In this document: positions 1 through 64,000 of the stretch, piece by piece
How positions within the stretch are numbered: position 1 is the first letter of the stretch
How the letters are laid out: each line of letters begins with the position of its first letter
Origin: Haplodiscus bocki
Lineage: Eukaryota
DNA: 64,000 bases
Direction of reading: 5' to 3'
NCBI GenBank assembly: GCA_965655095.1
Contig: OZ296653.1
Span: forward strand, 15,562,001-15,626,000
Notes under the pieces: model-generated
Told to the model about the DNA's origin: nothing
Seen by the model: the letters and a program-made list of their open reading frames with translations, nothing else
Database searches by the model: none
Made by a program: the position numbers and the translations under genes

Positions 1-1388
1 AATTTCTTTTGTGAAGGAACCAATTCTCTGCGCATCCACAGAACAGACATCGATTGCTTCGAGATCCGCGTACACAACAAACGGAACTTTTTGAGTTTTC
101 TGCCAATTCACAAATTCGATAGTCGGCGAGGAAATGGGCATTCGAATTTCAAGCGGAGCATTTGACTCACAAAATTTTATGTGATTCATGTAGTTTCTCT
201 TTATTATTGACTGGAAACAGTTTGAACAGAATCTCGACTTGGAGCCATTTTTTCGTTTCTTCTCCGATCGAGTCAGCCTCTGAAGCAAATTCGAGAAGTT
301 TTTGATGAGACAGTAATGCGTTTTGGAACCACTGACCAGGCGAAGTAAATTGACACGACGCTCCGAGTTTTTGTTCTTGCTGTAGAACACAGCCACCAAT
401 TTCCCATTCTCCAGTTGATATACATTAATAGAGACATTGTTTCTTTTCTCGAAAGGCTGTATACTGGATAAGGGCATGGGCATTCGACTTGAATTGAATT
501 TCAGCGGCTTCACATTTTCCTTATGAGATTTCGGGGAAAAGGCGCGACCGGTGAAAGCAAATAATGCGGCTGCAACACAATATAAAAAACAGAAGTTGTC
601 GTTCTTGTTTTTAACGTTCAAAAGACTTTTCGAAAGACCCTTCAATATCTTTGGCGTTTCTATGTAAGACGAGCCGTTGAGGGTTTGGCAAGTTGCTCTT
701 TTCACTTCCACAGATTGTAGGCTTTCTATCACCCATCCAGAACCACAAGAAGCAAGGACATTGAGCTTCGACATTAGTTGATCTACGTGGTCAAGGTATT
801 CTTCATCTGTGATGTTGTTGGCAATTCTAGCGAGGAAAGAATTGAAGAATGCCGTAACTTTATCATTGTTAATGGTTTCACGAGGTCGACGGTAATAGTA
901 AGGCCAGTTTTCATATTGGCTACTTTTTGAAGTTCGGCATCGATGAAATCCATTATGCTCTGTTGGTGCATAACTAAATAATTGAACGGATCAATGATAG
1001 AAATCTCTTCTTTTGATAACTTCAAACAATGCGTTTTGAATCTGTCATTCACAGCCACAGTTGTAGCTTCGACTTGAGCGGGACTTCCGGTTCGTTTCCG
1101 AGGGACATTCTCCTCAGACAGTCTATGTTCGGCCACCTTATGGACATAGAGAGACTTTTCCGTTCCAAAGAATTTAGGGCAGAAAAAACACCTGTGAACG
1201 TTCGGCGATTTGTGTTGATTTTTCAAATGTTTGAGAAGATTATAGCTTTTGTTGAATTGGAGAGCGCATTCTCCACACTGGAAGGAGACAGCTGTTTCGA
1301 TTATATTCTGCTTATGTTTGGTTCTGAGATGATTATTCAGGAACCGCTGAGTTTTGAAAATCTTGCCACAAGTCTCACATGATAACAT
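1..1388 (-). pseudogene. polB: Protein-primed DNA polymerase B N-terminus (C2H2 zinc fingers, terminal-protein/OTU-like region, ExoI); one frameshift near 870
   Basis: ORF 783-1388 has three C2H2 fingers. After a frameshift the frame continues ...GSGWVIESL...YIETPKILK...DNFCFLYCVAAAL...HYCLIKNFSNL...PFVVYADLEA to base 1, collinear with element B PolB. Confidence 0.9.
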
Positions 1389-2002
1389 GATAGTCGAACC
1401 AAGCTATTGATAGGAGAGAGGGTTTCCCTGAACATCTAAAACTTTTCGACGCTGTTTTTGATATACGACACAGGAATTCCTAAACCACGTTTCATGATTA
1501 CAAAAAATAAATCAACAAAAATTGAATCAAAAAAAAGGAAAACCATCTGGACATTTTTATTTCGAAAATTTTTTTGAGGTATGTGGCTCCCTTTGGGTAA
1601 CAGTCAATTTTAAGTTTTCGAATAAGATATTCAGCTGAGGTATTTAATATTTGGACATTATAATTGAATTGTTAAAGTTCGAATTTATTTGGTGAAGTTT
1701 TAGTACGAGAATACAGTACGGTCGTTGAATGCATTTTATCTATGGAATTAGGCATATGGTGTCGTTTTTGTTAGTTTTCGTGATGGGTTCAAATAAATTG
1801 TACGTAATTGGTATCATCGTATATTCTCTTGACAGCAAGATGTCAATTCTATTTTGGGTTCGAGTTTGGTGGCTTCATCTATCAGTAAGCTGTCAAACTA
1901 GTTTTCTTGGTCAATATTAGGCAAAACCTTCATAATTGTGCAAAAACTGCAAAGGAATCAAAAATTCACTAAACCCCCCCCCCCCCCCCTTACAATACTA
2001 CT
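1..2002 (-). mobile_element. Polinton/Maverick (adintovirus-like) element A, one terminus; truncated by the window edge
   Basis: Ends in ctaaac-(C)n-ttacaaTACTACT at 2002, nearly the same as the right terminus of element B (ctaaaccacccctccttcctaTACTACT). Shares the TIR motif taagctgtcaaa (~1885). PolB starts ~610 bp inside the terminus. Confidence 0.8.
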
Positions 2003-2530
2003 AACAATTGAACCTATTTCGCACTTTGCCGCACGTTGTTTTTGATGCAATAATCAGTTTCTCCGTTTGCCTGTCTATCATAAAATCGAACAGTTCTGCT
2101 TCGTTTGATCCATGAAATTGTACATTTTCGATGCACCGCCGAAAGATGTGGCACTTGAACGGTTGGGTTTCGATGGAAACAGGTGCCAGTGTATTGGAAG
2201 TTTTCGGATGTCTTCTCAATGATGGTAGAAACAGACTTGATCAAACCACCACCACTACAGAAGACTCAAAACATCTGCAAGCTAGCTTGAAGAATGTCCT
2301 GTCAAAGGTTACACATCTGCTTCACGGAGTGGAAGCGCACTGAAAGCAACGCATGAATGAAGAAGCAGTTTTGTATCTGTGAAAAAGGCCTCCGATGCCT
2401 ATACAATCCTGGTCGGTTTTGGAACTTTTCAGCAACGTTCAGATTTGATTCTGAGCAGTTCTTACTTCGTGGATTTATTTTAGGTGAAAGCGCACGCAGA
2501 CTGAAGTCGAATTCACTCTTTCGTTAATGG
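2003..2530 (-). pseudogene. Heavily decayed relic of another Polinton PolB N-terminus
   Basis: Broken minus-strand frames give RFHSVK...F*VFCSGG...GTCF/IETQP...RRCIENVQ...TDYCIKN. These resemble YFHSP...NVYCSGGSGW...SSFIETP...RSLLNIK...HYCLMKN of elements A and B. Confidence 0.45.
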
Positions 2531-3771
2531 TTAAAAAATTGATTGGCTCGAATATTTTACCAGTATACTTCAAAATTTCATAGTCCAAAAATTTTCAAAA
2601 TTCATTCCATCTGCTCAAGTTTTTTTTTAAATTAGAATTTCGCGCCTTTCTTGTCGAAGGAAAAATTACCTGTTCTGTTGATTTTTCGCGACCACACAGC
2701 AATGGGTTCTCTAGCAATTTCAGTAGAAGCATTTTGTCGGCCTCAGTCTGTCAACTTTCAACGCCCAAACTAGTTTATCGTTGTACGCTTTCAATCTGCA
2801 CTAAGAGTTAAACTCTGAAAATTTTACTTAAATGTTGAATTCATCTTTTGCTGGATTCCGAAAAATATTTCACCAGTAAATGTCATCAGTAGGTGAAACA
2901 ACTTTGAAGGACAGAAATGCTCCGGTACCTGTGTTGGAAAAAGCTAGAACCCCCAACATACTTATCTCTGAAAGCGGGTTTTCTTCCCAACCCGAGCAGC
3001 CTAGGATTAAAAGGTAAAAAGTTGAATTACGGATACTCGATTTGATGTCGAAAATGTGTTCGAAATTGGAGCCTCCAAACGACACTTCGATGCAGATGCG
3101 GATCTTTGTTGTCATTTACCACAGTCATGGATTTGCTTAACTTCGTGCTTTTTCTATTTTAACTTTGATGCTCGAGATTCTGTAAAAGATGAAAAAATGC
3201 CTTAAAAGTTCAATCCAGTTGTTGATTCAGGAACTACAGAACAAATTAGAAATTTGCATCAAAAGTTCAAGTTTTGTCACTTGCACAGCAAAAACCACGG
3301 ATTTCCTGGTTGACTTGCTTCGTTTCAATTGTCAAAGGTTTTGGTAACAGGAGCCAGCGCTAAAGGAAATCAGTTTGCACTACAATCTCCAAAAAACTGT
3401 ACTTCTAGCATTTATACTCTGTTTTGATTGACTATCAACGGAGATTACCTTTTTTCGGGTAACAACTTTTGTATTGAGAAAGATAGTTTTTGGAAATTAT
3501 TCGAGCAGAATCAATGTAAATTGCTAAAAGTTTTCCATCCAGTAGAAAACAACTTTTTTTTGCCAGCGCTGTAGAAGAAGGTAGACTGTTGGAACTGGTA
3601 GCGTTCCTGAAAGGGGACGTGTGAAGTCACCTGATGCAAGTATCGTGTTACACATAACGCTTGAACGTTAAAATTAAAGTTTATTAATTAAAGCTAACCT
3701 TTTGCGATATTGCCGGTGGCGGTAAGAACTGAATTAAAGAAGAGTAAAAAAAGCTGATGAAATAAATAAAC

Positions 3772-4278
3772 TGTTGGAGTTGCACAAATCATTTTTACAA
3801 AAAATTCTAACAAAAGCTATTTTCCTATTGGCTCCTACAGCCAACAAGCCTGGTGCCAGCCAACTTTTTATTGGCTGCATGAAATGGAAGCATGCTGTTA
3901 TTTTGGAGCCAACCTGGGAACGGACTCGATCATGCTTTTCTTCCCGCTCAGCGGACGGGACTCCTCACTCCTCTTCTGACTTGCTTTACTTTACTCTTCT
4001 TGTCCCCTTTACTTGGTCAAAATATTCGAGGTCCAATAACCTTTCTCCCTCTTCTCTCTTGGACAAAATTATTCTACGTCCAAATCCTCTTCCCTGTTCT
4101 CTACGGACAAAATAATTCTCAGTCAAAATTCCCTCTCCTCTTTGCTCTTCCTGGACAAAAAATTCTAAGTCTAACTCTAAATCTACAAAAATAATCTAAG
4201 TCCCATTTTCCTTCTGACTCTTTCTTGCCTACCTAATCTATAATCTTGCCGCCGAAGTCTAAACAACGTCCACCAACA
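3772..4278 (+). mobile_element. LTR-like segment (TGTTGG...CCAACA) with internal ~45-bp degenerate tandem repeat
   Basis: 6-bp inverted termini with TG...CA, CCAAT-like boxes, and four ggacaaaa..attct units at 4015, 4061, 4105, 4153. No TSD and no canonical PBS found. Confidence 0.35.
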
Positions 4279-7200
4279 ACAACTTCGGTATTAGCGTGTG
4301 CGGAGTCCACTGACGAGCTCCAGTTCTAAAGCATGAGCGAAACTTAAACTACATAAAACCCACGATGTTCCTCGAAACGAATTGACGTTACAGAGATCAA
4401 ATCTCACCTCGTCTACTACAGTGGTAATTCAGAATTCATTCTCTACTCCTAAATACGGATTGAATATGCACAAATCGTCCCTTTCACGAACATTCTAAAA
4501 CAATTCTTGTTCTCAAAATTCCCATTCAGTCCTTTGCAAGTCAGATTTATAAGAGGAGCGTCCAAAAGCGACACGCAGATCATACGACTACATCAACAGT
4601 ATCCGTTAGAGTTTTTCAAGTTCAGAATGAGTTTACCTTTCCGGTCAATCCTAATAATTTTCATAAGAATCCTTTCCATAGAGTCGGCAAGACAAAATTC
4701 TCGGTGGGAGGAAAAGGGACTAAGAGAAACTCACCAGGTTGCCGCAAGAGGCGAGCCTTTACCTGAGTCTTAGATAAAACTTAAATTAAATCAAACCCCA
4801 CCAGTAAATCCCGAGATTTATTCACGGTTTGGAAATCTGGAAAAAACTAAGAAACTCTAACCCGTTGACGGCGAAATGCCAAGTACGGCGTGTAGACAAA
4901 AGAATGGACAATACATATTACATATTTAAATAAAAGTAAAAGACAAAACTTAACCAGAAACTAAACAAAACAAAACCAACAGTGCTAAACAAGGCGAATA
5001 ACAAAAAACTCGCTTTCGACTAAAGAAACCAAACGGAGCAATCTAGAGTAAAACTCGTTTTTTGAATTTTAAACCATCTGAAAATTTCCCTGAGAGTTTT
5101 GGACGTTTCATTTTATATGATTTTGGATGTGGATTGATAAAATGATTCTCAACATTTTTTATGCCTTTGTTCCATTCACATTTTGGATAGATCTTGAAAT
5201 TTTATAATATATTAAAACCCATAAATTCTGATGACGTATAGATTTTATAACGATTTTCATTTCAAAAACTAAGTCAGCGCTCGACGTCTAATAAATTGTC
5301 CCAATTTCTGAAGACATAACTCTTCTTTCCTTCGATTAGATCTTTGTAGAATTGCCGAAGATTATACTGGGGATATATTTATATACAAGGGGACGGATAA
5401 ATTTGTAGGGAAATATATAATATTTTTTAGTTTCTAATGTCACTACTGGGTTTGGAAAATGTAAGGCTCGACTGCAGTAATTTTATAACTTTCCCCCTAG
5501 CCTATCAATACCATGATTCATCTCCCACATTTGCGCAGTTCCATTCTTTTACTCACTTGAGCGCATTCCGTTTCCCTCACATATTGAATAATTGATTATT
5601 TAGCTTTTCTAATTTACTTTCATCGCTCATAAATGCCCTTGCCGTTGAATTCACGCATCTTTGTTCGCAGAACCGGCAAGGCAATGAAAACAGAGAGATA
5701 AAAGCTCTAGAGACTCATTCTGTTGATTAACAAAACAGCTGACGCGCCTCGCGCTGCTCTAATGGAGTGTTGGTCACGCGCTTTATAAGCTAGCTGAAAA
5801 TTAGAACCAAATAATATTTGCAATTCCAACCTCTATCTCCTTCTACTCTACTACATGCTCCTGCGACACAAGGTGGGTAATGTTGAGACTCCAAGCAATC
5901 TTCGGTATTTTAAACAAGGTAACAACCAGCGTCAGGTATGATTTCAATCGTCGAAAATGGTATGCTGTCAAAATTGCTCGGATGCCAGATCGTCAAAGGA
6001 ATTTAGATGTTTTTGTCTGTACCCATTATCAATGGTGTTCTAGAAATGGGATATTCATGTAGTTCAGGCCATATTGATGGAGCTAAAGATTTGGCATTGT
6101 AATGGGTTTGTCGGTTTACCACCCACGCAGCCAGCACCAGTTGTCATGGTCACAGAAATTTTTCGCATAGGCTTTCCCTTGAAAACATCGTTATGGTCAA
6201 AACTTTGATATTTGGCAGCGAAAAGGAAAAATTGTGGTATTAACTCGCTAAACGGCTTTAATGCCAGCATCATGGTATGTGTAGTCTCAGTACCAGTTTG
6301 ATCATCGTCTCCAACAGTCAAGTGTTAGAACGTCTGAGTTAGGGTTTTCCCAATTTTAAATTCGTTTGCTTCATCATCACAAATTATTGCAACTTTTGAT
6401 CTTGTTGTCAAAAAAGAAACACGAAGTGCCTTCAACCGAAAGATAAGCGTCATATGAGAAAATATTGTACTGGAAACGGCATTTTCGGTCACTACTGGGG
6501 AGGGAGATAAACAAAACGTGGTATTTATCTAATTCTTTTTCAAAACATGTTTATGAATTTCCTGAAATTTTCAAAACTTATCGCTAACTACGCTGACCTG
6601 TCAGATGAACAGTTTTGATGCTTCGAACCAGTTTAAGATCTCCTGACGTTACTTTGTGACACTAATGATCCTTAATGGCTCCCGAAGAATTATTTTTCGG
6701 GGCTACTTCAAGCAATCATTCCAAATATTCATCAGAAACAAAAATCAATGAATGAAACCGTTTTCCCACAGCCAGTAAACAGGACTCGGACGAACAATTT
6801 GGGCGAAGGCCGTCCAGTGCTTGGCCAGGAACAAATTTTTGCGCACACACTGACATTGGTAGGGTGCCGTTAGGAGCATCTTTTTTTATCAGATCACAAA
6901 ATCTCTTCACCCAATTGATTTATTTTCTGATTGTACCGAAACGTTACAATATTCTAAGTTAGTTATCACATTCTGAAGTTTCGATTCAGTTCGACAATTT
7001 TGATTAGAAACTTGCAATAAAAATTGAGCAAATTTTAGATGATTTTCCTGCGAAAAAAAAACTGAGCTGTTTAGATCAAATTTTGTCCACTTCAAAAAAA
7101 TATTCTGAAACGTAGGTATGGAAATTTCCAATACTATGCGTAGGTATAATAAGGAGTCTAAAAAACGTCCTTTAGTAGTTAGCCGTGGAGGTCAAAATGC

Positions 7201-7714
7201 TTTTTCATTGGTCTTTCGGCTAGCAAATTTGAAAAGTGGACTAACTTTGGCTAGTTTGAAGATAATTATGGCAGATTAAAGCCATTCCCAAAATCGATCA
7301 ATAAAATCCACAGGCATAACAACGCGATTTAAGCTTCTCACATAATACCAGTCGGTTGCGGTAAGAAAAATTGGAGAATATTTGAGCTGTTTGAAGATAT
7401 TTCGTCAAATGATCGTGCTAGACCCTGGAACAGAGTCTGGAAGCTACCACTAATTTGCAGCGGCAAAACCAATAGCCTACAAAGTTGCAATTACTGCTAG
7501 CTCGTGCCCGTCAGAAAAAACATTGATAGCATTTTGCAGAACAAAAGGTGACACAAAGACAGAGCTGCGCTTAAAACACACTCCTCCCGAAACCAATTTT
7601 TACAGCAGAAATTTCAGAAATACTGCGAAAGAACTCGATTGTCAACTCAATCTCTGCCGCATTTGCCCACCATTTGACGCCATTCCTCCGAAAAACCGGA
7701 CGAGAAACATAGAC

Positions 7715-8110
7715 ATTCAAGTGATTGAATCAGCGCTGGATGGAGCCAGCGTGACGAACATCCAATGAGAAAAACATTTGTGATAAACAAGGAAAGTTGA
7801 AATTTGTCATACTTTTCAATTTTACTTGAAAATTATTCACTATAGACTGAGAGAGAGAATTTTCAAGCTACTCCGTATACTTTCCAGGCCGCGAATGATT
7901 GAATCAGTGCCCAATTGAGACAGTTTGACCAGCATTAACTGAGAAAAACATGTTTTAAAGCACATGGAGTCAAAACCTCGCCGAATTTTCTACTGCAAGA
8001 ATAGTTTTTTTTTCGCAAACAGAATCAAAAACAGGCCTTCCCAGCTACTCTGCCGACACTGTAGGCTGCCTGAAGTTGAATCAGCACTTGAATCAACTAG
8101 ACTGGCCTTT
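7715..8110. repeat. Degenerate ~175-bp tandem repeat (3 copies)
   Basis: Motif (g)attgaatcag(c/t)gc recurs at ~7722, 7897 and 8075. The first two copies are also followed by tgagaaaaacat. Confidence 0.5.
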
Positions 8111-11100
8111 AATTGTTCAGAAATGCGATTTCTTTTATCAAGGAAATAAATTTTCAATTTCATCAAAATTCAGGTCAACGTTTTCCTCGAGAAAAACAGT
8201 GTCCCTCAATTGAACACTGGAGCGAATGTTCCACTGAATTTTGAAACTGTTTTGAAGTAAAATGGGAGAGGATATCCTAATTACAAGTTAGGTTTTTCCG
8301 CAATAATATGCAAAAGGCCGATCACAAACAGTTCGGTGTCTTGGATGAAAAAAGATGAGTAAAATCGAAGGCTTCCCGCAGCACCAGCAATATCAAACGA
8401 AAGCGCAGCATGAAGAAACTTTGCTCTGTAGCAACAGTGTCAGAATAGCGCAGAAATTTTCAGTGTGTCGGAAAAGTGACGGGTCATCCTGATTCAAAGC
8501 CAGCTGTTATTCGTAAGTCAAACACAAGGGCGAAACTGTATTTCAGAACAACTCGCGAAACAAAACTGACTTTCTGTAACAGCTGTTCAATCGCTTTCAA
8601 CTTGAAGGTTACACCAGACAACAAAGTCCAGCAAAAGAAAAATGTAGATTGAAATCCTATAATTGACAACGAACAGAAGGTTCTCTGTTGTCGATAAACA
8701 CTCTCAAGTTTTAGTTGATGAACGCACAAAACCAAGCATTTTGTTTCCCAGAACCCTTTCAACGAATGTTTCGTTATTAGAAACGATAAAATTTGGACCA
8801 ATTGGACAAAGTCAGACAACTATTCTTGCAAAAGTGCACATTTGACAAGCTGAACCAAAAACATCTTCAATTCTGTCGAACGCTAGTGAAAAAATTCCCG
8901 AAGAAAAATGAGAAAACGTCAACCCCGCTGCCTGTCTGAAAGCCCGGCAGTTAGTTGTGCAATCAGTACTGGATGGAAGTGATTCGATGGTGAGTCATAC
9001 AGGAATTCCTAACGAGCGACGCGACTAAAAAAATCGTGGATTTTTCAATTTGAAATCTAAGACTATTGCTAGAAAATTATGAAAGTCACTCCCTACCTGT
9101 CCAGTTTTAGGTAAAGAACAATCACAATTCCGCGAATTGCACGCAATCGGCTCAGTTGTCATTACGAAAACTACTTCTAACGAACGACGCAACTGAAGAC
9201 ACCGTTGATTTTTTTGATTAAAAATTAATTTTTCTCGGCCTAAAACAAGAACAATTAGTTCTAACGGTAGAACAGTTAGACGCTACCACTCCAAAAAACC
9301 CCAGATAGCATGAAAATGAACCAGCATTGAGTGGACCCAATATTAACCCTGATTATTCGAAAAAAAAACACCAAACCAACGATGCGAATGAAAAGATCGT
9401 CAAGTTTGCACTTACAAGTTCAATGTTTTCGACAAGAATCAAGAAAATTTAATCCCTGCCACTCCACAGGACCTCTAGGCAAGGAAAAATCAAATTCCTG
9501 CTGTATGGAAGCATAGCAACCTCTACCCTTAGTCAAGAAGATACTTTGAAGAAAACTGGAAAAAATCGTCTCTCGAACTTTCAAATCATGTCCAGAATGG
9601 GTTTCAAATGTGCCACTGTTGTTTAATTCAGTCAAAAGAATTCCCTATTACGGTAAGTAAAACTTTTTTTGAGAGGCTGGCGCGGCATGAACACATTTCA
9701 ACATTAGAGAACGCATATTTTACCAGTGAACGAATATTTTGCGAGTTGCGGACGAACGAAAAATGAAAGCTGTACACAATACATTTCCCTCGTGTAAAAA
9801 TGTGTGTACTTCAGGACTATTTGAGAAAGTGTTGAGAAAACATTTAGCCAGAAGTTACTTCTTAAAACAGGGCAGAACTAAATAGCATTTGCCTTTGGGG
9901 CAGACGGGTTTAGAAATAAGTAGTGAATGAAATTGACATCTGTGAATACCCAAAGTGTAAGCAGATAGACTACGTTACTTCCGTCGTTCTACCCGTTATT
10001 CACTGCTGCGGCGCGGCCGGCGTTTCAGATTGCAGAGTTTGAAGAGAAGAGAAAAAGAAGGAAGTAACAAGCCGAGCACAGCTCAAAGTGGACGCGGCGC
10101 ATCGTATACGAATAAACCATAGAGTCATAGAGTGGTGTCACAATTTTTGCCTGTGCCGATAAGTGTCGTAGGGGTACCCCTTAAAGTTTCGCAAAAACTG
10201 GCACCCCACAGCAAAACATTGTACGAAAAAAGTTATACTGAAGACTGGGAGACCACAAAAAGAAGAGATCGATTCGAAACTAGAAAAAGCATCTTACCAG
10301 AAGAACAAGCCAAGAATTTTACGCGGGAGTATCACGAACTTTTTTTCATTAGAATAGTTTTTGAAAGATATGGTACAATTCATAGCACCAAAAACAATAA
10401 TTTGCCAGAAAAATGCAACTCTACAAAAATTGGATCCATTCGAAGAGCGCCTGTTCTGTTCTTTCTTCGTAACTCTAATAATCGGCACTTTTTTCTGCAC
10501 CAACCAAAAAGAGTAACTATAACAATCGAGCATTTTTTCTTCTAAAAAACACTAACTTGAAACATCAGATCTAAAGCTATACTCTATTTATACTACGAAT
10601 AGTACTGATAACAAAGGTGCAGAAACTCAGTTAATTTTTTTTACATTTATATACAAGTAAGAAACGCTAGAATATTTCTATCGCTTCACGTATTAAATGA
10701 AAATACTACATCTCAAGCGCCAATGGAACAGTCAGTAGAGAATTCGACGGCGGATCCAAAGGTCCCAGGTTCGCATTGAGGATACTCCCTCCTCCCTTTG
10801 CTCCTGAGTAGGAACTTGAGACAAATGTGAACGGATCGGAACAATTCGAAGACTGTGATATAACATTGACTTGCGCAGTTGTAGAAATACTGTTCATGAT
10901 TCTTTCAATGGGAAACGCAAGTCTGTATCAAAAATTTTCATTTGAAGTTCTGCTTCATTTATAACACTGACTTCAATATCTAAATTTCCTGTTGTACTAG
11001 AAAGACTTGTAAATACGGCTTAGATACTAAAAAATTGAAAGCCAAAAAGTTTGAATTTCACGTTCAACATGCAATCAACTAAAATGCAGTTAGATTCTCC

Positions 11101-11217
11101 GCAAAATTTCAATATTACATCCATAAGTGTCGCAATAACTTGAGATTTAATGATGCCCCATCAAGAAACATTATACAAAATGATGTAAATCATTCATGTT
11201 ATGATTCATATTATTTT

Positions 11218-11922
11218 TCACTCGCTTTTGGTTCTCTGTCCGCTTCCGTAGTATAAAATTTGCAACACAATCACGCCATTGAGGAACCCACCGGTTGCAA
11301 ATGACGTCACGAGTTGCATATCATTTGTTTCTTGTATGGACGTGAAAACTCTTGCGATGCACCCAATGAATAAGAGTGCCATTGTGACTAGAGATAACTG
11401 TCCAGTGCTCCCGTTTTTGAAATTGGTCCAGATTTGTGTACCCCTGGCTCCACTGGCAATCAACAGATTGCAACTATTGAACCATCGAAGCTGTTCCAGT
11501 GTTGCAGCTCCGGAACAGAGAAACCCAGCCGCTGTCAAACATGATAATGTGAACAAGAAAGCTTCGATAGACTTTCCACTAAAGTGTAGGCAAAGATGTG
11601 CGATGCAAAGAGTTTGTAGGAAGTTGAAAACCGCGTCGCCGTAGGCACTGAAAGGATATGTAGCGATGAAACAGTAGGTGAAGTTAGATGTGCAGGCCAC
11701 TGCGTCTAGAAGCTGGGCAAAAAAGCTGACACCCTGTCCACTTTTGGCAGAGAGGATTTTGAGAATTTGAGGAACTTTCACGAACATTGATGCTGCGATG
11801 ATGGAGTATCCCAAGCATTTGCTGATCAACTCTTTGCCACATTGGATGTCGAGGAGATCGTGGTCTGAGAAGTATTTGTCAAAGCATTTCGGGGATACAA
11901 AGTACAAGGCGAATTTTTCCAT
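11218..11922 (-). CDS. MPDU1: Mannose-P-dolichol utilization defect 1 protein homolog (PQ-loop membrane protein), intronless
   Basis: 234-aa ORF with C..K..ISKCLGY.II..S..VKVPQILKI..AKSG.G, YPFSAYGD, and a second repeat QIWTNFKNGSTGQLS...ARVFTSIQET.D, all hallmark MPDU1/Lec35 motifs. Confidence 0.93.
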   Translation of the reverse strand: MEKFALYFVSPKCFDKYFSDHDLLDIQCGKELISKCLGYSIIAASMFVKVPQILKILSAKSGQGVSFFAQLLDAVACTSNFTYCFIATYPFSAYGDAVFNFLQTLCIAHLCLHFSGKSIEAFLFTLSCLTAAGFLCSGAATLEQLRWFNSCNLLIASGARGTQIWTNFKNGSTGQLSLVTMALLFIGCIARVFTSIQETNDMQLVTSFATGGFLNGVIVLQILYYGSGQRTKSE

Positions 11923-12269
11923 TGTAAAAACTAAAAAGTTTCCACAGATAAATTGAATCTCGACATCAGTCAGTGATGTTCATTTCTATTTAAATATAAA
12001 TTTAACTCACTAAATTGTTGATAAAAGAAATTAGTTGAATTGAAAATTTTGAATGGCATTTTCTACCGAATCATGATATGAAGACTTGCTTCAGAAACAG
12101 TCAACCTTGTGATCAAATTATTTCCCGGGCCGGAAAGGCTTCAAACATTCTCAAGTTAAGTTAACTTACTTTCACTATTTGATAACACAGAGGTGAAGCC
12201 GAACTTCGCTACACATTTTGATTTCCCGGTTGAGATCAAAGATAAAGTTTACAACCCAAGGTCCCGAGA

Positions 12270-12790
12270 GAAATTTGAACCTTGATCGGATACATGATTG
12301 ACACTTCCTGTAATACTGCACCAGATGTCAATCAAAGGTTGTTCGAAAAAGTTCCAATAAGGCAAAAGCCTGTCACAGTGTCTGATACTCGAAAAATTGA
12401 TCTCTCAATCATGTTTCTTTAGGTACGCCATTTTGCCGCCCAATCTCCGATCTCTTGTTCACTAATATTAACCACTGTGTGAACTCGAAATTTATACATT
12501 AATGTTTTTTGGGGACACCTGTCTCATATTCAAAACATTGCTAAGTGGAACATTACTTTTAAGAAAGCGGTTATTCATTTTTCAGACCAATGTTCAAACA
12601 TTTTGCACTTTTCAGAACGCGAAAATAAACAAGTACCTGCCAAAAAAAGGTCGTTTTTGACCCCGTTTACAGATGATAAGAAAATTGATGACGTCAGAAA
12701 ATTAAGTTTTGGACAGGATAAAAAAACTACGCATAAACCTGTTTCCAATAGACATTCTTCCTTCAAGTCAGAAAGTCTAAAAAGTCGCAA
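12270..12790 (+). repeat. Dispersed repeat copy; uninterrupted paralog of the element B insertion site
   Basis: accagatgtcaatcaaagg...cctgtcacagtgtctgatactcgaaaaattgatctctcaatcatgttt...ccattttgccgccca...gcataaacctgtttccaatagacattcttcc matches 23800-23887 joined to 38749-38940. Confidence 0.8.
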
Positions 12791-14374
12791 TTAAAAGGAA
12801 AATGCCTTGTTTTTCAAGAAGTAATACGGGCAGTTTTCCATTTTACGACGTCTAAGTTGACTCTTTGAATTGTTTTCGCTAACTGAAAAATCGATTAATA
12901 TTTGACTGGAAAATTCAAATTTAGAAAGAAACGGACATCAGTGACGTCAGTGATGACCATTTTTATCCGATTAAAATTAACTCATATGATTCAATTAATT
13001 TAAAATTTATACCAAACTAGCAGTCATTTGAATGATAAACAGAAATCACTTTATCGTCCGGGAAAACTTTAAATTTTTTGAATCAAGAAATTAAACTTCT
13101 CAAACTCCATATAAAATCTTGTCTCCGGTACTCACCTGCTTGAGGCAGAAATGGTTTTCGCAAAAGGATCTTACTTTTGGCGGTAAAAACAAGCTGATTG
13201 TTCCGACTATTGAACAACAACGACTCCTCTGTTCAACACGAATTTGTAAAAAAGCCCCGATTAGTTTTATTGTATTTTTATGTGAATATACGAATATACA
13301 GTACTGATTTCAAGTAAGGGAACTCCTAAGCAAAAATTGAGCAGCTTTGGAGCTTATTTTCTCGAAGCATGCTGCTTTTACGAGGACAGTTTTCTTAGAA
13401 GTTCCAAAAGATTTTTTGACTTTTTCCTAATGCCTCCCCCCTGACCATCTTTTTGAAATTGTAATTTCCTTTATAATGGATTATTTTGGCACTATTATCC
13501 TACCTTCCCTCAAAAAGGTGAAAAAACCGTCGAAATCTTTGTGTTATTCATCTGAAATTCATTTTTAATTGAAATTTGACAGTGTATGCGGAAGTGGAAA
13601 AAGTTCTGATTTTTTTTTACTGTTTTTTTGTTTTGAAATTGGCCCAAGACAGCATTTTTAGCACCTGAAAAGTGAAGTACTTTCAACACCTAAAAACAGC
13701 GAATTCTCTACAATGGAAAGAGTTCCCTCCAGAAGAGGAATACCATGCCCTTCATTGAGGATGTAATTATTTAAAGAACTGAAGAGAATGTTGTTTCAAC
13801 TACTGAAAAATGGAAAAAATGAAAAACTGGTGAAACTATCAAACTGGGCGGGAAGCAAACTTTTTGACTATTTGTCATATTTTTATGAAATAAAATCCCT
13901 CGCAATCTTTTCAAAATTCTGAGAAACTTTTACTTTTATCATTTTTTGTTCTGGAGTTCAATCAAAATCGGTACTGTATATGTGTGAAAAATTATTTTTA
14001 TCGATAAAAATTGTCATGACTGCGAGACCTATTCGACAACCAAAAAGTTTCACTACAACGAGCTAACGATATCATTTTCCGATGGATTAGCATGCGTCTT
14101 GTAAAGTAATAATTGAAACAAACTCGCTTCATTTTTGCACCCAAACTGTAACAGAGCTACCCGAAAAATTGGTATATCGTTTCACTGTACGAGAGTCAAT
14201 TGTCCGGAAAATATTACACGGTATCGGAATTAAATATGAAGAACCTTAGTTTCTTGATGCTTGTAGCAAAAAGTTCGTCAAAACCTCAGTATTATATTTT
14301 CTGATATTTCTTACACAATACATTATTACTTGCTAATTGCCAAGATGAAAAATTACATATCAAAGGTACTGAAA

Positions 14375-14820
14375 GACATTTGAAACCATGGTCGGACATA
14401 TAATGGACACCTTTAGAAATACTATACCAGCTGTCAATCAAGTGTTTGTCCGGAAGAAGTCGAAATGATAAAGTGTCTGTCAAAGTCTGTCATATTCAAA
14501 CATGTTTAGCATGTCTTTTAGTCTACGCCATTTACTAGCCCATTGTTTACGCAATCCACACACATTATGCCAAGTCAAAATGAACAAGTACCAGCCACAC
14601 TGTCCATATTCGAAATATGGTTATGTCAGCATGGCCTTTTACGACGCTGTATTCACTTTTTTTCAGACCAATGTTTAATAAAAGAAACACCTATAATGCA
14701 AAAACAAACAAATACCTGCCAAATGTCTCGAAAAACATCTTTTCGACTGTTTAAATACACTAGACTCTGCAGACGTCACAAAATGCTAGTTCTGGACAGG
14801 ATAAAAACATTAGAACCATA
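14375..14820 (+). repeat. Third copy of the same dispersed repeat
   Basis: acatttgaaaccatggtcg...gaaatacta.accagctgtcaatcaa matches 23800-23870. ttttcagaccaatgtt...tacctgccaaa...ggacaggataaaa matches 12578-12725. Confidence 0.75.
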
Positions 14821-15449
14821 GATCCTGAAGAAGCTCGCTCTCCCCTCAAAAGGTAAATGCTGTAACAAGAATGAAGCTTGCAAAGCCTGTTCAGACTAGT
14901 GGGCCACCCATTTTTACCCTACTTGATGCTTGATGCATTTGTAGCTGAAATGCTGATTTCGAAAGCAAAAAACGAACTTTCTGGGCAAACCCGCTAAAAT
15001 TAGCTGTTTCATGGCACCAGAAATTCCCCTTTTGGACAAAATTCTCAAATTCGAAAATATTCCCTTTGCATCTAGTTGAGCTGGATTTGTGATCACAAAG
15101 TTGATTAGGAACCCAAAGCCAAAATTTTCACAAATTGAGCCGAAAAAAAACCATTTCACCTTTTCTGAAAACACTAAAAATGATCGTTTGCTTGCCAAAC
15201 CTTAGTTTTAAGAGAAACTTCCTAAGTGTGTCCTTCGAATGACCTTTTATTGCAACTGAATCCAAAGAGTAAAATTAGAAGACAAAACGGCAAAAATTCT
15301 GCAAAAGTTATTTCTCGCTTCCTTTAAACCATTGGAAAACTCAATACCGAACATATTTGGAAGCGCCGCAGTGGCACTGCGATATTTTCCGTCATTCGAG
15401 CGCAACAGAGACTGACCCAACATACAAATCACTTTCACAAAGAAAACAC

Positions 15450-17300
15450 GATTGACAAAAAATCTCGACGGAAACCTTGCCGCCAAAATTCAAGTCGATA
15501 GCTTTCGAGAAATATGAGAATGAAAATCGACAAAAGATGAGTAATAAATGGATGTTTTTGCATTATCGCGATATCAAGATTCAAGTATATGGAACAAAAT
15601 AGGAAATTATTCAATCTACGAATCATCTAAAAAATAAGACTGTCAATTCAGACATTGACTGTAGTTTTCGAGAAATATGAGTTGGAATATCGAAACATGT
15701 CTATACTGATAGCACTTTTGCGAGTTTTCGTCCATCAGGACTCCGATTCCAATACTCAGAACAAATTTTATATTATTTAGGAACGAAGCGTCCACCTAAA
15801 GTAAAGAGCTATCAATTGACAACTTGATGGAAAAAGGAAGCAGGAGCTGAAGAAACATGAGTTTCGAAATCGAGGCATGTCAAGGCTAATAGCACTTTCT
15901 AGCAATTTTGCTCTATCAGGATTCTACTGCACTGAAGAAAACCAAAAAGTTTTAATGGAATATTCCATCACAATTAGAAAGTTTTAAATTGAGACCTTGA
16001 AGGAAGAAATCAATCCAGTTCTTTTAGAAAAACACGAGATGGGTCAAATGGAAAAAATTCCTGGCGTTTTTGGACTATCAAGATTCCAATCCAGGAGGTA
16101 ACAGATACTTTTTTCACCCAATACTGTTACGGTAGAAAGTTTCGGATAGCGACCTTGAAGGAAGAAATCAAGCCTGTAGTTATGGAGAAAATGAGTCTGA
16201 ACAGATATGTAACATTACTGATAGCATTTTGGCATTTACGACTAATTAAATTCCAACGCAAGGAGCAAATTTAAAGAACTTTCACATCAAAAACTGCTCT
16301 ACAGCTAAAGAATTTTTGTTTGAGACCTCGGTGAAAAAAATGTAGTTTAGTTACGTAGAAATATGAGTTTGAATAACGAGGTAAGCCAAAATTAATAACT
16401 CTGAGCAAATCCGGACTACTAGGAATCCAACGCAATGTCTAGATTCTGCACTTACACTTTTTTCTACAAGTCAAAATTTCCGGTTCAGACCTCGACGAGA
16501 GAATCGAAGCCTTTAATTACGTAGAAAAAAGTTTGGATCCCGGAAAGAGTCCATAAAAAGGTACATTTGGGAAACTTTGGACTATCAGGATTCTAAACCA
16601 GCAATAAAGATAACTGATTTTTATGTACACGTTCAAAGCTTTCCATTGAGCCCTTGATAGAAGAAAACAAGCTATAGTTAAGATAACTTTTGCATCGAGA
16701 TAAATCAATATTAATAGCTATTTTTGGAATGTTCGGACTATCGGGATTCTGATGGAGGGGAAAAATCGATTTTTCAAAGGATTTGTTTGCCATAAGTTGG
16801 AAAATTTCTATTGAGACCTCTGTGGAATAAATCAAGCCAGTAGTTATGCAGAGGTAAAAATTTTGAAAATCGGGTTTCAAACCTAATGGAACTTTTTTTC
16901 GCATTACCGGTCCATCAGGATTCTAGCGCAGGAAAAAGCCAAAGAATTTTCAATTGAACACTCCTCTAGAGGTTTAGAGCTTTCAACTGAGACTTTGATA
17001 AAAAAATTGAAGCCTGCAGTTTTTGAAAAGTATGCGTTTCCATATCGAGATAATTCATAAATAGCTCTATTTTCGAGTTTTCGGTTCTCAAGACTCTGAT
17101 GCAGGGAACAAAATCGTTAATTTCCCAATCGAACAGTTCACTACAAGTAAAAAGCTTTCGATTGACGCCTAGATCAGAGAAATTTTGGATCGAGTTTTTT
17201 TGCATGAAAGTGTGTTTCAACATCAAGGAAATTCAATGCTTGCGGTTTCTGACATTCCGTCAAAGCGGGGATCGCAGAACGATATATTACAGCAGAAAAA
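15450..17300. repeat. Old, diverged ~165-180-bp tandem satellite (~10-11 units)
   Basis: Motif tatcaggattc...attgagacct...gaa.aaatcaagcc.gtagtt...gaaatatgagtt recurs at ~15572, 15734, 15915, 16077, 16245, 16418, 16584, 16739, 16914 and 17087. Confidence 0.7.
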
Positions 17301-17659
17301 ATTTTGAAGGAATCGTATTTTCTGACCTCGGAGGAACCGAGATAGTGAAAAAAATGGTACCATGAAAACCTGAAAGAAAAGTCGAAATATTTGCATGTCT
17401 GATTAATTTTTTGAAACATATTTGTAGTTTCAACTTATTTTTCGGTTTTTTAGGGAAATCGATTTCTTGCAAACTTTTTGAAAAAAAAATGAAAAAAACG
17501 TATTTTATTTTGTTTTTTTTTGTCAGAAAGAAGATAGTTTCTGCGAGAATAAGCTCAAATATCAAAAAACTTTAACGAAAAAATTTTAACGAAAAAACCC
17601 TGCTTTTTTGCTATTAAAAATAGGACTAGTAAACGAGTATCTAAAAGTATTTCAATAAG

Positions 17660-17725
17660 TATGGCAGACAGCGGGATTCGAACCCGCTACCTCTGGCTTC
17701 CTGACCGCGGTGACACCCCACACAT
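17660..17725 (-). mobile_element. tRNA-derived SINE-like head
   Basis: Minus strand reads ...gccagaggtagcgGGTTCGAATCCcgctgtctgcca, a B box in a T-arm stem. No full cloverleaf. Lies between two taggactagtaa direct repeats (17621, 17804). Confidence 0.45.
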
Positions 17726-20700
17726 ATGTATTATACAGGACACGAACGATTCTGCGAAGCACAACGCGAAGTCTGCGCGTCATGGGCAAATTCTGTTACT
17801 CCGTAGGACTAGTAATAACTACTGAATTGAGTAATTTTCCTTACTTAATAAATTATGACGGAAAATGAAATCTACCGGATTTAGCTAGTTTTGTGCTTCT
17901 CCGTCATATCAGATCTCACTAGCAACAAGAAAGTTGATATGAAAGGCTACAATGTTGAAACTCTGGAAAAATCACAAATTTATCTATGTTTGGCTTACTT
18001 TAAAAAGATAACGCCATTTGAGCCACCAACAAAGCTCAAAAAATACAGGTCATGACAAATCCGTTTGCCAGATTGCTCCAATTGTAATGTACTGGTAAGA
18101 TCTAGTAGCTGGAAACCGGATATGGAAGCAAAAAGTAAAAAACCTGGTAAATTCGCAAAATTAACTTTTTTTGGCTTACTTTTGAGCACTAAAAACATCC
18201 TCTTGTCGGCAGATAACTATGATTATTAAGGAAAACTTCGATATTCAATATTTTGTACCGATTTGAGCTGGACACGTCGTTGAAAACGCCAAAAAAATGC
18301 TTTTTACGTATAACAAAAAACACGAATAAGTATTTACTCCCCAGCAAAAAGGAGTATCCTTTTCCAAAAGCCGTATGTTTGTCCTAACGCTGGGAAGTTT
18401 TATGGTATGGAAAATAGCGAGAACTTAGCCCAAAATTAATAAGTTCCGGCAAAAAACGCTAAATTATCAATTATTCAACACTCAAAAGCTTTTTCTGGGC
18501 CAGACAGGTGCAACGTCTCAAAAAGTTAGCCACCAAGAGTGCTAGGGATTCGACGCCAACAATTCAGTGCAGTTAAATTGCTCAGAAAGAGAATCTAGTA
18601 GAAGTCTCATTGCGTCGAAAAAGTGCCAACTAATCAAAACGTAGAAAATTTCGAAGTATATTATGGTCTACGGGTCTATTTCGAACATTTGAATGGTTTG
18701 CATGTTTTCGACGCTTTGGGAATCAAGACATTTTGATCCCATGAATGGTCAGCATTCCGAAAGGGGGAGAACGATGCTAATCAATGTGACAAATTTGAGA
18801 CTGAGATCCAAAACTGCGCTCTGCTAAACTTGCGCCAAGGGATTACTAGTGAACAAATAGAACAAGTATAAGTAAATTTTAGAGGGACCACAGTTCTACG
18901 GAAACCACTGATTGAGCAATTAAACAGAAACTCAATATATCAGTTACACCTCATAAACAAGAGTAACACGAACGGCTACAACAGTTATTTCGCTTTATAT
19001 TTATATCAAGTGTGCAAGCTGGAAATGAGGCCGCATGAAAATTTTTCCAACTGTGCGAAAGTGCAGGAACAAAATCTAGGAACAAATGCCAGTTCTCAAC
19101 GGATGAGAAAGCAGAGTCCGCAAAAGGCTGTGATAAACTTGTGCAAGTGTAATCTCTGTACTTGGATATTTGAATAAAAGCTGAGATTGCAAGTACTTGA
19201 AATCTAAGAGTAGACGTAGACATTGACGTTCGCTCTAGCAAGAGGAAGCAAAAAATCATTTTTAAAAAAATTAAGCAGGGGCCAGTGGGGTCAATCATGC
19301 AGACGTTTGCGAAGTGCGAAGAAGAACAAGTAAAATCGATGGGCATTAAACTTCAACGTAATACCTACAAATGTACGTTCGTAAAAATTGAAGCAACAAA
19401 TATTTCGCATACAAAAACTAAGCAAATATCGCGAAATCATAGAAGCTGCGAATTGCCAGAGCCGCGCTGAAAGCTCAGTACACTCGAAAGGGGAGCCCTT
19501 TATATGTTGAGTATTTTTGGTTTTTTTGGAGAAAACTCTAGAAACTAAAAGGAAATTTGATAATTTCCCGAGTTTTCGCCAAGTCATTTTTGGGCTGTTT
19601 ACCTGACGGACATTCGAGTGGCGAACAATGGAATGATTACTGGGGTGCTACAAACATTTTTGATTAGTTTCAATGAAAATTTTCCGAAAGTTCGGTACTT
19701 TCAAACAAAATTTCAGCAAACCCTCGATTACCCGCGAACATTCTTCTGTTGACAGACCTAATTGGCTGAAATTTTAAAATCGGATATTCCAGGTAAAACC
19801 CGGTTCCACAATAAATTTCTCAAGACAATAGTTTACAGGATAACTCAGTATACCAAAAGAAAAGTTCAGTGAACTTTCGATTATCCACCACTCGATTTTC
19901 AGCCACCATTCGCGCGTTGGCAAACGTAATTATCGGAAATTAGTGGCAAATTTTCGAAGGATTACCGGGTACCACAATAACTTTATCGAAACCATAGTTT
20001 TTATACGATAACTCTGTATACCAAAAGAAGTCTGTAAAAACCCGAATATTGCGAAATTAGCTGTTTTTGGCCAAATTCAATGCACCAGAAACTGCTCTCA
20101 GATAGGGAAAACCTCATTATTTAATGAATTTGAACAGGTCTGCTCGATGCGCGTTTCTTTATTGTACTTAGTTAGATTAGTAGCTGAAAAGTTGATACGA
20201 AAGACAAAAGTACGAAGTTTGAGGAAACATCGCGAGAATAGCTGTTTCTGTACTAATTTAATGCATTTAGGAAAAAAAGGATTCCTTAAGCAAAAGAAGA
20301 AATTCCGTAAAAACAGCGAAATTCAGCTATTTTTCTACACCGAAAACACAAAAATTTGCCGTTCGTTCCAGCAAAAAACTGCAAAAAAATAAAAATTCTG
20401 CTGTAAATTTGATTTAGTCGATTGTTGTGCGAAAAGCTGATTGAATGCGGAAAATGACAAAAACTTGGAGAACATTTGTAAAATTAGCAACTTTTGGTTA
20501 AATTGAGACCAGCTAAAATGAAAAAATTTGCAAAAACGCGGTTTTGCACGGTTTTTTACACGTTTCTGAAGATTTTAGGGTTGGAAGTCGGGAGTTCTCT
20601 TGCCGCGCCCGGCAACTCAAAAATGTCGCACGAAACAATTATGATAAAATGTGATAATAATAGAGGACTTACTCGCTTCACTCGCTCCCCTCCTAAAAAA

Positions 20701-22639
20701 ACTGACAAAAGTCTCAGCAACAGAGGCATTAATCGCTTCGCTTGCCTCTAAAGAAACTTGGCATTTGTCGGTTTCAAAACACATTGTTTATTTCAGTCAG
20801 AATGTGTAAAAGACAACCACTTCACTCTATGACACCCGCAATTCGCCTTTTCACCATCCGATAATTTAAATGTGCTTTTCCAACAAAAAATTCTCAATTT
20901 TTTCCAAAGGCACTTATATTTTACAGTGATCCGAAATCAGTGTCTGAATCCACTGGGGGCAATACTTTGAAAAATGGCTTGATAAAAATGGAGAACTAGT
21001 TCTAGCGCGGTTGGTCGGTTAACTATAGTAAAGAAGCAGCAGGTGTGTGTATAACATCACTTTGATCCAATACCAGCTTCTGAAACATCGGTCCTGTGCT
21101 TTTACTACTTGCATTTTACCTTCTCAGAACCAGGAAACTTGAAATATTTTATTTATCTTCTGATAAACAGAATTCAATAAACTTTGCCGATACATTTTTT
21201 AAAATCTTGAAGTATATTTGTAGAGGAAACAAAAGATGATTATAATTTACTGCAAGAATCAGCTTCACTTCAAATACAACCCATTTCAAAAATGTGGTTG
21301 AAGGTCCAAATAACTCCAAGTAACGTAGAAAAATAATCATTCTGAGTATATGAAAATATTATTCTAGAGAAGCACCATAATACCGTATTGATATTCAGAA
21401 CAATTCACTTCCATTGAATGGAAGGAAACGAATCAAAACTAAATTAATAGATCTGATCTGATCATATTCACCAGCCAGTAGTATTTTCAAAAAAAAATTA
21501 CAGTCAGGCCACTGAAGAACCAGAATGAATTTGAACCCGGTATTCAATAAATGTCCAATCATATGAATGAGGTATAAAGCTTTCAAAATCTTTTCTGACG
21601 TGATGATCAAGCCTGCCTTATTTGTTCAGCGTAATAACCGAAGCCGAAAAACTTGAACAGATCTTTAAAATGTCCCGGACAGATTGAAAGTTTAGTCTGC
21701 CGCTCTGGCAGAAGGGTTTGCTAGTGAATGTAATTTTTTTTAGCATTTGAGTCAACCAATGTCAATACAAGACCGCCGGCATACTTTCCGCTCTCCAATT
21801 TGGTTAAACAGGCCTTTTGAAAAGATGAAAGCGTTTATTTTCAAAAAATATCGTTTCTTCGAGGAGTACTTTTGGAAAAATAATTTTAAAAAAATATAAT
21901 TTTATAATTATTTTCGAACTTTGAGCGAAAAATTTTGGGACTACTGTTTTTTTTTCCAAATTTAAAAATTTTTTTTGCACAAAAACCTCACAATCAAGGT
22001 GGAAAAGACATTTTTGACAAATAATATCAATTGATACGCATTCTACAGCATATTTGCCACCTCCACCATTTTGAAAAAAAACCAATTCTTTTTAAAAAAA
22101 ACCCGAACATTGTACGTATTTGAGAAACATTACTATTTCAGTCGCATTCTACAAAAATTTACTGAAATGTGGTGGTAAAAAATTTTCAAAGTCAGAACCT
22201 TCCGGACATTTGGAATTCGCACATCTTCAATTGGCAAGTAAACGTAAAGAAGCGCACGGGTTGAGTGTATGGTTATCCTTCCATATTATAAATATGAGCA
22301 AAAAAATAATGAAGCACTTTCGTTGACTTGACGTTTTGAAACAGCATGAAACTCTAGGCACCAAAGAAGTAAAAAAGGTAGTGATAAAATCTGCTCATAT
22401 AAACTAACTATTACCCATTCCGTGTTCACTCACCACAAAGAAGTCCGCAGAGCTGTTCACCAGTAGAACCTAACGCAGAGCTGTTTACTAGTAGAACCTT
22501 ACATTTCAAAATTTCCCGGGACAAAAAGCTTTTTCTTTCCAGCCCGCATGCAGTTTTCGATAGGCTGTTTCAACTCAGCACCGGAAATTAGAAATAGTTT
22601 AATAATGCCACATAGCTACCATTCTAGTCAACCGGACTG

Positions 22640-22810
22640 GAAAAACATGGGTGCCATGCCATGATCATGCCAAAACATAGCCATGATGAAGGCATGGCGA
22701 CTGTTTCTTGACATCGTCGCCATGACTAATGGCATGATCATGGTTCGATTAACATATTTTCCATAATTCGTATCATGATCATGGTATGATCATCTCGTTT
22801 TCCATGATTT
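22640..22810. repeat. CATG-rich palindromic low-complexity repeat (probable DNA-transposon subterminal region)
   Basis: Dense catg/catgatcatg motifs over ~170 bp. Confidence 0.45.
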
Positions 22811-23887
22811 TTTCAAAAGAATTTTTCAAGTTCTCAAATAGTTGCTGCCATGTATCATTTTATATGATGGCACACTTGACTGACCTCAAAAGAAATTACG
22901 GCTCCAAACTATCGGTTCAGCAAAATTGAACGAGGAATACTCCCGAAAGGCTGAGTTTTTTCTGTGGTAACCAGACAGCAGGTTTTTATTTAAATTTAAA
23001 AATCGTTTCACTATAACATATCAATTACAAATTTTTGTTATTGTTAGTAATTTCGAATTTTTGGGAAAGATATCCATTTAGTGCACGCCTTCCAGGTATT
23101 TTCTGATGAGTTAATTCAAAATATTCCCTTTTAAATAGTAACGGACTAACACCTAGCCACTGATTAACAAGGTTGATTGATGGTTGTTAAACCGGACAAG
23201 TCTTCAAGATTCTTATCTTATCGAAATTTTTGCCCAGATATTTTGCTCCGATATCTGAAGTTATGAAAAGAAAATCATGAATTTACTCCTCCTTTTTGTG
23301 TTTGCGAGGGGCATAAAGTATGATTTGAATGACATCTATGAAAGACACTCAATCAGCATACCATATAGAATACTGACGTTTCCAGTTTCAGCCAAGATAG
23401 ACTCAATTCGAAGGAAGAAGCGCGTGATGGTCAGCATGGTATGAAGCATAACTCCGCTGTACTCTTTGCCCTATTATGATAGTAAATTCCAAAAATTATA
23501 GGCACGTAAAAACACGCATGATTATCTGGCGGAACCACTTCAGGTATTCAACAGATACAAACCCCGAATGGAGACAGACAGGAATAAAAAAAAACAAAAT
23601 AGGGCAAACACAAAGCCATTAACTTCAACTTGTTTCAACTTTTAGGCATAGAAAGCCAATGAAAGTCATAGTAAAATTGAAAATCAGGTCTCTGTACACA
23701 GAAAAAAGCAACCCTGACAAAGAAATTGAACTGTGTCGAAAACAAGAGACATTCAACCAGGATGTTAACAAAGGCATACCTTGCCCACTTTTAGCCCCGT
23801 ACATTTGAAACCATGGTCGCAGACAGCATTTACACTTTCAGAAATACTACACCAGCTGTCAATCAAAAGTTTGTCCGAAAACACAAG

Positions 23888-24157
23888 AGTAGCATAGAAA
23901 GGGGGGTTTAGAGCCACTTATGACTCTTTCCATATTAGGATGTGCCGTTAGAGCCACTTATTGCTCCTCAATCTCATTCTTAATACGTTACCAACTCCCA
24001 GTTTAACCTCATGACAACTTTGACAGCTTATCTAGTTCAACTTTCTGACAGATTTCAAGCCACTTATTGCTCCTCAATCTCAATACGTTACCAACTCCTA
24101 GTTTAACCTTATGACAGCTTTGACAGCTTATCTAGTTTACCTTTCTGACAGATTTCA
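23888..24157 (+). repeat. Left TIR of element B with internal ~100-bp tandem duplication
   Basis: Reverse-complement match to 38574-38742. The block agccacttattgctcctcaat...ctgacagatttca occurs twice (23952-24057 and ~24058-24157). Confidence 0.93.
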
Positions 24158-24848
24158 AACATTGAAGCCAAGATTTCGCTGTGGTTCAAATATCGAATAA
24201 TATACCAATACTGATGAAAATGTTCAAGCCTCATCATATTCTGAAATATTTCCTTATGGGAATCCAAAACTTACCGAAACGAATTTAAAGAATTTGACCA
24301 ATTTGAAAAAATCAGCGCATTTTGCCTCAAATTTCAAAAAATGAGCTCAAATAAAGGAACATTGAAAAAAAATCACGGATTGAAATAGATTATACTAGCA
24401 AACAGTTCTGCCGGATCGGCAGATCGAAATTTTCAATCGGTTCAATTCTTTTTAATGATACGTTTTTTCAGTCCCTGTCATTACGCGCAATGAATGAAGC
24501 AGGTGAGTGACTTTGGCGGACGCTTCGACGATCTCACTCGCTTACTTCAATCGGCAGGATCGTCGCGACGTCAAAGCACAGTCACTGAGTTTCATTTACT
24601 TGCTTTTTGTTGGCTCGCTATTTTCACTGCTGACTTCGGTCTTTCAGCAATGACGTGAAAAAATTGTGATAGTTTGAAAGCTGAGACACGGTTCATTCTC
24701 TCCAATTTATATAGGATTCTTTGAAAAATGTACGAAATCATTATATAGTGCAATTTCAACCTCAATTTCGACAAGGAGTTTTTATATAAGCCTACGATAC
24801 TGAAAGGTTCTAAGAATCCACTATTCTTTTTCAATGTTCCTCAGCAAA

Positions 24849-27800
24849 ATGATTCGATGTGACGATTGCCAAAAAGTTTTCACATCGAAACGGACTTTTT
24901 ATCAGCATATTCGCCAAAAACAAAATAAAGAGCCAACATTGCATCTGCGGAATTTCGTCTGTGGTCATTGCAATCAAAATCTCCCTTTGTTCGTTCAACC
25001 TTCGTCGCCACATTCGAAATATTCATAATTTAACTGGAAATTTCAAATGTCTTTCATGTTATGTTGTAATCGGATGCGCAGAGTTGCTCGAAAATCATGA
25101 AAAACAAACTCATTTACAAGCCTCCCTGTCTGCTATTTTTCAACACGCTGTGTCCGATCACAACCTGCAAGCTTCTTGTGTTCAAACTTCGCTCAATGAT
25201 ACTTTCAAGGTTTTCATATTAAACCTGGAACCAGAAAACGTGGAACCTTTCGAATTTCTAACCTCCAGTGAGGAGAGTATCATATCATTTGTCAACGAAA
25301 AACTACCTTTTAAGGGGTCGAACAGAGTTGAGATAACTATACATGTTAAACTGTGCAAGTCGTTGCAGGAGGAACGTGTTACTGTGTACTTTCATTCACC
25401 AATGGAGCGTGTTGCGCATGAGTTAGTCCAAGACGATTTTAAGAACATGATTGATGCAATAATTTCACAATTGAATGTGTATTGCTCTGGTGGCTCAGGA
25501 TGGGTCATAGAAACACTAAAAACTTTGGAGATCAGGATAGCCGACCCCTTCAAAGGAACAGCATCATCTTTCATCGAGACCCCAGGTGAACTCAAAAACG
25601 TATACCGAAGTTTGCTCAACATAAAGAGTTCTGGTTTCTTTACTCTTTACTTGCTGGCTTATTTCCTCAAAAAAAGCATGTTGAGCGACCCTCTACTTAT
25701 TCGCCGTACATGGACCAGCTTGTTTATAAACTTTCTAATTTTCCAATGAGTTTAAGCAAAAATCCAAGTTTTGAGAAACTAAATAACGTTTCAAAATCTG
25801 TTTATCGATTCGAACGAGGCAGGCTCCTGAATGTTTTTTATAGCAAAAGTCCAAAATGCCGACGAAAAGTGAAACTGTTGCTGCTTGTTGACCATGACAA
25901 AAGTCACTATTGCCTGATGAAGAACTCTTCGAACCTTATGCACCATCTGACTCGATCTTCGTCAAAAAGAGTTGGAGGTCGAAGAACTCACTTTTGCGGC
26001 ACCAGTATGCAATCAATTGTTAAACACAATAGCAATCACTTTCAGTTTTGTGGGCACCACAAACCGCTGGAAATAAAAATACCAGACAATAACAAAAAGC
26101 TGACTTTCGAAAACTGGCAAAAAACGCAATTAAACCCTTTTGTTGTTTATGCAGATGTAGAGGTAATTGACGTGGCTTTTGATGGTGCTGGTGAAAACAA
26201 TTTTCCAAACACAATCGGAATTCAAAGACAGTATCCCGCTAGCTTCGGAGCTAGTTTTGTTAACTCCAATTGTAAGTGTTTTGCATAGCTTGCGGAACCT
26301 AAAACTTGGCTGTTCTCAACTGCTAATTTTCAAATCAGATCATGTAGTGGGTTTTTGAAGTTTTACGCTTTTTTTGTTACAGCACATACAATTGAGAAAT
26401 CGGCTTTTTATCGAGGCGCAGATTGTATTTCAAAGCTTATGGAAACTCTCCGCTCATGGTTGAAACAGGTGTACAGTGAAAAGCAAACATTCAGGTGGCT
26501 TCAAATTTCTGCCGATTGTGAAAAATACCTATTGTATCCGCTGACAATCATTTGTTGCATATGTGGAGATTCAATTACTCAATCCGAGCGTGTTATTCAT
26601 CACTGTCATGTAACTGGTAAAGTATTCGGAGTGGCCCATTCCTCCTGCAACTTAAAAGCGAGATCAACAAATTATCTGCCATAATTTTTCCATAATCTTT
26701 TACGTCACGATGCTCATCACATTATCAAAAACCTGACTCTTCTCTCCGGTGAAAAGTTGTCTGCCATTTCTCGAACCGACGAAACGTATAATTATTTTAG
26801 CGTTTCTGTTCCTGTCGGATCTTATTATACAAAGAATCATAAAAATGCCACAATTACAAACAACATCAGATTTCTGAATAGTTTCCAGTTCATGTCTCAA
26901 AGTTTAGACTCTCTACAGAAAACATTGAAAAATGATGACTTTTCGCTATTCAAGACGTTTTTTTCTTCCACACATCCGACAGTCGATTGGAAGTTACTCA
27001 CTCGAAAAGGCTATTTTCCATACTCCTATTTGGACTCATTCCCAAAGTTCGAAAAACCTTTACCCATTTATGGAGACGACTGGAAACAAACCTTGACAGG
27101 CAAAATTGACATTTCCCAGGCAGACATTGCCCAAGCCTTCAAAATTTACAGCATGTTTGGTTGTCACAACTTGGGCAATTACCATGATGTGTATTTACGG
27201 ACTGGTGTTTTAATTGTAGCTGATGTTTTTGAGAAATTCCGGCAAGTTTGTATGAAAGAGTACAAACTAGATCCAGTTCACTTCTTCTCAGCTCCCAAAC
27301 TGAGGTGGCACGCAACGCTAATTACTACTCGCGTCGATTTGGGTCTTTTGAGTGATATTGACATGTTGTTGTTTCATGAGAGAGGAATTCGTGGAAGTAA
27401 TAACGGAATTGGTGAGCTACACCATTTCCGAGCTAACAATAGAGATTTGGATGACTTTGATGAAACAAAGGCGAATGTTTACGGTGCGTTTTTTGATGTT
27501 ACTTCTCTTTATGCCGGTACCACGCAACAAACTTTACCTGTGGGCAGTTATGAGTGGAATGAAACACTTAAATCAGAGATATCCTTGCTACCAGCGACGA
27601 TTCAGTTGTTAGATTTTTTGTAGAAGTCGATATGACCTATCCTTCTTCTCTGCATGACTCTCACAATGATTTGCCTCTGGCACCCGAAAAGATATTGATT
27701 CAACAGTCAAGGTTATCTCCCTATGCACAATCTTTCAATGTCAAGTTACCAAGTGACGGTCGAGAAAAACTAGTTGAGACGTTATTGGATAAGAATCGTT

Positions 27801-29337
27801 ACGTTTGCCACTACCGAAAACTTAAATTTTAAGTCAATCAGGGTCTCAAAGTTCAAAAGCTTCATCGTGTAATTCTATTCCGTCAAAGCAAAAGGCTATG
27901 TGATTACATTTCGAAAAACACTATTATGAGTAAGCAAGCAACCAATGATTTCGAGAAAAATCTCTATAAATTAATGAGCAATGCTTGTTTCGGAAAAACT
28001 ATCGAAAACTTGCGAAATCGAAGAGAAATTCTTTTTGTTAACAACGAAAAACAAGCTGGGAAATCGTTGTTGAAACCTACATTCAAATCTTATCAAATGA
28101 TTCATAATGGATTGGTCTCCGTTTCTTTCGCCCTGAGTAAGATTGTTTGGTGAAAGCCTACCCCTGTGGGAGCATCCATACCTGATTAGTCTAAACTGAG
28201 CCTCTACAAGTTCCACTACGATGAAATGAAACCACGTTTTGGTGACAAAATAAAAGTATGCTACAAAGACACGGACTCACTTTTGTATAGAGTCGAGACT
28301 GAAAACTTCTACTCAGAAATAGCCACCTTCAAGCACTTCTTGGACTTGTCAGATTACCCCGCAGAGCATTTTCTACATGACAAAATGAATAAAAAGGTTC
28401 CGCTCACGATGACATATGAATTGCAGGGGAAAGTATTGAGTGAAGTTGTTTGCCTCCAATCGAAACTTTATAGTATTCAAATTGGAGGCGGTGTCAAACA
28501 GAGCACAAAAGGAGTACAAAAAAGTGTCAAAAAAACCCTAAATGACGAATTGTACAAAGAATGTTTGCTGAACAAAGGAAAAGTGAAACGGTTCATGACC
28601 CAACTTAGATCTATAAACCATCAAATTGTTGTCAGTCTCGTTCACAATGTAGCCCTGAGCAGTTATGATGACAAACGGTATCTACTCAATGAAGGCATTC
28701 ATTGGCTCACATACGGACACTACAAAGTTAAGGGACAGCCAAGCAGCAATGGTTAATTTCTTTTTCACATTTTTCGGTAAAGTTCACAGTCTAAAACCCT
28801 CATAATTTTTTCCCTGTGTTTCTCAGAATCCGACGTTTCCTCGCTGCTCAGTCAAAACGACGATGAAAGTGATAATGAAAGTTCCTACTACTCTAACAAC
28901 GCTCCAAGTGACACAGACGTAGATGACAGCCGACGCGCAACTCCACCAACTTTACACAGTTTCCTGCAGCATCACGAATGTTTTTGTTAGAAAGCTCGAT
29001 TTGCTCTTTCTCATCATTGGTTTTCATTTTTCTGGAATTCAAAAATCCGTGAATTTCAGCGCCTCCGGACCCTGGTTTCCACTAACACCACTACTCAGAC
29101 GTCGATAGTGATGAGCATTGCATTGAATGGGACCGCTTCGATGAAGTGGTCGCAGATGCTGAACAAGTCGAACCCAGCAATACGTGTCCCTTCATAGACT
29201 GGGAGGCGTTAGAGTCGATTGATGATGATGTTGATGAAAATTCCCGTGATAGTGCTAGTAAAAATGGTATTTCAGCGTCCGCGAATAAAGGATGTAAACT
29301 TGTTCTCTATAGTGATAGCAGTAACACTGACAACTAG
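24849..29337 (+). pseudogene. polB: Protein-primed PolB (ZnF, TP/OTU, Exo with EndoVII/HNH insertion, Pol), multiply frameshifted, with predicted introns and a spliced acidic tail
   Basis: Fragments in order: C2H2 fingers, YADVE (ExoI), CCIC..HHCHVTG..AHSSCNL (EndoVII/HNH), RKGYFPYSY, DVTSLY (motif A), KLMSNACFGKT (motif B), YKDTDSL (motif C), SKLYS, DDKRY...YGHY ending at 28756. Tail exons at 28827-~28985 and 29060-29337. Confidence 0.95.
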
Positions 29338-29383
29338 TATGAAAATCTATTCATCGTAATTATTCTGAGTATAACAAACCTTA

Positions 29384-29995
29384 TCAAAAATTACAGTTAC
29401 AGTGTATTTTGAAATAACGTACAATGTCAATCTTTGAAACAGTTGTTAGTTTGGAAAGGTAACGGTTGGTGAAACATTGTATTTTCGATGTGAAGCTTTT
29501 ACTTTCTTTACCGAAGAAAGTAGAGACGTTTTCAGCAAAGTGAATTTCATTTAGGTAGTGGGCCATAAACAAACAAAACAGTCCGCATAAGTTAGAACTG
29601 GGATTTTGCATAGGGAAAGTTATCTCAAATGCTCTTATCGTTCTCGATGAAAGGGCAGCTAATCGTTTCTGTATTTTTGTGTAACTTTTGATGTGTTCAC
29701 CGAGAGGATCCCATAGGAAAATCGTTACTATTGCATCACTAGACGTTAGAGCCTGCATTTTTGAAGGATCAATTAAAATGTATGACAGCAAAAGCCAATG
29801 CTGTCTTGCTTCGGTCTGGGCTGCACTGTTTACAATTTGATAGAAAAAAAATTGGCCCGTTGTCACAGCAGAGTCTAGTATTTCCTCAAAGACTCGACCC
29901 AAAAAGAAGTTGTCAGACGAAGCCACACCAATAAATTTTTTGAAAAGTTTGGGACACCAGTTATCCGCCAATTGAATTAACCTCAAACTATCCAT
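29384..29995 (-). CDS. Adenain-like cysteine maturation protease (element B)
   Basis: IVNS...QHWLL...WDPLG...QNPSSNLCGLFC gives the His/Asp/Gln/Cys catalytic set. The true start is probably MDSL at 29995, overlapping the hexon stop. Confidence 0.9.
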   Translation of the reverse strand: MDSLRLIQLADNWCPKLFKKFIGVASSDNFFLGRVFEEILDSAVTTGQFFFYQIVNSAAQTEARQHWLLLSYILIDPSKMQALTSSDAIVTIFLWDPLGEHIKSYTKIQKRLAALSSRTIRAFEITFPMQNPSSNLCGLFCLFMAHYLNEIHFAENVSTFFGKESKSFTSKIQCFTNRYLSKLTTVSKIDIVRYFKIHCNCNF

Positions 29996-31334
29996 TGACC
30001 AACGGCGAAATCTTTGAAAAATTTCGAGAACTGTCAATACAAATTTGACTGAATCTTTCACCAATTAGAAATAACTCGACTGCCTCAGGTAAAGCTTTGC
30101 TGAAAGACAATTTGAATGTTATTCCTGCTCCCGCCAATTCGGGAAAAAGTGTCAAACTTGTGCAAGCTTCTCTTATTGATGTTATGTCGAATACTAGGTA
30201 GAAATGGTTATCCTGATAGTCTTCCAAGGCAATGCCGTTGCCGCCACGTTCGAATCCCAAAGCTGTTATGGTATTGTAAAACAGACGTTTGTCAATTGAT
30301 GTATCGAATGGCGTCACTGCCATTGGTAAACCGTTTCCTCTCAGTAACTTGACCCTTTGCAGGTTAAATTTTTCATAACTAAAAGGCGTTGAAGCCGTCG
30401 TTGTTCCGCGGAAAAAACGATTCCGAACCATGCACAGTGTTAAGCGACGAATGGGTTCAGTGCCAAAGATGTTTTCTTTTACAAAGCAATTCTGTCCGGA
30501 TTGTATTATAAAGTTTTTTGTTGAATTTTCTACGTACGGATATACCGCACAACTCTTTGTGAGCGCCCGTTCAGTGCTAAGTTTCACTGCATCCGACAAG
30601 ACAATCTTGTTGACAAACAGAGATGCTTTCTCAATTACAACAACAGGCGGATTTTTATCAAGACTTTTAACTGCATCTGCATCCAAATCGGTCAAAGTTT
30701 CCAAAGCGCAAAGGTTGGGCGACCGATAGGGGCGTAAGTGAAGTGTCACGCCTGGCAGTAGTAAAAGCTCGCAATCCAAAAAGTCAACATGTGGAGCTCC
30801 ATAGAGGTAAAGTGAGCACGTACCATAATCAGCAAATTTTTTCATGATTTTGTTTTTCTTTTCTAAATTTTTTTCTTCGTTTGGTCGATAACGGTCCATG
30901 TCCTTTTGCTAACTGGGTCTGTTGTTAATTCTGTTTCGACAAAGGCGGCGTGGTGGTAGTTGTTGTTGCTACTGGATGTCAATTTGCCGTTCAGAAATAT
31001 TTCAACGTGTGAAACCAAAGAGTGTAGCGTGTTGTTGGAAAAGTAAATTGTCTGGCGTTGCAGTATCTTTTCCATCTGGGTTGTATAATTTTACGTCCAA
31101 TCCCAAACAAACTGGGTGCAAATCAACGCAGTTTTTATTGTCTGATGTGACAAAAAAATCTAGCTGAGGCCCTCTGCAACCTACATGAGGAAAGACTTCT
31201 TGATCCAAGGATCCTTCCTAATTTATCAGTACGGACGGTCTTTCAAAAAAGTCTAGAGCGCTGTGGGTGACGGGATTTGCAATTTCAGTTGAGGCTCCGA
31301 AATAGAGGTTTTGGTTGCTATTGCTGGTCTTCAT
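29988..31334 (-). pseudogene. Double jelly-roll major capsid protein (hexon/PY), frameshifted (element B)
   Basis: Fragments GPQLDFF, NNTLHSLVSHVEIFLNGK..SSSNNNY, LLPGVTLHL, ALGFERGGNGI, FYLVFDIT, LFPELAGA align with the element C hexon. Confidence 0.9.
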
Positions 31335-31378
31335 CACTCCTTCCTTCGTTATGTGAAGCTTGCTAATCAAGTTCTTCA

Positions 31379-31960
31379 CTAGTTGTTGAACGCCACAACA
31401 GAGAGTATATCGGACCGACTTCTCGCAGCAAACTGCTTCCGATTAATGACTTCTTTCACTTTATTGTCTCGTGTTCGCCGCCCAAACGACGGCCCGCTCA
31501 CCACCCGGTGCCTGCCGGCTCCTTCGCTCGTCTTCCGCCCGCCCGGCCGCCCGCTCCGTCCCGCGCCGCCCACCGCGGTGAGGCAATTGGTCGCACAATC
31601 TCAGATACACTTACAATTGTTTTTTTTTGATGTATATGCGCGAGCAATAACTCGTTTTGAAGAAGCAGCGGAGGTGGTCGGAACAGTGGTTTTTGAAGCA
31701 CTTTTTTTGATTGTTTCCCCAAGCACAGTCTTTTGGTCGTTTCCTACCCGAGAAACTTTTGGTCGTTTGAGAGTTCCGGTACAAATGTCGATAACAAGTT
31801 CTTTCCAAAATCTTTGGCCACAGGCATCACAAATTGTTTTACGAGAGGCATCACTACGCCAATCCTCCAGATCTACAATGCCGCGCCGGCCCGCGAAAAG
31901 CCACTGCATTGGGAGTTCGAATCGCCTTTTGCCAGATTTGATTGGCAAAGTGAGCATCCA
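31379..31960 (-). pseudogene. Basic core protein (adenovirus pVII-like), frameshifted (element B)
   Basis: Fragments GVVMPLVKQFVMPVAK..FVPEL, VGGAGRSG and RSRSDILS match element C 59746-60285. Same position between penton and hexon. Confidence 0.7.
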
Positions 31961-32249
31961 TCAATCTGTCTCGTTCTTTTTATCTCCGTGTCTCTTTTCC
32001 CAACGACCACAGTAAAGGAGATGCTCTTTTGTGACTAACTCTTGTTACAGATTGTCAACGGACAATTGTTGTTCATGTTAGTCAGATGGATGGATGGAAG
32101 CTGCCCACAGGGAGCACGACTGCTTCATCTAACTTCGAATTTAGAGAATAAGGAAATTGGCAAAGTTTAGAAAGAAGCACGCTGGAGCTCAGAAGGATGA
32201 CTACAACAACCACACTGAAAGCAAAAATTGTGGTCTGTTGCGCTGGAAT

Positions 32250-33241
32250 TTATGTTGTTTGTCTAAATTGCAAAGTGATGTTTGTTCTTCCTCGACTCAA
32301 AGCAAAGGAATGAGACCGCCTGCTTCATTTCGAAGAGCAATGGTTAATGAATGAATTGAAGACTTCATCACTCGACGCCATTGAATTCTGGTGAACGTTC
32401 TTTTGTTGTCACCAAGTAGTACGGCCCTGAGTAGTGCTGTTTTTGTGTCTCCGAGAATTCCGTTTTGAACCAAATCACAGTAAAGAAACATAGTGTGACG
32501 TCCTGCTGTTAGATCAACAGGATAGTTACCAATTTGCTCGCTCGTTCTGCTGCGTCTTTCAACTTCTTTTGGTTTTTTACAGTGTTGCGGGACCTCCAAA
32601 CCATGCCTTCCTTCAGGCTGTTTGGCGTCGTTATTCGTTTGGCTACAATCCACTAAGTATTCCAAACCGAGTATGTTTTTCAAATCTTCGGAAACAGCTT
32701 TGAGTCAGATTTTTTTCTTTTCTTTATTTGATGTCGTGCTGAAGTTGAGGTGCAGTAACTGGGAAGCTTCGCAAATCTCCCGGCTCAGTGGCAATTGACT
32801 GATATCTCAGCCAACACTGCTGCAGAGGTTGTCGCATATGGATTGGAGGATAGAGTTGACCGAACTGTAACAGCCTTTCGTTATGAAAAAAACTTCTCTG
32901 GTGAAAATTCTTTTTCAAGCGTAGAACTGTTCCGTTTGAGCAGGTTCCTGGGAACATACATGGAAACCATTCCGTTACCAAAACGCGGCCGCTCAACAAT
33001 AGTTTCTTGTGTTATGTATCACGGTTTTGTTTATCTCGATTAGGTTGATGGCTGAACAGACCTTCTGTCGCGTTTTCAATCAAACCGGGCCATGACAACT
33101 CCACCAACGCAACCTCCCATGTACCGTGGAGGACCAGAGATTGTGGCAGTAAGGTTGTGAACTTAGCGAGCGTGTTATCGGGAAACGTTGACATGGAAGC
33201 GCAGAGACCAAGTTAATGGTGAAACTTTGCTGTTGACTCAT
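32250..33241 (-). pseudogene. Minor capsid protein (penton/PX), frameshifted (element B)
   Basis: FTINL..FPDNTLAKFTTLLP..L.GTWEVALVE at the N-terminus. MFLYCDLVQ..ILGD..TALLR...IALRNE.G.LIP at the C-terminus. Confidence 0.88.
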
Positions 33242-33244
33242 CTT

Positions 33245-34483
33245 TCACTTTATAGCCAATTCTAGGGTGCTCTGCTCGTTGTCTTTCTCGAATCGTACTA
33301 GCTCGCTCTCGTAGAATTTTCCTTGAATCAACTGATGTTTGCAATCTCTGAGTGAATAAGTGAGGGATTCAGTGTTTCCACTGCTGCAATCTGGAAGACC
33401 TCCTCAGTAAATTGGATGCAATATCCAGGATGAAAAAGATCTATTTTGCGTCGAATGCGAACGTTTTGTCCGAGTTTGAACTTTGGTTTTTTTATGGCGT
33501 TACAATTTTGTAAGGATACTAGAAACGATTCGTCAGAGTTTTTCACCTGGTTTGGCGCCAGCCAGGTGACTCGGTTAATTCAGATTCTAGAATTGATGAT
33601 GTCAACAAATGCTTGTAATTGTTCATGATACACTTCAGTGTTGTTTTCGTGAAGATATTTGAAAATCAGAGCTTTGATTGATCTAATGTTCCTTTCAGCA
33701 AACACCGATTTGGTTTCACTACAAGTCGAATAGAGATGGATTCCCGATTATTGACAAAAGTTGGCAGACTCGCGTGCAAATTCCCGGCCTTTATCTACCC
33801 AAATTTTTTCCGGGTTTGGTGATACAGGCCTCGATCCACTGCAGAACCGAGGTTGCAAAACTGGTGGACCCCGTTTACTGCCCTCAATGACGACAACCAG
33901 AGCTTATCGACAGGCTGCTGCTGTTCTTCGTTTAAGTGGAACAACCCACACGAATCGGCTGAGGGTATCCACTGCAACAAAAAGAAACGTTATTCCCTGA
34001 TTGAATTCTGATCTGCATATCAACCAACCAAGTCAATTGACTAGATTTCATTGAGTCGGTAACTTTGAAATTTAGTCCTGTGAAGTTTCTGCGAGCTGGT
34101 TTAAATTTTGTGTAGGTTTCACTTTTTCGTAGGAAATTGTCAACTTATTTGAAGGTGTAATTTGACTCTTTCTTTACGGAACTCCGGCTTCCAAAATAGG
34201 CAGGATTTTGACAGCATGTGTATATGTTATGTAGCTTACTGTATGCTATCGTTTCTTGAGTCGCTGGAACCAAACGACGCGTTCTTGAACACTTTGAGCA
34301 CAAGAAATTCTCGCTTCTATATTTTGCGTACTCGTTTACAGTTGTCAAACCACTGCATTTGTAATGAACCCAACCACAAACGTTGCAGCAGATGGAGGGT
34401 TGTTTACGCGAGCCTTTTCCGAGAGCTTTTTGACAGTTGTCACAAGTGTATTTTTTTTGCGCGTGCGTTTCGTCGTTTAACAA
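33245..34483 (-). pseudogene. Retroviral-like DDE integrase with N-terminal PHD finger (element B)
   Basis: C4HC3 PHD (CDNC...CCNVC..WVHYKC...FLCSKC) is in frame with YSKLHNIY..PAYFGS. Past one stop come ETYTKFKP, AVDTLSR, WVDKGREF, AERNIRSIK, PKFKLGQNVRI, GKFYESEL. Confidence 0.9.
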
Positions 34484-34542
34484 TGATAAACTAAAACTAC
34501 CACCCCTTCTTAGGATGATTTTGACAGTTGTGATTGTTTACT

Positions 34543-35221
34543 TCAGTCTAGACGCAGCCATTTGGCGTGTTCATTATTGGGTCCAGGAAACGATTTGAAT
34601 GGGCTTTCATTGTTTTCGTTTGAGCCACTTTTCATTTTTGATAACACTTTTTTAGCAAAAGTGTTTGCGAGAAGATATTCTGGTAAACGCAAACGTTTCA
34701 CCAAGTCCAGGCTTAAATCGTCAATCCTTTTATTAGGTATCTGAATATCGGAAAGAAAATCTAAAACTGCCCATCCTGTGTCTCCGTCGTGCAGGCAGAT
34801 TCTCCCAGAAATGTTGTAGATAGAAACATGCCCAATGTTGCTGCTTTTTCCAAGGATTTGTCGGGCTCGCTCGACCTTGCCACCACTCAAACCGCAAGAC
34901 AAAAGGTCCAAAATAACTGTTTATGACTTCACAGCTGTCGCTGCGTCCTCAGTTCGTTTGACGTCAGAGAGACTGCTCCTTGTTGCTTTGCCGAACCTTG
35001 TTTTCAAAGTCATTTGCGCACATTCTGATGCTCTTGGAAAGTCACGAGGAGTATCGATTGAGTTTCCGAGATTAATTTTTGCACAAAATTCTGGACTCCA
35101 ACTTCTAGTGTCATTGGGGTTCACGAAAGTGTGGTTGTCATGAGATTATGCCTGCTACAAGCGATGAGTGTTCATCGAGTGTTATAAGGATGAATTCTTT
35201 TGTCCTACCGCTCGATGCCAT
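34543..35221 (-). pseudogene. Conserved Polinton protein of unknown function between ATPase and integrase (element B)
   Basis: KEFILITLDE at the start and VLDFLSDIQ..NKRI match element C 56788-57505 (DEFVLVPL; ILTFLRDLQ..QKKI). Confidence 0.6.
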
Positions 35222-35344
35222 GGCGTATTTCTAAATGACGTGAAACCGAAGGTTGTATCAAAGCGAGCAGTTTCAATCCGTGGCTAGTTGACAAAATTTG
35301 TCGCTTTCGAACCAATCCCACTTTCCTGTTACATAAAATTTCTA

Positions 35345-35536
35345 TCAATCTGCTGTGCCTCTCAATTTTTTCTTGGAAAAATTCTCAGCCATTGCAATAT
35401 GCCCACTGACAATGTCAAAAAGACAGTTGCAGAAAAAAAATAGATTTTCTTTTGAACAACATAAAAGATACAAACGCCTCACGATTGGTTTCACGTTAAC
35501 AAAAAATTCAAACATATAAAGCTCTCGTTGACTCAT
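35345..35536 (-). CDS. Small hypothetical Polinton protein overlapping the ATPase end
   Basis: 63-aa ATG ORF with FFCNCLFDIVSG. Support is positional only. Confidence 0.4.
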   Translation of the reverse strand: MSQRELYMFEFFVNVKPIVRRLYLLCCSKENLFFFCNCLFDIVSGHIAMAENFSKKKLRGTAD

Positions 35537-36214
35537 TGCTCAAGTTTTCTCTGGTATTGCTTGATGATACAAAGAAAACTGATGGTCCAGTTCCTGAGCA
35601 GTTAGAGCAGAAATTTAGTTTAGCATCCGTACGCGAATCAAAATCAATCATCAAATGACCGAAAAGGGCCTTTGTTGCTTTTTTATATGCGTCGATTAGT
35701 AGTTGTCGATCTCCCATCTGTCGGCCGAGCACGCCTAGCTGTTCTAGGTCACGGGAGCTCATGAACAAAATCATCTGTGTAACATTCAATTCGAATGTCT
35801 TTGAATGTTTGATTGTTGAAAAAGATTGTGCTTCAGTGCAATCAAATGGATATTTCGATGTCCTCCCGCAATTACCAGGTTTAGAAAGTATTCATTTTCG
35901 CAGGCTTGTTGATACAAATCGTCAATTACCACAAGTGTTCTCAAGTTTCGAGATTCGCATTTTTCAACTGCTGACCAGTTAAGGCCCTGATGAAACTCAA
36001 TGGAATGCTTTTGACTGACACAGTTAACCCAGAGGGTGTCAAAATGTTTCTGGTAATGATTATATAGGTAAACAATTTTATCAAAACATGGTTGGAAAAT
36101 TTTGCACTGATTCTTCAACATATTCGATACTAATTGCGTTTTGCCGCTCCCACACGGTCCTACAATGGAAATGAAGCAAAGAGGGTCGGTGTGAATGCGC
36201 TTATTCATTCTTTT
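35508..36214 (-). pseudogene. FtsK/A32-like genome packaging ATPase, frameshifted near 35800 (element B)
   Basis: Walker A GPCGSGKT, Walker B LVVIDD, AGGHRNIH...KHNLFQQ, then AYKKAT..FGHLMIDFD. Confidence 0.92.
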
Positions 36215-36444
36215 CCGTTTGGTACCAAGTAACCGATGCACGTTGACAAAATTGCGATAAACCCAGTTTGCAATGATCTGTTCTCAGCGAAAGCTAGGTA
36301 GGCAATGGAGAAGATTACAATCACACCAACGATGAAGTAATGAGAAAGTACTAAAAAGAAGCGGTTAAATTCAATTTTGTCCGAAAGCAGCCGCAATTGA
36401 ACTGAAATGGAGGTCTGTTTCATTACCATCAAAGATGAAATCAT
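36205..36444 (-). CDS. Small two-helix membrane protein (element B)
   Basis: Two hydrophobic segments ending ILSTCIGYLVPN, homologous to ILSNCIAYLLPN in 55058-55624. Confidence 0.7.
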   Translation of the reverse strand: MISSLMVMKQTSISVQLRLLSDKIEFNRFFLVLSHYFIVGVIVIFSIAYLAFAENRSLQTGFIAILSTCIGYLVPNGKE

Positions 36445-36525
36445 TCAAGTTTACGTGATCTAGGGCTACAGGCTTGATTGTTGATTCCTCAGTCACTTGC
36501 GATGCTAAGCTCGCAGTGCCTTTTT

Positions 36526-36765
36526 TCATTGTGATAAGTGGTTCTTGAATGCGTATAAGTTGAATATGATTTGAAGTGTTTGGTTTAGTCTTGCTAGCTC
36601 AGTTAAGGTCAAGCGAATATTCGATTGCTTACCATTGCTATTTTGCTCAATCAAAATTTTGGGATTTTGCGTTGAAAGAGAAGCCTTCAGCAAGACTCTC
36701 TCGGAAAAAGGTAATGAGAAGGTAATCGCAGGCATCTCCAGTGCAACTGACATCGAGCTCGCCAT
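36526..36765 (-). CDS. Hypothetical protein, possible PC4-like ssDNA-binding fold (element B)
   Basis: LPFSERV..PKILIE..IRLTLTELARL parallels LPLSDTL..PKIFLVRE..LDMSWDEYCSL of 53423. Same position after PLA2. Confidence 0.5.
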   Translation of the reverse strand: MASSMSVALEMPAITFSLPFSERVLLKASLSTQNPKILIEQNSNGKQSNIRLTLTELARLNQTLQIIFNLYAFKNHLSQ

Positions 36766-36789
36766 TTTTTGTAATGATTAGAATGCCAA

Positions 36790-37229
36790 CTGCTCGTAAA
36801 GTGCTCCGTGGAACAATTTCAGATAAAGCCAGTACGACAAACCAGATAATGTCCAAGCAGCATGTTATTCACAAACAGCGGTTTTTCTGTAACTGCGTAA
36901 ACATAACCGGGACCTAAATTGAAATTACTCATGAACCCAAACGCGTCGTGAAAAACCGCATGCATACGGAAAAGTTTGAAATATTTGAAGGAACGATCCA
37001 TGTAGCTTTTGCTGGGACCTATTAGCCCGCCATGGGGAGCGAAATCGTTTATATCATAAGGATTTACGTTTTTATCTAGACAGTAGCAAACTGCCAGAAA
37101 CGCGTTTTTACTTTTCGGATTTCTCGGGAAAAGATAATTTACCTGGTCAAAATTGCCTTTCAATTGTTTTAAATCAACTAACTCTCGCATGATCTCTACG
37201 CATCCGAAAAACCAACTGCTTTTGTCCAA
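36790..37229 (-). CDS. Parvovirus-VP1u-like phospholipase A2 protein (PLA2X-type) (element B)
   Basis: APHGGLIGPS...FRMHAVFHDAFG...GPGYVY...LLGH contains a Ca-loop-like GP motif and the catalytic HD. The end is probably frameshifted. Confidence 0.75.
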
Positions 37230-37232
37230 TTT

Positions 37233-38114
37233 TCAATTGATAATGAATTGGCACAAAAATTGAATGAAAGAAAACAAATTAGGATCAAACTTGAAATCTT
37301 TTCTCTCATTACCCTCGAATACAGAGTCTGAAGCTTCGGTGCATTCAAAACATTGGCACTGGGCTTTGGAATGTCCAAGATCCACTTTGAGAACATTATT
37401 ACGGTGAGCAATGTTGATGTTCCCGAAACCACGTTGAGGCAAATTGATGAAACCAATCACACAATCTTTGAAGATTGATTTGGACTTCTTCAGCTCCGCC
37501 GATTTTCTGCACAGATAACATAGTTCCTCGGCGTCTTCATTCTCGTCAAACTCAGTGTAACAAGATCGCTGTAATTCCCACACGTTTTCAAATTTGCATC
37601 CCAAGTCTTTTGTTGATTTAGTTTGCAACATCGATTTCATCCTCTCGCCATGTATGAAGAGTCGGTTGCCTCCATAACTTGCCTATCTCTTTATACAGTT
37701 CTCCGGATACGATACTGTAAACAACTTGACAAAGCTGTTTCGAATTTTTAAAGGTGGTTTTGCGCTTGTGATATTTTCACCGATGCTTTCTTTTACGAAG
37801 TTTTCGGCTCCCACGAAAGCTTTCAAGTAGAGGAAAATGTGATAACGCTCTCCAGTAAAGTTCGAACAAACATCTTCTGTTTCAGAAAAACTTCCTGTGT
37901 TGTGGCATCGTATGGTGTATTCACAATGTGTACTGCTTAACAGGGTTTGTAGGAAGCGACAAAAGCTTTTGGCCAGTTTTGGTTGCTGAAACTCATTCGC
38001 ATACCTAACAATTTTCAAAGGAGGCTCTTCATGCTCTTCCCATTCGCCTTCTTCAGTAGATGAGAAAACCAAGTCATGGAATTCTGATGGAACTTCTCTC
38101 AGCATACTTTTCAT
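37233..38114 (-). pseudogene. Hypothetical protein with HUH-like motif, split by one in-frame stop (element B)
   Basis: ORFs 37683-38114 and 37233-37640 are in the same frame. YTIRCH...RYHIFLY...VSYPE matches YVIGAH...HIHILV...VWCPY of 51646. Confidence 0.55.
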
Positions 38115-38573
38115 CGCGAATTTTCACAGTAGAATGGTCATTGATTTCACTTATCTCTTTTCAGGTTACTTGTCAGGTTATGCAATTTTGAAACTTCCAT
38201 TTCTATGGTTTTTTCCAAAATCAATTGACGTTGTTGCTAGCACAGTTCCATTGCCCTTCCTGTGGTTTCGGTTATCGTCCGAGAACAACGTGCTTGGGTT
38301 GTTGGAGTGTGCTAGCTGCGATCTGGTTTAACACCAAATTGATCTGTTCTGTGGGAAGTCGATTTTTTCGACTCCTCACAGTTGCAATTAACAATTATTT
38401 TTCATTCTTTGCGCTTCCCTTGGTTCACGATCTTTGGAAACTATGTAATGCAAACTTGGCGAGGATCAAGTTTTGCAAGTTAGTTTTGCACAGTTAACAG
38501 AAGTTCAACTTTAAACTCTTTGACATCGTTCAAAATATGCCGATCGTACTTGTTTGCTTTTGTTCAAACAACT

Positions 38574-38742
38574 GTCATAGCTGTCACAAGGTTAAACTAG
38601 ATAAGCTGTTGGAGCTGTCATAAAGTTAAACTAGGAGTTGGTAACGTATTAGGATTGCGGAGCAATAAGTGGCTCTAACGGCACGTCCTTATATGGAAAG
38701 AGCCATAAGTGGCTCTAAACCACCCCTCCTTCCTATACTACT
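38574..38742 (-). repeat. Right TIR of element B
   Basis: Reverse complement begins agtagtatagg...tttagagccacttatggctctttccatat...gttagagccacttattgctcc, matching 23888 onward. Confidence 0.95.
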
Positions 38743-39479
38743 CACAAGTACCTGTCACAGGGTCTCATACTTGAAAATTTGATATCTCAATCATGTTTTT
38801 TTTTCAGATTACACCATTTTGCCGCCCAGATAACTTGACTTTCTGATGATGTCAAAAAATGCAAGTTGTGCACAAGATAAATAAAACTAAGCATAAGCCG
38901 GTTTCCAATCCACATTCTTCCTTTCAGTTGGAATAAGTAAAAAAAATCTGAGACATTCAGTTCAAAGCGAACGGCTCCATTTTCTTTCTTCATGAAAAGC
39001 GACAACCACAAATACAATCTTCAAGTTTTGGGTGAAGAGTGTAAGCAATGAAAGAAAAACCAAACGCAGAGTTGCTTTTAGTAAATTGGAAGCTATCGCT
39101 TGCAGTTAGCATGAAATCATTACTAGCAGTGACAAATTATAACGTCATAAGAACGCTAGCTCTGAAAATGGGAAACGATAAATGCCACAACTACGTCAAA
39201 AATGATAGCTATATGTAATTGAGTTTGTTACAATAAGCACTTTAACACAAACTGTAGTCTAATTTCTGATAAAAGTAAAATAGTTCAAGAATTTTGGTCA
39301 ATTCAGTTAGGTGGCTTGAAATTCCGTCCTTTCACTACACTACAGAAAGTAATAACTTTTGAAAGTATTCATTTTGCTACTAACATTAAACTTGTCTCTC
39401 AAAATTCGACGCAGTTTAAAGGACATCATTTCAGCCACCTCCTTGATTTCTGTTCTAGTTACCAGGCCATTCAACGAAA

Positions 39480-40179
39480 TTACTCTTTCTTCTCATCTTT
39501 CGGAGGAGCATAAATTATGATTTGAATCACAGAGATTGAACAAAGAGACAAGGCCAACAAGATAGGGTACACTAGCTTGACCTCTCCTGTTTCAGCTAGA
39601 ATGGATATCCCTCGCAGAAACAATAGCACTGTGATGGTTAGCATAGTATAAAAAGACAACTGGCCAGTACTCTTATTCAGGAAGTTTCTGATTATCCCAG
39701 TAAGGATCGAAAGAAGGAAACAAGACATGAAACTTATACTAAACCATTCAAGGTACTCAAAGGGCACGTGACCTGAGCACATGATGAGTGGCACGGAAAA
39801 AAGGAACAGAACAAATAGAAAGCCATAAATGTGCTGATTATTGTAGAAAAAGCAGAGAAACCCAATTAGGACAGTTACACCAAAATTGAATATCATATCC
39901 CCGTAAATCGTGAAAGGTAACCCCGACATTATAAAGAAGCTGAATTGAGATGATAAGAAAAGGCTTTCCAAAAAGATGTTAACCATAGGCATGCCCTTCC
40001 CACTTTTGGATTTGTAGATTGCCATAACTTGAGGCAGTTTGGAGGGAGGCAACTATGATGATATAGCCCAAACATTTACCCAACACCTGACGTCCGCAAT
40101 CAGGGTCCAACAAATTGAGGTCCTCGGAGTACTTTAAAAAGCACTCTTCCGATATTAAATTGAGGACAACCTGTTCCAT
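39480..40179 (-). pseudogene. MPDU1: Diverged intronless MPDU1 paralog with a frameshift near 40041
   Basis: MEQ..CF.KY..LLD.DCG....KCLGYIIIVASL, then a frame change to KLPQVMAIYKSKSGKG...NKSTGQLS...ETGE, collinear with 11218-11922. Confidence 0.85.
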
Positions 40180-41638
40180 TTAGTTCTGAAAGGCTACCAA
40201 GAGGTGATTCAATCGCAAAAAATTCAGTACTGAAGTTGTGGCATAGCAGGAAAATTGTGAAATAGTAAAACGTGTTTGGAAGCCTTGGGTATTTATGATA
40301 GCTTTGGTTATTAATGATAGCAATTTAAAAAGCGCCTCGAAAACCGTCCCCACGAGGCATAGTTTCTGTTGAAAAAACTTCGCGTGAATAGATTTTGAAA
40401 CATGATTTCGCTAACTTTCAGTCGGAGCTTACTAAAGGACTCCGATAATAAAAACTTTCTCGAAGATAGCTATTACCGTTCAAAAATAAAATATTACACA
40501 CTTCACTGTTTTATTATTCATCGAAACTTTACTGAATCATTTAGAGACCGCCGTGAAAAATTTTAAGTTGAGATGTAAGATTAAAATGAAGAAATCAATA
40601 TACTTGACACTTATTCGTTTTTCGTCGGCATTTTATTACAAATGCCCGACACTTAGTGACCTTTTATATATAAATAACGAAAAGACCAATTTCAGCAAAT
40701 TTTCTCAAATTCAAACAAAATTGGCGTAAATTACTGTGTACGTGGCTTAGTGCAAACAAAGAGTATTCTATCATACATTTTTGGATATGCTCCCCCTTAT
40801 ACATGGACCAAAATTTTCCCACAAAGAAGAAAATCAGATATTTTTCAGAATCCCCGCATAACTGCACCCAAAAAGGTTTGATAAACGGGCATTTGAAGCT
40901 GGCTGTCCCGTTGAGAAAATGCCCTCAAACTTGAAAACATAGGCATCGAGGATGCTAGGCATTAAAGCACTAATATTTGGAAAAGTAAAAAAAATTGGAA
41001 TGGAGCGAGTTTTGAAAATTTGGCTAATTTTTTGGCAAAGCGAAAAATAAGATAACAATTAAATGGACAAATTTGAGAATATATGAATCGATTACTACAT
41101 GTTCTTCAAATCGAAAAGTAAAGTGACCTTCGCTCTAACTCAGTGAAGAAAGTAAATATAAGAGTAAATAAGAGATAAGAAGAAAGATACCGCAAATAAA
41201 CCACCTAAAAATCTCAATCAACAATTCCCACCAAATTAAAAACAGCACTCTATATACAAACAACATTCATTTCAATGCACTCCCAATGGATTTTTAGGCA
41301 GCCTTTTCTTTTCAACAACGGCGGCTATGAACAATTACTCGCGCGGTGAAAAATTCACCAGCGCGTATTTATTCGCGCGTGTATTTTTGTCAGCGCGAAA
41401 TTATCCGCGCGTACACAATTTTCTTCAGCACGAGCTCCATTTGCAAACAGGTTAGCTCTAATTTTCAGCGGTCTCACGGCCAATTGAATAGCGGCAAAAT
41501 TACATCACCACCATACTTTTCACTATCCATTTTGTCTAAACAACTTGCTGCCGCTCAAATTACAACGACAAAATACAACAATCTGATCTTCTCAAAAATG
41601 TTAGTAGTTTTACAAAAAATACAAAATAGATCAACAAA

Positions 41639-42076
41639 ATGAACAAAAGTCTTAGTGAATTTTTGTTACAGCATGTCAGCAATCAACAATCAACAACAAA
41701 CATCAACAACTGCAGCAAACCAAACCCAAGCACCCCAAGACAACCTCGAGATGTAGGTTTCGTGTTTCACTCCAAATTCAAACTTTCGGTTTATTTACCT
41801 AAAAAACTGGCAATTATTTTTTGTTATAGAATTGCGGACGCTTCCTCATCCTCACCACTGTTAGCAACACCTATTTTCTTCCTTCCTCCTCCTTACGAAG
41901 ATATTTACCCGGAGGATCTCAATGTGGCATCAATGGCCGACGTAAGTTTCACTGCTTCGATCATCAGTTTCTTTAAAAAAATCCGGTTTTGGTGTGACAA
42001 CGCTGTCTTGTTTATAGTTAACTTTTTAAAATCCCTATACCGAAAAAATAATGACGTTCTAACAAGTAATAATTAG
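41639..42076 (+). CDS. Hypothetical protein with PPPY motif and C-terminal hydrophobic helix
   Basis: LPPPYEDIY plus NAVLFIVNFL. A possible GT-AG intron lies at 41753-41829. Membership in element C is uncertain. Confidence 0.35.
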   Translation: MNKSLSEFLLQHVSNQQSTTNINNCSKPNPSTPRQPRDVGFVFHSKFKLSVYLPKKLAIIFCYRIADASSSSPLLATPIFFLPPPYEDIYPEDLNVASMADVSFTASIISFFKKIRFWCDNAVLFIVNFLKSLYRKNNDVLTSNN

Positions 42077-42084
42077 CTTTTTTT

Positions 42085-43650
42085 GACTGTTTTTGGCCAC
42101 ACAACGGCCATTTTTGCGTAGTTGGGACGCCGTAAAAGACGTGTAACGTGCAAAATGGCTGGGATGAAAAAAATTCGCGCCGCGCGAACTTTTTGCGGCC
42201 CAAATTGAACGTGCCAAATTGTGTGTTTTGACTGTTTTTGGCCACTCAACGGCCATTTTTGCGTAGTTGGGACGCCGTAAAAGACGTGTAACGTGCAAAA
42301 TGGCTGGGATGAAAAAAGTTCGCGCCGCGCGAACTTTTTGCGGCCCAAATTGAACGTGGCAAATTGTGTGTTTTGACTGTTTTTGGCCACACAACGGCCA
42401 TTTTTGCGTAGTTGGGACGCCGTAAATACGTGTAACGTGCAAAATGACTGGGATGAAAAAAGTTCGCGCCGCGCGAACTTTTTGCGGCCCAAATTGAACG
42501 TGGCAAATTGTGTGTTTTGAATGTTTTTGGCCACTCAACGGCCATTTTTGCGTAGTTGGGACGCCGTAAAAGACGTGTAACGTGCAAAATGGCTGGGATG
42601 AAAAAAGTTCGCGCCGCGCGAACTTTTTGCGGCCCAAATTGAACGTGGCAAATTGTGTGTTTTGACTGTTTTTGGCCACTCAACGGCCATTTTTGCGTAG
42701 TTGGGACGCCGTAAAAGACGTGTAACGTGCAAAATGGCTGGGATGAAAAAAGTTCGCGCCGCGCGAACTTTTTGCGGCCCAAATTGAACGTGGCAAATTG
42801 TGTGTTTTGACTGTTTTTGGCCACTCAACGGCCATTTTTGCGTAGTTGGGACGCCGTAAAAGACGTGTAACGTGCAAAATGGCTTGGATGAAAAAAGTTC
42901 GCGCCGCGCGAACTTCTTGCGGCCCAAATTGAACGTGGCGAATTGTGTGTTTTGACTGTTTTTGGCCACTCAACGGCCATTTTTGCGTAGTTGGGACGCC
43001 GTAAAAGACGTGTAACGTGCAAAATGGCTGGGATGAAAAAAGTTCGCGCCGCGCGAACTTTTTGCGGCCCAAATTGAACGTGCCAAATTGTGTGTTTTGA
43101 CTGTTTTTGGCCACTCAACGGCCATTTTTGGGTAGTTGGGACGCCGTAAAAGACGTGTAACGTGCAAAATGGCTGGGATGAAAAAAGTTCGCGCCGCGCG
43201 AACTTTTTGCGGCCCAAATTGAACGTGGCAAATTGTGTGTTTTGACTGTTTTTGGCCACACAACGGCCATTTTTGCGTAGTTGGGACGCCGTAAAAGACG
43301 TGTAACGTGCAAAACGACTGGGATGAAAAAAGTTCGCGCCGCGCGAACTTTTTGCGGCCCAAATTGAACGTGACAAATTGTGTGTTTTGACTGTTTTTGG
43401 CCACACAACGGCCATTTTTGCGTAGTTGGGACGACGTAAAAGACGTGTAACGTGCAAAATGGCTGGGATGAAAAAAGTTCGCGCCGCGCGAACTTTTTGC
43501 GGCCCAAATTGAGCGTGGCAAATTGTGTGTTTTGACTGTTTTTAGCCACTCAACGGCCGTCTTTGCGTGGTTGGGACGACTGGTTTTGGCCAAACAACGG
43601 CCTTTTTTGCTTGGTTGGGGCTCCTTAAAAAATCGTGGCACGTGCAGAGT
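42085..43650. repeat. 145-bp tandem array (10 near-identical units plus 2 partial/degenerate), each with a 27-bp palindrome
   Basis: Unit starts at 42085, 42230, 42375, 42519, 42664, 42809, 42954, 43099, 43244, 43389 and 43534. Palindrome is AAAAAGTTCGCGC-C-GCGCGAACTTTTT. Confidence 0.98.
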
Positions 43651-43652
43651 AG

Positions 43653-44777
43653 ATGGCAATGAATCTTTATTTCCAGAATGTACAATTTCGCAAACAACGA
43701 GACGCTGATCAAATCCTTTTCGACCACTACAAGCGAGGACTCATCTCGCGTCGCCACCGTGTCATAGTAAGATCCTACAGGGAGAGTGGAACGAATGAAT
43801 TTCTTGGTTGTGTTTGCGAAGTCAAGGACGCAAGTACACACCAAGAAGAACTCTTGCCGGCACGAAACGAGAAACTCTATCAAATTTTTTTGGGCCCCAA
43901 TGTAGCCACCGAAACGCATCAATGGCGATCTCATGAAGCCATGGACTACTACTACTTCAAAAGATCGTTCCAAAAAGTTGTTTTCAGAGTGGACTACGAT
44001 GCGTTTCGTCAAGATTTTCCTCCCACGTCGGATGAAGAATCTGAGGACGACCAGTATGATGAAATATACGACTCGACTTGTGTGTCAAGCTCGATTATAA
44101 CAACCGCAGAGGAGAAGCGAGGAGTTCGAGCTTTCAGAATCACTGTGAAAACTTCTGATTTCCCCTCCATTGCCATGGGCGAATCAAAATTTTCTTTCGG
44201 TCTGCAAGGTTTGACAACCAATGATGTATCAGACATGAGCCCTCTCCGATATTATTGGGACGTAAGTGAGAATGTCATGATAGAAAATGAAGCCCTAATT
44301 TTCACTCCCGATGACTATATGGACAGAATCGAAAATGCATGGTTAAGTAGCAACAATTGTGATGAAATTCTGGAATTCCTTTTGTTTGTGGACTTTGACG
44401 CAAGCTGCTTGCGTTTTGGTCTGAACAACACCGTGTTACCGAAGAAAGTTTTTTTCAAACGTAACGAGCCTTACCAAATTCGTGTCGATTTCGCCATGTC
44501 AACTGAAGCTTTGATGCTTGTCGAGGTCTTCAACCGTCCAAGGAAATTGAACGAGCTTTGTCCAAAGTATTTGCTGAACATGTACTATGAACAAGCAGAA
44601 GATATTTTTGGATCGCAGTGGCCCGACCAATTCACAAAGAAACTAGTGGACAAATTCTACTTTTCACACTGTGACCAAGAGGCAGAGAATGACAGGGAGT
44701 CCAATGCTCGTTTGACTACGCGAAAGTCTCTCGCAGAAGCTTTCAAGATCACGAGGGAGCCCACAGAACTTTTGTAA
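43653..44777 (+). CDS. Hypothetical Polinton protein (374 aa)
   Basis: Long intact ATG ORF immediately after the array. No recognised motif. Confidence 0.75.
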   Translation: MAMNLYFQNVQFRKQRDADQILFDHYKRGLISRRHRVIVRSYRESGTNEFLGCVCEVKDASTHQEELLPARNEKLYQIFLGPNVATETHQWRSHEAMDYYYFKRSFQKVVFRVDYDAFRQDFPPTSDEESEDDQYDEIYDSTCVSSSIITTAEEKRGVRAFRITVKTSDFPSIAMGESKFSFGLQGLTTNDVSDMSPLRYYWDVSENVMIENEALIFTPDDYMDRIENAWLSSNNCDEILEFLLFVDFDASCLRFGLNNTVLPKKVFFKRNEPYQIRVDFAMSTEALMLVEVFNRPRKLNELCPKYLLNMYYEQAEDIFGSQWPDQFTKKLVDKFYFSHCDQEAENDRESNARLTTRKSLAEAFKITREPTELL

Positions 44778-45054
44778 ACAGTCAAGCTATTTAGTTTCAC
44801 ATTTTTCTTTTTATATATGACATAAAAAAATATCCAGCTGCCCTATAAAGTCTGATTTTCCTTGCAACCTAACAGATCCTATGATTATGTTTTTGCTGAT
44901 TGTTATCCAAGACAAAAAACAAATTTTTTGTACTCCACACATAGATTTGCTTAAAGCGAGATATGTTAATGAAGGAAGGAAAAAGTTTGTTGCTTGAATA
45001 AGTTTTGTAAGATGTTTCCTTTGTTTCAGAAAAGTGTGTCTGTTACTGTTTAAC

Positions 45055-45816
45055 ATGAACATGAGCTGGTTGAGTAATGTAATTCGCAAAAACTCCCAAC
45101 ACAAGCGTGACAAAAAGTCAGGTATTGCCGCCGGCTACGATGGTAATCGATCGTTAACATCCGCATGGAGAATATCGCCCGATGCTGACGAAAACAGCCA
45201 CGATAAGTGGTGGGATATTACAAAGACTCACAATCGTTGGGTTCGAGTGGGTGTAAAGACTTACGAGAATTCCTCAACTTATATTGGTCTACGGCTCTTC
45301 AAACCAGACTTTGAAAACGGTCATTGGTACCGTCAGAGCCAATTCTCCTTTAAACTAGAAGAATTGACTTGTTTTGCAACGCTTTTGGGCTTTGGCGACG
45401 AATCCGCCACTGAAGCTTCGGGGATAAATGTCCACTATCCTCAAGAATTTGCAAGAGCAATAGAAATTGCACTGAGTAATGGGGTTACATGTGGAGGTGG
45501 AGGAGGAAGAGACGAGGGAGTAGAGTCTCCTGGGATGTCCTCTTTCAGCAAAAAAAGAGGCGCAGGTAAGAAAACTTTGACAAAACCGCCTCCCAATATC
45601 TCGAAAGCAAGTGGAAGCCCTCAAATATCTAAGAAATGGGGCAACACGGGTCATATGAGCAAAGATGAACTTGCAACCGCCAGTAAAAAGGAAAATGATC
45701 TTCCCTCCAACACAGTTGAAGTTGAGATGCATCCACAGAGTGCTCAGGAAAAGACCGGTGAACGTGGTCGAATGGGTGCCAATGATGATGATGGAGTCCA
45801 TCAAGTAGAGCAATGA
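45055..45816 (+). CDS. Hypothetical protein, possible PC4-like domain plus basic disordered tail
   Basis: RWVRVGVKTYENSSTYIGLRLF...QFSFKLEEL resembles the PC4 beta-strand/helix pattern. Confidence 0.6.
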   Translation: MNMSWLSNVIRKNSQHKRDKKSGIAAGYDGNRSLTSAWRISPDADENSHDKWWDITKTHNRWVRVGVKTYENSSTYIGLRLFKPDFENGHWYRQSQFSFKLEELTCFATLLGFGDESATEASGINVHYPQEFARAIEIALSNGVTCGGGGGRDEGVESPGMSSFSKKRGAGKKTLTKPPPNISKASGSPQISKKWGNTGHMSKDELATASKKENDLPSNTVEVEMHPQSAQEKTGERGRMGANDDDGVHQVEQ

Positions 45817-45969
45817 ATGGAAGTTTGCGGTACAGACGATGACGACGATGATAACGTTTTTCTAAACTGAATACTGCATACCTACAGTGCTTGACACAGC
45901 AGATTCATGTTGTGTAGATGTTCTTTCTGGTGGATTGACAAAAAGTTTTTGCTTGTTATCTATTTAAAG

Positions 45970-46104
45970 GTCCTGTTGGTGTAGTGGTTGCGTTGCTGAC
46001 TGATTGCAGTCAAAAACAGAACAGTATGGCGGTGGTTCGAATCAAGTGGGTGTTCAGCGGATTCGATTACCTGGAATAGATACTACTGTGATTGTTGATG
46101 TTTT
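45970..46104 (+). ncRNA. Candidate Pol III transcription unit (tRNA-like/VA-RNA-like)
   Basis: A box TGGTGTAGTGG at 45977, B box GGTTCGAATC at 46034, hairpin tgactg-attg-cagtca, TTTT at 46101. No canonical cloverleaf. Confidence 0.45.
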
Positions 46105-46452
46105 CATCCACTTGCCTTCTCAAGAGGCCCTCAAGGAGCCTGTAATTAGTCAGCCCTCCCTCTCTCTCACTTCTGCAACCAAACCTACCAACATGACCTT
46201 TTTTAAACAACAAAAACCATATGACAGATATTCATTCATTTTGTTTCTATCTTCCTTGTAGTGTGGAAAAGTATTTTGATGTTTCAAATGTACGTTTGAA
46301 TATATATGTACGTGCTTGTGTGTGTGTGTGTTTTACAAGATAAAAAAGTTTTCGAATGAAATTAGTTTCACAAACCGTCGTCGAACCACTGAATAAAAGA
46401 CTAAGATTGAAAAAAGCAAGCTCTCATCCATCTTTTTGTTACAGATAACGAA

Positions 46453-49400
46453 ATGGATTTCAACCCAGAACAATATTACAGCGTTAACCGAATGCCACGG
46501 AGACGCAGTTTGCTCAGGGCTGCAAGCCGGGACTACGAAGTGTACTTCACGGATATCGAGAGCGTTTTGGATCGACTCCGTGACATTTTCAACCATCTGA
46601 TCAACAAACTCATATCGGAAATACAAGAAGATCTTCCGGGGCACTCACACCGAATTAGACTGGTTCTGAATGCTCCAACTCTTAATTATCCCATTCATAT
46701 ACCGTTTTCTTCGGCTGATGACTTCAATGCGGAACTTGTGCTCAATGAAATTGACAGGGTTGTCAACTCGAACGAAGCATTTGATATCAGCAATAATATC
46801 AAGGTGAATGTGCTTAGCGTGTCCCTGCCAGCGATGGGTGGAAAACGGATTGGTGGCATCCAAAGCCGAACAGTTCCTGATATCAAGCTTTTCACGAAGC
46901 AGAAGAAGTCTGTCATTGTTATCAAAAGCTTCAAAAATGACTGTTTGATTAAAGCTCTCGCGACAGGCAAGAAAGTTTGCCAGCGAGCAAATGTAGAACA
47001 TTTAGCTAAAAACTCGAAAAAAAATCTCCATCTGGATCGGGCCTCGACGCAAATGCGGGAGATGCAAATTTTATTGCGAGCATTGGAAGAAGACCCCAGC
47101 TTTGATCAAGACCGCCTGAGTGCTTTCGGCAGTAACAAACAGGAGTATCTTGCGGGCAATTGTAATGAAGCGACCCTAACAAGTTCAACAGACCCCTTTA
47201 CTAGCGAACAAACATTGTTTAGTAAGCCTTTTTTTCTGGATGATCTCCACTATCTTTCTTCGACCAATATTCTGAGTAAGTTTTGTATTTCTGTTCACGA
47301 CAGCAACTTTATGGGGGCTTTTCTGAAATGTTACAACCCAAACGCTGTACATCACATCGACTTACTTTATGACGCCAAAAATTGCCACGTAGATGTGATA
47401 ACATCAATGAAAGGTCTGTTTGATGCTCGTCACTTTTGCTACAGTTGCCACAAGGCTTTCTCCACTGTTAAACACTTGTGTGCTGCGAGCGGTTGCATGC
47501 TTTGCAGACAACCTGGTTGCCTGAATCGAACTGGATTCATTAATCTTTCACCCATGAATGTAACAACAACAACAGCAAGCTCCTCTCAAGGCAGCTTCCA
47601 GGGCAAATCATTGCAATTTCAATGCAATAGATGCCGATTGAAACTACGCACTGAGAAGTGCCTCGATTGCCATGTGAGCTCTGGTATATGTCATCTTTAT
47701 ACGCTGTGTCCTTCTTGTAACAACACGGTGGCCAAGAGAGCTCTCTCAAACCACATTTGTTCACAGAAGCGATGCACTGTGTGTGCGGTGTATTATCCAA
47801 TTGCAGATCGCAAGGGAAATTCCCACAAATTGGCAGAGCACCAATGCTTCGTACAAAAACCCATCAATCACAACAAAGCGACCACTGTCAACAGTGGAAT
47901 AATTCACGATTTCCAGAGCCAAAACATTGACGATGGAGTAATGAGGCACGAACCAGCACACCAGGGAAAGATTGATCTTACGGCCGCCGCAAAACGACCA
48001 AAATTCGATGAAGATGGAGCAGAATGTATGGAAGAGAACATTGTGAGGAGTTGTCCTTCAGCCGGACAGAAACCATCAGATGACCTTATTTGGGTGTTTG
48101 ATATCGAGACGGACCAAAGTTGTGCTAATGAAGGCCTGCATAAGCCGATCCTATTGGCTGCCGAATCTTTGGTAGGTGAAGAAAAAGTTTATTTAGGCTA
48201 CGACTGTATAAACAAATTTTGTGGTGACGTGTTTTCCGGCAAAGAGCGTGTACGAAAAACCGAATGGTTTATTGCTCACTTTGGAAGCGGATTTGACTTT
48301 TTACCAATTCTAGAGTGGTTATACAGACAACAGAAGTACATACCAAAAATTTTACTGCGAGGAAACAAAGTAGTTTCAATGCGAGTTGGAAACAAAAGAT
48401 TCATCGACTCGTACCTTTTCATCCCAATCCCATTATCGAAGTTCACCAGTACCTTCAATCTGAAAGAAACAGCAAAAGGATATTTTCCACATTTTCTAAC
48501 ATCAAAAGAGGCGCTTTCTCCAACTCCTGGCACTGAGATACACAACTTCCGGAGCTGTGACAAAGGGCCACATTGCAGTAAAAGGCAAATAATTTCAACC
48601 GATTGTACTCATTGTAACGCCATCGGGAGCAATTCCGTTTCCTTCCGTTCGACTTCAAGTAAAAATTGGTCAAGCAGCGAGCCTCAAGAATTCTCATTCA
48701 AAGAAGGGGAGTTTCCTCCAGCTTGCCTTTTTGCAATCAATTCAATGAAAGGACAGCAGAACATTTTAAAATTTCTTGATTGGCACACAGAGCAATGTAA
48801 ATTCTACAAACAAAACTTGTTGACCTATAACTTCGAGGCAGAGCTGATTAGCTATTGCAAATCCGATGTAAAGCTGTTGAAGGAAGGCTTTATGGAATAT
48901 CGTCGTTTAATTCAATCAGTTTGCAGCGGCATTGACCCCTTTGAAGTGGCCTGCACTGCCGCATCAGCTTGCAATTTTATCTACCGGCAGCTGTTTATGC
49001 CGAAAGATTCCATTGCTATACTGCCTCAAAATGGATACACCGGTGTAGAATTAACTTCTTTTCCCGCCGCTTTGTGGCTTTGCTGGATTGAGCAAACTGC
49101 TCGCGATAGGATTGGCGAAAAGTGGGCGGATGAAATCGAGATACGTCTCTACAAATCCGGGGGCGGTTTGAAAAAAGGAAGAGGAAGAGAACAAACGCTG
49201 GGCTCACTCAAAGTGGACGGACTTCTACTTTATAAAACATGCGATGAAAACTCTTCTGTTTCCAGCTCACAGATGAAAGTACCGCCCAAAATTTACCATG
49301 CTAAGGTTTTGGAATTTTTTGGATGTTACTTTCACGGCTGTCCGTCTTGTTACCCTGACCGTACTGAGATCAATAAAAAACGCGGTGGCATCACAATGCA

Positions 49401-51480
49401 TGATTTATATGCAACTACTGTGTTGGATCGACTGAATTGGTTGACAATGCAGATCACGGATCAAAACGTTTTCACAACAACTGACAACTTGAAGTTTACT
49501 GTTGATGACGTTTTTTACATCTGGGAGTGCGAATTTAACCGACTTCTTGAACTGAGTAATATTGAGTCACAAACAATCGGGTGCCAGCGTGACTTTGTGA
49601 TAAACTACTTGCCTGGTACTTTAGTGGAAAGGCTGGAAGCGACGTCTAGGAACAATGCAGAAGCGACCACAACGTTCACGGATAACAATTTCCATGCGGT
49701 GGTTTACTTGGAAGAAAATGATTTGTATCGAGCAAAAAACATTGTAAAACTTCAGAACAGTGCTGTGGATGTTAAACGCTACAGTCCTCTCCAACCGCGG
49801 GAAGCGTTTGTTGGAGGGCGAACGGAAAACTTTGCAATGCACTGGTCCCGAAAAGCGGAGTCTCAGGAGTTCAAGTATGTGGATGTTTGTTCTTTGTATC
49901 CTTACGTGAACGCGCGGTCTGTCTATCCTCTGGGTCATCCTGACTTGATACTAGTTGCTACGGAGCAGCAAAATCAGCATAGCAATAAATCGGACAAGAG
50001 AGCCACAGCAAAGCCTTTTCAAGCAAGTTTGTCTTCTCCTGGCATTAATACAATATGTCCAGTTGATTTCAGATTCCTGAACCGAGAAGAACGAATGTTC
50101 AAATTACCGCCGCCTTCCTTTCCTCATGCTCGGCAGACACAATTGCATGGAGAGTTGATGTTTTCAACGTCATTTCTCTCTCGATATCCTTTTACGTTTG
50201 TTGAGACCCAACTGTTAAAAGAAGAGCTGTTTGGTCTTATTAAATGTGAAGTGTTACCACCCTCGGATTTACATTTACCTGTACTCCCATTCAAATTTCA
50301 ATCCAAGCTCTTCTTCCCATTGTGTCGTCGATGCGTCGAAGAAAGAAGCAACAAAGTTGATAATCGTAGTATACAGTTAACATCAAACAAATGTATACAC
50401 TCCCAGCTGGAGGATAGATGCTTTTGGGGTACTTTCACAACTCCAGAAATAAAGGTTGCCTTGGAGAATGGATATCGTATCCTCGATGTCGCAGAAATTT
50501 GGAGCTGGTCAAGGAGCAAACGATCAGTGTCGCTGTTCAAAAAGTACATAAACAATTTTTTAAAAATTAAGATGGAGGCTTCCGGTTGGCCACAGTCAAT
50601 TTGCAGCTGCCCACAAGACAAGGAGCCTGAATTCGAAATATTATGTAGCCACAAGCTTGCTTATTTGAAAGATCTCCAGAAGAAAGAAGGGATCATTTTA
50701 GACCCTCTTAAAGTTTCAAAAAATGAAGGGTTGCGGTTTATTGCAAAAATCTTACTCAACAGCTTTTGGGGCTGTCTCGGAATGCGAGATAACATGCCAA
50801 AAACGAGATATGTCAATAACTATCGTGAAGTTGTGGACTTTTTTACGTCACGAACGAAACGTGTTACAGATGCAACTCTAGTTGGCGATGACCTCATGCT
50901 TTTACAGTATCAGCTCATAGACGATGCTGCCGATGCGCCCAGAAAAACCAATGTCATTCTGGCTGCTTTCACAACATCACATGCCAGAATCATCCTGCTC
51001 AACAATATGCAACTAGTGAAAGTTCCGGAAAATGTACTCTACTGCGATACTGACACTATTATGTATGTTCACGACAAAGATAGGTGCGAACTCCCGGATA
51101 TTCCGATTGGTAGCAGTCTCGGTGAGATGACCGACGAACTCCCAAATGATGTACTTATTAACAAATTTTGGAGTGCTGGGCCGAAATTTTACTGTCTTTC
51201 AGGTCACAATGTAAATTCTGGACTGGAATATAACGTCTTCAAAGTGAAAGGAGTGACGCTAAATAGAGCAACAGAGAAGACGTTCAACCCAGAAACTTTT
51301 AAAAAACTAATTTTGGGCGAAACTCATGAACTGTGCAGCCCCTTCACGAGTTTGAGTCGTAGTGTGAAAACTGGTCAAATAAAAACCAGACATTGCGAGA
51401 AAAAAGCTCGTGTTACCAGCAACAAACGAGTTTTTGATATCAACTCAGGCAGCTCAACACCGTTCGGTTTCGTTAAGTAG
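46453..51480 (+). CDS. polB: Protein-primed DNA polymerase B, intact 1675 aa, with OTU-like N-terminus and VSR-like nuclease insertion
   Basis: NDCLIKAL...HVDVI (OTU-like), FDIET (ExoI), AHFGSGFD (ExoII), KGYFPH, YCKSDV (ExoIII), KVDG...EFFGCYFHGCPSC...IWECEF (VSR-like), YVDVCSLYP, KILLNSFWG, YCDTDT, GPKFY, KVKG. Confidence 0.97.
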   Translation: MDFNPEQYYSVNRMPRRRSLLRAASRDYEVYFTDIESVLDRLRDIFNHLINKLISEIQEDLPGHSHRIRLVLNAPTLNYPIHIPFSSADDFNAELVLNEIDRVVNSNEAFDISNNIKVNVLSVSLPAMGGKRIGGIQSRTVPDIKLFTKQKKSVIVIKSFKNDCLIKALATGKKVCQRANVEHLAKNSKKNLHLDRASTQMREMQILLRALEEDPSFDQDRLSAFGSNKQEYLAGNCNEATLTSSTDPFTSEQTLFSKPFFLDDLHYLSSTNILSKFCISVHDSNFMGAFLKCYNPNAVHHIDLLYDAKNCHVDVITSMKGLFDARHFCYSCHKAFSTVKHLCAASGCMLCRQPGCLNRTGFINLSPMNVTTTTASSSQGSFQGKSLQFQCNRCRLKLRTEKCLDCHVSSGICHLYTLCPSCNNTVAKRALSNHICSQKRCTVCAVYYPIADRKGNSHKLAEHQCFVQKPINHNKATTVNSGIIHDFQSQNIDDGVMRHEPAHQGKIDLTAAAKRPKFDEDGAECMEENIVRSCPSAGQKPSDDLIWVFDIETDQSCANEGLHKPILLAAESLVGEEKVYLGYDCINKFCGDVFSGKERVRKTEWFIAHFGSGFDFLPILEWLYRQQKYIPKILLRGNKVVSMRVGNKRFIDSYLFIPIPLSKFTSTFNLKETAKGYFPHFLTSKEALSPTPGTEIHNFRSCDKGPHCSKRQIISTDCTHCNAIGSNSVSFRSTSSKNWSSSEPQEFSFKEGEFPPACLFAINSMKGQQNILKFLDWHTEQCKFYKQNLLTYNFEAELISYCKSDVKLLKEGFMEYRRLIQSVCSGIDPFEVACTAASACNFIYRQLFMPKDSIAILPQNGYTGVELTSFPAALWLCWIEQTARDRIGEKWADEIEIRLYKSGGGLKKGRGREQTLGSLKVDGLLLYKTCDENSSVSSSQMKVPPKIYHAKVLEFFGCYFHGCPSCYPDRTEINKKRGGITMHDLYATTVLDRLNWLTMQITDQNVFTTTDNLKFTVDDVFYIWECEFNRLLELSNIESQTIGCQRDFVINYLPGTLVERLEATSRNNAEATTTFTDNNFHAVVYLEENDLYRAKNIVKLQNSAVDVKRYSPLQPREAFVGGRTENFAMHWSRKAESQEFKYVDVCSLYPYVNARSVYPLGHPDLILVATEQQNQHSNKSDKRATAKPFQASLSSPGINTICPVDFRFLNREERMFKLPPPSFPHARQTQLHGELMFSTSFLSRYPFTFVETQLLKEELFGLIKCEVLPPSDLHLPVLPFKFQSKLFFPLCRRCVEERSNKVDNRSIQLTSNKCIHSQLEDRCFWGTFTTPEIKVALENGYRILDVAEIWSWSRSKRSVSLFKKYINNFLKIKMEASGWPQSICSCPQDKEPEFEILCSHKLAYLKDLQKKEGIILDPLKVSKNEGLRFIAKILLNSFWGCLGMRDNMPKTRYVNNYREVVDFFTSRTKRVTDATLVGDDLMLLQYQLIDDAADAPRKTNVILAAFTTSHARIILLNNMQLVKVPENVLYCDTDTIMYVHDKDRCELPDIPIGSSLGEMTDELPNDVLINKFWSAGPKFYCLSGHNVNSGLEYNVFKVKGVTLNRATEKTFNPETFKKLILGETHELCSPFTSLSRSVKTGQIKTRHCEKKARVTSNKRVFDINSGSSTPFGFVK

Positions 51481-51645
51481 CTCCTTTGCCTGTTATTTGT
51501 CATTTGTCTAACCTTCACTGCATTTCTAAAGAAAAAAATTGAAACAAAAATCACTTTTTCAAACAAGAAAAACAAACATTGAGTGCCATGATGAACTACA
51601 GTTAAGATCCACTGAGTGCCTTGGTTTTGAATTTCAGAGAGTTTT

Positions 51646-52605
51646 ATGGATTTTCGACGCAAGCCATCTTCCCTTTATGCACACTTCGTGTTTTATCCCA
51701 ACCAAACTTTCGAAGGAAAAGCTGTTGAACAATGCGAGTACGTTCGGGAAAAACTGCAAGCCATTTTTGCTGAAAACAACGTTGATTATGTAATCGGTGC
51801 CCATCTTTTCCAATGTTATAAACAATGTGGATACAAAAATGATGACGTCCGTTGTGTATTAGCGGTCTCTGCGAACAATCCAACCGGTCGCTTTCCTGCA
51901 GGGAAGTGCTATATTCTACCTGAGCCCCGGGACTGCTTGACAACCAATAACCACATTCATATTCTAGTCAACGCCCCATCAACAATTGCTGCTCTTGATG
52001 TTGATTCAAAACAGGGCACCTCAGCTAAGAAAGCTGAAAAGTTGGAAGCCGTTCCGTTCAAAAAGTCCAAAATGACAAAGGAGGAGGAAGAGGGCGACAA
52101 CAAAGAGGCGAGAGCTGGACAGAGTAATGAACACAACATCTCTTCAACAAGAGCGCCGCTGAAGACTGAAAATACAATTGGACCCAAAAAACATGGCTCC
52201 CAGGAAGTATTCAATGGTATGCGTAAGTTCCTAGACGAAGAGACATGTGGTACTAATGAGGTTTTCCCAACAAAAGAAAACACAGTCAATTGGCGACTAG
52301 AGGAGATGATTCGCCAAATACAAGATTTTTTCAGCCTAAACTTGAAGATGAAGAGTGAGCTGGGAAGTTTTTCGGTTCAACAAAGAACCGTATGGTGTCC
52401 ATACTCGATCTTCAGCAGTTTCTTGTGCTGCATGAACGATGGTTTCACATTGGTGAAAGGTAATACCTTCCTAACAAAAATGATGGAGGAGAGAAAGAGA
52501 CAAAGTGCGGACTATGCAAACAGAGAGTTGTACCTTAAACTTTCTCCAAAACTCAGAGCAAAAGTTTTGTGGGATTTTCATTGTGTGTGGGGCCACGAGA
52601 TTTAG
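51646..52605 (+). CDS. Hypothetical protein with HUH-like motif
   Basis: 319-aa ORF containing NHIHILVN. Homolog in element B. Confidence 0.7.
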   Translation: MDFRRKPSSLYAHFVFYPNQTFEGKAVEQCEYVREKLQAIFAENNVDYVIGAHLFQCYKQCGYKNDDVRCVLAVSANNPTGRFPAGKCYILPEPRDCLTTNNHIHILVNAPSTIAALDVDSKQGTSAKKAEKLEAVPFKKSKMTKEEEEGDNKEARAGQSNEHNISSTRAPLKTENTIGPKKHGSQEVFNGMRKFLDEETCGTNEVFPTKENTVNWRLEEMIRQIQDFFSLNLKMKSELGSFSVQQRTVWCPYSIFSSFLCCMNDGFTLVKGNTFLTKMMEERKRQSADYANRELYLKLSPKLRAKVLWDFHCVWGHEI

Positions 52606-52788
52606 TTTTTGAAATTATCTTTAAAGAAGAAAGTTACTTGATAATTAATCAAGGACGTCTCGCATATATGTTCATTCCAATCGTGTTAGTGTATATATGT
52701 GTGATTTTTTTACGACTAATACTGCGTATGAAATTTTTGTAAGCACCTTTATTTGCTCATTCATTTTGTTCCTTTTCTGATCAGAATA

Positions 52789-53385
52789 ATGTTGCACCTG
52801 TCAATCACAAAAATTGAAAACATTTTTCAAGTAGCGCATAAATTTTACAGACATAGCCAGGAAGATAATTATGACTTACTATATGAGCTTATGATAACAG
52901 ACAGCGATTCAAGCAAAGCTGATGAAGCAGTGATTTCAGAGAAAATCTCTTTACGACTAGGGTACGCTATACCGAGTTATTTGCAGTTCAATCGTCTGCT
53001 TTTCTTGAGCATAATTCTTGTCGAAACAAACCAATGTTCTTGTGCAGGGATCTGTGAGGAATGTGCTGTTTCCAAGATTTTGAAGTGCTGCGAGTTATCT
53101 CACACGGCACCTTGGGGTGGAATAATAGGGCCGGGTATGACATTGAGAATGCATTCCGTCCTTTCTTCTCTTTCACCATTTTTTAAATTACATGCCGTGT
53201 TTCATGATGCTTATGGTCACTTGTATCGGACTCGTAGGAAATGTCCAGGTTATAATTACGTAATTAACTTACCATTTCTCCCAAATTACTTTTTGTTGGG
53301 TCATTTGACGGGTCTCTTCTTCTTTTTCATATTGAGAATTACAAATTCCCAATCTTTCAGGTACTTTGTGTCAGCATTAAAGTGA
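52789..53385 (+). CDS. Parvovirus-VP1u-like phospholipase A2 protein (PLA2X-type)
   Basis: APWGGIIGPG...FKLHAVFHDAYG...PGYNY...LLGHLTG. First ATG at 52789. Confidence 0.8.
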   Translation: MLHLSITKIENIFQVAHKFYRHSQEDNYDLLYELMITDSDSSKADEAVISEKISLRLGYAIPSYLQFNRLLFLSIILVETNQCSCAGICEECAVSKILKCCELSHTAPWGGIIGPGMTLRMHSVLSSLSPFFKLHAVFHDAYGHLYRTRRKCPGYNYVINLPFLPNYFLLGHLTGLFFFFILRITNSQSFRYFVSALK

Positions 53386-53422
53386 ATATCAACAAAAACA
53401 GTCGAGCCAAATCTCAAACAAA

Positions 53423-54391
53423 ATGACTGCCTGCCTCCCTTTGTCAGACACCTTGCGCATAAACTTTGAATTCTCACAAGTAGATCCGCCAGCTATGAAC
53501 CAATTCTGGCAAACTCCTCAACAGTCGTCTTATCCGAAAATTTTCCTGGTGAGAGAGTACTCAGGAATTGGTCTTCCTGCAGGCGCATCTTTACAGCCTC
53601 CTAGTCGCCCCAATTACTTGGATATGAGCTGGGACGAATATTGCTCTCTGGTGCAAAGCAAGCCTTTAGCCCTGAATATAGTATCGTTTCGCGACCAAAA
53701 TATTTCACAGGGCGGAGAAAGTGGTCGAAACCAGCGCACTTTATCTTACTACAATCGTCCTTCCCAGGTGTTGCTGTCTAACTTCGTTTATCAAAACACC
53801 CCGCTTACTAGCGTGAATCCAGTTGCTGTTACCAACATGAATTCAGCAGCTGCCTATGTAAGGAACAATGCTTCTAATTACCGTCAGACCCAACTGGACA
53901 GTTCGTCGATTTTTCCGCCTCGATCTTCTTCTTCTTCTTCTTCTTCTAGTTATTACATGAATATCCCTCGAATTTCGTGTGGGGAGGGCTCTTGCTGTAC
54001 CCAAGGAGAATGGAGAGGTGGTGGTGGTGGTGGTGGTGGTGTGGCAGCAAACTCGAGTCCTTATCAGTTGAGCACGCAAGACCCTACCACATGTCATCAA
54101 TTGCGACAACCGATCGTGACCAGCAGTGTCAGCCTAACAGCACAAATGAGTGGCAATTGTCAAGCTTCTGGTTCCGACAACTTGTCCACGATTGCTGGAG
54201 GCCGATCTTCAACGTCATCAGATGTCCCAAACAGCTCGTCATTAGCGCTCACGTCCAATCTCGACAATTCGGAAGACCCAAGTGCGAGTGCTTATGATGA
54301 CTACACTGCAGACGAAGACATGAGCGACTATGATGGGGGGAACGAGGCCGTTAGCAGTGAAACGCAATACGAGGGCGCCCCAACAGCGTGA
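53423..54391 (+). CDS. Hypothetical protein: PC4-like N-terminus, Ser/Gly/acidic low-complexity tail
   Basis: 322-aa ORF with (TCT)n and (GGT)n runs. N-terminus parallels 36526-36765. Confidence 0.7.
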   Translation: MTACLPLSDTLRINFEFSQVDPPAMNQFWQTPQQSSYPKIFLVREYSGIGLPAGASLQPPSRPNYLDMSWDEYCSLVQSKPLALNIVSFRDQNISQGGESGRNQRTLSYYNRPSQVLLSNFVYQNTPLTSVNPVAVTNMNSAAAYVRNNASNYRQTQLDSSSIFPPRSSSSSSSSSYYMNIPRISCGEGSCCTQGEWRGGGGGGGGVAANSSPYQLSTQDPTTCHQLRQPIVTSSVSLTAQMSGNCQASGSDNLSTIAGGRSSTSSDVPNSSSLALTSNLDNSEDPSASAYDDYTADEDMSDYDGGNEAVSSETQYEGAPTA

Positions 54392-54670
54392 GGAAAGAGT
54401 TGTTTACAATAACAAAACATACATTTGTGGTTGAACTTTTCTAAAAAAGAAAACGAAAAAAACTTTCTGGTATGAAGCTGCCACATTTTTTCAGTATATA
54501 AAAATGTTTTCTTTTGATACAGTCTCGCGTTAGTGGTAATTTATTGCGTGCCTTCGAAAAATTGGTTTTTTTGCATAAACCGTTTTCATTTTTTTTTGGT
54601 TGTCAACAAACATCATGATTTGGCACGAGAAAAAGGAAGTAGCTTAACATAGTTGAAATAAACATTTCAG

Positions 54671-55015
54671 ATGCATGCATCAGAAAATTCCGGTCAAACA
54701 AATTCAAACAACCTTGAAACCAGACAGCGAAATGCTGACAAACTAGGAAAATACGAAAAATCAGACCATCCTCAGGAAGCCTGCCGTCTGACAAAATTAT
54801 CAGAAGGAGAAGAAGAAGAAATCCCTGGGAGAAAAAATCAGCGGTCTCAGGGTCATTTTATTGAAAGCACCTCCCAAGTTAGGAGCGTGAGAAGGAAGGT
54901 TAGAACACTACCAATTGCTCAGATTTTATTCTTGACACAAATACTAATTATCTTCATTCTGGACGCTTTCTCCTTACTCAAATTGAGCGTGGTTCAACAA
55001 AATAGCCCTAAATAA
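54671..55015 (+). CDS. Small hypothetical protein with C-terminal transmembrane helix
   Basis: Hydrophilic N-terminus followed by IAQILFLTQILIIFILDAFSLL. Confidence 0.5.
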   Translation: MHASENSGQTNSNNLETRQRNADKLGKYEKSDHPQEACRLTKLSEGEEEEIPGRKNQRSQGHFIESTSQVRSVRRKVRTLPIAQILFLTQILIIFILDAFSLLKLSVVQQNSPK

Positions 55016-55057
55016 AAAAACGAATCCGATGATACATGTCAAGAAACAGCTGTCTAC

Positions 55058-55624
55058 ATGAGCATTTTGAGCTCGACTTTGACCTTTTTAATTCCTCCAC
55101 CTAGTCTCTCCGGAAGTGTGAGCAAATCGAACAAAAATCTCCCTCTATCCACTGGGATCTCCAGAAGAGGCAACCCGAAACAATCATCATCTACAAGACA
55201 TGAAGATACGCAGGTGTGCAGCCAAACTGGGAAATACTTTGAAAACTGTCGAGATAACGCAAACGTACAAACACACTTGTCATTGCCAGAAGCCTATGGA
55301 GAAGATTGCCTTGATTGCGCAGAATGTCAGGAGGTTACACTGACGGCTGGGATACCAAAAGTGCTCCACGATAACGAAGCTGTTGACAACCAGGAAGACA
55401 TCAAAGACGTTTGGATATTTTTCAATCGAAACGTTGGCCGTGAGTTTTTCATTTTTTGCTCACAATTAGTTTTTGTATTCGTTTCCATTGTATTCTGTAC
55501 GTTGAGGATGCTGATTGTTTCTTCGTTGAGCTGCGAAGAACGTACTGCTTACACCATGATCCTTTCCAACTGCATCGCTTATTTACTGCCTAACGCCAAC
55601 TCCTTCAGAAAAACTTTTGACTAA
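55058..55624 (+). CDS. Membrane protein with two C-terminal helices
   Basis: FFIFCSQLVFVFVSIVFC...ILSNCIAYLLPN. Directly upstream of the ATPase, as in element B. Confidence 0.75.
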   Translation: MSILSSTLTFLIPPPSLSGSVSKSNKNLPLSTGISRRGNPKQSSSTRHEDTQVCSQTGKYFENCRDNANVQTHLSLPEAYGEDCLDCAECQEVTLTAGIPKVLHDNEAVDNQEDIKDVWIFFNRNVGREFFIFCSQLVFVFVSIVFCTLRMLIVSSLSCEERTAYTMILSNCIAYLLPNANSFRKTFD

Positions 55625-55630
55625 CAAAAA

Positions 55631-56710
55631 ATGAATAAAGTAATTTCCACTGAGACTCGCGTCTTTATGTGCGTATGTGGATCGTCCGAATCAGGCAAGA
55701 CACATCTTATTATGAATATGTTAACACAAAAAAACGGTATTTTTGAGCCTCGTTTTGAAAAAATTGTTTACTTTTACCGCTTTTGGCAGCCTGTGTATGA
55801 TCGCTTCATCAAAAAGTGTTCTGCAAAAGTTTTTTTTGAGGATTGCAGCGATCTCAAAAAGTTTCCCGTAGGAACATCCTGGAAAACTAACCCCTTGCAC
55901 AAATTCAGTTCACCTGTGAAGCCCCCCAGCCAGCAATCTTCTTTTGATTCGCTCATCGAAAACCTTCTGAATCATCAAATGAAAGACAGCGGTTTTCAAA
56001 CTGTCTCCGGCAATGACAAAGTCTTGGCATATTTCGATGATTCCTGTGATGATATTTTGGAAAGTGTCAGTTTTGCTAATTTGGCGACAGCTGGCCGGCA
56101 TAAAGGCGTCAGTGCTATTTTTATCAAACACAATTTGTACCAACAAGGAAAGTATTGCGTTACTGTAGACAAAAACACTACCCATGTAGTTATTTTAAAA
56201 TCGCCGAGAATAGGCCGACAATTGAAAATTCTTGGCTCCGAGCTGCAAACTGCGGACTCTGCTTTCCTCGAAGCAGCCTACCAGCAGGCAACATCCATCC
56301 CTTTTGGACATTTGCTGATTGATCTCACCACTACATGTCACGATTCTTTAAGATTTTGTACCAGAATTTGTAACTTTGACAATAGCCTTCGAAGTAGGCA
56401 CAATTATAGCTTGACAAGCCAAGAAGCACCTCCGAGAAAAGCCGGCAAATTTTTGAAAAACATATCGAAAACTGAATCAGTACCGCATAGTCGTCCAATT
56501 TCTACTGATGAATTACAGTTACCGACGGGTTTCTTTCTACCTAAAAAAGTGTTGTTTCAGTACGCTCGCCCAATTGCAGCCGAAGATCACGCAAACAGAA
56601 ATTATCATCAATATGTTAAACTGAGAAAAGATCCACCAATCATACCATTTTCTACCTTATCCTCAACGGCTTCAACGTATAAACCCTTAGTAAAATCTCT
56701 GCTGACATGA
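55631..56710 (+). CDS. FtsK/A32-like genome packaging ATPase
   Basis: Walker A GSSESGKT, Walker B AYFDD, AGRHKG..KHNLYQQ, PFGHLLIDL. Confidence 0.94.
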   Translation: MNKVISTETRVFMCVCGSSESGKTHLIMNMLTQKNGIFEPRFEKIVYFYRFWQPVYDRFIKKCSAKVFFEDCSDLKKFPVGTSWKTNPLHKFSSPVKPPSQQSSFDSLIENLLNHQMKDSGFQTVSGNDKVLAYFDDSCDDILESVSFANLATAGRHKGVSAIFIKHNLYQQGKYCVTVDKNTTHVVILKSPRIGRQLKILGSELQTADSAFLEAAYQQATSIPFGHLLIDLTTTCHDSLRFCTRICNFDNSLRSRHNYSLTSQEAPPRKAGKFLKNISKTESVPHSRPISTDELQLPTGFFLPKKVLFQYARPIAAEDHANRNYHQYVKLRKDPPIIPFSTLSSTASTYKPLVKSLLT

Positions 56711-56787
56711 TTAGAGCAAGAATTGCGAGTTGGTTCTAACCTTATCATCGAAAATACTTTGCAAAAAACTCTGTATGATCAACTTTG

Positions 56788-57505
56788 ATGGATGAATTTG
56801 TGCTTGTTCCCCTAAAACTTTATTTCGAGTTAACGTCGCACGTCTGTCCCACTATAGTTTCATCGAGTAATCTGCCCGATCAAGTATCCCCTCACGTTAC
56901 TACCAAAGATCAATCAATAGACAAACTTGAAACCCCATTGTCATCAGCATCATCATCTGGACTCATTGCCAATTCGGCCGGTTTGGCTGCAAAAGACGAC
57001 CTTGCCAACCCTACTGCAGAAAAAAATCAGACGACAAGAGAAAAATTTGAAACAGCTTGGCTGGAAGACGTCACAAAAAATACGGGAGTTAGCGACAAAA
57101 CTTCCAACGAAACGCCTCCTAAGACAAATAAAAGGGACTCATCGTTGCGGAAAAAAACGCATTGAAGGATTGCTGAGGTTACTCTTGGAAAAAGAAGAAG
57201 TGAGCTTCAATACTTCTAACAAAAGTTTTACAATTTCGAAAAAAGATTCACGTGAGAGCGGGATTCCTGAAGAAGAAGAAACATCCATAGCTCCGACAAA
57301 AAAAGCTGGCAATTTGGGCTTGGGAGATATCAAAATTTTGACCTTTCTTCGTGACCTCCAGTTGTATCAGAAGAAAATACCTGCAAACTACTTTTTTGTT
57401 CTCGACTTACTATTTCCGCCGACGAGCTCTATTTCGTTCATAAACGCTAAAGAGTTAGTTGTTAATAGAAATTGCTTGAACTACATTTTGAACAGAAACA
57501 TTCAT
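56788..57505 (+). pseudogene. Conserved Polinton unknown protein, frameshifted near 57130, running into the assembly gap
   Basis: Two overlapping frames together match element B 34543-35221. Confidence 0.6.
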
Positions 57506-57650
57506 NNNNNNNNNNNNNNNNNNNNNNNNNNNNNNNNNNNNNNNNNNNNNNNNNNNNNNNNNNNNNNNNNNNNNNNNNNNNNNNNNNNNNNNNNNNNNNN
57601 NNNNNNNNNNNNNNNNNNNNNNNNNNNNNNNNNNNNNNNNNNNNNNNNNN
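57506..57650. other. Assembly gap (145 N)
   Basis: Run of N. Confidence 1.
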
Positions 57651-57661
57651 AGTGATGCTGA

Positions 57662-58669
57662 CAAGAGGGTCTCAGGACAACAGAATCCGAATATCGCAAA
57701 CTACATGGTCTATATACATCGCTCAATCATCCAAGCGCATTTGGTAGTATCTCCAACTTGAGGAATGCTAGTGGATTGCCACGAAAGAAAGTTTTGGCAT
57801 ATTTAGAAACCTCGAAAACTTACACAAAGTTCAAGCCAGCCCAAAGGAAATTTCCACGCCTACCGGTGATTTCCCTTGGCATAAACCACATTTGGTCCTT
57901 GGATGTCGCATATATGGAAAAAATAGCAAAATTCAACGACGGTGTCAAGTACCTTCTTCTTGCAGTAGACAGTCTCTCGCGGAAAATTCGAGTTCAGCCG
58001 TTGAAATCAAAAACCGCCCTTGCTGCAAAATTGGCTTTCGAACGAATGGTTAACTTTGAAACTTTTGAGTTCCCCATAAAGTTGTGGGTTGATGGAGGTA
58101 AAGAGTTCAAAGGTGAGTTCAAAAAATTCTGTAGAGAAAATGAGATCGAAGTGTACCATACATACAGTGAAACCAAAAGCTGCATGGCTGAAAGGTACAT
58201 AAGGACATTGAAAACTTTACTATACAAATATTTTGAGGAATACCAAACTTTCAGGTATATTCCTCAACTTCAAAAATTTGTATCCCTTGTGAACAAGCGG
58301 CGAAATCGGTCGATTGGAATGGCTGCTGATGACGTCAACGCAAAACATGTTCCCCATTTAGTCTCACTTCAGAAACGGCAGTCATTTCCTGGTTCAAAAC
58401 AACCCAAGTTCAAAGTTGGCGATCGCGTTCGCATTGCTTTCAAGGAAATGCCATTTCAAAAAGGCTACAAGCAGCAGTATACAAACGAAGTCTTCAAAGT
58501 ATCACGAGTTTGTGTACCAAAAGTAAAAGGTCCAGTGACATACAAACTCCTCGACTCTAAAGATGAACCCATTTTGGGCAAATTTTACACTCCCGAGCTG
58601 ACTCATTTTAAATACTTACAGGACCGTGGACGGTCGCGCCATCAAACTATATCGTTTGCTACAAGTTAA
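57662..58669 (+). CDS. Retroviral-like DDE integrase (start unresolved next to the gap; no C-terminal chromodomain)
   Basis: YRKLHGLY..HPSAFGS...WSLDVAYM...AVDSLSR...WVDGGKEF...AERYIRTLK...PKFKVGDRVRI..F.KGY...GKFYTPEL. Confidence 0.94.
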   Translation, partial: QEGLRTTESEYRKLHGLYTSLNHPSAFGSISNLRNASGLPRKKVLAYLETSKTYTKFKPAQRKFPRLPVISLGINHIWSLDVAYMEKIAKFNDGVKYLLLAVDSLSRKIRVQPLKSKTALAAKLAFERMVNFETFEFPIKLWVDGGKEFKGEFKKFCRENEIEVYHTYSETKSCMAERYIRTLKTLLYKYFEEYQTFRYIPQLQKFVSLVNKRRNRSIGMAADDVNAKHVPHLVSLQKRQSFPGSKQPKFKVGDRVRIAFKEMPFQKGYKQQYTNEVFKVSRVCVPKVKGPVTYKLLDSKDEPILGKFYTPELTHFKYLQDRGRSRHQTISFATS

Positions 58670-58744
58670 ATTCAATTCAGCATTACTTTTTAATAATTTA
58701 TTCTTCTCATTTTTTTCACTTTCTCAAACGCTGTTATCAAGAGA

Positions 58745-59584
58745 ATGAGCAATTCCATTATGCACGACCAATTCACCATCAATTTGTCCTCGAACGCTTC
58801 CCTTAATGTTTACAAATCAAATACTCTAGCTTCCTTCAGAACAATCCTTTCATCTCCATTAGAGCTCGAAGGAAGCTGGGAAGTTGGTGTTACCGAAATG
58901 ACCTACCCAAGACAAATATACAATATTCGAGACTCTTGTTTTGATTTTTTTTATCATGGAAAGAAGTCTTGGGTGAAAGAATGTGAAATTGGAAAAGGCA
59001 TTTACCATAACGTGGATGATCTTCTGGAAAAAATGATTAGAGCTATTCACCTCAAGAGGGGTGTTTGGAATAAGGAAAAACTTCACAGGTATATTAGCTG
59101 GAAGGTGGATGAGCAAGGCAAACTGGAAATATACAACAGTTCTACAACTAAGTTCGCCAATGTGTCACCTGATTTGTTTCACGTTCTCGGCTGCCAACAG
59201 GAGCCTTCCCCATGGCAACATCCGCCGTCAATCCACGATTCTCCTGGGGCTTTTCCTGTTGATATTCACCACTGGCACCAAGTGTACGTTTACGGAGACT
59301 TCATTGAGCAGCAGTTCGTTGGGAACAGCCGAGCTCCATTGCTGAACAGCTTTCCTCTCTTCAACCCACAACACATGCCACCCAAGGAAGTAGGAGAAAA
59401 ACCGGGTGGTGTTTTAGGTTATGGCGCGTGCTCATTTATCACTTTCTCCAATCCTATCTTCAAGGTTTCGAAAACGACTTTGATTGATTTGTTGATTGAA
59501 TTGAGGACTGATACTGGTGATTTGGTTCCCTTTGTTGGTGTTGGTCGTACTACTGCAACGTTGGTTTTTCGGAAGAAAATTTAA
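58745..59584 (+). CDS. Minor capsid protein (penton/PX)
   Basis: FTINLSSNAS..Y..NTLASF..LELEGSWEVGVTE; VYVYGDFIE.Q.VG...APLL; IELRTDTG..VPF..TATLVFR. Confidence 0.9.
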   Translation: MSNSIMHDQFTINLSSNASLNVYKSNTLASFRTILSSPLELEGSWEVGVTEMTYPRQIYNIRDSCFDFFYHGKKSWVKECEIGKGIYHNVDDLLEKMIRAIHLKRGVWNKEKLHRYISWKVDEQGKLEIYNSSTTKFANVSPDLFHVLGCQQEPSPWQHPPSIHDSPGAFPVDIHHWHQVYVYGDFIEQQFVGNSRAPLLNSFPLFNPQHMPPKEVGEKPGGVLGYGACSFITFSNPIFKVSKTTLIDLLIELRTDTGDLVPFVGVGRTTATLVFRKKI

Positions 59585-59745
59585 TTACAATTACCCCCCA
59601 GCAGTACAATAATTTTTTTGGAAATACCTTTGTGATCAATTTAACACTTTGATTCAATTTTTTTTCACGAAAGATTTTCTTGATGCCTGTTCGACGACCA
59701 TTGATCAATTTCATTTGTTATTTTGATTGATTTTCAGATGATATT

Positions 59746-60285
59746 ATGCCCCGTGCCAATCAAAATCATGAGATAGGCCCGAGCAGTATAAATTACTTTC
59801 GAGGATCTCCATATCGTCAATATGGAAGTGGCTTCGGAGCAGCCATCAAAGCTGGCTTGAAGGGGTTCGTAATACCAATGGTGAAAAGATATGGTATTCC
59901 TGTCGCGAAATCGTTCCTACAACAGGCTGCTCCAGAATTGATCAATATTTTGGATGGTAGCACCAAGCCGAAAGCAGCAATGCGAAACGCTGTGAAAAAG
60001 ACAATCCGAAAACAAGTTGGTGGGGGACGCGGCGGCAGATTCACGAGACGTGTACCGTTACGTCGATCAAACACAAAAAAGTCTTCTTCTTCTCAGAAAA
60101 GGCGAACAATGTCAAAGAAGACTAGCAGAAAAAAACAACAAGGCAAACGTCGAAACCAAGTGAAAAAAAAGTCATTAAAAAAAGTTCAGTTCCGTAAATC
60201 AGTTGGCAAATCACGCAAACAGGGAACAACAAAGAAAAAAAGAAGTCGGCAAGATTTCTTCAGTTCCATAGTTGATCGCGCTTAA
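59746..60285 (+). CDS. Basic core protein (adenovirus pVII-like)
   Basis: RQYGSGFG motif, adenain-type site QVGG/G, K/R-rich C-terminus. Confidence 0.8.
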   Translation: MPRANQNHEIGPSSINYFRGSPYRQYGSGFGAAIKAGLKGFVIPMVKRYGIPVAKSFLQQAAPELINILDGSTKPKAAMRNAVKKTIRKQVGGGRGGRFTRRVPLRRSNTKKSSSSQKRRTMSKKTSRKKQQGKRRNQVKKKSLKKVQFRKSVGKSRKQGTTKKKRSRQDFFSSIVDRA

Positions 60286-60370
60286 TCCCTATTTGAGAAA
60301 CTTCCAGAGTTGAAATTTATTTTTTATTTTCTTACATTACCTTACATTTTTTAAACAATACTCTAGAGTA

Positions 60371-61707
60371 ATGCCTGATTCATTTGTTTATTCTGAGCCA
60401 CCTGTGCCTGGCATGCATTCCGGGTTATCGCTGTTTGGGCCATCAGAGATTCTTGTGGATTTTCAACGAGGATATCATGAAGAAGTTTTTGCACCAACAA
60501 GCGCTGATGGGCCAGTATTAGAATTTGACTTCCAGGGCGCAAAAACTGACATTGGCGGTACAGTGATAGACCTGGTCAACCTCTTTGTGAAGTTAGACGT
60601 CAAACTTAAATATGTCGGCAAGGAGAAAGCGGAAGATGTGGCTGATCTGAAGCCTACGTTTGTCAACAATTTGATGCACAGTTTATTTCAAAATGTAGAA
60701 ATTTCACTCAATGGAACACCAATTTCTTCTGCAAACAACCTCTATCCATTTAAAGCTCTAGTTGAAGCAGAGTTATCGCACAATGCTTCCTGTAAAGAGG
60801 GTTGGCTTCGCTGTCAAGGATACGAGTTCGAGACAGATCCTGGAGATATTGCAGATGGTAAAGCTTTCACAAATCGTCAAAAATTGGGAAATAACTTGAC
60901 AACAAAGTTTTCCTATTACGGTCGACTTGCTGCAGTTTCCTGGCGGACAATCACAAATTTCTGTTACCGGGAGTCGAAGTGCGTGTTCGTCTGTATCGCT
61001 CTCCTGACCAATTTGTCCTCATACACCCGAATTCGGCAAAAGAATCTCAAGGTGACTTTTCTCTACAGATTCTCAATGCTTCACTGTTGGTCCATAAATT
61101 AGAGCTTAAAAATGAAACTTATCTCACAATTGAGCGCATGCTGTCGAAAAAAGCAGCCCATTATGACTTTCGGGAAATAGTGCCAAAGTCGTTTTTGATA
61201 TCCAGTGGTGTAACTATGTATTATCGGGATGATATTTTCAACAGAGCTCCGATTAGCCGCCTAGTCATGTTTATGGTACCCGAAACGAGCTTTAGTGGAA
61301 ACTTCGAAACAAACCCTTTCCACTTCCGGCTGATGGATTTGGAAACAGTTCGTCTCAATCGCGAGGGATCCCTCGTCGGCGCGACGCCTCTACATCTAAA
61401 CGACAACCTGGTCCGCTCCTACTACCAGTCGCTCAAAGCCTTGGGATTCGAGCATGGTGGTAATGGAATAACACTCGGCAATTTTGAAAACCACTTTTGT
61501 TTAGTTTTCAAACTTACAGCCGACTACCATATTGAAGACAACACAATTCGCCCGGAACTAACTGGTGCCCGGTTGGGTCTTGAACTGAAGTTTTCAAAAG
61601 CCACTACAGACCCAGTACGTCTTATTCTGCTCGGTGAGAGAAGATCTGTATTGCTTATCGACCGCAATCGAGAAGTTATAAAAAATTCAAGTATCTACAA
61701 TGGTTGA
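60371..61707 (+). pseudogene. Double jelly-roll major capsid protein (hexon/PY), single frameshift near 60935
   Basis: GPVLEFDF, NNLMHSLFQNVEISLNG..ISS.NNLYPFKA, then LLPGVEVRVRLYR...NPFHF...GNGIT...GLELKF. Confidence 0.93.
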
Positions 61708-62182
61708 TAACACCCAGCTCACTTACTTGATCAACCGAGACCCTATTCTGAAGTTCAAATATCGCGGGTGTTTTGCACGAGACACTTTCCCCATTTTAAA
61801 ACATAACGAGTTTGTCATTGTTAACATTGACCCGTCTTCCCAGGCTGGTGAGCACTGGCTGCTCATAGCCTCAAAAAACGACACAGTGTTGCCATACGAC
61901 AGTTTTGGAAGGGACTTTTCACAGTTTTTTGGGGATATTTACAAGAAAGTTCAAGCATGGAGCAAGCTCTAACACCAAAAAGTTTTTCAGTACATGCCAA
62001 CGTCAACGCTCTTGCAACCTTTTGATAGTCAGTTCTGTGGCATATTTTGTCTTTTTATAGCATATTTTTATTACAAGACAAAGAAATCGTTGACTGATAA
62101 AAAAACAATTCAAATATCCAGCTTTCCTGCATATGCCACAGAGGAAGACATCTTGCGCTTCGCCGCAGCCATGTTAACATGA
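61700..62182 (+). pseudogene. Adenain-like cysteine protease with one in-frame stop (61970-61972)
   Basis: IVNIDPS..GEHWLL..YDSFG, then in the same frame LQPFDSQFCGIFC. Confidence 0.9.
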
Positions 62183-62196
62183 TTTAAAGCTTCATT

Positions 62197-63035
62197 ATGG
62201 GAAATAATGCATTAATTCTTTCGCATGTTTGTTTGTTTGTTTTTGGAAAATATTCAATAATTGAGGTTTTTTAAAAAAACTTTGTTTTTTTTAGTTGCCT
62301 GAAGAAATTCACGCGCCATTGATTGCGCTCAGGAATTCTTTCTCTGGTTTGGTGGTAACACCAAATCAGGCTGAGCAATTGAGCAGGATATTTAGTTCAA
62401 TGTCTGCCATCCTCACATCGTCCTCCCGAACTGGTTTGGCCATTCCCCCGCCGGTAGAGGATGCAGTAAGAATCTCACCGGTGGCAAGCATGTTCGACAT
62501 TTCAAATATTGACATGACGTCGCCCCCAGTCAGCCCTGCTGTAGAAAATCCAACTTCCTCTGCCACTCCCCGGCGCTCGAAAAGACAACTTTCGCCGCAC
62601 GAAGTCAAAGAAAGGCTGATGACAGGATTAAATGAGCCCCTCCCTCCTCACACTTCAGAGCGTCAGAGTGACGAGGAGCTGTTCAATAGAACCGTAGAGA
62701 TGGCGGAAGTGTGCCAAAACTTATTGAATATCGAGAAGTTGCAGAATCGGGGCCTGATTGAGCAAAACTTTTATATAGGCGGCATCATTGTTGAAGTGAT
62801 TCAACATAAACTGAACAAAAAAAACAGCTCCGAAGTATCGGAAGAACTAAAAAACTATTCGGTGTTCTTGGGCAGGACGAAGGTGGCGCAGGCTAAAAGA
62901 GTTTACCACCTTTGTCGCGAGTTTCCCAAACTCCGGAGAGTTAGATCGGGTTTTTCTCCGATGGAGCTGTCACAGGGATTAAAGCACATCAAAGATGTCT
63001 GTGGAGCTGATCGAGCCTTTTGGAACGAAGCCTAG
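62197..63035 (+). CDS. Hypothetical Polinton protein, probably spliced (exons 62197-62226 and 62295-63035)
   Basis: The 246-codon frame opens with TTG right after a (T)n-AG acceptor. Upstream MGNNALILSH followed by GTTTGT joins it in phase 0. Confidence 0.65.
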
Positions 63036-64000
63036 ATTTTATGAATACTTTTTGTATATTTAATATTTGCCTATATAAGCTGTTTTTAATATGGTGAGAA
63101 ATGTTGATTGTGATTTTTAGGCGGTTTATTTGCGGTATCTTTCTTCTGAGATAATTTTGCTTCACTCTATCAGAAAAAGTAAAATATATAGGCCCTAAGC
63201 TATATATTGGCTTAATGCCTAAAAATTCTACTAGTAAAATGTTCACCGCATTTTTCTCCTTTCACTATCCAAAAGAAGTCTCATTGAAGTTCTCCCAAGT
63301 GAGCAAAATTTTCTTAGAACCATCTTCTCAAAAAACATAAGTATATTCAAAGTACCATTACTGCACTCGATTTTTGGCATCTAATTTTTACTGCATCATA
63401 TTGTGGTAAACACATGTCAAGCAAGAACTAAGAGCCATGCAACATGAACCAATACGAATTCCTATAGCTAACTCTCTCAGGCAGTGTAGAGCTTATGAAA
63501 GGTCCCCTTAAAATTTTTGCACTGGAGCGATTTTTATCGGCAACAAAATGTGGTATGCCCTCTTATTAACAACGTGAACTCTTAACTATCCCAGCCAATT
63601 AAACGGGCGAAATTTATTGCTGCAAGTTTAGATGCAGATAATCAATAGAATTCCAGCCACATGAAATTGAAGATGAAAATGGTTCTCATCACCCTTTGTT
63701 ATCTTTTCAATTCTCAAGCCAAAAAGTTATTTCATTGATTAATCTTCAACGGAATATATCAGGTTTTTATAGAACCGACCTGAAAACATTTGTTGTGTCA
63801 ATTCTTGTATACAAACTGATATATTCTATCTTTTTGCTGTGACAGTAAGCTATTTTTTTTTCAAATTAATTGTTGAAAGAGCTAGTCTGGATAATCGTGG
63901 TCCTGGTAATCGAGAAGATAACGGTGACATTTTTTTCGAAGAACCGAACACGGTAGATTTTTCGAACTCATCTTGTGCTACTCTGAACTTCTCAACTGCT

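Follow-up and report, generated by a model that had tools for sequence, protein, structure and literature searches.

Introduction

Polymerase exchange in Polintons has already been published for nematodes and other animals, in three reports (Starrett et al. 2021; Jeong et al. 2023; Barth et al. 2026), and the principle itself is in print. Nematode Polintons combine one set of capsid, ATPase and integrase genes, specific to their host, with a canonical, an HNH-bearing or a VSR-bearing divergent polymerase (PolB) (Jeong et al. 2023, PMC10748475). In these elements the polymerase alone was replaced, and the capsid proteins of swapped elements retain a median identity of about 92% (PMC10748475). 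Adintoviruses include PF03175-positive Alpha and divergent Beta PolB classes, which reassort with virion modules (Starrett et al. 2021, PMC8502044). In the Polisuviricotina, replication and capsid modules are often re-paired, with tandem integration and homing nucleases as proposed routes (Barth, Ha, Aylward 2026, bioRxiv 10.64898/2026.10.13.758929). Different papers give Polinton group numbers opposite meanings. The present host, Haplodiscus bocki, likely an acoel, did not turn up in the literature searched.

The window, a stretch of 64,000 nucleotides from this host, contains two elements, B and C, which are classed as Polintons by their protein-primed-type PolB, rve integrase, capsid, penton, ATPase and protease genes, terminal inverted repeats and target duplications of 6 bp (Table 1). 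With a probability of about 0.78, they represent old families that share one capsid/ATPase/integrase clade and carry unrelated PolBs, the likely cause being cassette replacement by recombination, at least twice early and again later. This would be a further case of PolB not tracking Polinton ancestry, so that PolB-based groups mislabel whole families. The genome holds hundreds of Polinton copies, which fall into at least four sublineages by capsid and three lineages by polymerase. With old and young swaps side by side, it is well suited as a natural data set on what travels along with the polymerase.

Comparison with described systems

Like the nematode pPolB1 and pPolB2 Polintons (PMC10748475), the host elements combine one module with several kinds of PolB. 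Nevertheless, in that study PolB classes are interspersed in the module trees, whereas here each deep type keeps its own sublineage. Likewise, the median of about 92% for swapped nematode capsids contrasts with about 30% between B and C, and the repeats are conserved there, while the terminal hexamer varies with PolB type here (PMC10748475). A counterpart of the adintovirus hybrids was found in the outside locus L233, which pairs an Alpha PolB with a Beta capsid (PMC8502044). The hybrids presented in that paper join an Alpha PolB to Beta virion genes, whereas B looks like the reverse, a Beta PolB with a module of putative Alpha class (PMC8502044). The replicase-morphogenesis mosaicism of Barth et al. 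(bioRxiv 10.64898/2026.10.13.758929) is also resembled, but in that preprint PolB moves with the integrase, whereas in the present elements integrase and capsid genes remain together. The published Polinton grouping takes a VSR insert as its group marker, which has a VSR-like counterpart here, and it also shares (AGT)2 ends and 6-bp target duplications with these elements. Still, the C end, (AGA)2, is not among the three end motifs in the relevant passage, and the VSR-like insert marks no single clade because it is present in two unrelated PolB lineages here.

Table 1. Features of Polintons B and C, with positions counted from the first letter of the window
Feature	Position	Strand	Remarks
Polinton B, decayed copy, 14.9 kb	23888..38742	.	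ends AGTAGC / AGTAGT
B target duplication CACAAG (6 bp)	23882-23887 + 38743-38748
B left terminal inverted repeat	23888..24051	+	pairs with 38581-38742, 83%
B PolB of Beta type, with zinc finger and EndoVII parts	24849..28753	+	3 frameshifts, 5 stops
B maturation protease	29387..29995	-	PF00770 E 0.007
B hexon (major capsid)	29991..31334	-	4 stops
B pVII-like remnant, weak	31765..31905	-	tblastn E 0.005
B penton (minor capsid)	32300..33241	-	6 stops
B rve integrase, broken	33266..34456	-	3 frameshifts, 5 stops
B packaging ATPase	35511..36208	-	PF04665 E 1e-8; one frameshift
B small membrane protein remnant	36208..36375	-
B small ORF, putative, in "PC4-like" slot	36529..36753	-
B PLA2-like gene	36781..37190	-	motif only
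B HUH-like gene	37242..38114	-
B right terminal inverted repeat	38581..38742	-
Polinton C, 22.0 kb	41178..63147	.	ends AGAAGA
C target duplication GAGATA (6 bp)	41172-41177 + 63148-63153
C left terminal inverted repeat	41178..41246	+	pairs with 63079-63147, 93%
Tandem array within C, 145-bp unit	42081..43578	.	10.3 copies, 97% matches, palindrome per copy
C PolB, PF03175 (Alpha) type	46453..51477	+	single open frame, 1675 aa, PF03175 E 2e-27
VSR-like insert in C PolB	49039..49587	+
C HUH-like gene	51646..52602	+
C PLA2-like gene	52789..53382	+	motif only
C ORF, putative, in "PC4-like" slot	53423..54388	+
C membrane protein	55058..55621	+
C packaging ATPase	55631..56707	+	PF04665 E 3e-4
C small ORF ahead of integrase	56788..57162	+
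C rve integrase	57662..58666	+	PF00665 E 5e-8; stretch of N before it
C penton	58745..59581	+
C pVII-like basic protein	59746..60282	+	label reflects sequence character
C hexon	60371..61704	+	two overlapping frames (one break)
C protease	61700..62179	+	one internal stop
C right terminal inverted repeat	63079..63147	-

Shared module and accessory genes

Both elements extend beyond the bounds drawn in the sequence-only reading, which had also claimed the same gene order with clear peptide similarity. The modules are indeed homologous and run in the same order on opposite strands, minus in B and plus in C, with tblastn E values from 5e-42 to 5e-3. The claim holds for eight genes by tblastn or blastp (PLA2-like, membrane protein, ATPase, integrase, penton, pVII-like, hexon, protease) and for the HUH-like gene, and is not confirmed for a shared PC4-like gene: the B-family and C-family ORFs in this slot gave no blastp cross-match, and no Atlas match was obtained. 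An iterated profile for the PC4-like gene was set aside after it had drifted into the PLA2 family; a clean profile recovered no C-family member. Identities by blastp amount to 30% for the hexon (443 aa), 32% for the ATPase (244 aa), 39% for the integrase (327 aa), 21% for the penton (234 aa) and 24% for the protease (123 aa). Judged by these values of 21-39%, and by the separate copy family of each, B and C do not make a close sister pair, and their modules are not near-identical as would be expected of a recent swap of the nematode kind. The hexon assignment draws on weak PF16903 matches and relatives labelled F54H12.2-like; no phage or PDB match was found. In viral_contigs, nothing matched the C integrase, an outside hexon, or the alignments of host hexons and of third-type PolBs.

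The HUH-like ORF is common to the B and C clades only. Its HxH is invariant, and tyrosine is absent from the invariant columns. The predicted fold matched the SV40 T origin-binding domain, AAV5 Rep and RepB at Z 6.6-7.0; across Rep and origin-binding folds the range was Z 6.2-7.0, short of the threshold of 8. These matches are no more than suggestive of a HUH-like protein. Foldseek gave no significant match for the model. The PLA2-like protein conserves the motif GxIGPG...HAxxHDAxG, with no match in Pfam or PDB and no match in the outside Alpha loci. In Alpha virion modules the corresponding gene would be PLA2X, which ends in a pX-like domain at the C-terminus. The small membrane protein is also encoded in the outside loci L200, L207 and L236.

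Two unrelated polymerases

No blastp match at E<10 connects the two PolBs. The B gene, on the plus strand, is convergent with the minus-strand virion module, as originally proposed along with its zinc finger and EndoVII parts. The latter are borne out by unbroken relatives, which carry C2H2 fingers and EndoVII (PF02945 in 3/3, above the cut-off in 2/3); a piece of the B PolB itself matches PF02945 at E 2e-4, below the cut-off. PF03175 matches a piece of the B PolB at E 9e-7 and none of the three unbroken relatives. By its domains and its place in the PolB tree, the B PolB is assigned to the divergent EndoVII-bearing Beta adintovirus class, outside the PF03175 class. The PF03175-positive C PolB clusters with Alpha-type polymerases and is accordingly placed in the Alpha adintovirus class. 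Its description as a co-directional, VSR-type PolB stands with regard to orientation and the single open frame, and the evidence for the VSR-like insert is moderate. This insert appears Vsr/restriction-nuclease-like by motif and fold: profile comparison with 1VSR gave E 0.14, and the predicted fold matched 1CW0 (Vsr) at Z 6.0 (rmsd 4.6, 112 aa), with RAP/nuclease folds scoring above and around it. Foldseek yielded no significant match for the insert model.

In the PolB tree, C groups with PolBs of insects, molluscs and fish (support 100), and B groups with those of Gigantopelta and of outside Beta elements (support 99). Monophyly of the host-element PolBs was rejected at p 4e-30. The view that animal Polinton PolBs fall into two deep clades was not supported, as a third lineage, 22-24% identical to the Beta types and also bearing a VSR-like insert, is carried by two further host families belonging to the common capsid clade. 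The host Beta PolBs form one clade, which removed a scenario of two independent Beta-PolB captures by the convergent B clade and the co-directional E21 clade.

Phylogeny of the module

All sampled Polintons of the genome form one clade against outside elements in the hexon, ATPase and integrase trees, with support of 99-100. For the hexon, support was 100/99 (22 rows, mixture model) and SH-aLRT 100 against 42 outside hexons, the top of a profile search over 1.84 billion proteins; it was 99 in the ATPase and integrase trees and 100/100 for five genes joined. The 72-row hexon and 24-row ATPase trees are quick trees, and the outside comparison elements are few. Placement of C with outside Alpha-PolB elements was rejected by AU tests for the hexon (p 0.002 and, under the mixture model, 0.023) and the ATPase (p 0.0004 and 3e-5). 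For the integrase, the AU test is confounded by the outside Alpha sequences, which do not form a clade themselves.

B and C head two of four host sublineages, which form a polytomy in three module analyses. The expected sister position of B and C in capsid trees was thus not obtained, while their union in one host clade and their different PolB clades were. A B+C grouping was not recovered in the five-gene tree and not rejected either (p 0.19); the integrase tree gave it 91. The B hexon and ATPase group with the outside Alpha-PolB class and apart from the 4 hexons and 11 ATPases of Beta-PolB loci, the classes being taken from outside loci in trees built without named adintovirus reference genomes. 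On this grouping, B would not be a Beta adintovirus as a whole element, its hexon and ATPase not being of Beta class.

Since the module genes unite B and C and PolB monophyly is rejected, at least one PolB replacement within one capsid lineage is indicated. This agrees with the exchange put forward by the sequence-only reading; capsid and ATPase trees congruent with PolB, the outcome that would have contradicted it, were rejected. A recent or local swap between B and C did not find backing: among 70 fetched elements, none with an Alpha PolB had a B-type hexon, and none showed the opposite mixture. The replacement separating B and C is supported as an ancient event, not a recent one.

Alternatives and direction of the exchange

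Without any exchange, B and C would be ordinary Beta and Alpha Polintons, and their capsid grouping would result from long-branch attraction in a fast-evolving host. Rate effects keep some weight because the stem of the host clade is long (0.7-1.0) and the raw identities of the C hexon are close, 31% to B and 29% to the best outside hexon; the hexon test under the mixture model reached only p 0.023, and the low B-C identity and one within-genome hexon tree, on which PolB type switches only once, point the same way. Nevertheless, this explanation is improbable. Beta-class hexons share 15% identity with the B hexon, outside Alpha-class hexons 20-23% and other host families 29-31%, and full-length host-type hexons are set apart from all others by a drop from 370 to 235 bits. 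Moreover, three genes concur, gene order and accessory genes are shared, and mixture-model tests still reject it. A recent chimera, in which one element of the window obtained its PolB from a neighbour, would suit the three Polintons found within about 75 kb, the tandem setting that Barth et al. (2026) propose as a source of mosaics. It can hardly be upheld, however, as B has eight further copies elsewhere (89-92% DNA identity, collinear across PolB and module), the C family comprises four copies (90-94%) with the same PolB throughout, B and C each possess terminal repeats and target duplications that match, and records of Convolutriloba macropyga show both couplings or hexon types again.

Under the preferred reading of an old replacement, the ancestor may have carried an Alpha-class virion module with an upstream Alpha/VSR PolB, i.e., the C layout. 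Beta/EndoVII and third-type PolBs would have been acquired later, by exchange between co-infecting or neighbouring integrated elements, and the matching terminus (replication origin) may have travelled with the polymerase. This order of events is somewhat favoured because the host hexon class occurs in outside Alpha loci (6/9 Alpha-PolB loci with a hexon vs 0/5 Beta-PolB loci), C's layout is found there (L200, L207 and L236 have the order PolB-ATPase-integrase-penton-hexon on one strand), and two replacements suffice instead of three. Conversely, a Beta PolB could be ancestral, the C lineage having re-acquired an Alpha/VSR PolB and a new terminus. The single clade of host Beta PolBs, the restriction of the HUH-like ORF, the B+C integrase grouping and the AGTAGT end common to three of the four host sublineages (B, E21, E36, F families) are in line with this, as is one integrase tree in which four outside Beta elements join the host clade (support 94, with long branches). 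It remains the more doubtful direction: with hexon and ATPase of the class carried by outside Alpha elements it requires three replacements, the C layout resembles those elements, and the five-gene tree lacks B+C. Since the branching among the four host sublineages is a polytomy, the preference for the C layout is modest.

Termini and a younger replacement

Terminal hexamers follow PolB type, with AGAAGA accompanying Alpha PolBs and AGTAGT the others; termini appear to move with the polymerase, and the integrase does not. A younger swap between Beta subfamilies separates E56/57/64/67 from E58/63, with hexons 83-90% and PolBs 47-51% identical. These account for the hexon-PolB discordance in 8/528 pairs, DNA homology between them ends after the protease, and conflicting hexon and PolB trees were rejected both ways. 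The two subfamilies fit a recent PolB swap of the type described by Jeong et al., with similar module proteins and PolBs from different subclades, both of Beta type. The link to the terminus at this swap rests on 42 low-complexity bases.

As a tentative extension, polymerase and terminal origin might form an exchangeable end-cassette, by which one capsid-integrase radiation took on three unrelated PolB lineages, arranged in five layouts. The sampled families would then mostly be Beta-PolB/Alpha-capsid hybrids, swaps would have continued between subfamilies, and each new polymerase would have brought in and fixed its own terminus. PolB lies toward an element end in every layout.

The layout of the E40 PolB is convergent.

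Polintons B and C and their polymerases

Polintons A, B and C lie inside about 75 kb. A has a Beta-type zinc-finger polymerase (PolB) convergent with its module, the capsid and integration gene set, and its hexon is 66% identical to that of B. The common gene order of B and C stated in the sequence-only reading was recovered, with C frames used as queries matching B in that order, at identities of 30% for the hexon, 32% for the ATPase, 39% for the integrase, 21% for the penton and 24% for the protease. An ORF common to the B and C clades is putatively HUH-like, a label that its fold suggests; the PLA2 label of a further module ORF is based on a motif, and the PC4-like label given to another was not confirmed.

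Features of the window
Feature	Position (strand)	Terminal repeats or remarks	Target duplication
Polinton A, 5' part	1-1403 (minus)	continues into L261, the host sequence directly before the window	
Faint hexon-like remnant	6088-6252 (-)	24%, E 6e-4	
PQ-loop (PF04193) host-type frames	11221-11979 and 39483-40052 (-)	one between B and C	
Polinton B	23888-38742	~165 bases, 83%	CACAAG
PolB of B	from 24849 (+)	in pieces	
Polinton C	41178-63147	69 bases, 93%	GAGATA
145-bp tandem array, C left arm	42081-43578	10.3 copies, 97% matches, palindromic core in each	
Accessory ORF, upstream of C PolB	43653-44774 (+)	without Pfam matches	
Accessory ORF, upstream of C PolB	45055-45813 (+)	without Pfam matches; E21-type elements have weak relatives of it downstream of the protease	

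The PolB of B is convergent with the module, and the EndoVII match of one of its pieces is weak. Its unbroken relatives contain zinc fingers and EndoVII in three of three cases and PF03175 in none, which fits the Beta class of Starrett 2021. The PolB of C is a single 1675-aa frame with PF03175 and belongs to the Alpha class; its insert resembles Vsr in motif and fold, with moderate scores. No blastp match between the two polymerases was obtained at E<10. In the PolB tree, C is placed with insect, mollusc and fish polymerases and B with Gigantopelta and outside Beta elements, and monophyly of the host polymerases is rejected (p 4e-30).

One capsid lineage

B and C belong to one capsid lineage. 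Of the 9951 representatives that a profile built from 11 host hexons matched, the best 150 show a gap among their full-length proteins, from at least 370 to at most 235 bits. The hexon tree included 42 of the 83 full-length proteins with lower scores, and in it all host hexons and 21 near ones form one clade (support 100). Searches with PolB alignments yielded 103 viral and metagenome loci as outside elements of known PolB; a hexon piece could be detected in 14 of them, and the hexon class of the host occurred in 6/9 Alpha-PolB loci and 0/5 Beta-PolB loci. The host clade is kept when outside loci are added (hexon 100/99, ATPase 99, integrase 99) and reaches 100/100 with five genes joined. Trees in which the C family is made to group with the outside Alpha elements are rejected for the hexon (p 0.002; p 0.023 under a mixture model) and for the ATPase (p 0.0004 and 3e-5); for the integrase the same test is confounded. 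The conflict between capsid and PolB trees that had been foreseen is present at a deep level. The observation behind the proposed exchange is largely real. Counting against a single lineage are the long host stem, the thin outside sampling and the closeness of the raw identities: the C hexon is 31% identical to that of B and 29% to the best outside hexon, with 38% to a B-family copy that is less decayed. On one metagenome contig (L233), an Alpha PolB accompanies hexon and ATPase genes of the Beta class, a hybrid of the kind described by Starrett 2021 (PMC8502044).

B and C as distant families

The expectation that B and C are sisters does not hold in a close sense, as module identities are low and each element has its own copy family. 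Hexon searches of the 1.5-Gb genome with C and B as queries each scored 150 of several thousand candidates; relatives of the C hexon range from 95% identity downward among those scored, and the B hexon has at least 150 relatives at ≥53% identity among the matches listed. From 80 hexon matches hand-picked across identity bands, the first 70 were taken with 20 kb around the hexon. These carry Alpha (20), Beta (46) or third-type (2) polymerases, with none found in two, and among the 70 Alpha PolB is confined to the hexon clade of C. Eight B-family copies (89-92% identical to B, collinear through PolB and module) and four C-family copies (90-94%) imply that neither B nor C is a local chimera. For the acoel Convolutriloba macropyga, RefSeq contains a C-type hexon, a B-type hexon and a Beta PolB, the last with an adjacent locus number and on a contig of equal length. 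Judging by these labels, the B/C split probably predates the separation of the two hosts, and the host is likely an acoel. The data support an ancient swap inside one host capsid lineage, with B and C as distant families.

In the 20-kb sequences of E06-E17 and E19, from a second C-clade subfamily (L013-L034), no penton was detected, either between the integrase and the pVII-like gene or at any other place; it is lost, moved or too divergent. In E29 (L250), the Beta PolB gene is partly duplicated in tandem.

Further replacements and termini

The host clade comprises four sublineages with five layouts: Alpha PolB upstream and co-directional (C), Beta PolB downstream and convergent (B) or co-directional (E21 type), and third-type PolB downstream and co-directional (E36) or upstream and divergent (F). 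Three PolB types on one clade require at least two replacements. The third type (E36, E37) is 22-24% identical to Beta types, does not align with the C PolB, and contains a Vsr-like stretch as well (E 0.05). The large, young F family (L264-L273; near-identical copies, about 118 among the matches listed, terminal repeats of ~730-900 bases at 98%) has a related PolB (62-63% over 338 aa), located upstream on the opposite strand in 5/5 fetched copies, and its hexon, ATPase and integrase fall inside the host clade. For this PolB, viral_contigs yielded no outside relative. A small cysteine-rich ORF with a membrane anchor in an E21-type element (L047:7394-7702) is EGF-like in appearance, judged by eye.

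A younger swap between Beta subfamilies is visible. Of 528 pairs, 8 combine hexon identity of ≥78% with PolB identity of ≤65%, all of them E56/57/64/67 versus E58/63 (hexon 83-90%, PolB 47-51%). DNA homology between the two types stops just after the protease gene (elements at L113-L118 and L127-L130), and PolB and module data each reject the topology of the other.

Termini follow PolB type. AGAAGA ends occur in C and in the majority of copies of the two C-clade subfamilies (downstream loci, n=21: 14 AGAAGA, 2 near variants, 5 without clear end), and AGTAGT ends in the B, E21, E36 and F families, where ends were captured. At the younger swap, E56 shows no match to E58 over its first 0.5 kb, but its first 42 bases match its PolB relative E65; this match is short and of low complexity.

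Mechanism and direction

Tree conflict, stable coupling within families and the position of PolB toward the element end are observed. Recombination between co-infecting or neighbouring elements may have replaced the end cassette, and the incoming polymerase would keep its own origin. Protein-primed polymerases, as a rule, need a matching terminus.

The layout of C is somewhat favoured as ancestral, at a probability of roughly 0.6. This is indicated by the hexon and ATPase class and by two features that C has in common with the outside loci L200, L207 and L236, its gene order and a small membrane gene. In the opposite direction, a Beta PolB would be ancestral in the host clade. Speaking for this are that the host Beta PolBs form one clade, that the AGTAGT end is shared, that the HUH-like ORF is limited to the B and C clades, and weak integrase signals, but three events would be needed instead of the two that a C-like ancestor requires. 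In the five-gene tree the sublineages form a polytomy, and a B+C grouping is not rejected (p 0.19).

Relation to known exchanges and genomic surroundings

The pair B/C is a fresh instance of a known process. According to published work, HNH- and VSR-bearing polymerases replaced the PolBs of nematode Polintons, whose capsid and integrase trees are host-specific (Jeong 2023, PMC10748475), Alpha PolB is combined with Beta virion modules (Starrett 2021), such module reassociation is frequent (Barth 2026, bioRxiv 10.64898/2026.10.13.758929) and Polinton PolBs contain nuclease inserts (Krupovic 2024); the motifs at element ends and the use of VSR as a group marker follow PMC8097293 and PMC10328495. 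In the literature searched, no paper joined acoel and Polinton; subscription papers and the Jeong and Starrett supplements (host genome lists) may cover acoels. The detail added comprises three polymerase lineages, one young swap and termini following the polymerase.

Flanking DNA near 12.3-12.8, 14.4, 23.8 and 38.8 kb of the window is also repeated, which together with the two PQ-loop frames suggests a local host duplication.

Follow-up and report, generated by a model that had tools for sequence, protein, structure and literature searches.

The locus described here raises the question of why a Polinton integrase should begin with a zinc finger of the PHD type, where such a finger came from and what it might do for the enzyme. 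For the choice of insertion sites by Polintons, a chromodomain on the integrase is so far the only handle proposed, as far as the available text of Starrett et al. goes (PMC8502044). We analyzed a window of 64,000 nucleotides (the whole stretch, positions 15,562,001 to 15,626,000 of contig OZ296653.1 of Haplodiscus bocki), in which a sequence-only reading had noticed an in-frame PHD finger at the head of a broken integrase gene and had suggested that, since PHD fingers read histone H3 tails, it could serve chromatin targeting in place of the chromodomain and might relate to the local clustering of elements. The fusion proved to be real and selected; the chromodomain swap and the link to clustering did not hold, and the reading of H3 is doubtful. 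Our preferred reading, to which we assign a probability of roughly 0.6, is that a finger captured from a LINE sits on a Polinton integrase and would act as a basic tether to DNA or nucleosomes, not as a reader of H3K4. The features on which the argument draws are as follows (window positions).

1..2002, no strand: right end of Polinton A; the element begins before the window
23888..38742, no strand: Polinton B, a full-length degraded copy of 14.9 kb; terminal inverted repeats begin AGTAG; 6-bp target-site duplication CACAAG
24853..28753, plus strand: remnant of protein-primed DNA polymerase (PolB) in several pieces; DVTSLY and YKDTDS read directly
29387..31042, minus strand: remnants of major capsid protein and adenain-like protease, by resemblance to the capsid frames of element C
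33266..34249, minus strand: integrase, broken, with helical N-terminal domain, rve core and SH3-like C-terminal domain and without chromodomain
34145..34147, minus strand: premature stop TAA, not conserved in the family by comparison of sister copies
34289..34444, minus strand: PHD-type Cys4-His-Cys3 zinc finger, by sequence pattern; Pfam PHD E 0.054, under cut-off
34543..34920, minus strand: remnant of an unnamed gene upstream of the integrase gene; a similar frame lies upstream in sister copies
35520..36283, minus strand: packaging ATPase remnant; Pox_A32 E 1e-08
57662..58669, plus strand: integrase of Polinton C (element 41178-63147), the comparison family lacking both finger and chromodomain

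Element B is an ordinary Polinton on every structural test. Polinton/Maverick terminal inverted repeats start with AGT, and here both arms are flanked by CACAAG; a copy on contig C9 is 92% identical across the whole length. The gene order, with PolB facing protease, capsid, core, penton, integrase and ATPase, is shared with six relatives on other contigs, and PolB lies at the same place in the six sister elements. The polymerase pieces of element B gave no Pfam match at E 0.01; we take the DVTSLY and YKDTDS that they contain to be polymerase motifs, and DNA_pol_B_2 scored only for the PolB frame of element C. Under the cut-off remained Peptidase_C5 in the protease remnant of element B (E 0.007) and Capsid_N in element C (E 0.004), and the unnamed remnant at 34543..34920 had no Pfam match. 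In the finger-bearing families PolB starts with C2H2 zinc fingers (783-1403 of the window, minus strand). Poxvirus-type TAAATG starts were absent at the first ATG of long frames in the seven elements checked, and neither the IMG/VR viral contigs nor the phage collection held a relative. Among the sequencing runs listed with a match, none was of RNA.

Element A has its integrase some 8 kb ahead of the window, in a gene that is broken by a frameshift and carries the finger as well (L077:1843-3020). Element C is 22 kb long, has the target-site duplication GAGATA, ends in AGAAGA rather than AGTAGT and carries an open PolB frame of 1,689 codons; near its left end, inside the element, are about ten tandem 145-bp units (41990-43593), each with an internal palindrome. 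Two intron-less PQ-loop genes (Pfam PF04193; 11218-11979 and 39480-40052) stand on either side of element B, and the pair is part of a local host duplication.

On the minus strand of element B the ligand codons of the finger lie at 34444, 34435, 34387, 34378, 34366, 34357, 34300 and 34291, and its frame runs into the N-terminal helices of the integrase (YSKLH from 34243) as far as the TAA at 34145-34147, which bears out the junction first noticed. The gene has four in-register stops (34147, 34043, 33906 and 33750) and six small indels (near 34451, 34069, 34024, 34011, 33582 and 33366), and the indel near 34451 splits the finger from the start-codon frame. This copy is a dead, broken relic. Among the 28 of 29 sister copies that cover the TAA codon, 27 have a sense codon and 1 a stop, and in 11 distinct natural frames of 408-476 aa, chosen for length and not a random sample, the fusion is stop-free from the finger to the C-terminal GKFY motif. 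Finger and integrase end also share a single frame in 55 collected proteins (near-duplicates counted), and within the same genome the finger frame matched at all 150 places scored (608 candidates). Pfam rve scored above its cut-off in an unbroken sister copy (E 1.2e-08), and the acidic triad of the protein P0001 is D153, D233 and E266. We consider the architecture of PHD-type finger plus integrase practically certain. Around residues 205-228 of P0001, later branches of the finger clade carry an insert of 20-30 residues in the catalytic core with a conserved P-x-F/I-C, which is lacking in P0182, an early protein with a 2A-like motif.

The finger had been called a canonical C4HC3 PHD. Its ligand order holds; the word canonical does not, given its spacing and its Pfam scores. 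In the window the pattern is C-x2-C-x15-C-x2-C-x3-H-x2-C-x18-C-x2-C, with the Cys4-His-Cys3 order and the aromatic residue before the last Cys pair that define PHD fingers (Phe two before Cys7 in 11 or 12 of the 12 rows of subfamily alignment A1). Three residues instead of four separate Cys4 from His in 20/20 Polinton fingers and in 0/33 host fingers, and Trp or Tyr precedes Cys3 in 19/20 as against 0/33, the host set being sampled from the 30 best Pfam loci of the genome. Pfam PHD reached at best E 0.0026 among 12 members, at less than 24 bits, and every score fell under the cut-off. Among Atlas clusters the closest are PHD, at scores of 0.88 that we take as no more than a lead; among solved sequences, the PHD fingers of PHF23, KDM7 and TAF3 come nearest (E 0.01-0.9). 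In a whole-protein model the finger forms a two-strand hairpin and a helix at pLDDT 66-80, while both fold searches returned integrase cores only. From its sequence pattern, we classify the finger as apparently PHD-type.

Neither the integrase of element B nor that of element C has a chromodomain, as had been noted, but to say that the finger stands in place of one is misleading, because the finger-less integrases lack it too. The chromodomain PF00385 was listed in none of the best 120 of 359 integrase homologues, and long tails occurred in only 2 of 112 newly read homologues, both of them run-ons. All 39 chromodomain candidates of the genome were scored; 18 were matches, none of which lies within 1.5 kb of an integrase. 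The integrase frames stop within about 30 residues of GKFY, and the finger-less families share this C-terminal motif. The sampled Polinton integrase clade as a whole is without chromodomain, and since this holds for finger-bearing and finger-less members alike, loss of the chromodomain is wider than gain of the finger.

What the finger does can be approached through its residues. The net charge of the Polinton fingers has a median of +6.5 (range +3 to +9), against a median of -1 in host fingers (range -9 to +6), although a positive net charge, up to +6, is also seen in some host fingers of the type that reads K4me3. Three positions before Cys3, Met or an aromatic residue is found in 0/20 Polinton and 10/33 host fingers; after Cys3, Polinton fingers have N, H, T, I or Q where host fingers of the K4me3-reader type have D. 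No acidic cluster precedes Cys1 in the Polinton fingers, the residues there being basic. The divider Trp two before His is kept in 20/20. Two before Cys1 the window's lineage has an aromatic residue, as TAF3 does, and the earliest branches have Leu; the finger of this lineage thus retains half of a methyl-lysine cage. The accessible sections of PMC3241642 give an aromatic cage as a requirement for reading K4me3, often together with an acidic Arg2 pocket, and an acidic cluster before Cys1 as the requirement for reading K4me0. The basic PHD fingers of VEL proteins, as described in the available part of PMC9640981, bind polyanions and not H3. Basic charge, missing reader residues and the VEL precedent together favor a DNA or nucleosome tether over an H3 reader or a partner module. 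We propose the tether tentatively, at somewhat less than even odds for this part of the reading taken singly, but consider it likelier than histone reading; an accessory role in target engagement is plausible.

The finger would have been retained as an N-terminal extension ahead of the helical N-terminal domain, where it may add grip on target or donor DNA. In foamy-virus integrase, too, an extension domain precedes the helical N-terminal domain. The finger takes the place of that domain, a likeness of position only, and the foamy virus extension is not a PHD finger. Prototype foamy virus integrase is the best structural match of an unbroken copy (Foldseek E 1e-14; VIA Z 19.6, 233 aligned, rmsd 5.8), and this match spans the core and C-terminal domain only.

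Among the alternatives, the one that survives best holds that the finger truly reads H3 (K4me2/3, and perhaps R2 methylation as well) and guides integration in the way that the RAG2 finger guides the RAG recombinase. We regard it as doubtful. The divider Trp is invariant, the aromatic before Cys1 is present in the window's lineage, and the best PDB matches, weak as they are, are the K4me3 readers PHF23, KDM7 and TAF3. Moreover, the Trp or Tyr before Cys3 stands at what we take to be the position of the Arg2-pocket tyrosine of RAG2, and in 19/20 fingers it could act likewise; the available text of PMC3241642 places that tyrosine in the pocket. The claim that the finger reads H3 tails is nonetheless weakened by the empty cage position (0/20), the missing Asp after Cys3, the strongly basic charge without an acidic patch before Cys1 and the Leu two before Cys1 in the earliest branches.

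Genomic distribution also bears on this reading. We compared 140 finger-bearing copies (150 matches less 9 tandem or near duplicates and 1 small-contig match; one of the dropped pairs lay 11 kb apart) with 70 finger-less matches chosen by family and identity band, from which finger-bearing, tandem, small-contig and about 7 unassigned rows had been excluded. The outer fifth of chromosome arms holds 45/140 of the former and 11/70 of the latter (Fisher p 0.013), as a steering finger might produce, but this test was post hoc, one of several and open to effects of age and survival, and we treat the distal lean as a hint only. The 140 copies showed no contig bias (p 0.15). Nor were neighbours within 0.1-1 Mb in excess, which counts against an H3 reader. 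CpG content of the flanks was uninformative because the genome shows no CpG depletion.

The same counts bear on the proposed tie between finger and local clustering, which we rejected as an effect of the finger: there is no genome-wide neighbour excess, and element C stands in the cluster without a finger. The sequence-only reading had left room for a finger in element C across a gap (57506-57650), and a finger within 900 nt upstream was found in 0/12 close and 0/7 more distant sister copies; most of the close copies have a Met about 12 residues ahead of the first integrase helix. Since the family of C is finger-less, the finger does not explain the local cluster.

Unlikely, and a little more so than histone reading, is a module for protein-protein contacts, unconnected with the target site, whose partner would be a cofactor of the host, another subunit of the integrase or a protein of the virion. 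Invariant hydrophobic residues are exposed on the finger (the Trp before Cys3, Trp, Tyr and Phe), later branches of the finger clade also gained the core insert, and PHD fingers with non-histone partners are known (PMC3241642, in the part available). Our results indicate no partner, however, and the same type of finger fronts unrelated LINE enzymes that share only the need to act on chromosomal DNA.

The history of the capture was traced through the integrase itself. In a tree of 50 integrase rows, built with the finger columns left out, the finger-bearers form one clade (support 95/91), within which a subclade without a 2A-like motif, including the window family, is nested at 99/95; the lines with the motif are the two earliest branches, and a tree of 113 rows agrees. 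In these early-branching integrases a 2A-like leader, LLxxxGxExNPGP, stands right before the finger, the motif lying 3-7 residues before the first Cys in the two earliest branches. It was present in 13 of 14 database proteins checked (P0218 starts inside the motif), and intact ExNPGP was found in 12/19 copies from the same genome, in two Polinton subfamilies; the copies that bear it are complete Polintons. In the window family the motif is absent and a basic start takes its place. The Leu-rich tract followed by ExNPGP that marks class A 2A peptides occurs in the early-branching relatives only, and the Asp of the class A motif GD(V/I)ExNPGP is replaced in the Polinton motif by Gly, Asn or Cys. 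A single clade of all 2A-bearing rows was rejected at p-AU 0.04, a marginal value for a grouping that was named after the first tree had been viewed. On this phylogeny the finger-bearing clade has one origin, and the simplest order would be that leader and finger were gained together and the leader was lost later in the window's lineage.

The leader also led to the probable donor, which the sequence-only reading missed although it saw the fusion correctly. A profile search of 1.84 billion representatives gave 337 hits at E 0.001. Among the best 150 of these 337 were divergent integrases in which a Leu-rich tract with ExNPGP at its end directly precedes the finger. Two further proteins of this set share leader and finger but lack an integrase; their cluster mates run on into an APE endonuclease, followed by a reverse transcriptase (RT) in mates from a 285-member cluster. 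P0158, P0170 and P0185 have the layout leader, 2A, finger, linker and APE, and P0186 has APE and RT. When a profile of 20 Polinton fingers was used, the finger of an APE-type LINE came first at 48 bits and two CRE-like LINE fingers next at 40 and 33 bits, against 17 for the best host finger; the short spacing and the Trp before Cys3 occur in these three LINE fingers and in 0/33 host fingers. Several families of APE-RT LINEs in the genome itself have the same layout of leader, 2A and finger, one of them with LLIRAGIETNPGP against LLIRAGVEKNPGP in the Polinton, and the 2A motifs of three of these families likewise have Gly for Asp. The APE-type LINE finger that comes closest belongs to another assembly; of the 2A-LINE fingers of the genome itself, the 8 read intact have canonical spacing, and the short-spaced candidate L245 is broken. 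In CR1/Crack elements, Odon et al. described 2A motifs close to where ORF2 begins and a PHD domain that lies between the 2A and APE (PMC3708506, in the part available).

Because the signature is common to the LINE fingers and lacking in all 33 host fingers, a LINE 2A-PHD cassette was likely captured once. Capture of the finger from a non-LTR retrotransposon with a 2A-like leader is, in our estimate, very probable. The 5' end of the LINE (leader, 2A and finger) would have been joined in frame to the start of the integrase by insertion or recombination, and the 2A motif, if active, could have removed the leader or lowered the output of integrase. The opposite view, of a host chromatin gene as the donor or of LINEs that took the finger from a Polinton, is improbable. 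A tree of 54 finger columns, with weak support, does place the short-spaced fingers of the three LINEs within those of the Polintons (70), and the host fingers came from only the 30 best Pfam matches; against this, neither the short spacing nor the Trp/Tyr before Cys3 occurs in those host fingers, and host genes leave unexplained a 2A motif that is widespread before PHD fingers in the LINEs of this genome and in the accessible text of PMC3708506. With a finger tree that is weak and nests the LINE fingers, we argued the direction of transfer from the spread of 2A-PHD among LINEs.

A different N-terminal finger, ending in C-x-C, is found in the Polinton-type integrases P0237 and P0248 of other assemblies. 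It scores 6-10 bits on the Polinton finger profile and is closest to a CRE-like LINE finger; a common origin with the other fingers was not rejected (p-AU 0.27), and a separate capture is likely. A broader synthesis is improbable: that Polinton integrases of this animal lineage recruited LINE PHD fingers twice (the 2A-led short-spaced finger and that of P0237/P0248), that the finger is a portable target-site module common to DDE, APE and restriction-like enzymes, that it shifted insertions to distal arms, and that early members are polintoviruses with active StopGo control of the integrase. Among LINEs of the genome with RT and no APE, which we take to be CRE-like, an N-terminal PHD-type finger is found in L141:1854-5141 (plus strand), L254, L187 and L202; the last ligand of the L141-family finger appears to be His, and the finger of L187, grouped at first under ORF1, proved to belong to a CRE-like LINE. 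Another LINE frame of 1,565 codons (L241:410-5104, plus strand) has a 2A motif, three to four PHD-type fingers, APE, RT and RNase H.

Selection on the finger was assessed from its codons. Over 51-53 finger codons in five subfamilies, pN is 0.13-0.35 and pS 0.53-0.93, the catalytic core falling in the same range, and all eight ligand positions are invariant in 12/12 rows of alignment A1. The finger is under purifying selection across the five subfamilies, and the fusion is a real, selected trait of this Polinton integrase family. As an account of the finger, a neutral passenger or a frame open by chance is hardly credible: Pfam scores under the cut-off and the good spread of finger-less families in the same genome would suit it, but pN far below pS, ligands invariant across subfamilies with near-saturated synonymous sites and the 55 single-frame proteins do not, and the codon test already largely refutes it.

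The closest known systems share parts of this architecture. Polinton/Maverick (adintovirus) integrases, as set out in the accessible part of PMC8502044, have the same rve integrase accompanied by PolB, packaging ATPase, protease, capsid and terminal inverted repeats; that text predicts a chromodomain on the integrase and leaves PHD unmentioned, whereas here no sampled family has a chromodomain and one clade has an N-terminal PHD-type finger. ORF2 of CR1/Crack/Ingi-type elements likewise places a short leader, a 2A-like motif and a PHD finger before the integration enzyme (PMC3708506, available part); here a DDE integrase of a DNA virus-like element, not APE, comes after the cassette, and Gly replaces the canonical Asp. 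Ginger1-9_HM transposase, from what is available of Bao et al. (PMC2836005), also fuses a Gypsy-like integrase to a PHD finger, but the finger is C-terminal, and the protein has an Ulp1 protease domain and an H2C2 zinc finger and belongs to a cut-and-paste transposon. The PHD signature combined with high positive charge recurs in the VEL-family PHD superdomain, in unrelated plant proteins that offer an analogy only (PMC9640981, in part). PHD fingers are frequent accessories of transposons, among them CR1, Ginger, Rehavkus and Chlamys (accessible sections of PMC2836005 and PMC8557442), so the surprise is limited.

RAG provides a further parallel. RAG1 is a DDE enzyme. RAG2 puts a PHD finger on a transposase-type machine, and its use of an aromatic residue in place of an acidic Arg2 pocket is possibly parallel; it is, however, a separate subunit and a proven reader of H3K4me3, while the Polinton finger is fused, basic and without part of the cage (PMC3241642, in the sections available).

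Our search of the open literature, without Repbase reports and journals under subscription, turned up no PHD finger or 2A motif on a Polinton integrase. None of the entries in the supplements of PMC12338488 concerns an integrase, Polinton, Maverick or adintovirus, and the available parts of PMC11512398 and of bioRxiv 10.64898/2026.06.17.732966 have no such integrase, although the 4,218 2A-like peptides of the latter could affect how new the 2A motif is. We read the fusion as a real, selected and apparently new variant of the Polinton integrase whose origin seems traceable to LINEs. A whole radiation is without chromodomains, and one clade of it gained a different accessory domain. Families with and without the finger live side by side in a single genome, in hundreds of copies, which makes the influence of the domain on insertion sites directly measurable. 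The retained 2A-like leader would be a rare trace of the passage of a domain out of a retrotransposon into a DNA virus-like element, and it orders the steps, gain with the leader coming before loss of the leader. Fragments of Polintons with the finger or the integrase start also occur as tandem arrays in this genome (G000), on contigs C8 (91.26 Mb), C12 (5.08 Mb), C6 (2.11-2.13 Mb) and C5 (17.78 Mb).
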